Counted from the first letter of the stretch, positions 1-64,000 are shown. The stretch: 64,000 bases of DNA from Antedon mediterranea (GCF_964355755.1 NC_092674.1:3906001-3970000), one strand, 5' to 3'. The notes: generated by a model not told the origin, from the letters alone. A program made the numbers and translations.

Positions 1-2385
1 AGTCATGCTTATCAACAAATTGAGCTTGACGAGGAGTCACAAAAACTAACAACAATCAACACAACAAAGGGGTTGTTTGTTTACACCAGGATGTGTTATG
101 GTATCTCATCAGCACCCGGTATATTCCAACGCTTGATGGAACAAATCGTACAAGGAATTCCGAAGATTGCAGTGTACTTAGACGATGTGTTAGTGACAGG
201 AGCTTCGCAGGAAGAAGCCAACGCAAACTTAATGCTTGTCCTAACTAGACTTCAAAATGCAGGACTACGCCTAAAGCGAGAAAAGTGTACGTTTATGCAG
301 GAGTCATGTGTGTATCTAGGGCATAAACTAGATGCTGAAGGGGTACACCCAACTAAAGAGAAAGTTCAGGCAGTGGCACAGGCACCTATCCCAAAGAACA
401 CTTCAGAGCTGAAAAGTTACTTGGGTATGATAAATTATTATCATCGATTCTTGCGAAACCTCAGCACTGCTTTGGCACCACTAAATAATCTTCTGCGCAA
501 AGATGTCAAATGGAAATGGGGCGCAAACGAACAGAGAGCATTTGAGTTGTCGAAGAACATGCTACAATCTTCTCAAGTAATTATCCATTACAATCCAGCC
601 CTACCATTACTCCTCAGCTGTGATGCATCACCATACGGCATTGGCGCTGTGCTGTCTCATAGAATGCCTGATGGGATGGACAAGCCTGTAGCTTTCGCAT
701 CTCGATCTCTTTTGAAGGCAGAAGCAAACTATGCCCACATTGAGAGAGAAGGGCTAGCAATCATTTTTGGAATTACAAAGTTCCTGTATGGTAGAGAATT
801 CATCATCCAGACAGATCACAAGCCACTGTTAGGCTTATTAAAAGAAGACAAACTAGTATCAAGTATGGCTAGTGCAAGGATCCAAAGATGGGCCTTGAAA
901 TTGGCCAATTATGACTATAAATTACAGTACAAGCCTGGTACCCAAAACGGCAATGCAGATGGTCTCAGTAGACTGCCGTTGGCCACTGTGCCAGCTACTG
1001 TTCCTGTTCCAGAGGAAATTGTGCTCTCAATGAACTTGCTGAACAATACTCCAGTGACAGCACCGCAGATAGCGAAATGGACAGCAAGAGATCCATTGTT
1101 GTCTGCAGTTCTTAAATATACACTCCAAGGTTGGCCTTCCGGGGTGGGAGAAGAATTCAAAATGTACCATCGCAAGAAGAGTGAACTTTCCACACAGAAA
1201 GGATGTTTACTTTGGGGTTCAAGAGTGATAATCCCAGCTCAAGGCCGAGAAATACTACTGTCAGAATTACATGAAAGCCATCCTGGCATTGTACGTATGA
1301 AATCATTGGCAAGAAGTTATATTTGGTGGCCTAATCTTGACATGGACATAGAAATTACTGTTCGGGGATGCCCTACTTGTCAGCAGTACGGGAAAGCACC
1401 ACCAAAAGCAAATCTGCATCCATGGGAGTGGCCAGGGAAACCCTGGTATCGCATACATATTGATTATGCAGGCCCGTTTGAAGGGAAAATGATACTAGTT
1501 ATAGTTGATGCTCATAGCAAGTATATCGATGCACACATTATGGCATCAAGCACAACATCAGCTACCTTAATCAAGTTACGTCAAACCTTTGCAACTCATG
1601 GTGTGCCATGGAGTCTAGTATCAGACAATGGTACCCCGTTTACCAGCCACGAGTTCCAGACCTTTTGCAAAAATAATGGTATTAAACATATCTGTAGCTC
1701 ACCATACCATCCAGCTAGTAATGGTCTAGCGGAACGAGCTGTGCAAACTGTGAAAGAGGGGTTAAAGAAAACTGTAGGTGAGGACATGGAGTCAAGATTA
1801 TATAGATTCCTGGCAAAATACAGACTAACACCACAGTCAACTACTGGTCAGTCACCAGCAGAATTACTAATGAAAAGACGTCCTAGGTCGCGACTTGACT
1901 TAGTTTGCCCTAATATGGAGAACCATGTACTGGATAAACAAGCTACAATGATAGCAGGACGAGAAACGCATGAGAGATCATTTTATGAGGGAGACTCAGT
2001 ATGGGTAGTGAACTTTGCTGGTAAACCAAAATGGTTACCTGGTGTGCTTCAACATCAGTTAGGTCCAGTTTCCTTTAACGTACATTTGGACGATGGCCGT
2101 GAATGGCGTCGACACATTGACCACATTCGAAAGCGGTTTCCGGAAGAGAAAGTTAGTAGACCGCCTGAAATTACAGAGCAGACTACAATCAACTTACCAG
2201 TTCAAACTGAAGAAATACTACCGCACCAGCTAACACCAAACCAAACAACTATGGAACAGTCTTCAATCAACCCTAATGATTTATCAGATACTGTACCTAA
2301 ACCTACAACTACAGCTAATTCACCAGAATTGGAACCTCGCAGATCAGGAAGAATTCGCAAGGCTCCTGACAGATTAGATTTGTGA
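1..2385 (+). CDS. pol: Ty3/Gypsy pol polyprotein, 3' part (RT - RNase H - integrase); 5' end lies outside the window
   Basis: RT motif YLDD; RNase H motifs CDAS..GIGAVL and TDHKPL; integrase Zn finger H-x2-H...C-x2-C (HESHPG..CPTC) and DDE core (HIDY, SDNG, AER). Gypsy domain order. Open over the whole length; KFLYGR seems ~3 aa shorter than the usual KFHxYLYGR. Confidence 0.97.
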   Translation, partial: SHAYQQIELDEESQKLTTINTTKGLFVYTRMCYGISSAPGIFQRLMEQIVQGIPKIAVYLDDVLVTGASQEEANANLMLVLTRLQNAGLRLKREKCTFMQESCVYLGHKLDAEGVHPTKEKVQAVAQAPIPKNTSELKSYLGMINYYHRFLRNLSTALAPLNNLLRKDVKWKWGANEQRAFELSKNMLQSSQVIIHYNPALPLLLSCDASPYGIGAVLSHRMPDGMDKPVAFASRSLLKAEANYAHIEREGLAIIFGITKFLYGREFIIQTDHKPLLGLLKEDKLVSSMASARIQRWALKLANYDYKLQYKPGTQNGNADGLSRLPLATVPATVPVPEEIVLSMNLLNNTPVTAPQIAKWTARDPLLSAVLKYTLQGWPSGVGEEFKMYHRKKSELSTQKGCLLWGSRVIIPAQGREILLSELHESHPGIVRMKSLARSYIWWPNLDMDIEITVRGCPTCQQYGKAPPKANLHPWEWPGKPWYRIHIDYAGPFEGKMILVIVDAHSKYIDAHIMASSTTSATLIKLRQTFATHGVPWSLVSDNGTPFTSHEFQTFCKNNGIKHICSSPYHPASNGLAERAVQTVKEGLKKTVGEDMESRLYRFLAKYRLTPQSTTGQSPAELLMKRRPRSRLDLVCPNMENHVLDKQATMIAGRETHERSFYEGDSVWVVNFAGKPKWLPGVLQHQLGPVSFNVHLDDGREWRRHIDHIRKRFPEEKVSRPPEITEQTTINLPVQTEEILPHQLTPNQTTMEQSSINPNDLSDTVPKPTTTANSPELEPRRSGRIRKAPDRLDL

Positions 2386-2627
2386 ACATTGTTATTTTGC
2401 GCGTTGTTGTATGCAATCTGTTGTGGACTAATAATTGAACGTTTGATTGCATTTGATGAACAGTTGTTTTGATGATCATCACAGATTTATGATACTAATA
2501 ATTACACTACAAAGTAATGATATTGATAATTGATGTTTCGCAAATAACTTTTAGTATAACCATGTTTTAAATATTGCTCATTTTAACAGACTTTATATTA
2601 TAACCCATATCATATCATATCAAATCT

Positions 2628-2780
2628 AAAAAAGGAGGAATGTTTGTATTACAGCGCTAGCTGTCACGTGACACATGACACGTTGTTGTTTTAGTTATAT
2701 CGTTATACGATCGAGTGATCCAATTAAAGTTTATTGTTTAAAGAGCTGTTTTTAGTAGTTTATTGTTTCCGAACATCACA
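2628..2780 (+). mobile_element. Polypurine tract (2628-2640) and short 3' LTR (~2641-2780) of the Gypsy element
   Basis: AAAAAAGGAGGAA directly followed by TGTTTG; ATTAAA inside; CA termini at 2775 or 2780. The 5' LTR is not in the window, so the end cannot be confirmed. Confidence 0.75.
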
Positions 2781-4463
2781 TGTATTCAGGCCTATTGATT
2801 GCAGTTCTTCCAGTAAATAAATAGAATTTAATCACCATCCATGGCAAAATGTTACACGGTGATTTGAAAAATGTACTAAACTATAACAGGCTCACGATTC
2901 CACAACAGCACGAAATAGTCTAAGAATGCGCCTAATGAAAAATAGTTTGGTTTCGTCCTATAATAATATATCCACTGAAATGTCTGTTCTACATAAAAGT
3001 TCACGATAAGAATATTTCCAAAATCAAAGAAATAGGTTATTGGAATTTGATACCATACATTCTCTAAATCACATCATTTTAGGGTATTCATGATGTCGCC
3101 CAGTGGTTTAAAGGCTATAATTTTTTGTCACATAAAGTTTGACTTGTGTAGACTTTTTAAATTGTTTTTTATGTTTGTTTTGATGCCCCAAACAAATTGC
3201 TTTTTATTATTTATATCAAAGATTTGGCCTGCACTTGTAAACACTAAAATATGATGCTTTAATGAATGCCTCAAATTTAATCATTTTTAATAACGATTTT
3301 AACGTTATCTTTTTTGGTCTTCCTTCCTACTTATTTTTGTTCTCTAAATAACTAAAAGAAAGATGGAAAAATAAACTGATTGGTAAATTAATGTTAAAAA
3401 AAATCTTACCTTCGTTCATTATCCTCTACAATCAAAACAGATACTGTTCTATTGTCTGTTTTAATGTCAATTTTATAGTTTAGTGTTATAGGCTACGCAT
3501 TGTATTGTATTGTGTATCAGGGAAGAGTAATGTAACTCCTTCCTGGTAATATCAAGTTCCATCCTAACAATTGGCGCAATCCGGTGTTTCACTGCGAGTA
3601 CGGTCATTTGGACAACGGTAATATAATAAAAATAAATGACATCTGTTACCATACCATTTCCACGGAGATTATATTTAGTTATATAAATCTATGAATTGAG
3701 TGAATATACAATAGGTACATCAATGACTGGAAATTACATCGTTGCATGTGTTGCAGTTGTTGAAAATCAAACAAATAGAAATCACCACCCCCCTCCCCAC
3801 CCTAATATTTTGCATTTCATTCTGTAGAATGTTAGTACAGGTACTACTATAAAAACGAAACAAGTAACAGAAATCTATTCCATCCGGTAATAAAGAAGTG
3901 TAATAACAGTTTATTCAAAGACATTGTATTCACATTGTTTGATCATTACAGTACAGTATTATGTCTTTACTATATACCTTTTGTTCGCCCTTCATATAAT
4001 GTTTTTTGTTCAGTACTTTCCTTGAATGATTATGCCTAACTTAGGCAAGGAATTAATGAGTAACTACTAATTTATTGATTTGATGACACTACAGATTTAC
4101 AGATAAATTGATTTATGTAAAGATTGCCAAGCCCACTTACCCATCCTAAACAAATACTTTACCTACCTAAAAACACAATGTACAAGCACTTCTTAGTTAT
4201 AATTAATTCCTAAAGGATGCACTACTTTTGTTATGTAAAACAATGAAAATAATTATAATTGATAAAATTACATTGGGGTAGGTAGAAGTACAAATTGTAA
4301 TGATATCATTTGCTGTCAAACTTGTAATAGTCTAAATATTTAAGATTGTGGGAGAGAAACCCGGACACCACCCTTTTTCTGGCTTCACACTTGTTTATTC
4401 CAACCTCCAATGCTCAAACATTGATATAGATCCTCCCACGTCTTAGGCCTACCTAATCAGCTC

Positions 4464-6233
4464 TTATCGTTTTTTCTTTTTCTTACTTTTCGGAACATCT
4501 TGACTACAGCTTCTTTTATTTGGGTTAGTTTTTGTTATCAGTTTAGAAGCTACATGGTGCAGATTTATGTCATTAAGATCTTTAATAATTTCTTTCGCAC
4601 CATCAGCAAATACATTCTTTGTTTTTTCAAGATGCATGATTAAAGACCATTGGTCTGTATACGCATTCTGCGGCACTTCATACACATCTCCCACTCGTTT
4701 TGCCTCATCTTTTGAAAGTGCTTTCCCGAGTCCCATCAGTTGTTGTCGATAGGCCGAGAATGACGTGATTTTGCCGTCTTTGTTTGCGTCACTGAGTAGT
4801 TTTACATCCTCTAAAACTCCACGGGTATCTGTCACTTTCACCATGTCGATTAGAACTTTGTAGTTTGTACGCGTAAGATCTCCACAAACCTTCAAAGTAT
4901 CGAACAAGCTGGATACGTATTTGTGTTCTTCTCTAAATTCTCTTGTATAATGTCCTTGAACAGCAGTCTCAGCATGGTTATTTTGTCTCTGTCTTGGTAC
5001 CATTGTGATGTCTTTGACAGCATGACATTAAACTCCTTGGATTCTAACTCTAAAGAAAGTGAACGGATTTATGTTGTGATGTGACGTAACTAATTGGAAC
5101 AGGTTACTTATTGTAGGCCTTTTTGGAGAAATAAATTAAATACTAATACAAATAGGTAGCCCTCTATTCATTATAAAACGTAATTAACTGTAAACGGAAT
5201 GGTAGACTACCTTTAGGTGCTGATGTCACATCTTCGTTCAGATCTGCTAAAACATAAATAAAATGTTGTCATCACTGAATATTTCAAACTTTAAAATAAA
5301 CATAGGCCAACAATAAAAAAAAGTTTAGCAGTAAAATATGAATTATTTAATCAATCTAGTTTACCTTGTGTTGCTGTTGACGTCGATTGTGATTGTTCTC
5401 TAATCTCTATAAGTGTTGACAGATTAGCTGAAATAATAACATTTATATCTAAATAAATAATACATTTCTACCATGCTAAATACACCTTGCATGGAGCAAG
5501 GAACTATTCACATTGCCTCTGGTAGAGAAATTAATTGTTTGAGCACATATCAATCAAAATCAATCAACCAAAATCATTAGTTACTCACCAAATTAGAAAA
5601 AAGTACAACCTACGTCCGTACAAAATATAAAAAATATTCGTTAACAAAAAAGGTGTTCTAGTTATACGTATATAAGTAGATTATGTTAAATTAAAGATAA
5701 ATGTTGTTTTATACACACCTAATTTTTTCTTTGCTGTTGAGTTGAGGTTACCTGCAAACCGTTTTATCTTCACTTCTGTAGAGTCTAATCGTTCCTGTTT
5801 CTCCAGGTGGAATACCAGATCCCAGATATTGTCAAAGCCTTTGTGACTTAGTTTGTAGAAAGCACGTAATTTGCGCAAATCGTCATCTCCCACTGCCATC
5901 AGAGCTTTATACAATGCTTTTCGATAAGGTGAAAGTCCTTTTCCCCTTTTAGCATCGTTGGTGTAGTCTTTTATGGCATCTTTAGCTGACTGCAAATTTG
6001 TCACTTCGGCAATTTCTGATAGAAGGTTTATTTCGGTGTATTTTATGTCACCAGATTCTTGGAGTTTATTGAATAAATCCAACCCATCGATATCTTTACG
6101 GTCTAACAGTGAGAGAGGTAGGAAATCATAAAGAAGAAATCTTAACAAACTGAATTTATCACCTTCATATTCGTTATTAAGATCTCTAAAAAATTCTGTA
6201 AAGCGATCTTCATGTGCCTGTTCATCTCCCATT
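4464..6233 (-). CDS. Multi-DED gene copy A; +5 frameshift in the last exon (predicted 256-aa two-DED product, or a young pseudogene)
   Basis: Exons 6233-5719 (tandem DED, ATG at 6232), 5427-5365, 5246-5211 and 5049-4464, all AG/GT and phase 1. DED hallmarks LRFLLYD, LDLFNKL..GDI, NLLSEI and LSPYRKALY (cf. caspase-8 ISAYRVMLY). At ~4931-4940 TCTAAATTC replaces the TGCA of copy C, giving TGA at 4894-4892. Confidence 0.8.
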
Positions 6234-6762
6234 CTGTCTGATAATAAAATAAATTGATAAAAGTGATAAGTTGGCTAGAAAAATATCTGAATCACCTTGT
6301 ACGAGGGTTGCTAGTCCTGGTAATGGTGCAAGACCTTCCGAATTTACTATTAATGCAATTTCTGCCAGATAGAAACCAAATTTACACATAAACTTTGTCT
6401 ATTTAGAAGGAATTCTGGATATAATTTGCCAGTATGTCACTTTGTTATCTAGTATTGGAACTGCCACGCCTATTATAAAATATACAAAAGAGCTTACGGT
6501 AGCACATTGTCCCATAGATTTATCCAAAAGATAGATACTAATTTGTTTCAAAATAATATTGTTGAGATATGCATTAACTGGCTGTGCGTAACGACGAATG
6601 GGGAGCTTATGTCATTGAAATATGCAACAGGCACAATTAAATAAGTCATTATTTCTTTTATTAATTAGGCCTAGTATTATCCTTGGTTATAATGCTGAAT
6701 TATCTTTTGTCGTTCGGGTACAAACTACAGTCTCTCAACTACTAGTTTTATTTATTTCTTAC

Positions 6763-6810
6763 CTTATAGTTGTTTATCCAACACAACCAAAAAGAAAATG
6801 GCGCCCTTCA
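6763..6810 (-). promoter_or_regulatory. Putative short non-coding first exon / core promoter of copy A (YY1-like motif plus splice donor)
   Basis: Minus-strand GCGCCATTTT (6804-6795) followed ~30 nt later by AAG|GTAAG (donor at 6762). Same layout at 17420 and 53105. Confidence 0.55.
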
Positions 6811-6859
6811 GCTATTTTTAATATGCTAGCCTACATTAACAATAGGTACGTCGATATTA

Positions 6860-7356
6860 GAGAGGTTTCGCAATCTTACGAATACGATAACGAAAACGGA
6901 TACGTCACGCACACGTATTCGTTTTCGTAAGCCATAAAAAAATCTATTTCGCATGGCAACGAAATATTGAGGCGCGCGTCCAATAAATTTGAGCGAAGCG
7001 CAGGTACGTGTTGCTTGGTGCTTGGCTGCCTAGGCCTAGCGTAACATCAAAGCGAGTGAGGACTTTAAAAACTGCTATTTATCAAAATTGACTTGGCATT
7101 TTAGTAAATTACTTTAGTAAATTACTTTCAATAAATCTATAATTATATTATAATCATGAATCATTCCTGATTCAAATGCAAAATGTGCAAAATAGATCAA
7201 AAACTATACTCGTTTTGTAGTTACGAATATGACTGGTGATATTCGTCAAAACACGAATACGCATTACGAATATGAAATGGGGATCAGCTCAAAAGTTTCA
7301 CAAATGTGTGACGTATCCGTTTTCGTTATCGTATTCGTATGGTTGCGAAACCTCCC
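6860..7356. mobile_element. MITE with ~50-bp TIRs flanked by TA
   Basis: GAGAGGTTTCGCAATCTTACGAATACGATAACGAAAACGGATACGTCAC ... GTGACGTATCCGTTTTCGTTATCGTATTCGTATGGTTGCGAAACCTCCC; TA on both sides. Confidence 0.88.
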
Positions 7357-10134
7357 TATTGTTTTTCTCGGAAACTACAGCGTTATATTAATAACACATC
7401 AAAGAGAATGAAACAACGACAATAGAGCGTGTGCAGAATCGACGTTTCTCTCCTTTCAGTGTGTCTATTTTGCCCATCTACAAGTCAAAACAAATGTAAC
7501 ATGTAATACATTTATGTGGACGTTAATATTTGTTATGAGCTATTTAGTGTATATTATTTGATTGTTTTTTTACTACTGTACTTTAACTAGTTGAACTGTA
7601 AATAAACTGAACACTAGGCATATTTATTACAACGAGATCTTTATCTATGGTTCATATAGGATTTCCTTCCTGAAAAAAAAATCATCAAATAAACTTGACA
7701 GAGGAAATAACGCATTATGGTCAAGTTAAATGTTCTTATTTGATGCAGATTGTGGAGGCTCTTTTGAGAGATAAACCGCCCCTTTCTCAAATAATTTTTA
7801 TTCCAATGCAGCAATGCCCCCCAACCCCCATCCAATTGTTCCGATTGTCGTCATAACTATTCAGAATAATTACGGCAATACATTGTACAGTCTGTTCGTT
7901 TGTCCTTCGTATTGTTCGTTTTTTTCTGTTCGAATTATACGTTTGTTATTTAATTACTGTAGGGCCTACTGTTTTTGGTGGCCAGCCCTTCTCAAGTTTT
8001 TCTTCTTTTTCGCCCGGCCCTCTTAATTTTCTGTACATACAGTAAGTGATTTAATTGTTATTGTTGAGAAAAGAGAAAATAATTTGAATGAATAAATAAA
8101 AGCAATTTGAATCATAGAATAAATAATTTATAGAACAAACAGTAAATATAGGAATTGTACATAAAACGTTATTCATAAAATAATATTTATTTTCACAACA
8201 TGAATGTGATGTCAGTTTAACTAACACTATCTTTACATTATACAATTCATGAGGACATTTCTACGTAATCCCCGCAAAAGAACTCATCTGACAAGGGCCA
8301 TCATTCACAATCCGTATAGGGTAATTAAATGTACAGTATAGGGGAAATGTATGAGGATTCTTTCTATCGATGTATGTATGATCATAACATTAAATCACGT
8401 GTACAAAATTACAAGATCTAAATCCTGTTCTCTAATATCTTAAAACGCATCATTCATACAAAATTATCTTTCTCTATGTATCTATTGCATAAAACCCAGG
8501 AAAATGGAGCCGTAAGAAGAATAAATTGGTACGGCCATCTGATAAGAAACAAAGAAAATATGGACTAAAATGATACACGGTGATTTGAAAAATGTACTAA
8601 ACTATAACAGGCTCACGATTCCACAACAGGAATAATTGGCTGGAAATAGTAGAATGCGCCTAATGAAAAATAGTTTGGTTTCGTCCTATAATTATATGTC
8701 TATTGAAATGTCTGTTCTACATAAACGTTTACGATAAGAATATTTCTAAATTAAAAGAAACACGTTATTGGAATTTGATACCTCTAACTCACATCATTAG
8801 GGTATTCATGATGTCGCTGATAAAATAAAATATTTTTTTCAACGTACAACTTGTTCATTTTTGTTTTTTATGCTTGTTTTGGTGTCCCACACAAGGCTCA
8901 TTGCGTTTTATTATTTATATAAATGATTTGGCCTACACTTGTAAACACTAAAATATTATACTTTATTATGAATGCCTAAAATTTAATAATTTTTAATAAC
9001 GATTTTAACGTTCTCTTTTTTGGTCATCCTTCCTACTTATATTTTTGTTCTCTAAATAACTAAAAGAAAGATGGAAAAATAAACTGATTGGTAAATTACT
9101 GTTAACAAACTCTTACCTTCGTTCTTTATCCTCTACAATCAAAACAGTTCTATTGTCTGTTTTAATGTCATTTTTATAGTTTAGTGTTGTACGCATTGTA
9201 TTGTAATATCAGGGAAGAGTAATTGAACTCCTTCCTGGTAATATCAATATCAATTTAATGTTCCATAGTAACAATTGGCGCAATCCGGTGTTTCACTGCG
9301 AGTACGGTCATTTGGACAAAGGTAATATAATTTAAAAAATGACATCTGTTACCATGCCATTTCCACGGAGATTATATTTAGTTATATAAACTAAACTGTT
9401 GAAAATCGAAACAAATAGAAATCACCATGGCAACTTCGATCCCAATGCTTAGATTGGTCGATTCACATAATATACTTTTAAAAGTAAATTATATTGTGTT
9501 ACTCTTGAAATATACATTATATATATCCCTGAGATATTTTGCATTTAATTCTGTAGAATTTTAGTACCACTATAAAACAAGTAACAGAAAGCTATTCGAT
9601 CCGGTAATACAGAAGTGTAATAACATTTTATTCAAAGACATTGTATTCACATTGTTTGACCGGTACAGTATTTTGTCTTTACATTATTATACTTTTTGTT
9701 AGCCCTTCATATAATGTGATTGTTCAGTACTTTCCTTGAATGATTGTGCCTAACTTAGGCAAGGAATTAATGAGTAATTACTAATTTATTGATTTGATGA
9801 CACATATATAGATTGAGAGATAAATTGATTTATGTAAAGATTGCCAAACCCACTTACCCATTCTAAATAAATACTTTTAAAATAACTACTTAAAAAGCAC
9901 TTCTTACGTTACAATTAATTCCTAAAGGATGCACTACTTTTATTATGTAAAACAAAGAAAATAATAATAATTGACATATTGTTATGTACTTCAAACTTGT
10001 AATAGCCTAAATCTATTTAAAAAACCCGGACCCTCACCCTTTGTCTAGCTTCACACTATTCCTACCTCCAACCACTCAAACATTGATCTAGATCTTCTCC
10101 CCCCCCCTCCCTGCTTACCCAAGCTTGATTTCTC

Positions 10135-11756
10135 TTATCGTTTTTTCTTTTTCTTACTTTTCGAAACATCTGGACTACAGCTTCTTTTATTTGTTGTTAT
10201 TAGTTTAGAAGCTACATGGTGTAGACCTATATCTTTAAGGTCTTTAATAATTTCTTTCGCACCATCAGCAAATACATTCAGACCATTGATCTGTATACGC
10301 ATTCTTCGACACTTCATACACATCTCCCACTCGTTTTGCTTCATCTTTTGAAAGTGCTTTCCCGAGTCCCATCAGTTGTTATCGATAGGCCGAGAATGAT
10401 GTGATTTTGCCGTCTTTGTTTGCGTTACTGAGTAGTTTCACATCTTCTACAACTCCACGGGTATCTGTCACTTTCACCATATAAGATCTCCACAAACCGT
10501 CAAGGCATCGAACAAGCTGGATACGTCTTTCTGTTCTTCTGCATCTTGTATAATGTCCCTGAACAGCAGTCTCAGCATGGTTATTTTGTCTCTGTTTTGG
10601 TACCGTTGTGATGTCTTTGACAGCATGACATTAAACTCCTTGGATTCTAACTTTAAAGAAAGAGAACGGATTTATGTTGTGATGTGACATAACTAATTGG
10701 CACAGGTTACTTATTGTAGGCCTATATTGGAGAAATAAATTAAATACTAATACGAATAGGTATCCCTCTATTCATTATAAACGTAATTAAAACTGTTAAA
10801 CGGAATGGTAGACTACCTTTAGGTGCTGATGTCACATCTTCGTTCAGATCTGCTAAAACAAAAATAAAATGTTGTTATCACTGAATATTTCAAATTTTAA
10901 AATAAACATAGGCCTACAATAAAAAAAGTTTACCTTGTGTTGCTGTTGACATCGATTGTGATTGTTCTCTAGGGTCTGTAAGTTTTGACAGATTAGCTGA
11001 AATAATAACATTTATATCTAAATAAATAATACATTTCTGTCATGCTAAATACACCTTGCATGAAGCAAGGAAATATTCACATTGCTTCTGGTAGAGAAAT
11101 TAATTGTTTGAGCACATATCAATCAAAATCAATCAACCAAAATCATTAATTACTCACCAAATTAGAAAAAAAGTACAACGTACTGTACAAAATATAAAAA
11201 ATACGCGTTACCAAAAGAGGTGTTCTTACACGAGTTGTACGTTCAGATAACTGAATTATGTTAAATTTAAGATAAATGTTGTTTTATACACACCTATAGT
11301 TTTTTTGCTGTTGAGTTGAGGTTACTTGCAAACCGTTTTATCTTCACTTCTAATCGTCCCTGGTTCTCCAGGTGGAATACCAGATCCCAGATATTGTCAA
11401 AGCCTTTGTGACTTAGTTTGTAGACATCAGAGCTTCATACAATGCTCTTCGATAAGGCGAAAGTCCTTTTTCTCCTTTTAGGAGCATATTTGGTGTACTC
11501 ATCTATTACATTTTTGCTAATTGCAAATGTGTCATTTCTGACAGAAGGTGTATTTCGGTAACATTTATGTAGCCAGACTCTTTGAGTTCATTGAATAAAT
11601 CAAACTTAGTGATATCTTTACGGTCTAACATTGAGAGAGGTAGGACATCATAAAAAAGGAATCTTAACAATAGAAATTTATCACCAGGATATACGTCATT
11701 AAGATCTTTAAGAAATTCTTTAAAGCGATCTTCGTTTTCCTGTTCATTTTGCATTT
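10135..11756 (-). pseudogene. Multi-DED gene copy B, pseudogene
   Basis: Exon homologues 11756-11294, 10996-10934, 10852-10817 and 10652-10135. Several deletions and frameshifts in both DED exons; last-exon acceptor AG>AA; CAA>TAA at 10381-10379; still ends SKSKKKKKR. Confidence 0.88.
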
Positions 11757-12354
11757 CTGTTAAAACAATGGAAAGTGATGACAAACTTTATAAGGTTAAT
11801 ACATCTAGGCATACGAGTCATTGATGAAAAGTTGCCAGTCTGGTGATGTGTAAAGGTGAAATGTCTGGAATGTTATAACATTATCATTAAGATAACGCTT
11901 TAAGGCAAGGGGCATCTTATAATCAGCCGATTATGCTACTGAATCGGGTCTTATAATAATATAATCGAGTTTATAACCCATTGTAAATCTAACAATATCC
12001 ACAATAAGCCAACCCCCGCAAGCTCAAGGAGGTAAAGTATTACCAGCATATAAGTCATTTAGATTTCGAAATCCTATATAGCGATCTTCGTTGTCCTGTT
12101 CATTTTCCATTTCTGTTAGAACAGTGGAAAGTGATGGTAAACTTTATGAATTGGTTAATACATCTAGTACGAGTCATTGATTAGAGTTTCCAGTCTGGCG
12201 ATGTGTAAAGGTGAGTCTGCAATGTTATAACATTATCATTAAGATAACACTTTAAGGCAAGGGGCATCTTATAATAATATAATCGAGTTTATAACCCATT
12301 GTAAAATTAACAATGTCCACAATAAGTCAACCAGCAAGCGCAAGGAGGTAAAGT
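11725..12354. repeat. Local tandem duplication (~11725-12040 vs ~12081-12354) of the start of the copy B DED exon plus upstream intron
   Basis: GCGATCTTCGTT.TCCTGTTCATTTT.CATTTCTGTT ... CAAGGAGGTAAAGTA occurs twice. Confidence 0.85.
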
Positions 12355-12627
12355 AAAGAGACATATACAATGAAGCAATTATACAATATCTTGCAAAAAA
12401 AGAAATAAATGAATATTTTTGTTCGTTGAAAAAAACTACGATAATTATTTAGGCCTATAATTCTCATTGTTGCCGTTTACTAGATTAACTTCTAGTAAAC
12501 ATCATTAAAGTACATGGCCCAATGTTATGGAACCACATCTGTAAATATCATCTTCTAAATGCTACTGCTACTCAAACGACTCTTCATTGAAAACCCAAGC
12601 AAACACCCAATATATTTCAAAGTATAT

Positions 12628-14600
12628 TAATAATAATAATAATAATAATAATAAGCTTTATTTAATCACGGATACTTAACTCAACTAAAAGTTGTTTTTC
12701 AGTAAGACCGTGCTCAATGGAAAACACCAACAATAATAAATGTAAAAAGCAGATATCAAATCAAATAATAAAACAATTACAGAAGCAAAAAACAAATGCA
12801 GATAATAAAACAATTACAATGAAATAAAATGAAACAAGGATACACTTACTAACTAAAAAATTAAATAATACACTACATTTAAATAAAGCTACATGAAATT
12901 AGCAGTTAACAGTTTCTTAAAAAGAGAGACAGAGTTCACATTTTTAATATCTTCATGTAGTTCATTCCAAACCTTGGCACCTCTATATGATAAGCTACGT
13001 TTTTTGTTGTTTGTTTTTGGTTTTGGTACTATTAAATTTGGCTTAGTTCTAATATTATAGTAATTGTTTTTGATATTGAACTTATTTAATAAATATGGAG
13101 GTGCAAGGTTGTTCATAATCTTAAACATATCAATAGCTTCATTTATATATAATCTTTCATCTAAGTTCATTCAATTTAGACTTTGTAGAGCTTGAGTACT
13201 AGAGTCGGTTTGAGATTTGTTTGTAATAACTTTTGCTGCGCGATTTTGAAGAACTTGTAGTGTTTTACTTTGAGTTATATTTGAACGTCCACAAACAACA
13301 TGGCAATACTCAAGATGAGGAGCCATAAGTGATTTGTATAGTTTGCATTGAATTTCTTTTGGAAATATATTATTAGTCTTTTTTAAGTAGTACAAGCTCT
13401 GAAAAGCCTTAGATTTTACATTATCGATTTGTGAGCACCAAGAAAGATTATTATCTAATATCACACCAAGATGTTTACATTTATTTACACGAGAGATTGG
13501 TTCTCCATCTATGTTAATGTTGACTTGTAAGTCAAGTAAGTAAGATAGTTTACTTAACCTGTCTCGTTCCAATTAACATAAATTCAGTTTTTTTAATATT
13601 TAGGCTAAGTTTGTTGCATATGAGCCATCTTTTAAGACACAATAAGTCAGAATTTATTGTTTCAGTAAGGTTATTAATATTATTGGAAGTGTAGTATATG
13701 GCAGTGTCATCAGCATACATAGAAACAGAGCATTTATTTACAGCATTAGGCAAGTCATTAACATAAAGGAGAAACATTAATGGTCCTAGGATGGACCCCT
13801 AAGGAATTCCACATATACTGTGACTTTCATCAGAAAAATCACCATTTACATTGGTTATATGTACACGATTATGCAGGTAGTTTTCAAACCACTGAATAAC
13901 ATTTGAATGAAAATTGAAAGATCTTAGTTTATTGATAAGAATACTGTGATTTACTGTATCAAAAGCCTTTTTCAAGTCTATCATTACTAACCCAATATAA
14001 TTTCCAGTGTCAATTGCTTCTAGCCAGGTCTCTGTGATATTAAGCAATGCAGTCGTAGTTGAGTAGCCTGGTCTAAACCCAGACTGATTTTCATATAGCA
14101 TTTTGTTTAGATTTAGGAAATCATAAACTTGTTTATGTACGTCTTGTTTATTAACATATTTAAAAGTTAATTTGTCGTTAGTATTATTTACATCATTAGT
14201 AAAGTTAGAGAGTTGATTAGTAGATTGAATACTTTGAGCTAATGTTGGACCCACATTGGCAAAATATTTATTTAATACATTTGCAATATCTTTAGAATTA
14301 GTTACTTCATCATTTTCTTCATCATTTGTGGTTTTAATACTTGTTATATTCATGCTTTTAGTTTTGCCAGGAATAATTAATTTAATATTTTCCCATATCT
14401 TTTTCTGATCTTTAGTATTGAGTTGTTCAGAAAAATAGTTCTTCTTACTTTTTCGAAGTTCATAATTTACTTGATTTCTTAATTTTCTATATTCGGGCCA
14501 AAGCTGAGACCTATTTTTCTTATTTATTCGTCTTTTTAATGCATCTCTTTTTCTGATGAGAAGTATTACATTTTTAGTTAGCCACGGACTGTTTTTTTGT
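12628..14600 (-). mobile_element. 5'-truncated, degraded LINE (CR1/L2 group) RT region with (TTA)n tail
   Basis: ORF pieces 14353-13799, 13777-13550, 13572-13171 and 13170-12889 carry QSGFRPGYST, IDLKKAFDTV, MYADDT and KHLGV; AATAAA then a (TTA)n tail at ~12628-12662. Confidence 0.93.
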
Positions 14601-14859
14601 ATTAAGTAAGTCAGTTTTAAATTTAAAAATGTTTATAGTTCCTATTTATTAATTAATTTAATTCAGTTAACTTTAAATGATACTTTTTATTTATTTATGT
14701 TCTAGTTAATTGACTACGGACTTGTGCCGTCAACTGATTGTTAAATTGTTTTTTTGTTGGTTTTTTTTTAGAGGATTGATTGTAAAATTATTTATGTTTA
14801 CATACGTTAGGTAATTATTATTTTAGTTCGTGCTTGAATAAAATTTTTCGTAAACTATT

Positions 14860-15575
14860 AAGCACTGCTTTATTACAATGTACATTTGACTATTCTGCCT
14901 CGGCATGGTAGAATCTTAAACATAAATTACAAACTGTCCAAAACAAGATGGCACGTATTATTTTAAATGTTGGTCCGAGGTCTCACATAGGTACCAAAGA
15001 GCTTTCCGATTTGGGGGTTCTTAATGTCAGCCTCAGAAATAAGTTTTTAAGATTAAATTATGTTCACAAAAGTCGCTATAATTTTAATACGCCTTCTTTC
15101 CTTAAGGATAACTTTTGGTTAATTTCTGATCTTCATAACCATTTCACCAGGGGTACAACATTTAATTTTGTCACTCCTAAGGCTACTGGCGTTAACGATT
15201 CGACTTTTTATTTTTTAGGTATCCGTGACTGGAACAGGCTCCCCAATTCACTTAAATCAATACAAAATAATGCAACCTTCAAAATAAAACTTAAAGAATA
15301 TTTTAATAATGAACAGCTTGGAATATCAGTTTGATTAAGTTATTTTATAATATTGTTTTTTGATGCTATCTTGTTTTATATGTATTTTCTTGTTTTTCCA
15401 TTTTTACTGCGTCCAACTTAATCATATATTGTACTAGGCCCAACCACTCACTTTTTCAGCGACGGACTCGTTTGAGCCTCTATGTCATTAATCGATCAAT
15501 CAAATAGTACCTTTTTTCCTTTATATTTGTTTTGTTAATGAACATATCATGTTGATGTTTTGGTCGAAATAAATG
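14860..15575 (+). mobile_element. LINE 3' fragment (ORF2 C-terminus and 3' UTR)
   Basis: FDYSASAW...KLQTVQNKMARIIL...WNRLPNSLKSI...FKIKLK, typical of L2/CR1-type ORF2 ends; AATAAA near 15568. Confidence 0.85.
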
Positions 15576-15616
15576 TTAAATTTAATTGATATATTATTAA
15601 CAAACATTGATATTTT

Positions 15617-15907
15617 TTACGATAGCTTTACGATAACTTGAAAGTGTTCATCCCGTTCAGCCAGTACGTTTGTCACTTCGGTAATTTCTGATAGAAGGTT
15701 CACTTCAGGGTGTTTTATAATGTTCTTCGCTTGAATTTTATTGAATAAATCAAATGCAAAAACATCTTTACTGGTTAACAGTGATTCGTGTAGATAGTCA
15801 CAAAGAAGAAATCTTAACCACCGAAACTTTTCACCTTTATATTCGTCACTAAGATTCCTAAGGAATTCTGTATATTGGTCTTCGTTTTCGTACGGTTCAT
15901 TTGCCAT
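15617..15907 (-). pseudogene. Truncated paralogous exon retaining only the first DED
   Basis: MANEPYENEDQYTEFLRNLSDEYKGEKFRWLRFLLCD...FDLFNKIQ...NLLSEITEVTN aligns to DED1 of A/B/C; homology stops after VTN; no AG acceptor directly before the ATG. Confidence 0.75.
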
Positions 15908-17419
15908 GTCAGTTAGATAGTGTATAGTTATAAAGTGTATATTGCCTCAAAGTTTTACCGAGGCAAGCATGAATTGCTGAAAAGACGATCTATGCAAGGC
16001 TAATTTTCTAAAAAAAGGATGGGATAACCAATCGAAAAGTGAGGGAAAGGCCTACTTTCCGTAATGTGAAGCTTTATATCGATGGTTGTTTGAATATGTA
16101 ATACACATACTTCGGAGAAAGTCATGGATAATGCTTTTACCAATATATTTGATCATCATCACAGTAAATCAGGTGTTATATTGCCGATGTCCCTGAACAC
16201 TATTCTATCCCAAAATTACAAAATCTAAATCCTGTTCTCTTAAATCTTAAAAACGCATCATTCATACAATACTATTATGATTATCTTTCTCAATGTATCT
16301 ATTTTATAAAACCCACGAAAATGGAGCCGTAAGATAAAAAGAAGAATAACTTGGTATTAAAGGACACCCGTAAAACTAGCTCTAAAAAAGAAAGACCCGT
16401 TGTAAGACCAGGGAAAATATGGATTAAAATAATACAAAATGATTTGAAAAATGTACTAAACTACACAACATACTTCAGACACACCTGGCCCCAACAGAAA
16501 TAATGGCATGAAATAATAATAATGATTTGAACTCGACACTTTGACGAGTTCGGGTTATCCGCGGAAAGGCAACATACACATACGTTAAACTATATGAACG
16601 TCGACAATTATTATGCCATCCTATGACATGAATTAAATAAAGTGCTGAATATTTTGTGTCATAAAGCATAACAGTATTTACGGAATACACTGTATATGTT
16701 ATATACAGTGTTATAGATTAAATTACGAGACCCGTCTTTTAATTCAATTTTAAAGATGATTGTTCATCATCATGTAACATAAAGATAGCAATTTCAGAAA
16801 AAAAGCGCATACTTACGCTACGCGAACATATTTTTATTAAACCAAAGTCAGGTGGCCGAGTTACAGCTGAACTGCTTTCGCAGTTTTATAGATCTGCCAG
16901 ACACAAAAAATGAGCAGAGGCATTTTTTGACAATAACAATCGCTCTCTGTGGGGGAGAGAGCGATAGCCTTAAATCGCTCTACAGAGAGCGATAACCAAA
17001 AAAAAAAGGAGTTTGGTTTTCGTCCTATATATTAATAGGGACTAGGGAAAAACTAGGGAAAACACGACTAGGCTATGGGCGTGCCATGGATACGCTCGTT
17101 TGGTTTCAGTTTTTGTTGCTAAATTCATAGTTTTTAACAGAAATTCGGACGATTTTCGCTATAAAATTTGGGTTTTCATAATTATTTAACAATTGTACTC
17201 TCGTTTGGTAGGTATTTGCAACATTCTGAGTCTCGTTTGTTTCCGTTTGGTGTTTAGTAGAGGGAGGGGTTGTTATAAAACAAAATATAATTAATAGTCG
17301 AAAATAAGTGCTCTCTTAATATAGCCTATAATATTTATTTTCTTCCGGTTCTGGTTAGGTATAGGTTATATTAAATGGTAAATCTTATAAGACTATATCA
17401 AGATTTTTTCCGATCTTAC

Positions 17420-17630
17420 CTTTTTTCCTCCCGAAACGAACCAAACAAAATGGCGGCGTCCGATAGGTTTAAATTATATGCTTTAGGCCTATACCTTACA
17501 ATAAAGGTACGACGCCAATTGATTTTCTGGGGAAACCACAATATAACCGAACGGTTTATGTATAGATATGGAACTCGAAACAAACAATGGCAATAGAACG
17601 AGCGTGCCGAATAATCGATTTTGCATAACA
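17420..17630 (-). promoter_or_regulatory. Putative first exon / promoter paralogue (YY1 motif, donor, conserved upstream block)
   Basis: GCCGCCATTTT (17457-17447) and AAG|GTAAG donor at 17419; ~200 bp alignable with 53105-53310. Confidence 0.55.
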
Positions 17631-18411
17631 ATAGGCCTACATCATAACCCTAAATTAATGTGAGGTCTCTGATATAGGCTAAGATGTTATACCATGGATC
17701 TATAAATGAATTATTAATAATAATTAATACTATTATAGGTCCATGGTTATACTGGGTCGGCTATTCAGTAAATATCCGAGTTCTTTTTTAGTGTAGTTCA
17801 ACCATGGACCTAGGTACGAGGTTGAACTGTATCAAAATGTGAACCATCATCGAGCTATAATATCTATATAGAATAATTAATAGAGCGTTAAATTACAGCG
17901 GGATATTTTAGTCCAGGTTTTGTTAATTGGCATTGAGTTCTGCTACCACCAAGGAAAAGTGAATTGTAAATCCACCCTTCCCCTGCCCCGAATGTAGTAG
18001 TAGGCCTACAAAACGAATAGAATAGGTCATTTGCAGTTTTAATAAAGTTATTCACTTTGGTAGAAATATAATGATTTCACTTATAAAAAGACAAAATAAG
18101 CGATTAAATTTAACCAAAACCCCATTGGCAGCTGCAGCTTGACTATTTTCTGTATACAGCATACATAATATATGTCTACTGTAGGTTTGGTTACGTTAGC
18201 CTCTAGACTTGCCCCAAGTCTGTAGTTATTTCGAGGCTTTTTCCGATGTTTACAAGCTCAAGTAGTAAACGTATGAAACGCCATATGTGCCAACATATTT
18301 ATCTTTTAACTAATGATTTGTTCCGCCTCTAGGACGTAGCGACCACGATTCTGTTTTATTAGAACCTCGGATTTGTTTGCCACAAAAAACGCATTACAAA
18401 ATTACCACGAG

Positions 18412-19130
18412 ACCGCCCGGTGATATACTGAAATTTAATTAATTAATTTGAAACGATAAAGATGAGGAAATCTGTGAGAATGAGAAAAAGTCGCCTCAAC
18501 CGAGACTCGAACTCGGACCGCCTGCTTGATATGCAGATGTCCTAACCATTAGACCACTGGGGCTTTCATGGTATTGTTCGAACTCGATTGGATAACGACT
18601 CTTTAACATTCTCGGCGTGGTACGGCGGAACAGCACTAGTCCTCAGTTGTACGCACGCGCAACAGAGATCAAATTGATACGCCCTCATCTTTCAGTATTT
18701 TTATTCACGAGGCGGGATCTCCGAAGAGATACTTTTATATATATAAACACAAGAGGCAAAGAACATTAATTCTAAACCGCCCGGTGATATACTGAAATTT
18801 AATTAATTAATTTGAAACGATAAAGATGAGGAAATCTGTGAGAATGAGAAAAAGTCTCCCCAACCGAGACTCGAACTCGGACCGCCTGCTTGATATGCAG
18901 ATGTCCTAACCATTAGACCACTGGGGCTTTCATGGTATTGTTCGAACTCGATTGGATAACGACTCTTTAACATTCTCGGCGTCGTACGGTGGAACAGCAC
19001 TAGTCCTCAGTTGTACGCACGCGCAACAGAGATCAAATTGATACGCCCTCATCTTTCAGTATTTTTATTCACGAGGCGGGATCTCCGAAGAGATACTTAT
19101 ATATATATAAACACAATAGGCAAAGAACAC
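18412..19130 (-). repeat. Two tandem 364-bp units each containing a tRNA-like sequence; inverted junction copy at ~19370-19437 and a third diverged unit at ~19615-19820
   Basis: ACCGCCCGGTGATATACTGAAA at 18412 and 18776; the units are near-identical. Confidence 0.93.
18492..18563 (-). pseudogene. tRNA-like sequence (Asp-like, ATC at the anticodon position) inside the repeat unit; second copy at 18856-18927
   Basis: GCCCCAG TGGTCTAATGG (A box) ... TCTGC-ATATCAA-GCAGG ... GAGTTCGAGTC (B box) ... TTGAGGC, followed by TTTTT. The anticodon loop is non-canonical. Confidence 0.7.
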
Positions 19131-19143
19131 ATATACTGAATTT

Positions 19144-19368
<225 letters not shown>

Positions 19369-19438
19369 AAAAAATTCAGTATATCACCGGGCGGTTTAGA
19401 ATTAATGTTCTTTGCCTCTTGTGTTTATATATATATAT

Positions 19439-19596
19439 GAAGATGAAGGGCTAGTGTTGCCCGAAAGCTCTGCTAACTTTTCTGGCTGTTTTACTTTATC
19501 GTTTTGATTTAGTTTTCCGTTTTTTTTTTGTATCTCCATTGAGATCTAGCTACATGATACCCACAGCATTGTCATTTCTTCAGTAATTTGCCTTTG
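19439..19596 (+). mobile_element. Penelope-like pseudo-LTR fragment with a 5'-damaged hammerhead motif; further copies at ~23626-23700 (+), ~24236-24357 (+) and ~57499-57670 (-)
   Basis: GATGAAGGGCTAGTGTTGCCCGAAAGCTC followed by a ~125-bp block shared by all copies; abuts (TA)n at 19437 and 24358. Confidence 0.65.
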
Positions 19597-20438
19597 GCAC
19601 AGCACAGGCACAGAATAAATTCTAATCCGCCCGGTGATATAATGAAATTTAATTAATTAGAAACAATAAAAATGACGAAACCTGTGAGAATGAGAGAAAG
19701 TCCTAACTGAGATTCGAACCCGGAACCTTCTGCTTGATATGCAGATGTTCTAACCATTAGACCACTGGGGCTTTCATTATATTGTTCCAATTCGATTGGA
19801 CAGACTCTCGGTGGGGTATGGCTGAATGTATCTGTACATAGCTGTGCCTACTGTATACTGGTGGATATATATATATTGCTGCTACTAAATTTGTCGATTA
19901 ATTTTACGTTTCTCCTCCGAAACCGCTGAATGGTACGTGCTCACATTTGGCACACTTATGTTTCCTTTTATCATTGTTGAATGTTTTGATATTAGCCTAA
20001 TTGTTAAAACAACCTTCACAACCAAAATATTTCTTTGTAATAAAATTTATTTTAAATGGAACGCTACAAAAATAATCCTCTGCTTCATCAGAGCATGAAT
20101 GCCTAATAACCAGACAAGAACGTATCTTTATTACGTTTTACTATCAATCCATTTTCATATCACGCAATCCATTTTTCAACAATATAGTATACAGTATAGT
20201 ATAATAACATTTTGATTGAATAGTGAGGGATTAGTTACAGTTTGACTTTGAATAAACCATTGGTAATTTACTGAAAATCCAAAATGAACTTGTGTTATAA
20301 TACAAACAACAGTATTCAATCAAAGAAACGCTCTACTACACATGAGAAATAGATGTCGGTCGATAAACTTCTGACGACGACTAAAACAACGACAATCAGC
20401 TAAATGTTAGTGATTTTATTTCATCTCTGGCTTGTTAA

Positions 20439-23284
20439 AGTTGTATTGTCCCCCAAAACATGAAAAATAAAGATGAAAAAAATCAAATTTTGAATAGACC
20501 ATTTTGTAGTTATAATAAAGTTATTCACTTTCGCCGAAAAAAAATCCGAAAAAAATATTGATTTCGCTTATAAAAAATCAAAATAAGTTTACCATTTTTT
20601 CGAACTCATAAGTTCAGAAATTCCAAAATAACGATGGTTAGCTAACAGCTCATAAATATGCATGATATGTTAATGAGTATCCAAACAGGGGAGATCCGAT
20701 CTGTTCACCACGTAAACAAACATGTGCGAAGAACAGAAGAAAGTGCTGGGGTTTCCCTGATCGTATGATGTAAAAAGCTCTGCCGTTAATTTGCTGGTAA
20801 GTAGAATTCTATTTTAGATGAATGACACATCCTCCTATAATAGTTTTTGGCGTATAGCTATAGGCTTAGCTATCTAGGCTAGGGCTATAATATAAGCCTA
20901 CTTCTACTATCTAGTAGGGCCTAGGCCTAGTACTGTAGTTTACTACTGTGTAGTGTAGTGTAGCAGCAGCTGTAGGCAGGCAGATAATCGGGTCAGAAAA
21001 GTAGACGGGAACCCACTTTGAGGCCTAGCTAGGTCCTATATATCGTACTCACCTAGCTAAGCCATCACTCCACAACTAGCTACAGGAAATAGGCCTACTA
21101 TGTTGATGTACCACTGATATACATTTGGAGCTCGAATTAATTTTAAAGTCTAAAAAAAGACTAACTGATGACAAAAAACGAACATTTGGAAAATGATCAG
21201 CATACAGTACCAAAGAAGTTGACGGTAGAATAGATTGTTGTTGATAGCAACCAAAACGAAAACACTAGTAATTAGACTAGGCCTTTTTTAGGGAGGAGAT
21301 GCACTTTTCAGGGATTCCTTACTGTACATTAGTATCCCAAATTGAAAACTTCAGATTCATGTACAGAAATAATAATTATATGTATGCAATACATTGTGAA
21401 ATATTTAACTTTTCTATTTGACTTTTGTATTTATACATCATTGTTTTTCAATTTATAGACTTAAGCTAATGAAGACTGGAACAGAAGTTACACCCATACA
21501 GCATTTTAAGGGCAACTGGCAGTAGACTCGGTAGTGGAACACAAGATAAATATTGGATGACTATCATAAAGCATTAGGCAAATGTGTTGGTTGTTTTCCA
21601 GCTTTTAAAATGTTGTATAGTTTTCATAATTCGAGCAATAACATTTGTATACAGCATTAAATAAATAAAAAATACTACTACTACTACAGTACATGAGATA
21701 AAATCACCATAATTTTAATGTGTGAAGATTTACAGTACAGTACAGTAAAAAATGAGTTAATTACTAGTATATTTCATTGAATTTCTGCATTATTGTTGAC
21801 AATTTATTTTCAACTATTAATTGATGTGTTGATTGTGGCATTACAGCAATAGCTTGTCTTCTTTGATTGTTCATCCATTTTAAAGTGTCATAGTAAGAAA
21901 CGTTCAAATAAATATTGTGAATGTTGCTACCACATTTTGTGTTGATTTCTTCACCATTTTCCACTACTTGCTCATATTGTTCATTCAAGTGTGTTAATAC
22001 CTATTAAAAGAAAGACATTATTTATTAAAATATGTACATAAAAAGTTTAATTGTGTGAATGTTGGTTTGAACGTTATTGCTTTGGAAGAATTTTCAACAT
22101 AACGGTACTAAGTACTGTAAAGTACACATTCCAAAAAATATTTAACTTAGATTATTTGGTCATTTTCTCTAAAATAATAACATTATTGGATGTACAGTAT
22201 AGGCCTAGTTACAATTTTCACAAATTTATATTAGCATTAAAATCTAATTAATCATGAAGGAAAAACCAAGCACCATAATCTCTCCTGGCCCTGGTGGTGA
22301 CCTTATTTTCTATTTTTGGCAGCCATTCACAAGTTTTCGCTTTTTGAGTTTCGCTGCTCTTATGTATAATTTTTTTTAATCACAAACTCTACATAGAAAA
22401 GAAAATTAAATGTTTTAAAATGAATGAAAAGTGATATGAATAATGATAAATTAAAGACTATTATTAATATTATAGTATTATACTAAAAATAAGACGAGTT
22501 GGTGGTGTCGAAATTCACACAAGTCACAATAAAACCATGGAGGTATAAAATATTTTATTTTTATACCTCCATGCTAAAACCTTATTCCTTACTCCATGCT
22601 CACAGATGAATGTTATAGGCCTAATCCTATTTAAAGCTAGGTTGGCAATAACTATTAATAAGGCTTACAAGTTGTATCTATTAGTATTAGCTAGGCCTGC
22701 TACTCACTCAGGGTGAACCCTCACTCAGGCCTACAACTAGGCCTAGTACTACTACTACTACTACTAGACTAGCTACTACTCTAGGCCTAGCCAATAGATA
22801 GGGGATAGTACACTAGATAGCCAGTACAGCTGTAATGGGCTAGCTAGGCTTCCTATACTAACTAACAAAGCTGCACCATAGAAACTACAGTTCTTACTTA
22901 CCAATCTGCTAGGGCCTAGTCATAGTCTCTTCTTCAAGTAGGAGTTGTTTTTGTTGTTGTTAAACTACAGAACTTTCCCACATCGTCGTCTCGCCATATC
23001 ACGTCGTATTTTTTTCTGATGACCTAGAGGTCACATACACGCGCAAGAATCATACAATATGCATAATTCATAAGCTAATTCAGGTCAAGGGTTAAATTAA
23101 ACCGGAAGCCAGCTGGCTGCCAGCCAACCGACTTCCGGTTGACTATTTTTTACTTTAAATTACGATTTTCTAAGGTAAATAATTTTTTTTTTGATCCAAT
23201 TTTTGTTCAAAGTGAATAACTTTTATGTATCATTAAAATGGCCTTTAAAAAAAAAAAAGTTTTGTTCAGGGGGACAATACATCT
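20439..23284. mobile_element. Non-autonomous Kolobok-type DNA transposon
   Basis: TTAA|AGTTGTATTGTCCCCC ... GGGGGACAATACATCT|TTAA. The empty site is visible in the paralogous block at ~60091-60135 (CATCTCTGGCTTGTTA..TTTTCATGACACATTACCGG). Confidence 0.9.
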
Positions 23285-24356
23285 TTAAAGTTTTCATGAC
23301 ACATTACCGGACTTCCCCCTCCTCTCGCAATGAACGACAGTACAGATCTTCCCTATCTAGGCTCGTGTATGTAGCATACTAAGTTAGTCACAAAGTACCC
23401 ACGCATAGCAGTGTTACTAGAGCCATCACAGATTACCTTCAAAAATTCATCGACAAACGAAATATAGCTTATATTCATTCCTTTTAAATATTAGGCATAT
23501 TGCCAAGGCTAATAATCGATTTGTCCATAATTATTGCGTTTTGCCGGGGGTTTTCCATAATCTAAGGCCAATTTTTAGGCCAAATCATAATTGTGCGTAT
23601 AGTTTTGTATTTCCGATGCGTGTATGCGTTTTGATTTAGTTTTTCGTTTTTTTTTTTATCTCCATTGAGATGCAGCTACATGATACCCACAGCATTGTCT
23701 GTTTTGATATTAGCATAATTGTTAAAACGACCTTCACAACCAAAATATTTCTTTGTAATAAAATTTATTTTAAATGGAACGCTACAAAAATAATCCTCTG
23801 CTTCATCACAGCATAAATACCTAATAACCAGACAAGAACGTATCTTTATTACTTTTTACTATCAATCCATTTTCATATCACGCAATCCATTTTTCAACAA
23901 TACAGTAGTATAATAACATTTTGATTGAATAGTGAGGGATTAGTTACAGTTTGACTTTGAATAAACCATATTAGGAATATTGCCAAGGCTAATAATCGAT
24001 TTGTCCATAATTATTGCGTTTTGCCGGGTTTTTTTCATAATCTAAGGCCAATTTTTAGGCCAAATCATAATTGTGCGTATAGTTTTGTATTTCCGATGCG
24101 TGTAGTACCCTATTTATCTTAATTTCCGTACGTTCGTAAATATTAGGCCGAATTTCCGTAGTAATTTATAGACGTTCCGAAATTTGAACCGTGTTATACC
24201 GGTAGCAGAGCAAAGGTTGCTTCTTTCTGCAAATGTTTTCTGGCTGTTTACTTTATCGTTTTGATTTAGCTTTTCGCTTTTTATTTTTGTATCTCCATTG
24301 AGATCCAGCCACTGATACCCACAGCATTGTCATTTTTTTCAGTAATTTGCCTTTGG

Positions 24357-24358
<2 letters not shown>

Positions 24359-24424
<66 letters not shown>
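24359..24424. repeat. (TA)n microsatellite
   Basis: Perfect TA run. Confidence 0.99.
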
Positions 24425-24428
<4 letters not shown>

Positions 24429-25661
24429 AAACAGAATATAAATAAAATGATAATAAAGGACAGTCATAGGTCATCTATCATAAAATAATATTTATTTCTA
24501 CAACATGAATATGTCAGTTAATGTAATCTTTACATTGTATAATCATGAATACATTTTTTCGTAATCCCAAAAGAACTATCTGACAGGGTAAAATGTAGGC
24601 CTACTAAAACACATGTTTCACTGATATAACAAAACAACCACAAACTATTACTGATCTGGTGTAAACTAGGCTAAGAAGGAGTCTTATCCTAGTCTACATC
24701 AGATCAAAGTTACAAAGTCACTTGTAGAGTAAACAACAATTACTGATCTAGGATACGGTCCAATAAATAGATTACAAATAATTTGTTTTAGAGAAAAAAT
24801 ATAAAACTGAATGATACTAAGATCAAGACTGAAACAGATTGTACATTCATTATTATTCAAGACTTACTATTTTTTTTTTCAATTATCTATATTCATTATT
24901 ATTATTACACTCCAAAATATTATTAATATATTCAATCTGAGAATCCAACAAGATGGCGCTGTACGACAGTACAATTACGCGTTGCATTACATAAACTATT
25001 TTTATTTAAATTCCTCCAACAGACACAGGATAAGTTGAGGTTATGTATTCTTGATAGTAACTTGATATCCTATTTTGCGTTTAAATCTATAGAATGTTAG
25101 TCCCACTATAAAAACGAAACAAATAACAGATATTGGATCCGAGAAGTTCAATTCAAAATTTAATTCAAATATATATTCACATTGTTTTGTCGTAGGTCCC
25201 TATAACAGCGATTACTATATTTTTGTCTGCCCTTCGTGATAATAATAATGTGATTTTTTTCAGTTTTTTTTTGTTCAGTAGGCCTACTTTCCTTAAATGA
25301 TTAGGCCTAACGTAGGAAAGGAATTAATGAGTAACTACTAATTTATTGATTTGATGATACATATATAGATTGACAGATAAATTGATTTATGTAAAGATTG
25401 CCAAGCCCACTTACCCATCCTAAACAAATACTTTAAAAATAACTACCTAAAAACACCAAAGCAATGTACAAGGACTTTTTACGTTACAATTAATTCCTAA
25501 AGGATGCACTACTTTTATTATGTCAAAAACAATTGATGGAAGATTGTGGGAGAGAAACCCGGACACCACCCTTTGTCTGGCTTCATACTTGTTTATTCCA
25601 ACCCCAATGCTCAAACATCGATATAGTTCCTCCCACGTTTTTAGGCCTACCTAATCAGTTC

Positions 25662-27424
25662 TTAACGTTTTTTCTTTTTCTTACTTTTCGGAACATCTAG
25701 ACTATAGCTTCTCTTATTTGTTGTTATCAGTTTAGAAGCTACATGGTGTAGACCTAAATCTTTAAGGTCTTTAACTAATTCTTTCGCACCATCAGCAAAT
25801 ACATTCTTTGTTTTTTCAAGATGCATGATTAAAGACCATTGATCTGTATACGCATTCTGTGGCACTTCATACACACTTCCCACTCGTTTTGCTTCATCTT
25901 TCGAAAGTGCTTTCCCGAGTCCCATCAGTTGTTGTCGATAGGCCGAAAATGATGTAATTTCACCGTCTTTGTTTGCGTCACTGAGTAGTTTCACATCCTC
26001 TACAACTCCACGAGTATCTGTCACTTTCACCATGTCGATTAGAACTTTGTAGTTTGTACGCGTAAGATCTCCACAAACCTTCAAAGTATCGAACAAGCTG
26101 GATACGTATTTGTGTTCTTCTGCATCTTGTATAATGTCCTTGAACAGCAGTCTCAGCATGGTTATTTTGTCTCTGTCTTGGTACCATTGTGATGTCTTTG
26201 ACAGCATGACATTAAACTCCTTGGATTCTAACTCTAAAGAAAGTGAACGGATTTATGTTGTGATGTGACGTAACTAATTGGAACAGGTTACTTATTGTAG
26301 GCCTATATTGGAGAAATAAATTAAATACTAATACAAATAGGTAGCCCTCTATTCATTATAAACGTAATTAAAACTGTTAAACAGAATGGTTAGACTACCT
26401 TTAAGTGCTGATGTCACATCTTCGTTCAGATCTGCTAAAACAAAAATAAAATCTTGTCATCACTGAATATTTAAAGTTTAAAATAAACATGGGCCTACAA
26501 TAAAAAAAAAATAACAGTAAAATATGAATTATTTTTTCAATCTAGTTTACCTTGTGCTGCTGTTGACGTCGATTGTGATTGTTCTTTAGTCACTGTAAGT
26601 TTTGACAGATTACCTGAAATAATAATACATTTATATATAAATAACTATTTTTTTAAAATAAATTTCTTACACGCTAAATACGCCTTGCATGAAGCAAGGA
26701 AATATCATATTGCCTCTGGTAAATATGTTAATTGTTTGAGCACATCAATCAAAATCAGTCAACCAAAATCATTAGTTACCCACCAAATTATATAAAAAGT
26801 ACAAAATATAAAAATAATCGTTACCAAAAGAGGTGTTCTTACATACACGAGTTATACGTACAGATAACTGAATTATGTTAAATTAAAGATAAATATTGTT
26901 TTATACACACCTAATTTTTTCTTTGCTGTTGAGTTAAGGTTACTTGCAAACCGTTTTATCTTCACTTTTGTAGAGTCTAATCGTCCATGTTTCTCCAGGT
27001 GGAATACCAGATCCCAGATATTGTCAAAGCCTTTGTGACCTAGTTTGTAGGAAGCACGTAGTTTGCGCAGATCATCATCTCCAACTGCCATCAGAGCTTC
27101 ATACAATGCTTTTCGATAAGGTGAAAGTCCCTTTCCCTTTTTAGCATCGTTGGTGTAGTCTTTTATGACATCTTTATCTGACTGCAAATTTGTCACTTCG
27201 GCAATTTCTGATAGAAGGTTTATTTTGGTGTATCTTATGTCCCCCGATTCTTGGAGTTTATAAAATAAATCCAACCCATCGATACCTTTAAAGTCTAACA
27301 GTGAGAGGGGTATATAATCATAAAGAAGAAATCTTAACAATAGGAATTTATCACCTTCATATTCGTTACTAAGATCTCTAAGAAATTCTGCAAAGCGATC
27401 TTTGTTTTCTTGTTCATCTCCCAT
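25662..27424 (-). CDS. Multi-DED gene copy C, intact: four divergent DEDs, Ser/Thr-rich linker and C-terminal polybasic NLS-like tail (~394 aa)
   Basis: Coding exons 27424-26911 (514 nt), 26613-26551 (63), 26434-26399 (36) and 26233-25662 (572) total 1185 nt, open, with canonical phase-1 AG/GT junctions. Both large exons show the tandem-DED pattern with the S-x-YR start of the second DED; ends PKSKKKKKR*. Confidence 0.88.
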
Positions 27425-27639
27425 TCTGTCGGATAGTAAAATAAAGTGATAAAAATGATAAGATGATCAGGATCAGGATTGTAGTCATAGTGGTGGTGCA
27501 AGAGCGGTGTACAGGAATTATGGATATAATTTGCCAGTTTGTTATCTAGTATTGGAACTGCCATGCCTATTATGAAATATACAAAAGACGGTTATAGAAT
27601 ATTTGGCCAACTATTAGGAAGTAGCAGGTTTATCAAATT

Positions 27640-27785
27640 GCTATGATTGATTTGTAGATGATTGCAATCCCACGGTGTCTGTCACCAACTCTTGAGACAT
27701 TCAGAAAGGTTCGAATAACCCGATGAAGTAAATTCCGCAGGATCTTCTTCACCAAGCCAAGCTTCAATCAACCAAAATATTTATT
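27640..27785 (-). mobile_element. Degraded LINE endonuclease remnant
   Basis: Frameshifted translation LIEAWLGEEDPAEFTSSGY / FLNVSRVGDRHRGIAIIYKS resembles the APE-endonuclease ETWL...GY...R..GG.AI motif. Confidence 0.5.
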
Positions 27786-28097
27786 GCAGCAACCACGTAG
27801 GCCTATCAATCACTTGGGAACAATATTGAAAATTGTAGGCCTATAGGCTTTATCAACTATTTATGATGATATTGTATACTCTATAATAACTTTTTCATGC
27901 AGTAACAAGTTTATTTTGTATGTTTGCGTTTATGTACACACTAAACAAAGCAAGACATGCTTTAGATGGTGACCGTAAACAATGTACCTAGTTTAGTTCC
28001 TATTCTTATTCACACATAATTTGAGGAATCCTTATTATCGGTCGTGGAGCTAAAGTCTAACCGGAAACACCCATAGTTAGTCATAGATTCTAAATAG

Positions 28098-28172
28098 TTT
28101 TTAGTCGCGTGCAAACGCGACTCTACTGCTGAAGTCGGTCGGTTCGACTGCAGCCATGTATATGGCCTTGTT
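28098..28172 (+). mobile_element. Internally deleted Helentron-associated (DINE-1/HINE-like) element
   Basis: TTTTTAGTCGCGTG..CGCGACTCTA start and GCCAT..ATGGCCTTGTT hairpin end, as in 51805-51997. Confidence 0.65.
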
Positions 28173-29221
28173 TTATAACCTTTTTGTCGGTAAACAATAT
28201 AATGTTGTGCTCGAGCACTAACTAAATTTAATTAGTAAACAGAGTTACGTTACGTGGTTAAAAACAGTATGTATAGGCCTACAAACTTTCTATGCCATTG
28301 AGTAAACAGATTCTAGCAGTTCTTTTCGCGATTTACTCAATTTTGTTCTTACATAATTTATATTATATAACTTTTGTTTTATGGCCTCAAAGTAGATATG
28401 CCTACGTATTTTGATTTTAGGTTCATGTTGTAGCCTTTTTTAGGATTTACAACTGTACATTACCTTTGCTCTATGCTTGATTTGTGCAAATCTGTTGATT
28501 GAGTTTTCCTCGTCAATACAGTGGTAACTTTGTTCATGCAAAAATAATAAAAATCACAGTACAGTACAGTAGAAAAACACACTGCTCAAAATATAAAAAA
28601 TATGAAATATTTTATTATAATTAAATACAATTTTCATCACAAATTGCAAATAACAAAAATATATAGTCCCATAAAAATGTTGATGAATGATAAAATACAA
28701 CTACTGCTACTACTTTTTTGGGATTTGGAAACCAGTGACTATACAGTTCAGGTTTGCTAACTTTTATGGCAAACTGATTGATTATAAATACAGTCAATCA
28801 TACCAGGGAAGAGTTAAATTAAAATTGTAATTTAACTCTTCCCCGATCATACAGTTTTTCTACTTGACTTGATAAAATCTTCTGCTAAGCAAGTCAGCAA
28901 TCCAAGCGGTATTTAAAGATGAAACATTCATATTAATTAATCTGGAACGTAGAAGGCTTTAAAAAACCAGTGAACAAAATGTGAAAGACAGTGTAGAAGA
29001 ATTGTCAGCATACCTATGCAACAAATAAATAAGGCTGACATTAAGTGTGGCATAGGAGGACTTTCTTAGTAGCAACAGTGTTGGAATGTTTCCAATCAGT
29101 AGGTAGATGTAGTAGAAGTTTGTAAAGACGAAATAATGATACGGGATAAATTCAAATGAGAACGTTTTAATAAAACGAGCAGAAATTAAGGATGCTTTTT
29201 GTTCAGAATCCGAAGACTCAC

Positions 29222-32200
29222 CTGTTTCTGCTTTAACAAGTTTCATCTCTTCTCTATCACTGATCGGCAATTCTTCTGTTTTGCCGCCTATGTAAAAGGA
29301 ACAAACAAATACCATCATATTAGTGTTAAAAATTGAACATGTACAGTACTTTTATTAATAGATTCTCGTACAAATATGAGGAAAATGAAATTCAAGAATA
29401 GGCCTAAGTGCAAGGCCATACAAAAAAAAACAAAATGAAAAAGTAACAGAAATGAGAAAATATAAAAATAAACATTAATTTAAAAAGCTAAACTAAGCCC
29501 AGCCGGACACCAACCCGGTATTTCAGGGATAACTCTAAAATCAAATTTATGCAGTTCAACTAGATTTAAATATATTAATATATTAAGATCATCTGAAATG
29601 TTATTCCAGAGCTTACTGCCATAAAATGAAACACTGTCTGTTTTAAATTTAAGAATGCTAAAGTTTCTACTATTAGCTTTTCTAGTATTATAGTTTATTT
29701 TCTGTGATATGAAAACGGTCATAAAGATATAGAGGAGCATTTAAACTAAAGATTTTATATACATAATTATTGCTTCTGTATTGTACATTTCTTTGATGAA
29801 GATTTAGGTTAAGGTTTTGTAAGGCTTGTGTGCTAGAGTCATACCGTGAAGACCTAGTAATAATCTTGGCAGAACGGTTTTGCAGAATTTGGAGTTTCTT
29901 AAAGCATTTTTTACTAATGGCAATGGCCCAGACAACACTGTAGAGCTATTAGTGTTTATATAGGTCACATTGAATTTTTTTAGAAACAAGTGTGCTTGCC
30001 TTTCTTAAATAATATAAAATCCTGGTAAAAGGTATTTTGCCTTTACATGATTTTTCCACGTATGGTTTTCATCCATTTCCAACCCAAAGTGTTTACAGCA
30101 TTTTACTCTTTTAAGAATTTGATTGTCAATTTTAATATTACAATCAATTCAGCTCCTCCTCCCCTTATATCAGCCAAACAATTGTTAGTTTTTACTTGTA
30201 ATGGCAGTAAAATGTAGTAAACGATGTAGACACCTTCAAGTGTGGCAAGAAGGACTTTCTTAGTAGCAATTCAGTGTTGGAATGTTTCCAATCAGTAGGT
30301 AGGTGTAGTAGAAGTTTGAAAAGACGAAATAACGATACAGGATAAATTCAAATGAGAAGGTTGTAATAAAACGAGCAGAAATTATATCTTATGTCTGGTC
30401 CACTTGCTTTCCTACATTTCATTTTATTTTATTTAGGATGTTCACAACTTCCCAAGGTTTTACATGACGTGGCTTAAGAGCAGATAAGAAAATATGTAAA
30501 GATTTTCTATCAAAGGGCTTACGATCTTATATTACTACTGTACAACGTACAGACAGCGTCATCAGTATCTTTGTCAATGTTTAAATTCAAACAGTATTTC
30601 TAAACATTTTGGCCAATCATAATGCGTATACTTCTGTACCAATCAATGGATGAAAGTGTTGAATTTTGACTACATAGAAAAATTGTTTTGCTTTACAAAT
30701 AAGGTGATTGATTATTCAATTCCTCGTATAAGGAAAAAACACACTTTAACGTTAAAGTTAACATTTACGGGCTCGTGCGAAAACTCCCTATAGACATTTA
30801 AAAGAAAAAGTAAGGTCCCAAGTATGGAACCATGGGGTATCTGAAACACACTATTACGAACATTTGAGGTTATACCAAATATTTGTTACATGACATCTAT
30901 AGTTGAGGTAATTCTCAAACTAAAATTACACCTTCACTAAAAGAAAAATATTTCAGCTTTGTAAGTAAAATAATATGGTCCATGGTATCAAAAGCCTTCT
31001 TAAGATCTAAAGATCTAAACTAGACCAGTGTATTTCCCAGAATCAATCCATCCATTTATCCAATGTTCTGTAATATCCATTAAGAAAGCTTTAATACTCA
31101 GTACTGAATATCTCATCTCTGTCATTCTAGCCACGTTGATAATGAAAGTAAAGGATGAATAAAAAATAAATAAATAAAATATAAATATTTAAAATTTATT
31201 TTTGTAATCAACTAAAATAAATGAAATGACAATGAAAATCATATATTCCTTTATAGCTAAAGCTATATCTAGTTATTAATTTCATTTTGAATTCTTGTAT
31301 TTTACTTCCTTGGATGTAACATATATACATGAGAAGAATCTAGAGACTCACCTGTTTCTGATTTTACAAGTTCTTTCTCTTCTCTAACAATACCCCATTC
31401 ATTATCCTCGAGGAAGTTGGCCAAATCAAATGTTTCACCCGATTCCTCTATAAAGAAATAAAAATTCAACTGATAAATATTTATATTAGTCTCTTTATCA
31501 ATTTGCACAACCATTTTTTTTTCTGTTCCTGATATTACCATGTTTTTATAAAAATAAAATTTAAATAGGTGTGTAAAGAGTGTAAAAAACACATCTTACC
31601 CAAATCAAACACCTGTAGTAATCAACATGTTATTAATTGAAAGTGACTTGGATGATCTGGTGGTACAAGGCCTACTGTAGTTTTCACATTTTGTGATGTG
31701 AAATGAGCGATAGTTTTGCAAAAAAATTTTTTTTTAATATTCATCTTTTGTACAATGTTTAGTCTTCATCTAATTAATTTGAAGTGGTTTGGATGAGTCT
31801 CATTAAATAAGCCATACATTGTGTACACTTCATGCTTACGTTGCACAGGGACCTATTTCTCACCTTCTAGCTTATGTAGTGACTTTTCAAATTCATGTTT
31901 ATCAATGTGTGTCGTCCACTTTTTAAGAAATTCTTGCCCATCTTCCTTTGCAACTAATATGCCTGCTAAATCTTCAAGAAGTTTGCGGCTTAGATGCAGT
32001 TTCCAAAGATTCACAAGGGCATATGGATCGATGACAGATAAATAGAACATTACACTTCCGAATACTATATCATTTAGTTGAAAGCCAATGCGACGAAAGC
32101 ACTGATAACAACTCTTAAAAAATGGCTGCTTCTTATCACAAGGTTGTGGTGCCAATTCTGACAGTTGAGTTATTTCGAAAGGTGGTAGAATATTCTTGGT

Positions 32201-34252
32201 ATTTCTTTGTGCTGATAGACCAATGTCAGTTTTTGGAGATGTTCGATCTTCAGCGGCAGGATTTTCCAGTTTTACTGTTAATAGTATGTCAGCACCTTTA
32301 AAATTACAAATAATGTTAAATACACTAACTAGATTTTAACTCAGATCGGGTGATTTCTCTATCACGTTGGCATTTACAGTATTTGAAAGGTTCCTAGTGC
32401 CAATAAATGAACTGCACATCCTTACACAATACATGTTAATTGACCTTAAACGACCATTGAAGTCCATAATGGTTGTAATTATTATGACATTTTGAGACTT
32501 AAAAATTGTAAGATAATAACTCTTGCATTTCTTACAAATTGAAAAAAAAAAGATAGGAAAAACCTAATGTTTCAGTGTTCACAGATGCCCTATTTCACTT
32601 TGGTAGTATTCCTACATGGTACAATGTGTTGTTACAATTACTATTACTGTACCAAAAAAAAATGTTTACTCCAAATTTATACTATTTTCGGAACACAAAA
32701 TAATATATCCATAGTGCGCAAATTCGCACAATTACCTTTGGTAAGAGGCTTCTCCGGTATTCCTAGTTGTCGCAAAGTTTGAATAAATTGTTCAAGTTTT
32801 TCTCTTTCTTCACAGATAATTGTTTTTTGTTCTAGATCCATTATCAGATGCCAATTATCTTCATAATTCTTTGGAGGATCATTATATGCCTGATTAATTT
32901 TGTCCAACTCATCTGTTTTCAATGCATGTCCAAGATCTAGAATTCGTTGTCTAAAATGAGTAAATGTTGATATTGGTTTTTCTTTTGCGATAGGGAAAAA
33001 GATTGCACCAAACTGTTTTGTTACCTTTATGGTATCATGAAGAATTGTAAGATTTGTTGAACTTAGATATCTAGAAGAAATCAATTCATCCAGTAATTCT
33101 TTTGTTTTATTTGCGTTATCCAAGTTACAATCTTCAATATGATCCTGATACAAAACTTTCAGCATCCTTAGAGGCCTCTTTCTATCATACCAAGTTGAGA
33201 CGGTGACTAGAGTTTCTTCAAAACCAACATCAGACATTGCTATAAAAAATCAAAATGAATTACCAATATTGTATCTGAGAAACAGATCAGGTTAAAATTT
33301 TTTACGAATATTTCTTATCTTCTTAAAGATGTATTGTCCCCCTGAAAAAATAATTATTGACAATTTTTGTTGTTGAATATGCCATTTTAATGTCAAATAA
33401 TACCGGTAGGTATCCAATTTGATCCAAAATTGCTGCCAGCCAATGGATTTTTGGTTGAATTTAACCATTTATTTAGTCATTTTATAAGTAATGAATAACT
33501 TTATTAAAACTACAAAATGGCCTATATTCAAAATCTAATTTAATTAATCTTCATTGTTTTTTTGGGGGGACACATTTTTTCATACATTATAATTTACTGT
33601 ATGTAAAAAAAAATAAAATATCAGAAATTATAATGTTTTACTCAAATATGAATATGAAAGAAATAAATGTTTATTTGATTTGAATAATAAATTATTTATT
33701 ATTATTTATTTATTTATTTTTAAATAAACACATACCTAAGCCCAATAGAATATTCTTTGCTCGAGGTCCAAGACACTTGGCAAATCTCTGTATTGTGTCT
33801 GTATCCTTTGCATCTAATTTTGTAGTACGCTCAAGTTCGAACACTACATCCCATATATTGTCAAACTTGAGGTGCTTTATCTCATAGTATGAAATAACAC
33901 AATTTACGCCTTCTGAGCAAACTAGTATCAAGGCCTCATACAGACGTTTTCGATAAGACGATAACTTTTCTCTATCTGTATTTTGCACATGGTTGCCATC
34001 CATATACTGAGTAATTAGATCTTCAGCACCTCTTTTATTGGATACTTTGGCAACCTCCAACAAAAGGCCTACATCATGAGGTGTAATATTTAATTCATTT
34101 AATAAATCATGTGCACGAGACTTTGGAGAGCTAAGATCTCCTATTGGTACATGGTCGAATAGGAGGAATTTCAACTTAAGGTAATTTTGACCCTCATAGA
34201 ATTTACTAATTTCTCTTTTTAAGTCTCTAAACTTATCTTCAAGATTAGCCAT
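29222..34252 (-). CDS. Multi-DED gene copy D: tandem DED + tandem DED + TRADD-N-like domain + two acidic mini-exons; 3' end unresolved
   Basis: Coding exons 34252-33736 (517 nt; acceptor at 34273, in-frame TAA upstream of the ATG), 33239-32736 (504), 32295-31864 (432), 31447-31352 (96) and 29287-29222 (66); all AG/GT, phase 1, open when joined. Confidence 0.82.
29420..30150 (-). mobile_element. Degraded LINE 3' fragment in a gene D intron
   Basis: Remnant motifs KHFGLEMDENHTWKNH and YNTRKAN...SFYGSKLWNNI. Confidence 0.65.
31864..32295 (-). CDS. Exon of gene D encoding a TRADD-N-like domain
   Basis: GFQLNDIVFGSVMFYLSVIDPYALVNLWKLHLSRKLLEDLAGILV matches the G-S-h-h-h...AL..LW....SG.L...L...LV signature of TRADD-like N-terminal domains; acceptor ttttaaag|, donor G|gtgaga. 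Confidence 0.68.
33327..33574. mobile_element. Short Kolobok-type derivative related to 20439-23284, in a gene D intron
   Basis: TTAA|AGATGTATTGTCCCCCTG ... TTTTGGGGGGACA; the right end is decayed. Confidence 0.72.
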
Positions 34253-35370
34253 CTCGATGAATTAATTTGTTTCCTGCAAAAACAAAATGGAATATAACTA
34301 TATTTATAAATGTTTTTGAATTGAATGAAAAACATTTTCATTGGTTGAATAAACAGTATAGAAATTACCGTACAATATGTTTACTGGTAAAAGAGTAAGT
34401 AAGTACAACGTTAATATGACTGTCACTTTTATTTATAATTTAAGTTATCAGTTACGTTACGATAGTTTTACAGTAAAATAATAATTAATTAGTAGGCGAA
34501 ATGCAGTGTGAGGCCCTTAAGGCCGCCCATACGTATGACGTATGGAGTTGGAGAAAATGAGAAACAACGTGCGTAGACCGCCATATTGTTCGTTTGACCA
34601 TGGATAAAAGAATAGAAGGATATGCATCGACGGTGACATCAAACGATTTTACAACGCGCTTGCCTATACTAAAGCACTGCTGCCAATCAAACAAACACGT
34701 TCATTGAACTCCGTGTCTCTAACCGCGGCCCTCTGTAAAACGCTGCGAATCAACTGTTACATTTTTTGAGACCAAAACGTAATCATGTAGAAATCGTATG
34801 CGCAGTCTGAATGTTCTATTGACATGTCTGCGTCGATGATTAATTGACAACAAAAATATATTGCTGAATAATTCTGTTTTAGTTTCATCACAATCGGACT
34901 ACGAAAAGTTCACTTTCTTACGACTGGTAATTTTAAGTAGTTGGTAATATTATTAATAAAATATGCAAATTTTATAGTTGAATTATCATTATTTGCCTGC
35001 CATCTTCTGTCATTAAAAATTGCGTTAATCTATAGAATATTAAATTATGCATTTGACCATGTATGTTGTTAGCGTGGCCGGTGTTCACCCATACAACAAT
35101 CGTGCTTTTAATATATGGCTAAGCAGTGGTTTCTTCATAAATCTCCTTAATTATCGATGTGATTATATTTAAATTGTAGTGCCTGGTGATTGGCTAGTGG
35201 TTATGTCATCCACATCACATCCAATCACCGGGTCTAATTGAATGAAAACAGCGATCCCTGATCCGGGATTGGCTGGCTATGTATAGTTGCGATACGTTAC
35301 CTAGCGGTCGTTTTGAAAAGTACACGCAGGGCAAACTTAATCACGAACAAACGAAGTACAGTACCTATTA

Positions 35371-36437
35371 GGGTGTCACGAAACCTAAGACCACGAAAGC
35401 TCAGACCCCCTAAGACCTAAGATCACGAAAGCTAAGACCCAACACCTAAGATTACAAATACTAAGATATACTACAGCTTAAAAACAATACTTGTTTATCC
35501 ATACATAATTTTAAACACAGTAGGTTTCATTTATTACCATAATTTAATACTACCGCAAAACATAGATAAACTCACATTATTTTCGCCCGTTGAGTAAATG
35601 TATATTTTTTCTTTACAACAAACAAACTTGACGGGTTGTTTGTTGGTATATATTTACTCCATTGTGTTGGTTCAGAGGATGTTTTTCTTACGCACCTGCC
35701 TTTCTTGTATTTTGACTCCAAATTTGTTGACTAACTTTATCCTGAACACCACACTTTAAAATTAGGACTTATAAGTACTTTCAGAAAGAGAAACACATAA
35801 TAACAAATAAATAAATCCTTTAAATTGATGATTTTACAGATGTGTTTCTTTGTATACTGTATATACTCGAGCTCCCCACGCTCAATGTTTTTGTTTCTAT
35901 GGAGCGCCAAAAGAGCAACAATAATAGTACAAGTATAAAAACAGAAAGAAAACGAAACAAAAAAACTTATCATGATTTTTAAATTAAAATTTATTTGCCA
36001 GTATTTATTTCTTCGTACTTGCATGATTATACTATTATCATTACAATTTTAATTTTACATTGTTCCATCCACACTGTAGATGGACTCCACAGAGTTTTCA
36101 GCCCTCTATATAATTTTTGCTCTTTTGACGTTCCATAGAAACAAAAACATTGAACATGGCCCATGGGGTAGGCCTACTGTACTGTAGGCTAGTCATTTTG
36201 TGTGTGAGAAAACGTCTGTAAAATCATCAATTTAAAAATGTATTTGTTACTTTTTATGTGATTCTTTTTCATGAAAGTGCCAATTCTAAGGTGTGGTATT
36301 CAGAATAAATGTTGGGAGTTAAAATACAAGGCAGGTGCGAAAGATAAATATTTGTAATCTTAGGTCTGGGTCTTAGCTTTCGTGATCTTAGGTCTTAGGG
36401 GGTCTTCGCTTTCATGGTCTTAGGTTTCGTGACACCC
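35371..36437. mobile_element. Mutator-like MITE (copy 1) with long, internally repetitive TIRs
   Basis: GGGTGTCACGAAA ... TTTCGTGACACCC; 10-bp TSD GTACCTATTA; near-identical inverted copy at 45770-46858. Confidence 0.9.
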
Positions 36438-36778
36438 GTACCTATTATTATTCACACAAGAAGTAAGACAACGGTGAGTATATAGATCATGATTACACGT
36501 TGTATCTACTACACTTAAGATTAGCCTAGGCCTACCTAGGCAGTATCAATGTTGGCAAATCATATGGTTTAGGCCTAGTCCTAGTATCCTTGCTGATTTT
36601 GTAATTTTACATGTAGGCCTAGGCTGAGACAACAAATAGTTATTGTAAAAACATTAGCGTAGATCAATCGCGGCAGAAACCTATACTAATTACAATTATA
36701 GCATCTACAATTCCTCATCAGAAAGGTTATAATTACATTCGTCGTCGTATAAATTGTTCGTCGCCATTGTTGCTAGCG

Positions 36779-38266
36779 CTAAAACATCATGCCACCAAAG
36801 GATTTCGGGATTTTGCATTCAGCTATACGATGCCCTCTTACTAGGCAGCCAAAACATGCACCCTTGGCCCTAACAAGTTGTGTTTTGTCAGATAGGTTCA
36901 TTGCAATGTAAGCCCGGCATTCAGGCGTGGTATGCTGGCCCATGTCATGGACTAAGCAGTTCTTGTTGTTTTCAGATTTGGGTGCGTCGTTTCTCTCTTC
37001 AATGTTTGTGGTGTTAATGGTAAAGCGCGAAGACGGCTTCGATCTCACTCCCGACACTTCGTATTCTACACTTTTCTTTTCCCTCACTAAAAATTTAAGA
37101 AGGGCAGGAAATCTGTCAGTTCTATCAATTACTGCTTTTTCATCATATAATGACCTTGACCATTCTCTTCGAATAGCAGGTGGCAATCTCCTCTCAATGT
37201 CACTAACCACTCTGGTGTTGGACATTTCCTTCTCCATTCCTAATTTCCGTAGGTCATTATGACCTCTCTCGATGATGTCGACAAACTCAACAAATCTTTT
37301 GTCGTCTCCGTCTTTGAGTGAGTCGATACTTTCAAAGTCATCCATAACGGCATCTGCTAATTTTATTGGGTCGCCATACCGCTCATCCAATCGCTTCCAT
37401 ATTTCGTTGATATCATCATCTACGGCGCCTACAACTTGTAGAGGTTTTTCTCCAAGAGATTTCCGCAAAACGAAAGCTGCTTGATCCCTTGTGGTCTCAG
37501 GCAAAATGAATTTTAGAAAGTCTGTTTTGAATCTAGGGTAGGCCCTTACATCTCCGTCAAAGGTTGGCAATCGCATTTTTTCCAATTGTATACCGCCTTT
37601 TCTCTTTTTATCTACTGTCTTCTGAGTTTTGCTTTTGTCGAGGTGCTCCAAAAATATAGCAACAGCACTACTGGTCTCGCCGTACTTATCACGTACTGAC
37701 TGGAGCCACAGATTTTCATTTATTGCCTCTTCATTGGGAAGCATGGAAACGTATTGCATATGTGCAGTTTTTACGTCTTCCATCAATTTTACAAGGTCAG
37801 CCCTTGCAGCTTTACCACCCTCAACAGAATTCTTGTTAATCAATTGGATTATCTGATCGCAAAGTTGTTGAAAATCATCATGTTGTATGCTACGAACGTT
37901 TTTCGCTCTCATTGCTGATATTTGGAATTCTTCCTCCTGCAGATGCCTTCTGTCAATTGCCTCGGAATCTATGTGCTGTTCATTAATGCGTGTTTTGTGT
38001 CTAAGTATCATTTCTCTTACTTCATCATATGTCTTCTCTAGTTGGCCAATCCAATTCTCATTCTCCTCTTCGTCCTTTGCAGACTGTAAAACTACTGATT
38101 CATGTCGATCGTTTACTGATTTCCAGGCTTCCTTCAAGTCAGCATTCAGCATATGTACATATTCTATTGTTTTATTCTGGTCAATTGCGGCGACGATAGA
38201 ATTACAAATTCTTGTAAAACGTCCCTTGGCAATACGTCTCAATTTCTTATAATCGGGGTCAGCCAT
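36779..38266 (-). CDS. gag: BEL/Pao retrotransposon gag (3'-truncated element)
   Basis: Coiled-coil N-terminus; LEKMRLPTFDGD..YPRFK..F (DUF1759-type capsid region); knuckles CLVH...H...EC and CFGC...GH....C. The ORF breaks before the third knuckle and protease. Confidence 0.9.
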   Translation of the reverse strand: MADPDYKKLRRIAKGRFTRICNSIVAAIDQNKTIEYVHMLNADLKEAWKSVNDRHESVVLQSAKDEEENENWIGQLEKTYDEVREMILRHKTRINEQHIDSEAIDRRHLQEEEFQISAMRAKNVRSIQHDDFQQLCDQIIQLINKNSVEGGKAARADLVKLMEDVKTAHMQYVSMLPNEEAINENLWLQSVRDKYGETSSAVAIFLEHLDKSKTQKTVDKKRKGGIQLEKMRLPTFDGDVRAYPRFKTDFLKFILPETTRDQAAFVLRKSLGEKPLQVVGAVDDDINEIWKRLDERYGDPIKLADAVMDDFESIDSLKDGDDKRFVEFVDIIERGHNDLRKLGMEKEMSNTRVVSDIERRLPPAIRREWSRSLYDEKAVIDRTDRFPALLKFLVREKKSVEYEVSGVRSKPSSRFTINTTNIEERNDAPKSENNKNCLVHDMGQHTTPECRAYIAMNLSDKTQLVRAKGACFGCLVRGHRIAECKIPKSFGGMMF

Positions 38267-38443
38267 GTTTTATAGAATAAAATTAAAGTCGGTGATTCAA
38301 GTGAATACAGTTCTGTGTATACAGTAATACAAGGATGTAGCTCCTGGCGCAGTCAAATATTGGTATCACACCGAAAGAACGGTAACTTGAGTGCGTGATG
38401 AGCAGGTTCATAAACAGGTCAGCAGAGTGCTGTCACTTCTCAC

Positions 38444-38874
38444 TGTGCACGTAGAACACAGTATTTCGAATGTAAAGAAGACCCGTGTCACACGTTAACG
38501 TTTCCAAACAACTTTAATTCAACAATGATCAGATGTTCGAAATCTGCAACAATAACAAATTACATAAACACAAGCATCTAAAGGCTAAGCCTAAAACAAA
38601 GCTAGGCCTACTAGGCCTACACCACTGTAAAGCTACCAAAAGCAAACTAGACAAAAAACTCCTTAGAGCTACAGTATATAATAATATCAAAGTGCTATAC
38701 AGTGAATGCACTACTCAAAGAACTTACACTATTACGTCTACATTAAGGTTGTATTTCACGGGAATTCTCTTAAGATGTGCGTATCAATCACCAATTCAAA
38801 GATTCACATGGTCAACATGACCTCTGACCAACTCTTATTATCTAGAACTAGAGAGGGCGCTAAACCATTAAACA
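38444..38874 (-). mobile_element. Probable 5' LTR of the BEL/Pao fragment
   Basis: Minus-strand TGTTTAATGG ... ATTAAA ... GTGCACA upstream of gag. Boundaries are inferred; there is no second LTR. Confidence 0.45.
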
Positions 38875-39555
38875 AGATATAAAGTCAAACTTTACACAAA
38901 GAACGCGCGAAAGAAGCGTAGCCAACAAGGTTAAATATCGTTGCACATGTGCAGTAAACAATATATTAGGCACGCGACCGTTTCGTTGTTACCATGCGGT
39001 TAATTAAACTGATAACATTGTGGGTGGTCCGCGGTCTGTCGGCGAGAGTCAAGGAACCCTTGATCTCACGTCGATGCATATCCTTCTATTCTTTAATCCA
39101 TGGTTTGACTTGAGTTGTTAATAAAGTTAGTTATAGCACATCTTTGTGTATAGAAGCAACATACCCAAATGGCACTGCGAGCAATCAAAGTTCAGCCTCC
39201 CAAGCTAGATTTAGCGAGCGACAGACTGTCGGAGTTTCGTGTATGGAAAACTCAATGGGAAGCGTACATTGCTGTCACTGAACTTGATCAACAGCCCAAC
39301 CAAGCACAGGTAAACGTGCTCAGTTTGAGCCTTTCTGTTGACACTATGAATATTTTAATGAACCTAAGCCTTACTCAGGCTCAGCTCAAGTCACCTACGG
39401 ACATTATTACGGCGTTGGAAACGCATATTCAAGGTCAACTGAACGAATCCGTTGAACGGAAAAAGTTTCGATCCAGGGTACAAAAACCTGGCGAAGAATT
39501 TGACGACTACCTTGTTAGCCCACGCGACCTTGTGCTCGAATGCAACTTCTGTAAT

Positions 39556-42500
39556 ATAAAAAATAAAATGTATAAATGTAAATACCACTCGAACGACACG
39601 GACGTGTTTTTAATCGTGCTCCTCAGTGTGTTTGGAATTCAGTTTTTCCTAGTGAATTTGACTTTGCTTTGGTGTTTTGGATGTATCCAGTCGTTATTAT
39701 TCTTGATGGTATTTATGTTTGATCTGTGGTCCAATTTCGTGAATTTAAGATGTTTTTTGATGTATTTGTGCCATCGGAACTAAGGAATTCCGGATCACGC
39801 CGTGATTTGCATTTCGCGCCAAACCAGCTGCTGTAGTACGGTGTAGTACACTGGCTCGCTAGTTGATTAGCTGTACCGGTACAACAAACACATATCTGGA
39901 CCTATTTGAATTTCCTTATTTAACAACATAATGGCTCTATTTAGTTGTTTGATGACATTACTCTGCACATTATTTCTGAGATCAATCAGATCAAATTGAT
40001 GAATTGGACATCTTGATTGTCACAGAAACGTGGCTGGACTCCTCTATTGATAGTACGGAACTGTTTCCAGACTCATTCGTTGTGTACAGAAAAGACCGTT
40101 CAAGACACGGTGGTGGTGTTCTGTTAGCTTTGAAGAACGCATTTAAATACTGTGGTATAATTTTAACTGGTGATTTTAATTATGATTACGGTGTTGATAG
40201 TCCCTTAGTTTATAAGAAATTTAAAGAAATTATTGCTCCACTTGATACTATACAATTTGTTGATTTTTTTACTCGTGTATCTAACACCAAAAGTAGCATT
40301 ATTGATCTGGTCTTGTGCAATAACCCTGACATTGTATGTAATTTCAGAAGTCATCCCGGTCTCGGTACAAGTGACCAACTTGGGGTTTATTTTAATATTA
40401 ACGCTAGATTCAGTAAAGTTAAACCTGTAGATAGATATTATTATCAATATAGTAAATGTGACCATGACGATCTTTTTACAACGTTGGGGGCGGTTCCTTG
40501 GGGACTGTGCCTGGAACAATCAGACTGTGAGGAAATGTGGGAAAATTTTAAAGAAACAGGCCAGCTTGGATAACTCAAGAAATGGTTATCATGGCTCGTA
40601 AAAAGAAACGAATGCTAAAAGAGGCTTATCGTCATCCTCATAACCCAAGTAAGATGGACAAATATAGAAAGTTTAGTAATAAATTAAGAAACCTAACAAA
40701 ACAAGCTCATTTACAATATATTAGGAAATTAAGTATCGCCTGTGTAAATGGTGACTCCAAACGTTTTTTTAGTTATGTTAAGACTAGGCGTAAGACTGGA
40801 CAAGTCAAAAACTTAGTTTTTAACGGTATACCCTTGGTTTCCGATATCGATGCGGTAAATGCATTTTCCACATTCTTTGCGTCAAACTTTAACGAACCTA
40901 ATCGTAATTTCAATGTTAACCATGAGATCTGTAATTGTGTTCACCCAGATATTGTTCCCCTTAATAACATTAATATTACTGAAAAAACTATTTTCGAGGC
41001 TCTGTTGTCATTGAAACCCAACAAATCCCCTGGACCAGACGGGATTACACCTAAAATGTTATCCATGTCACCTCCAATTATTGCCCCAGTGTTGTGCAAA
41101 ATGTTTAACAAGTTATTAACGGATGGCTTTGTACCAAAAGATTGGAAACTCGCGAATGTCACTCCTATTTTTAAGTCAGGTAATCGTAACGATGTTAATA
41201 ATTATCGACCCATATCGCTATGTTCTATTATAGGTAAGGTTTTTGAACGTATTATAGCAGATAACATTCTTTTTCATCTTCAATTTTTTGGATTTATAAG
41301 TCCCACGCAACACGGGTTTTATCCAGGTAGATCGTGTATTACACAGGCCTCAGCGTTATATCATGATTGGTCACAAACAATGGATGTTAGACAACCTCCT
41401 GTAATTGATGCAATATTCCTTGATTGGGAGAAGGCCTTTGACCGTGTTCCCCATGATTTAGTAATCAAGAAACTGCACAACATGGGAGTATGTGGATCTC
41501 TCCTAAAGTGTCTTCACTCCTTTCTCAGTGACAGATTCCTGAATTTAAAATCCCTGTTAGAAAAATTAATAATCTACAGAATACGATATTAAGATACAAA
41601 ATCCGGTGGTTGGGATGCAGCTCCGACTATTCAAACTAAAGGTACCACTATTTGTTCCATCGAAAACTAGCGAAACCGCCATTTTGTAAACACATCGTCA
41701 TCGTGTTTATGAATTTATTTATAGCGAACGATATACGCGATGTTTATAATTGTCCGCGTATAAGAATTCATATAAATAAATACATTCCAATACAACGTAT
41801 ATTATTACTTGTTTATTTATCACAGTATACATTTTAGTTGAGGAATATTTATCATAACTATTATAATAGCTTTTATACGAGTCCGAGGCCTAGCCCTATT
41901 AGCGAGCGATTGTTCCAGGGGCGGAAAGTCACTTAGTGACGTTGTGATCGGGCGCGTCGGGCCTAGCTAATATTAATAATATGACCTGAAATAAGCGGCT
42001 AACAAGAACTGTTATATACTTGCTTACAATTGTTTTGTTATTGATGAACAAACAAGCAATTAGATTGAATAACACATTATTTATTCATTTTTTTGGGGTA
42101 AAAACATGTACAAACTAGTACTGTATTAAATATAAATTAATAGTAATATTAAACTAATACAGTATTACTATTAATAAAATATAAAATAGGCCTAACATAC
42201 AATAAATATTCAATTTTTAAGGTCTACCACATGACAATAACATAATTTACAGAGTATAGTGTAGTAGGTTTGCATTCAACATAAATATTTGTATTGTAAT
42301 TCATCTAAATCCTCTGCAAACAACATACATATTATATATTTGTAATTCAACATTTTGTTTTAAATAATTAAATTATAGTATCCACTTCACTTTCAGTTTG
42401 AAGTCACAAAGACAAAGAACTCTGCATCATCAACGATTCCTGAAAGTGTCAGAAAAAATAATAAATATTATTTTTAAAAAATGTTAATGTCTGGTTGTAT

Positions 42501-44090
42501 ATATAATTATAATATTATATGATGACATAAAAGTAAGGCAAATGGAAGCTGTATTTTATTAATTAAATTACAGTATTTACTATTATTATTTATATAATCT
42601 AGGCCTACTAGTAGCCTAGCTAGGCATCTATTGAGCCTAATAAATCAAATAATAAATGAAAAATAAAATAATAATATTAATACTGATTGAAAAAAAGTAT
42701 TTTTTGGGGGGGATCAGATCACCAGGATAGGCCGGCCAGGACCAATGATACTCGTAATCAGTACAACTTAACGACTATCGGATCAGCATCAACACAGTAC
42801 AACACACGTCTCGCTATCTCCTATACTGACACACGTGTCTCGCGTTGCCGAAACCACGCTCACAGCTAGAAAATGTACCTACCTTTCGAAGCCTGAGAAT
42901 ACACCAACACATTTTGAACAGGATAGAAATATATCATACTCGATTAAACTAATATTATTCTTGATAAAACAATTGATTACAATTTTTTTAATTTGTTGGG
43001 ATGCACCTCCGACTATTCAGAAAATGGACAACAAAACAGTAGTCAAATCGTACCACATTTATAAATGTCACGAGTCCCGACTTCAGTCGCCGAATGTATT
43101 GTATTAGCTTCGGTTTCTTTGAAGGAAACCGATTGGTTATTCAATTATACTTATTAGGAAATGCTTTTACCATAATAGGTAATGTTGGGCGGTTCTTAAA
43201 TATTCATGAGAGCTTAAAATAAAACAGCACTTATTTACTAGGCGACGAAACATCGTGGTTTCAGTTTTCAACGATAGGTGGCGCTTCAAAATCGTCAATG
43301 CGGAAGTAAGTCGATTTTACACGATTTAACGGTCAAAACGCGAAGTGGCTTTCCCACTGTATGAGAATGCTTGGGTTTATCAAACGGTTTGTAGGTTTCA
43401 ATGACACCGAAATTTTTACTACGACTTTTTAATGCACTATGTCGACCTGTTATTGAATATGGTGTTCCTGTGTGGGATCCACATCAAAAACAACATAATA
43501 TAGCTATTAACAAGTCATTAAGACGGGTTACTAAATTGTGTGCTGAAGGCGATTTCACTGACAGGCTTAAGATACTAAATTTACCAGATATGGTTCAAAG
43601 AATGAAATTTCATAGTATAATTTTTGTAGTTAAGTGTTTGCATAATTTAATTGATTTTGATATATTTGAATACCTTACAATTAATTCTCGGTATCCAGAG
43701 TCCCTCACCTTTAAACACATGTATGCTAGAACTAATGCATTTAAATACTCCCTGTTTGTTAATTTCCCTCGAATATGGGAAAGTATCCCGCATGAAGTTC
43801 GTAACAAAGTCCTGTTTAACTTTGGGGGGTTTAGAAGGGATTTGAAACAATGTATTACTGATATCGAATTCATCTAGACTATCACTGTGTTTTTATGTCT
43901 ATTGCGTTTTCCGTACTATTAGTTGGGAAAGCCACTCGACAGTGCAGTTCTTTTGAACTGATCCACTTTTGGTTACCCGCAGGTGCTGATAGTACTTTTG
44001 TTCTGTTTTGTTGAATGATGCCGTACCTTTTTTATGATTTTTGTATGTTACCTGGAAATTGAATAAAATAAAAAAAATAAAAAATAAAAT
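39556..44090 (+). mobile_element. CR1-type LINE (EN + RT) inserted in Gypsy gag, itself interrupted and partly deleted
   Basis: EN: VTETWL, HGGGVLL, TGDFN, IDLV (40004-40573). RT: KSPGPDGI, YRPISL, QHGF, FLDWEKAFDRV (40582-41535). C-terminus 43361-43877; hairpin-rich 3' UTR and A-rich tail to 44090. The YADD segment is missing. Confidence 0.93.
41540..43359. mobile_element. Unclassified non-coding insertion replacing the central RT of the CR1 element; one Tc1/mariner-like end
   Basis: Right end GGCTTTCCCACTG|TA with no matching left TIR; internal 24-bp direct repeat TTGGGATGCA.CTCCGACTATTCA at ~41610 and ~42996. Confidence 0.5.
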
Positions 44091-44810
44091 GATCAATGTG
44101 CTAAGAATGCCATAAGAGATCAGACCATCGAGGGACAATTGTTGAAAAACTCTTAGCGATTGACAAATTGGATTTGACCAAAACCATATCAACGGTACGT
44201 GCGTTAGAGGCTGCTAAACGACGAAGAGATGAAATAAATCCTCAACAGCTAAGCCTAGACCAGACAAGCACTACTGCGGCTGTAAGAAAGTCCAATAATA
44301 TGAGAAAACATCACAGTAAAAAAACAGAAAAGCAGCATATTAATAAGCAGCAGGGTAAGCAACAACCATCTTCTAGTAATAATGATAAATGTAACTACTG
44401 TGGCAAGGTCCACCAACGTGGAAGGCAGCACTGCCCCGCTGCAGATGCTACGCGTAATACGTGTAGGAAACGCGGACATTTTTCAACCGTATGCCGCTCT
44501 AAGCTCCAAAATGGAGCGATACGGATCAATACGTGCAGTCAGTACGATCAGTTTACACATGCACCTCGAACCACAGTAATGATAACACACAGGGAACATG
44601 CCGTAGACGCTCTTGCTCTTCCTGATTCCGGTTCAGATATTTGTCTCGCTCCTACATCACTGCTCGAACAAATTAATGACCACGTAGAGAATCTCATCCC
44701 TTGCAAAATACGACCTGAAACTGTCGAAGGTAGCAGAATTCAGATTGCAGGAAAATTACCACTAATCGTTTCAACCGACGAACGTTGCGTGAGTGTTACA
44801 ATTTATTTTT

Positions 44811-45577
44811 TCGCCGTGGCTAAAGATACGGTACCGTATTCTAACTTCTGTTTACTAAAGGTACGGTAAAATTGCATTACGTCATAACCAGCCAATGGGG
44901 TGCTGGTACGTGTGTGACGTCATCGTATAAGGACTTTGGATTTTTTTTTCATATCGCGAAAACAGTATCAACCGCATTTTCTTTATGCTTCATTTATCGC
45001 TATTATCGCCGTCGTGTGTGACAAAAACTAAATGTAGCCTACGTCTGTTATTATTATTAAAAAGCCAAAACATGTTGATTCTAATTCTAGAATACAGAAA
45101 ACCGTTTCAAAAGAGGCCTAGGCCTACTTACTACGTACTATAACCTCATTATATGAGTTTGTTTGTGTGTAGGGAAAGCGATGCCAGGCTGGGGCCAGCT
45201 GCATGTGTGCGCTGATGATTGACTCAGCCCTGGGGCTACTGTCTAAAAATCATAGTATTTGAGGGCCCCTTTATTGTCCGCATTTGCTTGTTGTTTATGG
45301 TCACCATATTGTAAACAAAGTTTAATAAAAAACATAGACCTAAAGGCCATTTGGAATAAAAATAAAACCCTCATCAGCGCACACACATCCATGCAGCCTG
45401 GCGCAGCCGGCGACAGGAATTCTCTACATACAACAGACGCGATATGAAAAAAAATCCTTATATGATGACGTCACACACGTACCAGAACCCCATTGGCTGA
45501 TTATGACGTAATGCAATTTTACCGTACCTTTAGTAAACAGAAGTTAGAATACGGTACCGTATCTTTAGCCACAGCGA
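44811..45577. mobile_element. Mutator-like MITE with ~120-bp TIRs in the Gypsy protease
   Basis: TCGCCGTGGCTAAAGATACGGTACCG ... CGGTACCGTATCTTTAGCCACAGCGA; 9-bp TSD TTTATTTTT. Confidence 0.9.
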
Positions 45578-45769
45578 TTTATTTTTCTGATGACATCGAT
45601 GACATTATTTTATCATGGGATGCATCAAAGCAGTTGGGATTTCTCTCACCAGCTTACCCTGAGCCACTGTGTCACGCAAACGTTGCATCAGTTACTAACA
45701 TTAGTCCAATTGCTGCGCCACATTTCAATCTGACTAACTTGTCCAAGGAATTTCCAGAAGTGTCTGATG

Positions 45770-46858
45770 GGGTGTCACGAAAGCTCAGACCACGAAAGCT
45801 CAGACCCCCTAAGACCTAAGATCACGAAAGCTAAGACCCAACACCTAAGATTACAAATATTTATCTTTCGCACCTGCCTTGTATTTTAACTCCCAACATT
45901 TATTCTGAATACCACACCTTAGAATTGGCACTTTCATGAAAAAGAATCACATAAAAAGTAACAAATACATTTTTAAATTGATGATTTTACAGACGTTTTT
46001 CTCGCACACAAAATGACTAGCCTACAGTACAGTAGGCCTACCCCATGGATGGGCCATGTTCAATGTTTTTGTTTCTATGGAACGTCAAAAGAGCAAAAAT
46101 TATATAGAGGGCTGAAAACTCTGTGGAGTCCATCTACAGTGTGGATGGAACAATGTAAAATTAAAATTGTAATGATAATAGTATAATCATGCAAGTACGA
46201 AGAAATAAATACTGGCAAATAAATTTTAATTTAAAAATCATGATAAGTTTTTTTGTTTCGTTTTCTTTCTGTTTTTATACTTGTACTTTTATTGTTGCTC
46301 TTTTGGCGCTCCATAGAAACAAAAACATTGAGCATGGGGAGCTCGAGGAGTTACATTGTCATTACAGTATACAAAGAAACACATCTGTAAAATCATCAAT
46401 TTAAAGGATTTATTTATTTGTTATTATGTGTTTCTCCTTCTGAAAGTACTTATAAGTCCTAATTTTAAAGTGTGGTGTTCAGGATAAAGTTAGTCAACAA
46501 ATTTGGAGTCAAAATACAAGAAAGGCAGGTGCGTAAGAAAAACATCCTCTGAAGCAACACAATGGAGTAAATATATACCAACAAACAACCCGTCAAGTTT
46601 GTTTGTTGTAAAGAAAAAATATACATTTACTCAACGGGCGAAAATAATGTGAGTTTATCTATGTTTTGCGGTAGTATTAAATTATATTTATGGTAATAAA
46701 TGAAACCTACTGTGTTTAAAATTATGTATGGATAAACAAGTATTGTTTTTAATCTGTAGTATATCTTAGTATTTGTAATCTTGGTGTTGGGTCTTAGCTT
46801 TCGTGATCTTAGGTCTTAGGGGGTCTGAGCTTTCGTGGTCTGAGGTTTCGTGACACCC
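45770..46858. mobile_element. Mutator-like MITE (copy 2, inverted relative to 35371-36437)
   Basis: Same TIRs; 10-bp TSD GTGTCTGATG/GTGTTTGATG; removal restores EFPEVFDGIIRS. Confidence 0.9.
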
Positions 46859-47635
46859 GTGTTTGATGGTATAATTCGCTCGATGCCTGGTGAAAAATTC
46901 ACAATCAAGATAGCAGATGATGCTAAACAATTTTGTGTTAGCACCCCACGAAAGATACCGTATGCCTACAATGATAAGCTGAAAGCAGAGCTTGAAACGC
47001 TTGAAAGCCAAGGCATCATTGTCAAGATTACTGAATATTCCAATTGGTGTGCTCCAATCGTCATTGCACCAAAGAAGAACACTGAAAAAATCAGAATGTG
47101 TGTTGACTTATCTCAACTAAATAAAAGTGTAAAACGCGAGTATTATCCTCATACTACTCCACAGGAAGCTGTAGCAGATATTGCTGCATCCGATGCTCAG
47201 TTCTTTACTGTAATCGATGCGCTGAAAGGATATCACCAAATTCCATTAGAGAAACAGAGCCAATCTTGTACAACGTTCATACCTCCCTTCGGACGGTATA
47301 AATATTTGCGAGCACCATATGGTATCACATCTATTTCGGACCATTATAATCGTCGAATGGATGAGGCGCTTCAAGGCTTAACTAATCATAGACGCATAGT
47401 CGACGACGTGGTTATTTTCAGTAAAACCAGACAAGAGCATCAGAAAGTGGTTACAGAATATCTCAAGAGATGTCAACAACACCATATTGCGCTGTCAACT
47501 GATAAGGTACAGTTATGTAAAACTACAGTTGCCTTTGCAGGTTTCACCTTAAATATCACGTAATGGATATTCGATTGGTCCTAAAACCATGGAAGCGATC
47601 AGTAAATTTCCAAAGCCCAGTTCCAGATCAGATTT

Positions 47636-47913
47636 CTTCAATTCACATTTATTTACTCATCGTTTATAAATACAGTTTCATAGCATAAATGATGGCAAGG
47701 ATCCTGTATAGAGAAGTTTACACTTCTGTTTTCGCAGGACCCTTTTACATAAAAAACATAAAACAATAAACACAACATAATAGATACAAAATAAAAAAAA
47801 AAAAACATTTCCTTTATACATTTTAGAGTTGTTCATCATCAAAAAGCGATACTGTTTTTCTAACATGATTATTTATACATTTTGTCTTAAAAAAGAAGAT
47901 ATTCAGTTTATTT
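47636..47913 (-). mobile_element. ~280-bp AT-rich insertion in pol, probably a retroposed 3'-UTR tail
   Basis: Interrupts SRSDL|RAFSGLVNQL; minus-strand AATAAA near its left end. Confidence 0.55.
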
Positions 47914-48313
47914 GAGGGCATTTAGTGGACTTGTAAACCAACTTGCCTCCTCGACTAGTAAGATCGCAGAGCTGATGACTCCACTGCGACCCTTGCTATC
48001 TGAAAAGAACGAATTCATGTGGAATGCTGTTCATGATCAAGCTTTTGATAACGTTAAGAATGAACTTTCTATACTGTAGCACCCACAATGGCGTTTTTTT
48101 ACTTTAAAAAGCCAACGAGATTGACCACTGATGCCTGCAGACATGGCATTGGCTATATTCTATCTCAAAGACATGATGGTGATGAGTGGAAAACAGTACA
48201 GGCCGGTTCGCGATATCTGACAGATGCAGAAAGCAGATACGCAGTGATAGAACTTGAAATGTTAGCCGTTGCTTGGGCAGCACAGAAATGCTATATGTTT
48301 TTAGATGGATTGC

Positions 48314-48396
48314 CAGGCCCGTAGGTATGGGGGTGTACCAAATACTTAGTGTGCGAACCCCCCCCCCCCCCTTGACAGATCCTGGCTACGGCCCTG
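48314..48396. mobile_element. 83-bp CAGG...CCTG mini-element in RNase H
   Basis: CAGGCCCGTAG ... CTACGGCCCTG flanked by an ATTGC duplication; removal restores DGLHHFQIVTDH. Relatives at ~59629 and ~63090-63112. Confidence 0.75.
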
Positions 48397-50149
48397 ATTG
48401 CACCATTTTCAAATAGTCACTGATCATCATCCGCTTATTCCTATATTGAACACTCATAGATTAGATGAAATCGTCAACGTCAGATTACAACGACTTAAAA
48501 CTAGAACTACGCAGCAGACGCACTGTCACGTTACCCACATGCGAATCCTTCGAGTACAGATGAATTAGCTGAACAATTAGCATTCAACGGTCAAGGATCT
48601 AGTCCAATACCTACATTGGCTGCCATTCGAGCAGCCACGGACAGTGTGGACGCTGATAATGCCAGATTGCTCGAAATATTGAAGGCCGCAAATGATGACA
48701 ATGAATATCAGACACTGAAACAAATGATATCTACCGATGGCTTCCCAGCAACGAAGACGAGTATGCCTGATAATCTAAAGAAATACTGGTGTATTCGAGC
48801 TGAATTGTCAGTTGAACAAGACCTTCTTGTATATGGATGCAGACTATTTGTTCCAGAGGCCCTTTGACCAATCATGTTAGACAAGCTTCATCATGCACAT
48901 CCTGGAATTCGACGAGCTCAAGACAGGGCCCGTATGATTTTATATTGGCCGAACATGGATCGAGATATCGAGAACATGACTTCAAACTGTAAGTTTTGTC
49001 AGGATAACTTACCTGTCAATCCCAGAGAACCACTGATTCAGAAACCTTAACCAACCAGACCCTTCCAGCAACTTGCAGCAGATTTTGCCTTTGTGAATGG
49101 TAGAAATTATCTGATCGTGGTTGATTGCCTAACTGACTGGCCAATTATTGAAGATATGGGTAAGAATACTACTACAGCAGCTACGACTGAAAAGCTAAGG
49201 GACATATTCTGTAATGTTGGTGTACCTGAAGTATTTTGGTTCGCTAATAACTGGCAGTTCACCATAAAATACAGCTCACCTTATCACCAACAATCTAATG
49301 GGAAAGCTGAAGCTACAGTCAAATCCATGAAAAAGCTTATCCGCTCATCATCTTCAAATCATACATTACCAGACAAAGAACAGTTAGCAAAAGCGCTCTT
49401 GCACTACAGAAATATTCCATGTAGGAAAGATGGATTATCTCCTGCTATAAAGTTATTTGGACGACCTATTCAGGATACACTACTAACGCACCATCGTGCC
49501 TTTAATGCCGACTCCCAGAAAGATATTAAGGAAGCCCAAATTATCTTGGAAAAGGGGAAGGGGAAAAAGAAACAATACTTTGATCTTCACACCAAAGAAC
49601 TGTCCGATTTAAAGCTTCATAACCATATTGCAGTATATAATCATTTAGATAAACTGTTTAACATTTATGGAACAATAATTGATATAAAACCAAACAGGAG
49701 ATACTTCATCAAAACATCGGCGGGAAGGGTGTTAGTTAGAAACCGACGCTTTATACGTAAACGTACGCCGCAATCCATTGGCTTTGTACCAGTGGACCCG
49801 AAAGGCATAGGTATATGCGCAGCACCATTAAGGCCCCTGCAAGATTGATTGAAGATCCAAAATGGCCATAAGCACTTTGGATCTAAGAGGAGGTGTGAGG
49901 CTCTTAAGGCCGCCCATACGTATGACGTATGGAGTTGGAGAAAAAGAGAAACAACGTGCGTAGACCGCCATATTGTTCGTTTGACTTGAGTTGTTATTAA
50001 AGTTAGTTATAGCACATCTTTGTGTATAGTTTTATTATTGTGGTATTGACAAAGCAACATACCCAAACATGCAGAACGCTCTTTATCTTTATGTATGTAG
50101 CAAGTGGCAGTCTCTGATTGGATGTTCACTTGCACAAGCGGTCACTTAT

Positions 50150-50916
50150 GTTTGACTTTCGTAAAATTAAGAGGCAACTTATACCTTTAAATATCAAAGA
50201 TAATGATGTCCGCACAACTAGTGAACATAAATATTTAGGAGTATGGATAGATGAAAAACTGTCATGGAATGCCAACACTGCCAAAGTCTATGCGAAGGCA
50301 AACCAAAGATTGTACTTCTTAAGGAAATTAAGAAACTTTAAGATTGGCAGAGATGCGCTGTCTCTATTCCATCAGGCTATGATACAGTCCATATTAACAT
50401 TTTGCTGTATTGTATGGCTAAATAGTTTATCTAAGTATAACTCAAATAAATTACAGAGAATAATCAAAATGGCTAAGAAGGTAATAGGTGCAAACGTCCC
50501 ATCTATCCATGATATATGCGATAAGGTTATGAAGAAAAAACTAAAATGTATAATTAACGACCAGTCTCATCCTCTTTTTAACTTTATAAATTTCAGTAGA
50601 TCCGGAAGGATGATTCCTTCAATTAAGAAGACTGAGCGTCATAATAAATCATTTCTTCCGTGTGCAATCAGGCAATACAACAAGCAATTTAAAAGATAAC
50701 TTGAGACGTTTTATATTTTATTCTTTATATAGTATTTTAATATTTATACTGTTCATAATGTTTTATACATAGCATATTTTCTTATATATTATCTTATCCA
50801 TTGTATAGTATTGTATGTTTTTAACTGTTGTTATTTTTATTGTAATTTGAACCTTGGAAGGCAAATTTCATTTACTGTGTATTTGACAATAAATTTGAAC
50901 TTGAACTTGAACTTGA
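50150..50916 (+). mobile_element. LINE 3' fragment (Rex1/Babar-like) with (TTGAAC)n tail
   Basis: KYLGVWIDEKLSW..NT...KANQRLYFLRKLR...IQSILTF...W; AATAAA followed by TTGAAC repeats at ~50888-50916. Confidence 0.88.
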
Positions 50917-51174
50917 GGATAGAATGTTATACCACTTTAGATTGATATTTGGTAGACTTGCTCCAAGTCTGTATTTATTGTCTTTTGTTAGTCCACCAGT
51001 CGGCTATTCCATATATTGTTATAACCTTCTAAAATTTGAAGTGTATAGGCCATACGTTTACAGTATTCGTTTTCTTTCATTCTTAGCTTGTGCAAAATCG
51101 TATATCGGCTATGCCACCTGTATTTTAACAATAGGAATGCGAATTATTCGTTTACGTAAGGCGATTATTACTAA

Positions 51175-51790
51175 GGCCAATTTACACAGACGAGCGGTAA
51201 CGGTAAGCGGTAAAGTTGAGCGGAAAACGCAAAAATAGAATCTATGTTATTTCTTATGACCATTTACACAGAACGCGGAGCGAACGAGCGGTTGAGCGGA
51301 AATCCGCTCAGGATCGAAACAGATTCGATTTTGTGAAAATACCGCGCGGTATTTATGGATTCTGGCCAACCAACGACATGATTGATATGACGTCATCTAT
51401 CAACAACTTTTTTTTGCGTCCGTCGAGTGAAAGACGACAATATATACGAGTGCCGTAGTAGGCCTAGCCTAGTTTGCAACTTCTTTTTATTCAGAAATAC
51501 AAACACCTACGACGTGACTAATGTTCGTATAAGGATAGTGAAAAGAAAATATACATTTTAGTATGTTATTAGGCAACAATTCCCTATAAAACTTAGGTCT
51601 GTGTGTGCTAGGCCTACTGACAGTCATTCACATCCAGGCCAGCAGTGACTGCATTAGCCTCGAGGCCTACACGCACCTACTTTCCACCACTCCGTTCGCG
51701 AACTCCGCGCGCTGTGTAAATGGAAAAAGCCACGCGGTTTTTCGCTTACAATTACCGCTTACCGTTACCGCTCGTCTGTGTAAATTGGCC
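51175..51790. mobile_element. PIF/Harbinger-type MITE
   Basis: 39-bp TIR GGCCAATTTACACAGACGAGCGGTAACGGTAAGCGGTAA; flanks TAA/TTA. Confidence 0.9.
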
Positions 51791-51804
51791 TTATGCTACC
51801 ACGC

Positions 51805-51997
51805 TTTTAGTCGCGTGCAACGCGACTCTACAGCTCACTATGTCGGTCGGTTGGTCGATTGACTGGGGTAATAATGTTCAGGGCATTGAGAGCTTGCTTA
51901 TATGCGCTATATAAGAATGAACTATTATTATTATTATTGGTCGGTCGGTAAACACTAACTTGAGCACGCGACTGCAGCCATGTATTATGGCCTTGTT
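51805..51997 (+). mobile_element. Helentron-associated (HINE/DINE-1-like) short element
   Basis: Sub-terminal inverted repeat AGTCGCGTG / CACGCGACT, GTCG repeats, 3' hairpin then TTGTT, T-rich ends. Confidence 0.7.
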
Positions 51998-53104
51998 ATT
52001 CTAGGCACATGCTAACCCTGAACGTCTCTACACAAGTTCCCAAGTTATACACAAGGTTTGAACGTAGTATTGATTAATTCATTATTCTAGTAATCCGCAG
52101 GATAATTACCAGCTTATCGTTGGTACAGAATCTACCCTTTGGCGCCTATCATAATTTGTTTACTCTGGATTTCCTAAATTGTAATCAAAAAGTATGTAAA
52201 TGCATTTTAATGTTACCTTGCAGTGCTTACATCACTTTACATGAGGGATACTGTACATACAATTCACATTGCATCATCGTATTCGGGATTGTCAACGTTG
52301 TGGACCACCTGAGTCTGCTAATTTAGTTTATTGATCAATGTAAGAAAACGTTGCATGCCTTAACATTTGTCCGCGTATAGCTTATGTTAGTTTGATTTTT
52401 GTGTATCCAATCAAAGTTAACTTTTGTAATAAAAGTCCTACATAAGTGTTAATGTATATACAGTATAAGCCCATGGAGTAATTTATCATTCTTCCATAAG
52501 CTTTCTGTAAAGATAATAAAAGCGTCAAATTTTGTATCTTATAGGCCTATTTGTTTTGTATATTACAGTACTGTAATATACGGCTACTACCCGGTAATCA
52601 TAATTATGGTGCAACAAACAATTAAAATCGACACACAAAGCGCTCCAAATAGGCAAATTTGTTTTTTTTATATTTTTGTATGCCTGTTATGCCAATGTTG
52701 TAAAAGTGAAGTATCCAATAAATTATTATTATTATTATTATTATACGCCTATGAGGGCCTATATCATCGGTTTTGGAATGCCATCACCAGATTATTAAAT
52801 TATATATTTTGAATAGCCCGTCGATAAACAACTTCCCTTCTTGTAGACATAAAAACAAAATGTGACTCCTTTAATTCACAACCAAACAGGAAAATGGCCC
52901 CGTTACTAGCTATATATTTTGAACACTCATGTTTTATCATGACTATAATGTCAGTTCATCAAATTGACAAAATTATTTACAATTTTGCAAAATAAAATAA
53001 ATAATTATATTTATATACAGTTAACACAAATTATTGTTCGTGTACTACAGACCCAGTAAAATATTCAATTATAACTCTAATATCAAGATTTATTATTATC
53101 TTAC

Positions 53105-53310
53105 CTTCTTTTTATAGTCCAACAATGAAACAAACAAGATGGCGGCGTTCGATAGCTTGTTGAATATTATAAGCTTACAAGCATACAGATAATAATATCT
53201 CTATGTTACAAGGTACAACGGCGCCAAATTTATTTCCTGGGGAAATAACCTATAACGGTTTATTGTCACAAAACAAAAAATGGCAATAAACGATCGTGCG
53301 GAATCGGGTT
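53105..53310 (-). promoter_or_regulatory. Putative non-coding first exon / promoter of gene D
   Basis: GCCGCCATCTT (53146-53136) and AAG|GTAAG donor at 53104; paralogous to 17420-17630. The next family acceptor downstream is 34273. Confidence 0.5.
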
Positions 53311-53544
53311 TGGTTATCAATAACACAGGGCAGGAGCTATTCGATGAATATTTGAATGTTTGTAGTTAAACTGTATCAATGAACAAGAGCTATATCTTTA
53401 TGGAACAACGAGTTGTTGGGTGAATGTTTGATTATGGCTTTGTGTTATGAGAATTGTATTCCCAGCATGCCACACAAAATGTTGGTGACGAAACAAGCAA
53501 AACAAATCAATACACAATACCGGTTTTATAGTTAATGTACTATG

Positions 53545-54370
53545 AACAAGGCCAACAGCCATTAAGTCGCGTGCTACAATGCATAGTGATACCGGACCGA
53601 CAGACAAACAGACCGACAGACAGACAGACCGACAGACAGACGGACCGACCGACATAGTGAACTATACTGACCGAAATTACTGAACATGTTTAAAAATGTT
53701 GAAATGTTTAAAAACATTTATATTTTTTTAATTTACACGTGCGTAGCCTGTCACTTTTGACGTGCTCGTATAACGTAATTTCGAGTTGAAAATTAATTCA
53801 AGAAAACAGAAATCGGACAAAAAGAGTGCGCAATAACATTTAACGCGCACTGCGCGCGCAAAAATCTGCGCACTCATGGCAGTTTTGTAAACGCTTAAAA
53901 TTGCCTGAAATGTACTCTTATTTCATCGAAAATAAATTTTGAAAATTTTAAGCGCGCGTACGCATGCGTTACATGCGCTACGCACGTAATTGTATTGCCA
54001 TATGATGATTTATGCCCTGAAATTTATGAGTACCAAATTTTATTTAATTGTGATTCATGGTTGTTAAGATATGATTACAAACGTGATTTCGTTAAATCGT
54101 GCGTAGACCGCGTAATTTTTTATTGCGCACCGTGAAAACATAACCACATTGATTCCTGGCCATAAGGAATATTCTGTGAAAAATTGACTTAGCTAGATTA
54201 AACTGATATCAAGATAAGGTCATAAAGCGATAAAACGCATAGTGATACCGGACCGACAGACAGACAGACAGACAGACCGACAGACAGACCGACAGACAGA
54301 CCGACAGACAGACAGACAGACCGACCGACCGACATAGTGAACTATAGAGTCGCTTCCACGCGACTAAAAA
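53545..54370 (-). mobile_element. Helentron-associated (HINE/DINE-1-like) element with two (GACA/GACC)n blocks
   Basis: Minus strand TTTTTAGTCGCGTGGAAGCGACT ... (GTCT/GTCG)n ... CACGCGACTTAATGGCTGTTGGCCTTGTT; internal duplication ~53580-53665 / ~54237-54346. Confidence 0.78.
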
Positions 54371-54946
54371 CATGAAAATCATGAACTGTTTTAAAAGATC
54401 CGGCTAATGATTCGTGAGTGATGTTTTTGCTGTCTTCTCCTCTGGAATGAATGAATAACTGATTATTAACTACCCCCTTTAAACATTTTTATCAGCATCA
54501 TATTCAATTTCTCTTATGGTTTTCTTTTTTCCTGACGCTTCGGGACTAAATGAAGCTTCCCTGTTGGTATCTAGAATTTCGAAGCTATTTGTTTTAAAGA
54601 AATAACTTTTAAATTAACAGATTGAAATGATGAATTGCATTAATAAGGAAGAATAAGTATGAATAATTGTAAGCATGCATAAGGTCAATATAAAACAGCT
54701 ATGCATGGACTGTACTCCTTTTGCCTTTGTGACCCCGCCCTGCCTACGCCCATGTAATTAAATAAGTATGCCCATAATGAGTGTGTTATTGCACTATAAA
54801 TAAAATAAATTAATGATAGTAAACATAACGAACGAACAATTTTATCAGTATTTATATACGGTTTTTATATTTAATGTTCTATTCGAAAGAGATTTATTAA
54901 ATAATAATAAACTAGATATAAAATGAAATATAAACAATGGTCATAT

Positions 54947-54969
54947 CAGGGAGGTATTATACCTCCCTG
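54947..54969. other. 23-bp palindrome with 7-bp TSD (P/Galileo-like footprint); relatives at 3518, 9210, 17693, 22536, 28804, 53182, 55891 and 62768
   Basis: GTCATAT|CAGGGAGGTATTATACCTCCCTG|GTCATAT. Confidence 0.75.
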
Positions 54970-55599
54970 GTCATATGCCAAGTTTGAGATTGCTACTGGC
55001 TCCTCCTATTAGTATTATCTTAGGTTCTTCTTAATTGTCTTTAGCCGTTCTAGTACAAACTACCATCACTCCTTACTTCAAACATTATATCAATTTTATT
55101 TTAGTTCTTTAGTTTATATTCAAACATAAAAATAGCTCCCGTTACATAATTTGGATGCGCCTACAACTATTGGAGATAGCGACTAAAATCGTTTTCCTGG
55201 GAAACTACACGATTCTATTAATAACCCATCGGGCTGTTCAGTGAATTAAACAATTACAATAGAACTGCAGCAGTTGGTTTTTCTTTCTTCCTTTCTTTTA
55301 ATAAGTTATTCTCCATGAGCATATCTATTGTGTCCGCTGCTATACATTACAATCCAAACAAGAATGTATGTGGACGTTAATAATCATTTTGTATTTGCTG
55401 AATATTTGAGTGTTTTGAACCGTGTAAATAACCTGAACAATGTACAATCTTCTAGTTGTATAGGCTAGTAGCTAGGGAATCATGTCCTTTCTGACTGAAC
55501 GCCATCTTGTTTAAGCATTTAATTTTAAAAAATCACAAAAATCATGAAAATGTTGATAGTAAGTACATTGACGCAGATTTTGATTTTTTGAGTGATGGG

Positions 55600-57010
55600 A
55601 TATAAAATATGAAACAATAGACTATATAATAAATAACATAATAAAAGACAGTCATAAGTCATCAGTCATAACATATTTATTTCTACAGCATGAATAGGCC
55701 TATATGTCAGTTAATGTAATCTTTACATTTTACAATTATTAATTCATTTTTTTGTAATCCCAAAAGAACTCGTTTGACAGGGTAACATGTACTAAAACAC
55801 ATATTGCACTGATATAACAAAACAACCACAAACTATTAATGATCTGGTGTACTAGGCTAAGAAGGAGTCTTATCCTAGTATACATCAGATCATGGAGATT
55901 TTTATACCTCCATGATCAGATCAAATGAGTTTGGCAAGAAAAGTTTTCCACATTTTACTGGACCAACTGAAAACAATTTGCAGAACTCGGCGAATCAAAT
56001 AAGATAGTCATGACGTGGTCCAGGAGAAGGACACAATGACAGCTTTAAGTAACTAGTGTAGAGTATAGAGTTTGATAAAATTTGCTTATGTAGACTACAA
56101 TAACCCTCTCTTTTGTCACCCTTAAATACCAGTGCTAAGAGGAATTTGATCTGGATGTCTTGGTGCCCATTCTTTTACCCATGGCTTAAATCATGGAGCT
56201 ATTTAGCACCATGCTTAAATCCCGTTAAATAATCTTAGTGCTTATTCATACCAAGGCTTAATGAAATGCTAATACCATAAGTTATCAATTCTGATAATTA
56301 TTATACTTAATCAAAATCAAAACATCAAGATCACTTGTCATAGTAACAACAATTACTGTAAATATTGGATATATGTATAGGATATTTTTACTTGATGTTA
56401 TATAATGGCGAACTGAGCACTGTGGCGCAGTGGTTAGAGCATTAGACTTGCAACCAAGATGTTGCCGGTTCAAGCCCGGCCGGTCACTGCAGTGTTGAGT
56501 CCTTAGAAAGGTTCTTTATCCACATTGTTCCTCCCCACCCAGGTGATAGAAATGGTTCCCGGTATGTAAAAAGTACTGGGAAGGTAAATCAGACTCGTTG
56601 GTGCGGGAGGAGTGGCGTACCCCGCACAAACATACACACTTAGTGGAGTCTGGCCCAAACGCTAGAAATGGAGATGGGCACCACGGCCGTTAGCATTAGC
56701 TTAGGTTTCGACTTTACCTTTATCTAATAATGGCTTACATTAAATGAAGAAACAAAAACATAAAAATATGAAAGATCTAGGACACGGTCATCATATAAAT
56801 GGCTTAAAAAGAATTTGTTTTAGAAAAATAATATACAACTGAATGATAATAATAAAGACTGAAACAGATATTCAGTTAATTCAATATTTACTAATTTTTT
56901 TTTTCAATTGTCTATATTCATTATTATTAAACTGCACAATATTATTGATATTCAATCTAAGAATCCAACAAGATGGCGCTGTACGCGTTACATTACATAA
57001 ACTATTTTAT
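55600..57010. repeat. Non-coding block paralogous to ~24425-25010
   Basis: Shared CTAGGCTAAGAAGGAGTCTTATCCTAGT and GAATCCAACAAGATGGCGCTGTACG; this copy has extra insertions (SINE, footprint). Confidence 0.8.
56415..56722 (+). mobile_element. tRNA-derived SINE with CORE-like central domain and LINE-type tail
   Basis: A box TGGCGCAGTGG, B box GGTTCAAGCCC, central GTCCTTAG.AAGG..CTTTA...CCACCCAGGTG..AAATGG, tail GGAGATGGGCACC...ACTTTACCTTTA. Confidence 0.85.
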
Positions 57011-57065
57011 TCAGTGGCGGATCTAGCGCGCGGGGGGGGGGGGGGCGTATGGGTCACTCCCTGTG

Positions 57066-57480
57066 ACAATGTCTAATCTATTAAGACATCATACAAAATC
57101 ACACAAGTACAATTTACGTATCGACAATAAATTTCAGCATCTTGATGTACCTCCTTTTAGACTGAAAATTTCCGAATATTTTATTTCTGTTTCAGGACCG
57201 CGAATCTGGAATGATCTTGATGATAAACTAAAGCATTTTAAATCTCTTTATACTTTTCGTAAAAATTTTAAAAAATATCTTATTTCTTTATACTAATTTT
57301 AATATTATTATGATTGTAGTACACTGAAAGTATCTATTTTTATTTCATCGTTTTTGTTTTTATTTATTATTTTATGTAGTAAATTGTATTAGTTTAAATG
57401 TATGTGTATTGTTTCTGGGGTCTTTCTCGAGACAAGAAACTTGATTTCTTCTAGAGAAGACACCAAATAATGGCTTATTA
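57066..57480 (+). mobile_element. LINE 3' end fragment
   Basis: HKYNLR...ISVSGPRIWNDL...FRKNFKKYL followed by an AT-rich UTR. Confidence 0.72.
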
Positions 57481-57620
57481 CTATGTTTTCATTTATGAAT
57501 CCAAAGGCAAATTACTGAAAAAATGACAATGCTGTGGGTATCAGTGGCTGGATCTCAATGGAGATACAAAAATAAAAAGCGAAAAGCTAAATCAAAACGA
57601 TAAAGTAAACAGCCAGAAAA

Positions 57621-57664
57621 CTTAGCAGAGCTTTTGGGCAAAACTAGCCCTTCATCAGGGCAAG
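57621..57664 (-). ncRNA. Degenerate minimal hammerhead ribozyme motif of a Penelope-like repeat
   Basis: CTTGCC CTGATGA A GGGC-TAGTTTT-GCCC AAAA GCTC TGCTAAG. Core CUGAUGA and helix II are intact; GAAA is mutated to AAAA here but intact in the 19439 copy. Confidence 0.55.
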
Positions 57665-59057
57665 TGAAGGAATTTGGATAATGTCATACACACCTATAAT
57701 TATATTATACTGTATAATGCCATTGTTGAATAAATAAATGTTTTTTGAATTTGAATTTTTGAAAGTACAATAAAAACAAAGGCTAGGACTCAGGGGCGGT
57801 CGCAGGACTATTACTGAGTATTTGAACCACAGGCAAAGCAAATTGTTAAAAGACACCCCCTGATGGCCGCAAATGGTACTCTCGCACATAAAATTCATGA
57901 TAAATTGCGCCTCTAGTTCGCCGGAAATGTCACTCACTCTATAGTGCGCTAGCAAACAGAGGATTGTAGCCTATAACATACGCGACTAACAATATAGGAT
58001 AACGTCACGGGGAATTAGTAAATCAGTAAATTACCAATGGTTTATTCAAATTCAACACTGTAACTAATCCCTCGCTATTCAATTAAAATTGTATTATTAC
58101 TACTATATTGTTGAAAATGGATTGCGTGATATGAAAATGAATTGATAGTAAAACGTAACAAAGATACGTTCTTGTCTGGTTATTAGGTATTCATGCTCTG
58201 ATGAAGCGGAAGCGGAGGATTAATTTTGTAGCGTTCCATTTAAAATAAATTTTGTTACAAAGAAATATTTTGGTTGTGGAGGTCGTTAAATTCGTTGGCG
58301 CCAGCATTGCTTCTTTTACAAATTTTAACAGTTAAGCTAACAACAAAACTCTGTAACTACTTTAAGTCTATCAAGATCCGGTTCTTGCAAAGAACTATAC
58401 ATTCATTTCAATATTCCAATATTCATTTCGTAGCAACAACTGCGCACCTCTCTTTGAGGTCAGTCAACTTTAATATCACGATCACATGCCGCTATTGACT
58501 TTGGCCGTGACGTTACAAAAGCTGTTCCACAGTTAGTGCAGGTCTTTCTGTACTGTAGACAATAGGATATTACTGAAGTCTATATTTATTCACTCAAAAT
58601 TACACAGATACTATTTTAGAAAAACACACAGGATTCTCGATATAAATGTATATATTACCAATACCTTACCTGTTATAGACCTTTTGAAGAAATTGTATTA
58701 TTTGGTGCCAATCATTGAGTTCATTAAAACACACACACTTACAAACACTATCAAAATCCAGGCACAACACCAAAACAAGAGACACTTTTTTTTGACACAA
58801 GAATCATAAAGATGAACGCACTATAACAACCCGGGATAACAACAACATGTTATAGACAGGCTACTATAAAATAGTTTCAAACAATCATATGACAAACACA
58901 TTAACACATCCAAGAGAGAGGGCAGTCAATATGAGTACTAACTCACTTGCCTCCTGATTTACGTAAAGGTAAGAAATTACAAAACACGGTACTACCTATA
59001 AAACATTTTTTTTTATACAGCAACACAATAGCGATAAGACGGAAGTTGCCTTAATTA

Positions 59058-59267
59058 ATCCTGTTTCCTGTCGACGTTATTCGACGCTATCGTCCGTCGT
59101 CTTTGATCGTTAACAGTTCAACGACGATCGTTTGAAAACGATCAAGTTGAAATGATAACGATACCGAGTACCTTTTTCTGTAAATCGTTAACATTTCAAT
59201 GTTTACGTAGAAGATCGCCGATTATTGTTAACGATAGCGTCGAATAACGTCGACAGGAAAACAGGCT
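59058..59267. mobile_element. Harbinger-like MITE
   Basis: CCTGTTTCCTGTCGACGTTATTCGACGCTATCG / CGATAGCGTCGAATAACGTCGACAGGAAAACAGG; a related end starts at 63812 and runs off the window. Confidence 0.8.
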
Positions 59268-61236
59268 TTAAGATACCGGAATTACTTGTATGCAATTGAC
59301 ACGCAGTAATTTGAAGGCAATTCCGTTTGAATCGTGTTTGTAGTTTGTTGACGCGCGCGTGTTGTGTTTAAAATGTTACTTGTAATACTAATTGCAGATT
59401 CATTTGGACCTTCCCATAATGCATTGGTGCGTGGAGTTTCATTCATCATTATATCATACTGTATTGCTATACAGTAGTCTTTTTTTTGTTATCACGTGAC
59501 ATACAATTTCCAGAATTCATTTTCATTTGAATCCACTATATAAACTGTACAACCACACTCCAGAAAAGAAAATATGGGCTAGGGTACTACGAATGATGGG
59601 GAATCCCCGGCAAAATGTAATGATTATTCAGGGCCGTAGCCAGGATCTGTCAAGGGGGGTTCGGACACTAAGTATTTGGGTCACTGTCCCACTGTCACTG
59701 TGTTTCCCTTGTGGCCCGGGCAACAGCCTTAATTTCATACTAAATGTTGTTTCTGCCACTAAATTGAAATTGAGTTCCATTTCATCGTATACCATCCGGA
59801 CACGGAACTTGATAGGCTTAGTCATAAAGTAGTTACAGAGTTGCAGGGCATTTTATCATTGTTGAATGTTTTGATATTAGCCTAATTGTTAAAACGACCT
59901 TCACAACCAAAATATTTCTTTGTAATAAAATCTATTTTAAATGGAACGCTACAAAAATAATCCTCTGCTTTATCAGAGCATGCATACCTAATAACCAGAC
60001 AAGAACGTGTCTTTATTACATTTTACTATCAATCTATTTTCAAGTCACGCAATCCATTTTTCAACAATATAGTAGTATAATAACATTTTTATTTCATCTC
60101 TGGCTTGTTACATTTTTCATGACACATTACCGGACTTCCCCCTCCTCTCGCAATGAACGACAGTACAGATCCTCCCTATCTAGGCTCGTGTATGTAGAAT
60201 ACTACTACGTTATTCACAAATTACACACGCATAGCAGTGTTACTAGAACCATCACAGATTACCTCTAATGGATCAATCATTCACACATGATTTAAAAAAT
60301 TCATCGACAAACGAAATATAGCCTATATTTATTCCTTTTAAATATTAGGCATATTGCCAAGGCTAATAATCGATTTGTCCATAATTATTGCGTTTTGCCG
60401 GGGGTTTTCCATATTCTAAGGCCAATTTTTAGGCCAAATCATAATTGTGCGTATAGTGTTGTATTTCCGATGCGTGTAGTACCCTATTTATCTTCATTTC
60501 CGTACGTTCGTCGTAAATAGGCCGAATTTCCGTAGTAATTTATAGACGTTCCAAAATTTGAACCGTGTTATACCGGTAACAGAGCAAAGTTTGCTTCTTT
60601 CTGCAAATTTCCTATCATTATTTTCTTTGTTTTATTTGGAGTGTGGTTTAAAACAACACTTTTGTAAAGTTTATAGTGGATAAATGAAAATGAATTTTTG
60701 GAAAATGTGGTTTTAACATCTGACTTTATTTAGCATTTTTAATTGAATTAAAATTCCAAATTATACAATTTAACCTTTTGCTCAATATATTTATAGCAAC
60801 TGCTTCATATTTTTTGTACAACTTTTTAAAATTATTAATTGATAATTAATTTACATTAATTGAGTACAGTTATTAGAATGTATTACCGTACCAAAAGTAC
60901 CTTAATCGGAGACTTCCCCGCGACGTTTGCATTGAACGAAAGAAAAATTATCATAAATTTACGTGCGAGAGTACTATTTGCGGCCATCTAGGGGTGTCAT
61001 TTAACAATTTGCTTGCTCAAATACTCAGTGTCTACAGCCCTGGGTTGGCATTTATCAATATTTGCTTATATTTTTGCTTAAGCTGAAATATTTAAGAAGT
61101 GCTTAAGCAAATAACTTAATCTTATTTATCAAACCGTCTTAGCAATGTCTTAGCAGAACAAGCACGAATGTGCAATACTCGGGGTACAGCGAAAGAAGCT
61201 GTATACAGACGTATACAGTTAGAAAGTAAAGAAAAT

Positions 61237-61308
61237 AGGTTTCGCCAGGGCTCGAACCGGGACCTTCTGCGTGTTAAGCAGACTTGACAACCACTACACT
61301 ACGAAACC
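61237..61308 (-). tRNA. tRNA-Val(AAC)-like gene, probably a pseudogene
   Basis: GGTTTCG TAGTGTAGTGG TTGTCAAG TCTGC-TTAACAC-GCAGA AGGTCCCGGTTCGAGCCCTGG CGAAACC. Perfect acceptor and anticodon stems, mismatches in the D and T arms; TTTT downstream. Confidence 0.75.
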
Positions 61309-61519
61309 TCTTACATTAAAAATGTGGGTTACAGAAAGTTTTTTAATCCATTTAAATTACAAATAAATGGTAATAAGCACAAAGCAAAATAAACATGTGT
61401 AAAAGTGATAATTACCGATTACACAAAATAAGTATTTTAAAAAATAATAAAAATAAGATATACTCTGTATAATTATCATATTGCGTATACAGTACTTTTC
61501 ACCATAAAGTTAAAAAAAA

Positions 61520-61592
61520 AGGTTTCGTCCGGGCTCGAACCAGGTACCTTCTGCGTGTTAAGCAAACGTGATAACCACTACGCCAAGAATCC
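61520..61592 (-). tRNA. Second tRNA-Val(AAC)-like copy, probably a pseudogene
   Basis: GGATTCT TGGCGTAGTGG TTATCACG TTTGC-TTAACAC-GCAGA AGGTACCTGGTTCGAGCCCGGA CGAAACC followed by a T-run; acceptor-stem mismatches. Confidence 0.7.
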
Positions 61593-64000
61593 GCATATAA
61601 CCATATAACTACATAACGCTGTGGTGTGTGTCACACATTGTGGCTTCTTAATTAAACAAATTAATTAACAAAAAATTAAAAATCCGGCTCTATAGCTTTG
61701 AGGACATGTCCCTGTAGTATGTTCATGCCAAATCCCAGCTCAATACTATAACGAATAAGGGAGGAGTAGTACTTTAAAAATCGCACTTTTTACTCAATAG
61801 TGTCCAGATGGAGGAAGAGAAGGAGAAAATGAGTAAGTACTAGACTCGGGTACCCCGAGTAAAAAAAATTGTCTTAGGTAAATTTTACTTTGCACATGCG
61901 CAAAATTAAACTCTAGAGGGCAGCAAATTAAAAATTCTTGCTTACGCATGCGTATTAGCTTTTTTCTCTTAGCGATGGCGGCGCTATAACATTATATCTC
62001 CGTATTTTCACTCCCAACAAGAGAGGGCGCATTCTGGCTACTATTGTTTTTATTACTTGAAATAGAGAAAGAGCACAACAGTCGGAAATACATACGAAAA
62101 TCATTCGCTCTAAACTTAAATCAAATCAACATTTATTTATTTTTATGACAGCGACCCTTGGCAGCCGATACAGTTTTCTAAAAGCTAGTCAATTGGGTCG
62201 TACCTATCCCGAAAATATTAGTTTTGCTCGTCCAATTTCTAGGCCATCTTTATGAAGATCGATATCATTATTTTAGCGTCCGTAGTACAGCGTAAAACGC
62301 ACTAGCGTAGCCTTTCCGAATGTTCAATGTTCCGGCCTAGCGCGCTCGCGTTGTCAAAAAAGAATGTTTCTGTTGCAGAAATGAGATAAGACGAAATTTT
62401 TCATCTTAAGGCAGGGTGTTGTTCGTCTTAGATTTAAGACAAAATTAAGCAAATTTTTTTGCTTAGATATATTGATAAATCTGACTTAGGCAAAATCAAG
62501 GATTTAAGGCAAAGTTAAGACGATTTTTTTGCTAAGCAAGTTTGATAAATCCGGCCCCTGGAGTCTTTCGGCAACCCTCTTCTATAGTCCCGCGACCGCC
62601 CCTGATAGCTCTATCTGTGTTTATTTACAGCAATTTGTTGAGGAAACTAAATATATCAATGTAAATAGGTGGTATTGATACAGTTGAGTAGGCCTACGTA
62701 TCGGCTGGTGGTCTAGACAAAAATAATCGAATGCCATAGGCCTAATGTAAACTACAGTACATGATACCATAGATATTATAGTGTAATATATTAAATTCAC
62801 TATAATCCTCTATGATGATGATACACTATACTTCATAGCCACACATAAATATTGTAGGTAACCGCAGCGTTCCATTTTTTGATGTACGTCGGAAGGCTAT
62901 ATACTTTATGCATGCTGACTGCCAGTGATCGAAACAATAGGTACGCGGTTGTATAGCGGTGTTCTTTGTACGATTCGTTCGTGGCCAAGCTCGCGTCAAT
63001 ATCATGTTACATCCTGGGACCAAAAATTCGTATTATTTTTCAGGTGAAAATCGGCAACCGCTGTAAAGGGGGGTTCGCCCGAACCATAAAAACCCCCCCT
63101 GGCTACGGGCCTGATTATGGCTAAATCAACGACCCGTGTGACGGGGGTTTACCACGATCACAGTGTGTAGTGGCACTTCTCACGCACACAAGCAATCCAA
63201 ACAGACGGTCAACAAACACAACAAAAACGCTAGTTTTCCAACCCTGAACTTCTATAACGTTAATGATTAATATAAATATATGCTGAAATGGGATCTAAAT
63301 TTTAATTTAGTGGCAGAAAAATTTAGTATGAAATTAAAGGTGTTGCCCGGGCAACTGGGGAAACACCCCTGCGTCCGCCCCTACTGTATAGTCAAGTGCC
63401 TATGAAAATTATCCCGTTTAGCCTACATTTTATTAAAACGTATTACTATTAAAATATTAACAATGCTGCAGCATTTCATGACCCTTGTTGTTTTATTTGC
63501 TTTCCCGTCGATGATTCTCATAAACAAATCGCGATGACAAAAGAGGTGTTTTGTTTTTTTCAAATCATTAAATATAATGTAATGATGATCGAGCCGGACC
63601 GCTAATTTTTAAACGATCGTTTAAACACCCAGGTCGTTGAATATACCGTGATTTTAATTGTCAAAAACATGATGTCAGTCGATGGCTCGGAGTTTCGATA
63701 AATCTCGCGTCGCATGTGTTGCGTGGTGGTGGAAAACACTCTCAGCAAGTTTGCTTCATTAATATGAGACTCTGTGACGACCCGCTTTAACGTGACGTCA
63801 TTTTACTTTAAGGCTGGTTTCCTGTCGACGTAAGAAGTCGAATTTTGCAACGATTCTTGCGTTTCATACGTTTCTTACGTCTCTTACGAAAGTTGAGAAA
63901 AAATTGACGTCGTTGACGTTAGTCAAGACCGTGTCGGGCCGCAGAAAAACATCTGTAGTTATGCTGCTCCCGAAAGTTGAAATTTTAGCTGTGAAACACA

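Follow-up and report, generated by a model that had tools for sequence, protein, structure and literature searches.

A stretch of 64,000 nucleotides of the Antedon mediterranea genome, here called the window, carries a cluster of large exons that resemble death effector domains (DED). The cluster raises the question of whether these exons belong to real genes and what DED proteins without an enzyme could do in a crinoid. To our knowledge, characterised DED signalling comprises a handful of vertebrate and viral proteins.

Cluster layout and locus C

Analysis of the window localized five minus-strand loci (A, B, a relic, C, and D) at the positions given in an earlier note on this DNA and revealed a sixth copy, a 78-bp stub derived from a partial duplication of the 5' end of B. 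As the note had described, A, B, C, and D share one order, in which a type I exon is followed by a type II exon. The features are as follows.

4464..6232, minus strand: locus A, exons 6232-5719, 5427-5365, 5243-5211, and 5049-4464
10135..11754, minus strand: locus B, pseudogene copy of C/A
12038..12115, minus strand: stub, duplicated 5' end of the B type I exon
15620..15907, minus strand: relic of a type I exon in which just the first DED remains; DNA 74% identical to C
25662..26233, minus strand: last exon of C, with type II tandem DED, basic tail, and stop codon
26399..26431, minus strand: linker exon of C, 33 nt; an alternative acceptor gives one extra Ala
26551..26613, minus strand: linker exon of C, 63 nt; splice joints in runs X8 and X9
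26911..27425, minus strand: type I tandem DED exon of C (ATG at 27424), Pfam DED E 3.8e-5
28464..28527, minus strand: exon of 64 nt, phase 1 to 2, in the RefSeq D+C model
29222..29287, minus strand: linker exon, 66 nt, phase 1-1, resembling the 3' part of the exon at 31352..31447 at 84%
31352..31447, minus strand: acidic linker exon, 96 nt, phase 1-1 (RefSeq model), low pLDDT
31864..32295, minus strand: probable TRADD-N exon, 432 nt, phase 1-1, residues 341-484 of protein P0001
32736..33239, minus strand: type II tandem DED exon of D, phase 1-1, Pfam DED E 1.2e-7, AG/GT ends
33736..34252, minus strand: type I tandem DED exon of D, start codon at 34252, 100% identical to P0001 residues 1-172

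Only C (or D+C) is intact, and four of the six copies are broken or truncated. Intact, truncated, and dead copies lie side by side, in keeping with the birth-and-death pattern suggested earlier, and retroelement ORFs flank and interrupt the cluster. A tblastn search of the 64-kb window with 166 family proteins gave no match to the domains that accompany DEDs elsewhere in the family (caspase, NACHT, Roc, and others). The claim that the window lacks a protease was thereby upheld, and an origin of the loci as fragments of one long NLR gene was ruled out by the lack of NACHT in the window. These results indicate that the loci form a real cluster of crinoid genes for caspase-8-like tandem DEDs (tDEDs) without an enzyme part.

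Splicing of C through GT-AG sites yielded an open protein of 393 amino acids. An acceptor 3 nt upstream, used in RefSeq isoform X1, adds one Ala and yields the 394 amino acids of the earlier note, so that the open frame claimed there stood. The tail contains KSKKKKKR, presumably NLS-like. All three C-type introns were joined in contigs of two public runs (X8 and X9); none of the listed sequencing runs is recorded as RNA. The joint table shows 15 of the 19 joints for the C-type region, of which four correspond to the three introns, one spans two introns, and ten match none and are probably divergent paralogs. Because they differ from C at many positions, the X8 and X9 contigs represent the C-type family and not locus C itself. 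They show type I-to-type II splicing, and those from X8 run past the C-type stop into the 3' UTR. In run X1, the summed contig depth of the C exons was about 5 to 6 times that of D, depth being no measure of copy number.

Ordinary caspase-8 or cFLIP prodomain exons were ruled out because the protease is absent and a stop and 3' UTR follow the type II exon. An orthologue of caspase-8/10 or cFLIP-L would carry a C-terminal caspase or pseudo-caspase domain, and C stops in the type II exon. With respect to NLR genes, NACHT and Roc matches number zero in 64 kb, and X8 covers the C-type stop and 3' UTR. Death-fold domains only, with no enzyme, were found in C, in A, and in the paralog P0005. An intact 398-residue paralog with two isoforms lies on the same chromosome.

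In A, the type II exon is frameshifted by a net 5-nt insertion near 4940. The resulting product of 255 amino acids has one intact type I module and part of a DED and is identical to RefSeq protein P0159. Frameshifting deletions affect both large exons of B, with 1 and 37 nt lost from type I and 28 and 26 nt from type II. Comparison of A with C gave dN/dS values of 0.48 (p 0.04) and 0.23 (p<0.001), which, from one pair of sequences, support purifying selection between them. Identity in intron 3 reaches 98.8%, which points to gene conversion. A and B, like the relics and one further copy on the same chromosome, would be young duplicates of the C unit in a continuing process of gain and loss.

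Tandem-DED fold and the extent of locus D

Comparison of a profile of five window exons with the caspase-8 tDED gave an E value of 3e-6 over positions 8-163 of 171. Caspase-8 was the best match in both sequence and structure, including the S-x-Y-R linker into DED2. Via the predicted P0001 model, residues 769-941 (C type II) superposed on the caspase-8 tDED (4zbw) with Z 16.9 and rmsd 2.7 over 170 aligned residues, and MC159 (Z 14.7) and cFLIP-S (Z 13.8) also matched. The halves of the modules matched the FADD DED (Z 11.5, residues 568-655) and the PEA-15 DED (Z 11.3), so that the proposed check for six-helix death folds came out positive in the predicted model for both halves of a module. The top Foldseek rows were caspase-8, cFLIP, and vFLIP tDEDs throughout (TM mostly 0.66-0.72), and the C type I exon fell into DED clusters of the ESM Atlas (0.90). 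P0001 scored 47 bits with Pfam DED against a curated cut-off of 35.9, and single window exons scored 14.7 to 32.4 bits, below the cut-off. The P0001 model is an alignment-based fold with pLDDT 78 overall and pTM 0.46, with inter-module packing not confident and linkers predicted to be disordered; a single-sequence fold reached only pLDDT 36. The folding alignment held zero aligned relatives for the C type I module and 13 for the TRADD-N-like domain. A two-copy complex prediction for C residues 565-936 scored 0.01, which is evidence for neither side. In the predicted structures, the product of each large exon is a caspase-8-like tandem DED, with two six-helix death folds as a unit.

The D type I exon (predicted pLDDT about 93) has an in-frame stop upstream of its ATG, and the D type II exon (pLDDT about 92) ends in a GT donor. 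D had been listed as a further paralog of the cluster; its tandem-DED order agrees with this, but it is no recent copy of A, B, or C, since its identity to C is 38% (type I) and 33% (type II) and its modules belong to different subclades. D is intact despite long divergence from C. From the D type II exon, the frame runs through the 432-nt exon and three small exons into C. The ten spliced exons correspond letter for letter to RefSeq XP_071950031.1, with 953 amino acids and eight DEDs, and eight of the nine junctions are in phase 1. According to this gene model, D is predicted to continue into C as one eight-DED protein.

There is a substantial chance, somewhat short of even, that D and C are instead two genes, in which case the 953-residue protein would stem from minor read-through or from two gene models merged into one. 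A and P0005 share their start Met with C and are annotated as stand-alone genes, and the putative join depends on the exon at 28464..28527, the sole asymmetric internal exon, which puts it in frame. Beyond the exon flank, the upstream similarity of A and C extends over only 84 bp, and the region upstream of C is therefore untied to a shared promoter either way. Contig cover from X8 and X9 over D and the linker exons is little or none, and repeats dominate the splice joints recorded there. An informative loose end at 27425 was not present in the contigs over 25500-28050, a span that ends short of the 28464..28527 exon. Against two genes, all ten exons are AG/GT-ended and stop-free, D would meet a stop ahead of the join only through intron retention, and RefSeq contains two full-length D+C isoforms. 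The same sandwich of tDED, TRADD-N, and tDED also occurs in P0010, P0014, P0015, and P0056.

The middle exon of D encodes a conserved non-DED domain, probably TRADD-N. Its predicted order is beta-alpha-beta-beta-alpha-beta with a disordered insert at residues 355-398, a succession of strands and helices that would fit the two-layer alpha+beta RRM/ACT-like fold. A ninth DED was ruled out by this predicted alpha/beta fold. The [GA][SC] uS motif in the beta2-beta3 turn is present in 19 of 20 family domains, here as GS at 420-421 before a predicted strand. Weak PF20694 matches below the cut-off (E 0.006 to 0.07) fell on the homologous stretch in 4 of 16 relatives and none on the window exon. TRADD-N structures were absent from the top rows of both fold searches, where a whole-protein query filled the lists with death folds; a PDB profile search (alignment A5) returned DED chains and one unrelated row without TRADD-N, both results being compatible with a TRADD-N fold. 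The ESM Atlas gave no usable match for the middle exon.

The crinoid tandem-DED family

The window genes represent a small part of a large family. It comprises at least 205 clusters at E<=1e-10 and 278 at E<=1e-3, and all 26 named members are crinoid. Word-based homolog searches returned 1, 7, and 11 proteins only and are insensitive for this family. A partner census covered the best 150 hits; Pfam scans were run on 121 of these, and the other 29 have at most 281 amino acids each. Among the best 150, the partners were NACHT (24), Roc and/or COR (15), B-box/RING/NHL (5), kinase (3), and TIR (2), with one each of caspase, RIG-I helicase, Rel, USP, URGCP GTPase, ubiquitin, fibrinogen, and TPR-NTPase. 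Many hits without a partner may be partial gene models. The TRADD-N-like domain is present in 16 of the 150, most members being without it; these relatives are flanked by LRR, Roc, B-box, RING-NHL, and ubiquitin.

The proteins carry one to five modules, and such arrays also occur on an NLR (P0003). Fewer than 120 residues lie outside the module envelopes in 16 of 40 multi-module hits; DED-only arrays therefore recur. The earlier idea of a self-contained quadruple-DED system was retained in part: tandem DEDs without a protease do exist, but arrays range from one to five modules, and the system is not self-contained because the same module is found on NLRs, ROCO proteins, kinases, a RIG-I-like helicase, Rel, and a caspase in crinoid proteomes.

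A tree of 211 modules separated type I from type II with SH-aLRT 100, at 20-25% identity between types. In the same tree, the caspase P0030 has its two modules placed within groups of NLR modules (SH-aLRT 97.5 and 99.8), which a shared address of sensor and effector would predict. The window modules are only 33-47% identical to the nearest sensor or effector module, compared with 97% identity of CARD16 to caspase-1 (PMC3775265); therefore, no direct parent target was identified.

At the F122-equivalent column, mapped from the HMM alignment of the window profile to caspase-8, 2 of 214 modules have F, neither of them from the window, and 106 have G or A; RxDL occurs anywhere in 5 of 214. The features of caspase-8-type self-polymerisation, the FL motif (F122/L123) and the E/D-RxDL charge triad, are thus both lacking, and with FL and RxDL missing family-wide, the caspase-8 interface rules may not carry over. 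The loss does not tell decoys from active members.

Possible roles and related systems

An immune or cell-death role, as first proposed, is probable. By analogy, we give about an even chance to the window products being enzyme-less multivalent decoys or tuners for tDED-bearing NLRs, ROCO proteins, kinases, and caspases. Sensors and effectors would pair by homotypic tDED contacts, like caspase-8, FADD, and cFLIP, and an enzyme-less protein of two or four modules would occupy or cap such assemblies, as do cFLIP-S, vFLIPs, and CARD-only and pyrin-only proteins. Confinement of each tDED to a single exon with phase-1 ends may explain the spread of the module. Through its probable TRADD-N, D would gain a docking surface of the TRAF type. 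Fast turnover, as described for CARD-only and pyrin-only proteins (COPs/POPs), fits decoys over core adaptors (PMC3775265).

The main rival to the decoy reading, although unlikely, is that types I and II are separate address codes. Proteins with the I-II order would then promote signalling as bridging adaptors, in the manner of ASC or FADD, and connect carriers of type I (kinases, some NLRs, and a large GTPase) with carriers of type II (caspase, ROCO, RIG-I-like, Rel, and TIR proteins). The deep split between the types agrees with this rival, as do the order of the modules (I-then-II in 12 of 150 hits, II-then-I in 1) and the recurrence of stand-alone I-II proteins of 360-430 amino acids at several loci. 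The two modules of C also fall with different partner classes, type I with kinase and NLR modules (SH-aLRT 79.5) and type II with ROCO modules (SH-aLRT 81.7), but supports of 79-82 are moderate, and either type is found on NLR and ROCO proteins. II-II arrays (21 of 150) exceed I-II, and these genes turn over fast, unlike core adaptors, which are usually few and stable. The fixed I-then-II order fits a bridging adaptor at least as well as a decoy. A wider form of this reading, more doubtful again, is that crinoid intracellular immunity was rewired onto a shuffled two-type tDED exon that replaced CARD, PYD, and DD; the window I-II proteins would bridge two channels, and D+C would be an eight-DED hub around a TRAF-docking TRADD-N, assembling without the caspase-8 FL interface. 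Carriers under such rewiring include NLRs, a RIG-I-like receptor, ROCO and large GTPases, kinases, TIR proteins, Rel, and a caspase.

That shuffling left mostly debris in the cluster, namely spare tDED exons copied in a transposon-rich region and with little function, appears improbable. The predominance of broken copies and the retroelements around and inside the cluster favor it, and module ancestry did not track the NACHT partner (29 changes versus 30.6 shuffled, with noisy labels). However, the A-C dN/dS values, the spliced C-type contigs in two coded organisms, the intact 398-residue paralog, and the persistence of D all speak against debris. The least probable reading is a pre-assembled seed, with filaments of caspases or NLRs nucleating on chains of four or eight tethered DEDs. 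High valency per chain, with arrays of up to five modules, including that of NLR P0003, would suit a seed, and caspase-8 lacking FL still makes short filaments when seeded by FADD (PMC11074299). The DED2 FL motif drives caspase-8 self-filamentation, however, and F122G/L123G caspase-8 is monomeric alone (PMC11074299); the near absence of the motif here weakens the nucleator option of the earlier note, as does the unconfident inter-module packing between linkers predicted to be disordered.

Lineage-specific expansions of DED and TRADD-N in marine invertebrates were described by Kaur et al. in 2021 (PMC8195603), with a constant DED(+DED)+TRADD-N core, variable immune effectors, and retrotransposon-rich surroundings. 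The same combination is found here, conditional on the TRADD-N assignment. The reported architectures include DED+DED+TRADD-N in coral and sea cucumber, DEDx3+TRADD-N+PNPase in sponge, and GT4+TRADD-N+DEDx4 in amphioxus, for which the supplement already catalogues four-DED arrays (PMC8195603). Unlike these expansions, the crinoid unit is a whole tandem DED per exon, of two types, with TRADD-N in a minority of members. In the searched part of the architecture supplement (PMC8195603), no Anneissia row and no eight-DED or DED-only array was found. No description of a crinoid DED/TRADD-N expansion was found in the literature searched.

cFLIP-S/R and the viral FLIPs (MC159 and K13) share the tandem DED, the fold, and the absence of a protease with the window products, but they have one module, whereas the window products have two or four, lack RxDL, and are 14-22% identical to them. 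The caspase-8/10 prodomain is the closest match; the window modules differ by the absent caspase domain, the lost DED2 FL, and one exon per module. COPs/POPs are likewise enzyme-less, lineage-restricted, duplication-born death-fold proteins and provide the model for a decoy role, but they have a single CARD or PYD, and some are near-identical to a neighbouring target (PMC3775265), whereas the window genes are multi-DED, and the window contains no comparable parent. DED-NACHT NLRs and DED-RLRs are reported from amphioxus, sea urchin, cnidarians, sea cucumber, and brachiopods, with DED as the N-terminal connector of intracellular sensors, as in the crinoid family (PMC2575513, PMC8913654, PMC8998645). 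These papers describe DED domains, whereas crinoids have one shared tandem module in one to five copies across NLR, ROCO, RLR, Rel, TIR, kinase, and caspase proteins; the window genes, unlike those sensors, have no sensor domain.

Death-fold shuffling in sessile marine invertebrates is already a known theme. Crinoids are the earliest-branching living echinoderm class, and the literature searched gave no description of their immune repertoire. Two crinoid genomes provide about 200 divergent tandem-DED clusters on most classes of intracellular immune sensor and effector, which opens the immune repertoire of crinoids and offers a natural library for death-fold specificity coding, for tDED assembly without the FL interface, and for the effect of valency (2 to 10 DEDs per chain).

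Gene copies and the D-to-C model

Analysis of the window revealed the following tandem-DED loci, identified by self-comparison and six-frame profile scans, together with retroelements.

Tandem-DED loci and retroelements in the window
1-2300 (left end): LTR-type pol remnant, a retroelement
4464-6232, minus strand: locus A, type I and type II exons
10135-11754, minus strand: locus B, type I and type II exons
12038-12115, minus strand: stub of 78 bp
12889-15334, between B and the relic: LINE remnants
15620-15907, minus strand: relic
25662-27425, minus strand: locus C, type I and type II exons
32736-34252, minus strand: locus D, type I and type II exons
36779-50700: retroelements, namely a BEL/Pao-like gag (DUF1759) and a Gypsy-like element containing a LINE

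Locus C yields a 393-aa product via GT-AG splice sites. In locus A, a net insertion of 5 nt cuts the spliced product to 255 aa, and this product is identical to a second RefSeq protein (P0159). Both large exons of locus B carry frameshifting deletions. By sequence, A, B and C (exon DNA identity, 87-95%) are recent copies of one another, and D is distant from C (protein identity between their modules, 38% and 33%). The single-pair dN/dS values of A versus C, 0.48 for the type I exon (p 0.04) and 0.23 for the type II exon (p<0.001), may be biased by gene conversion because intron 3 is 98.8% identical. That the cluster is debris appears improbable. The basic C-terminal tail resembles a nuclear localization signal.

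A search with the first exon of D matched a single protein, at 100% identity: XP_071950031.1 from Antedon mediterranea (953 aa, "uncharacterized"), which has a 954-aa isoform. The 953-aa protein was rebuilt exactly from ten exons with AG/GT ends throughout, in the order type I, type II, a 432-nt exon, three linkers, type I, two linkers, and type II. The type II exon of D closes with a splice donor and no stop. The cluster described in the earlier note is real and was partly mis-delimited. Eight of the nine junctions are in phase 1; the sole exception involves the 64-nt exon at 28464-28527, which makes the predicted D-to-C join. An alternative is that D and C are two genes and the 953-aa protein is a minor read-through product or a merged model.

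Several further features were observed. In the self-comparison, the two acidic linker exons and part of the next intron proved to be duplicated from one another (29043-29259, 30238-30384, and 31335-31389). A GCCATTTT motif followed by an AG/GTAAGA donor, found by eye, marks candidate non-coding first exons on the minus strand at 6760-6810 (for A) and 17419-17460 (for the relic or B). Two more minus-strand segments, an open stretch of 78 codons with an AG acceptor (21764-22000) and, upstream of it, a segment that resembles an exon and has a GT donor (about 22910-23000), may together represent a small unrelated gene situated between the relic and C. Self-comparison also showed two copies, 96.5% identical and in opposite orientation, of a MITE-like element that is 1.07 kb long and has terminal inverted repeats of 90 bp (35371-36437 and 45770-46858). 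ARAGORN made five tRNA calls, three of them tRNA-Asp(ATC)-like and two of them tRNA-Val(AAC) (18412-19129, 19698-19772, and 61236-61592); the first two sit within a tandem duplication of 364 bp and could represent tRNA-derived SINEs.

Splicing, fold and surface motifs

Two sequencing runs from two organisms and two studies (X8 and X9; none of the runs is recorded as RNA) covered the C exons, with zero depth in bins within introns 1 and 3. Joints were found at all three C introns, with 30 to 55 letters on the shorter side; ten other listed joints correspond to none of the introns. In runs X1 and X5, unlike X8 and X9, the introns were also covered. C-type genes join type I to type II by splicing and end in a 3' UTR. 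Since contigs were placed at 85% likeness and differ from C at many sites, this evidence concerns C-type genes and does not single out locus C.

The Pfam DED model scored single exons under and the whole protein above its cut-off. A profile of five exons matched the caspase-8 tandem DED (tDED) over nearly its full length (E 3e-6). The alignment-based model of the 953-aa protein had a mean pLDDT of 78 and a pTM of 0.46, with disordered linkers; three of the modules reached a pLDDT of roughly 90 or higher, compared with about 75 for the type I module of C. The PDB entries listed by Foldseek for this 953-residue query were all tDEDs, none at E<=0.001. VIA gave Z 16.9 (rmsd 2.7, 170 residues) versus Z <=11.5 for single death folds. 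Because profile, Foldseek and VIA results point to tDEDs, the death fold expected in the earlier note is borne out by prediction.

Of 214 modules, 2 have F and 106 have G or A at the column equivalent to F122 of caspase-8, and 5 contain RxDL. This motif loss is family-wide and does not set the window genes apart. FL mutants of caspase-8 do not self-filament, yet still enter FADD- and cFLIP-containing complexes (PMC11074299). By analogy with these mutants, loss at the FL position makes caspase-8-type self-seeded filaments less likely and partner-seeded assembly possible. That the window proteins are nucleators, a role considered in the earlier note, is the least probable reading.

A wider family and its fusion partners

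A family profile search of 1.84 billion representatives revealed 278 clusters at E<=1e-3, of which 205 remained at 1e-10 and 71 at 1e-30. The window cluster belongs to something wider than the earlier note recognized. Details rest on the best 150 clusters; 128 weaker matches lie outside them. Among these 150, proteins carry one (n=110), two (36), three (1), four (2) or five (1) modules, and the 26 named members comprise 14 from Antedon and 12 from Anneissia japonica, none from a non-crinoid group. Judged from these 26, with 124 others unnamed and the 128 weaker matches beyond the best 150, the family is likely crinoid-specific.

Pfam partners, with labels assigned by hand, were scanned in 121 of the best 150. 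They comprised NACHT (24 proteins), Roc and/or COR (15, three of them weak), B-box/RING/NHL (5), kinase (3, with MAP3K12 among the best PDB relatives), MAM (3), TIR (2), and one each of caspase, RIG-I helicase, Rel, USP, OTU, URGCP GTPase, ubiquitin, fibrinogen, ENTH and TPR-NTPase; 74 had no partner domain. All of these architectures come from gene prediction, and a partner seen just once may reflect a merged model. Outside the window, a RIG-I-like helicase (P0104), a Rel-homology protein (P0083) and a very large inducible GTPase (P0046) bear an N-terminal tandem DED, each as a gene model only. Also outside it are an NLR bearing ten DEDs (P0003), an 803-aa protein of eight DEDs alone (P0004), and eight DEDs followed by a Roc domain (P0006).

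The middle domain, encoded by the 432-nt exon of D, is present in 16 family proteins among the best 150 of 278 clusters. A GS turn in 19 of its 20 copies matches the TRADD-N turn named the uS motif by Kaur et al. (PMC8195603), the predicted strand-helix order agrees with TRADD-N, and PF20694 matched 4 of the 16 relatives weakly. Fold searches with the full-length model gave no structural match for it. The domain is quite probably TRADD-N, as judged from sequence and predicted strand-helix order.

Kaur et al. (2021, PMC8195603) describe how sessile marine invertebrates have expanded and shuffled DED+TRADD-N architectures; among the rows listed are DED+DED+TRADD-N in corals and one sea cucumber and four consecutive DEDs in one amphioxus protein, and crinoid entries may exist beyond those rows. 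DED-NACHT and DED-RLR fusions are published (PMC2575513, PMC8913654, and PMC8998645). Full-text searches, with few subscription journals covered, found no account of a crinoid tDED family.

Module tree and possible roles

A fast IQ-TREE module tree, rooted at the midpoint and with seven proteins excluded as isoforms or cluster members, separated type I (n=63) from type II (n=148) at SH-aLRT 100. One C module grouped with kinase/NLR modules and the other with ROCO modules (support about 80). NACHT-bearing modules were scattered (29 changes versus 30.6 shuffled) and ROCO-bearing modules mildly clustered (13 versus 18.2), with labels blurred by partial gene models. Besides a His-Gly motif and QACQR, the caspase P0030 carries two modules, both of which fell among NLR modules in the tree. 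This Anneissia protein (XP_033126911.1, outside the window; four DEDs; active-site pentapeptide QACQR) draws its modules from two different NLR-module clades and is a candidate effector for particular NLRs.

Beyond what the analysis shows, namely the fold, module types, exon structure, C-type splicing and fusion partners, we infer that sensors would be wired to effectors through homotypic tDED contacts. Phase-1 exons may have eased exon shuffling, and the probable TRADD-N domain could dock a TRAF. That the window proteins serve as bridging adaptors is a tentative and rather unlikely reading. The chances are about even that they act as decoys or tuners; enzyme-less multi-module proteins would then occupy or cap sensor/effector assemblies.
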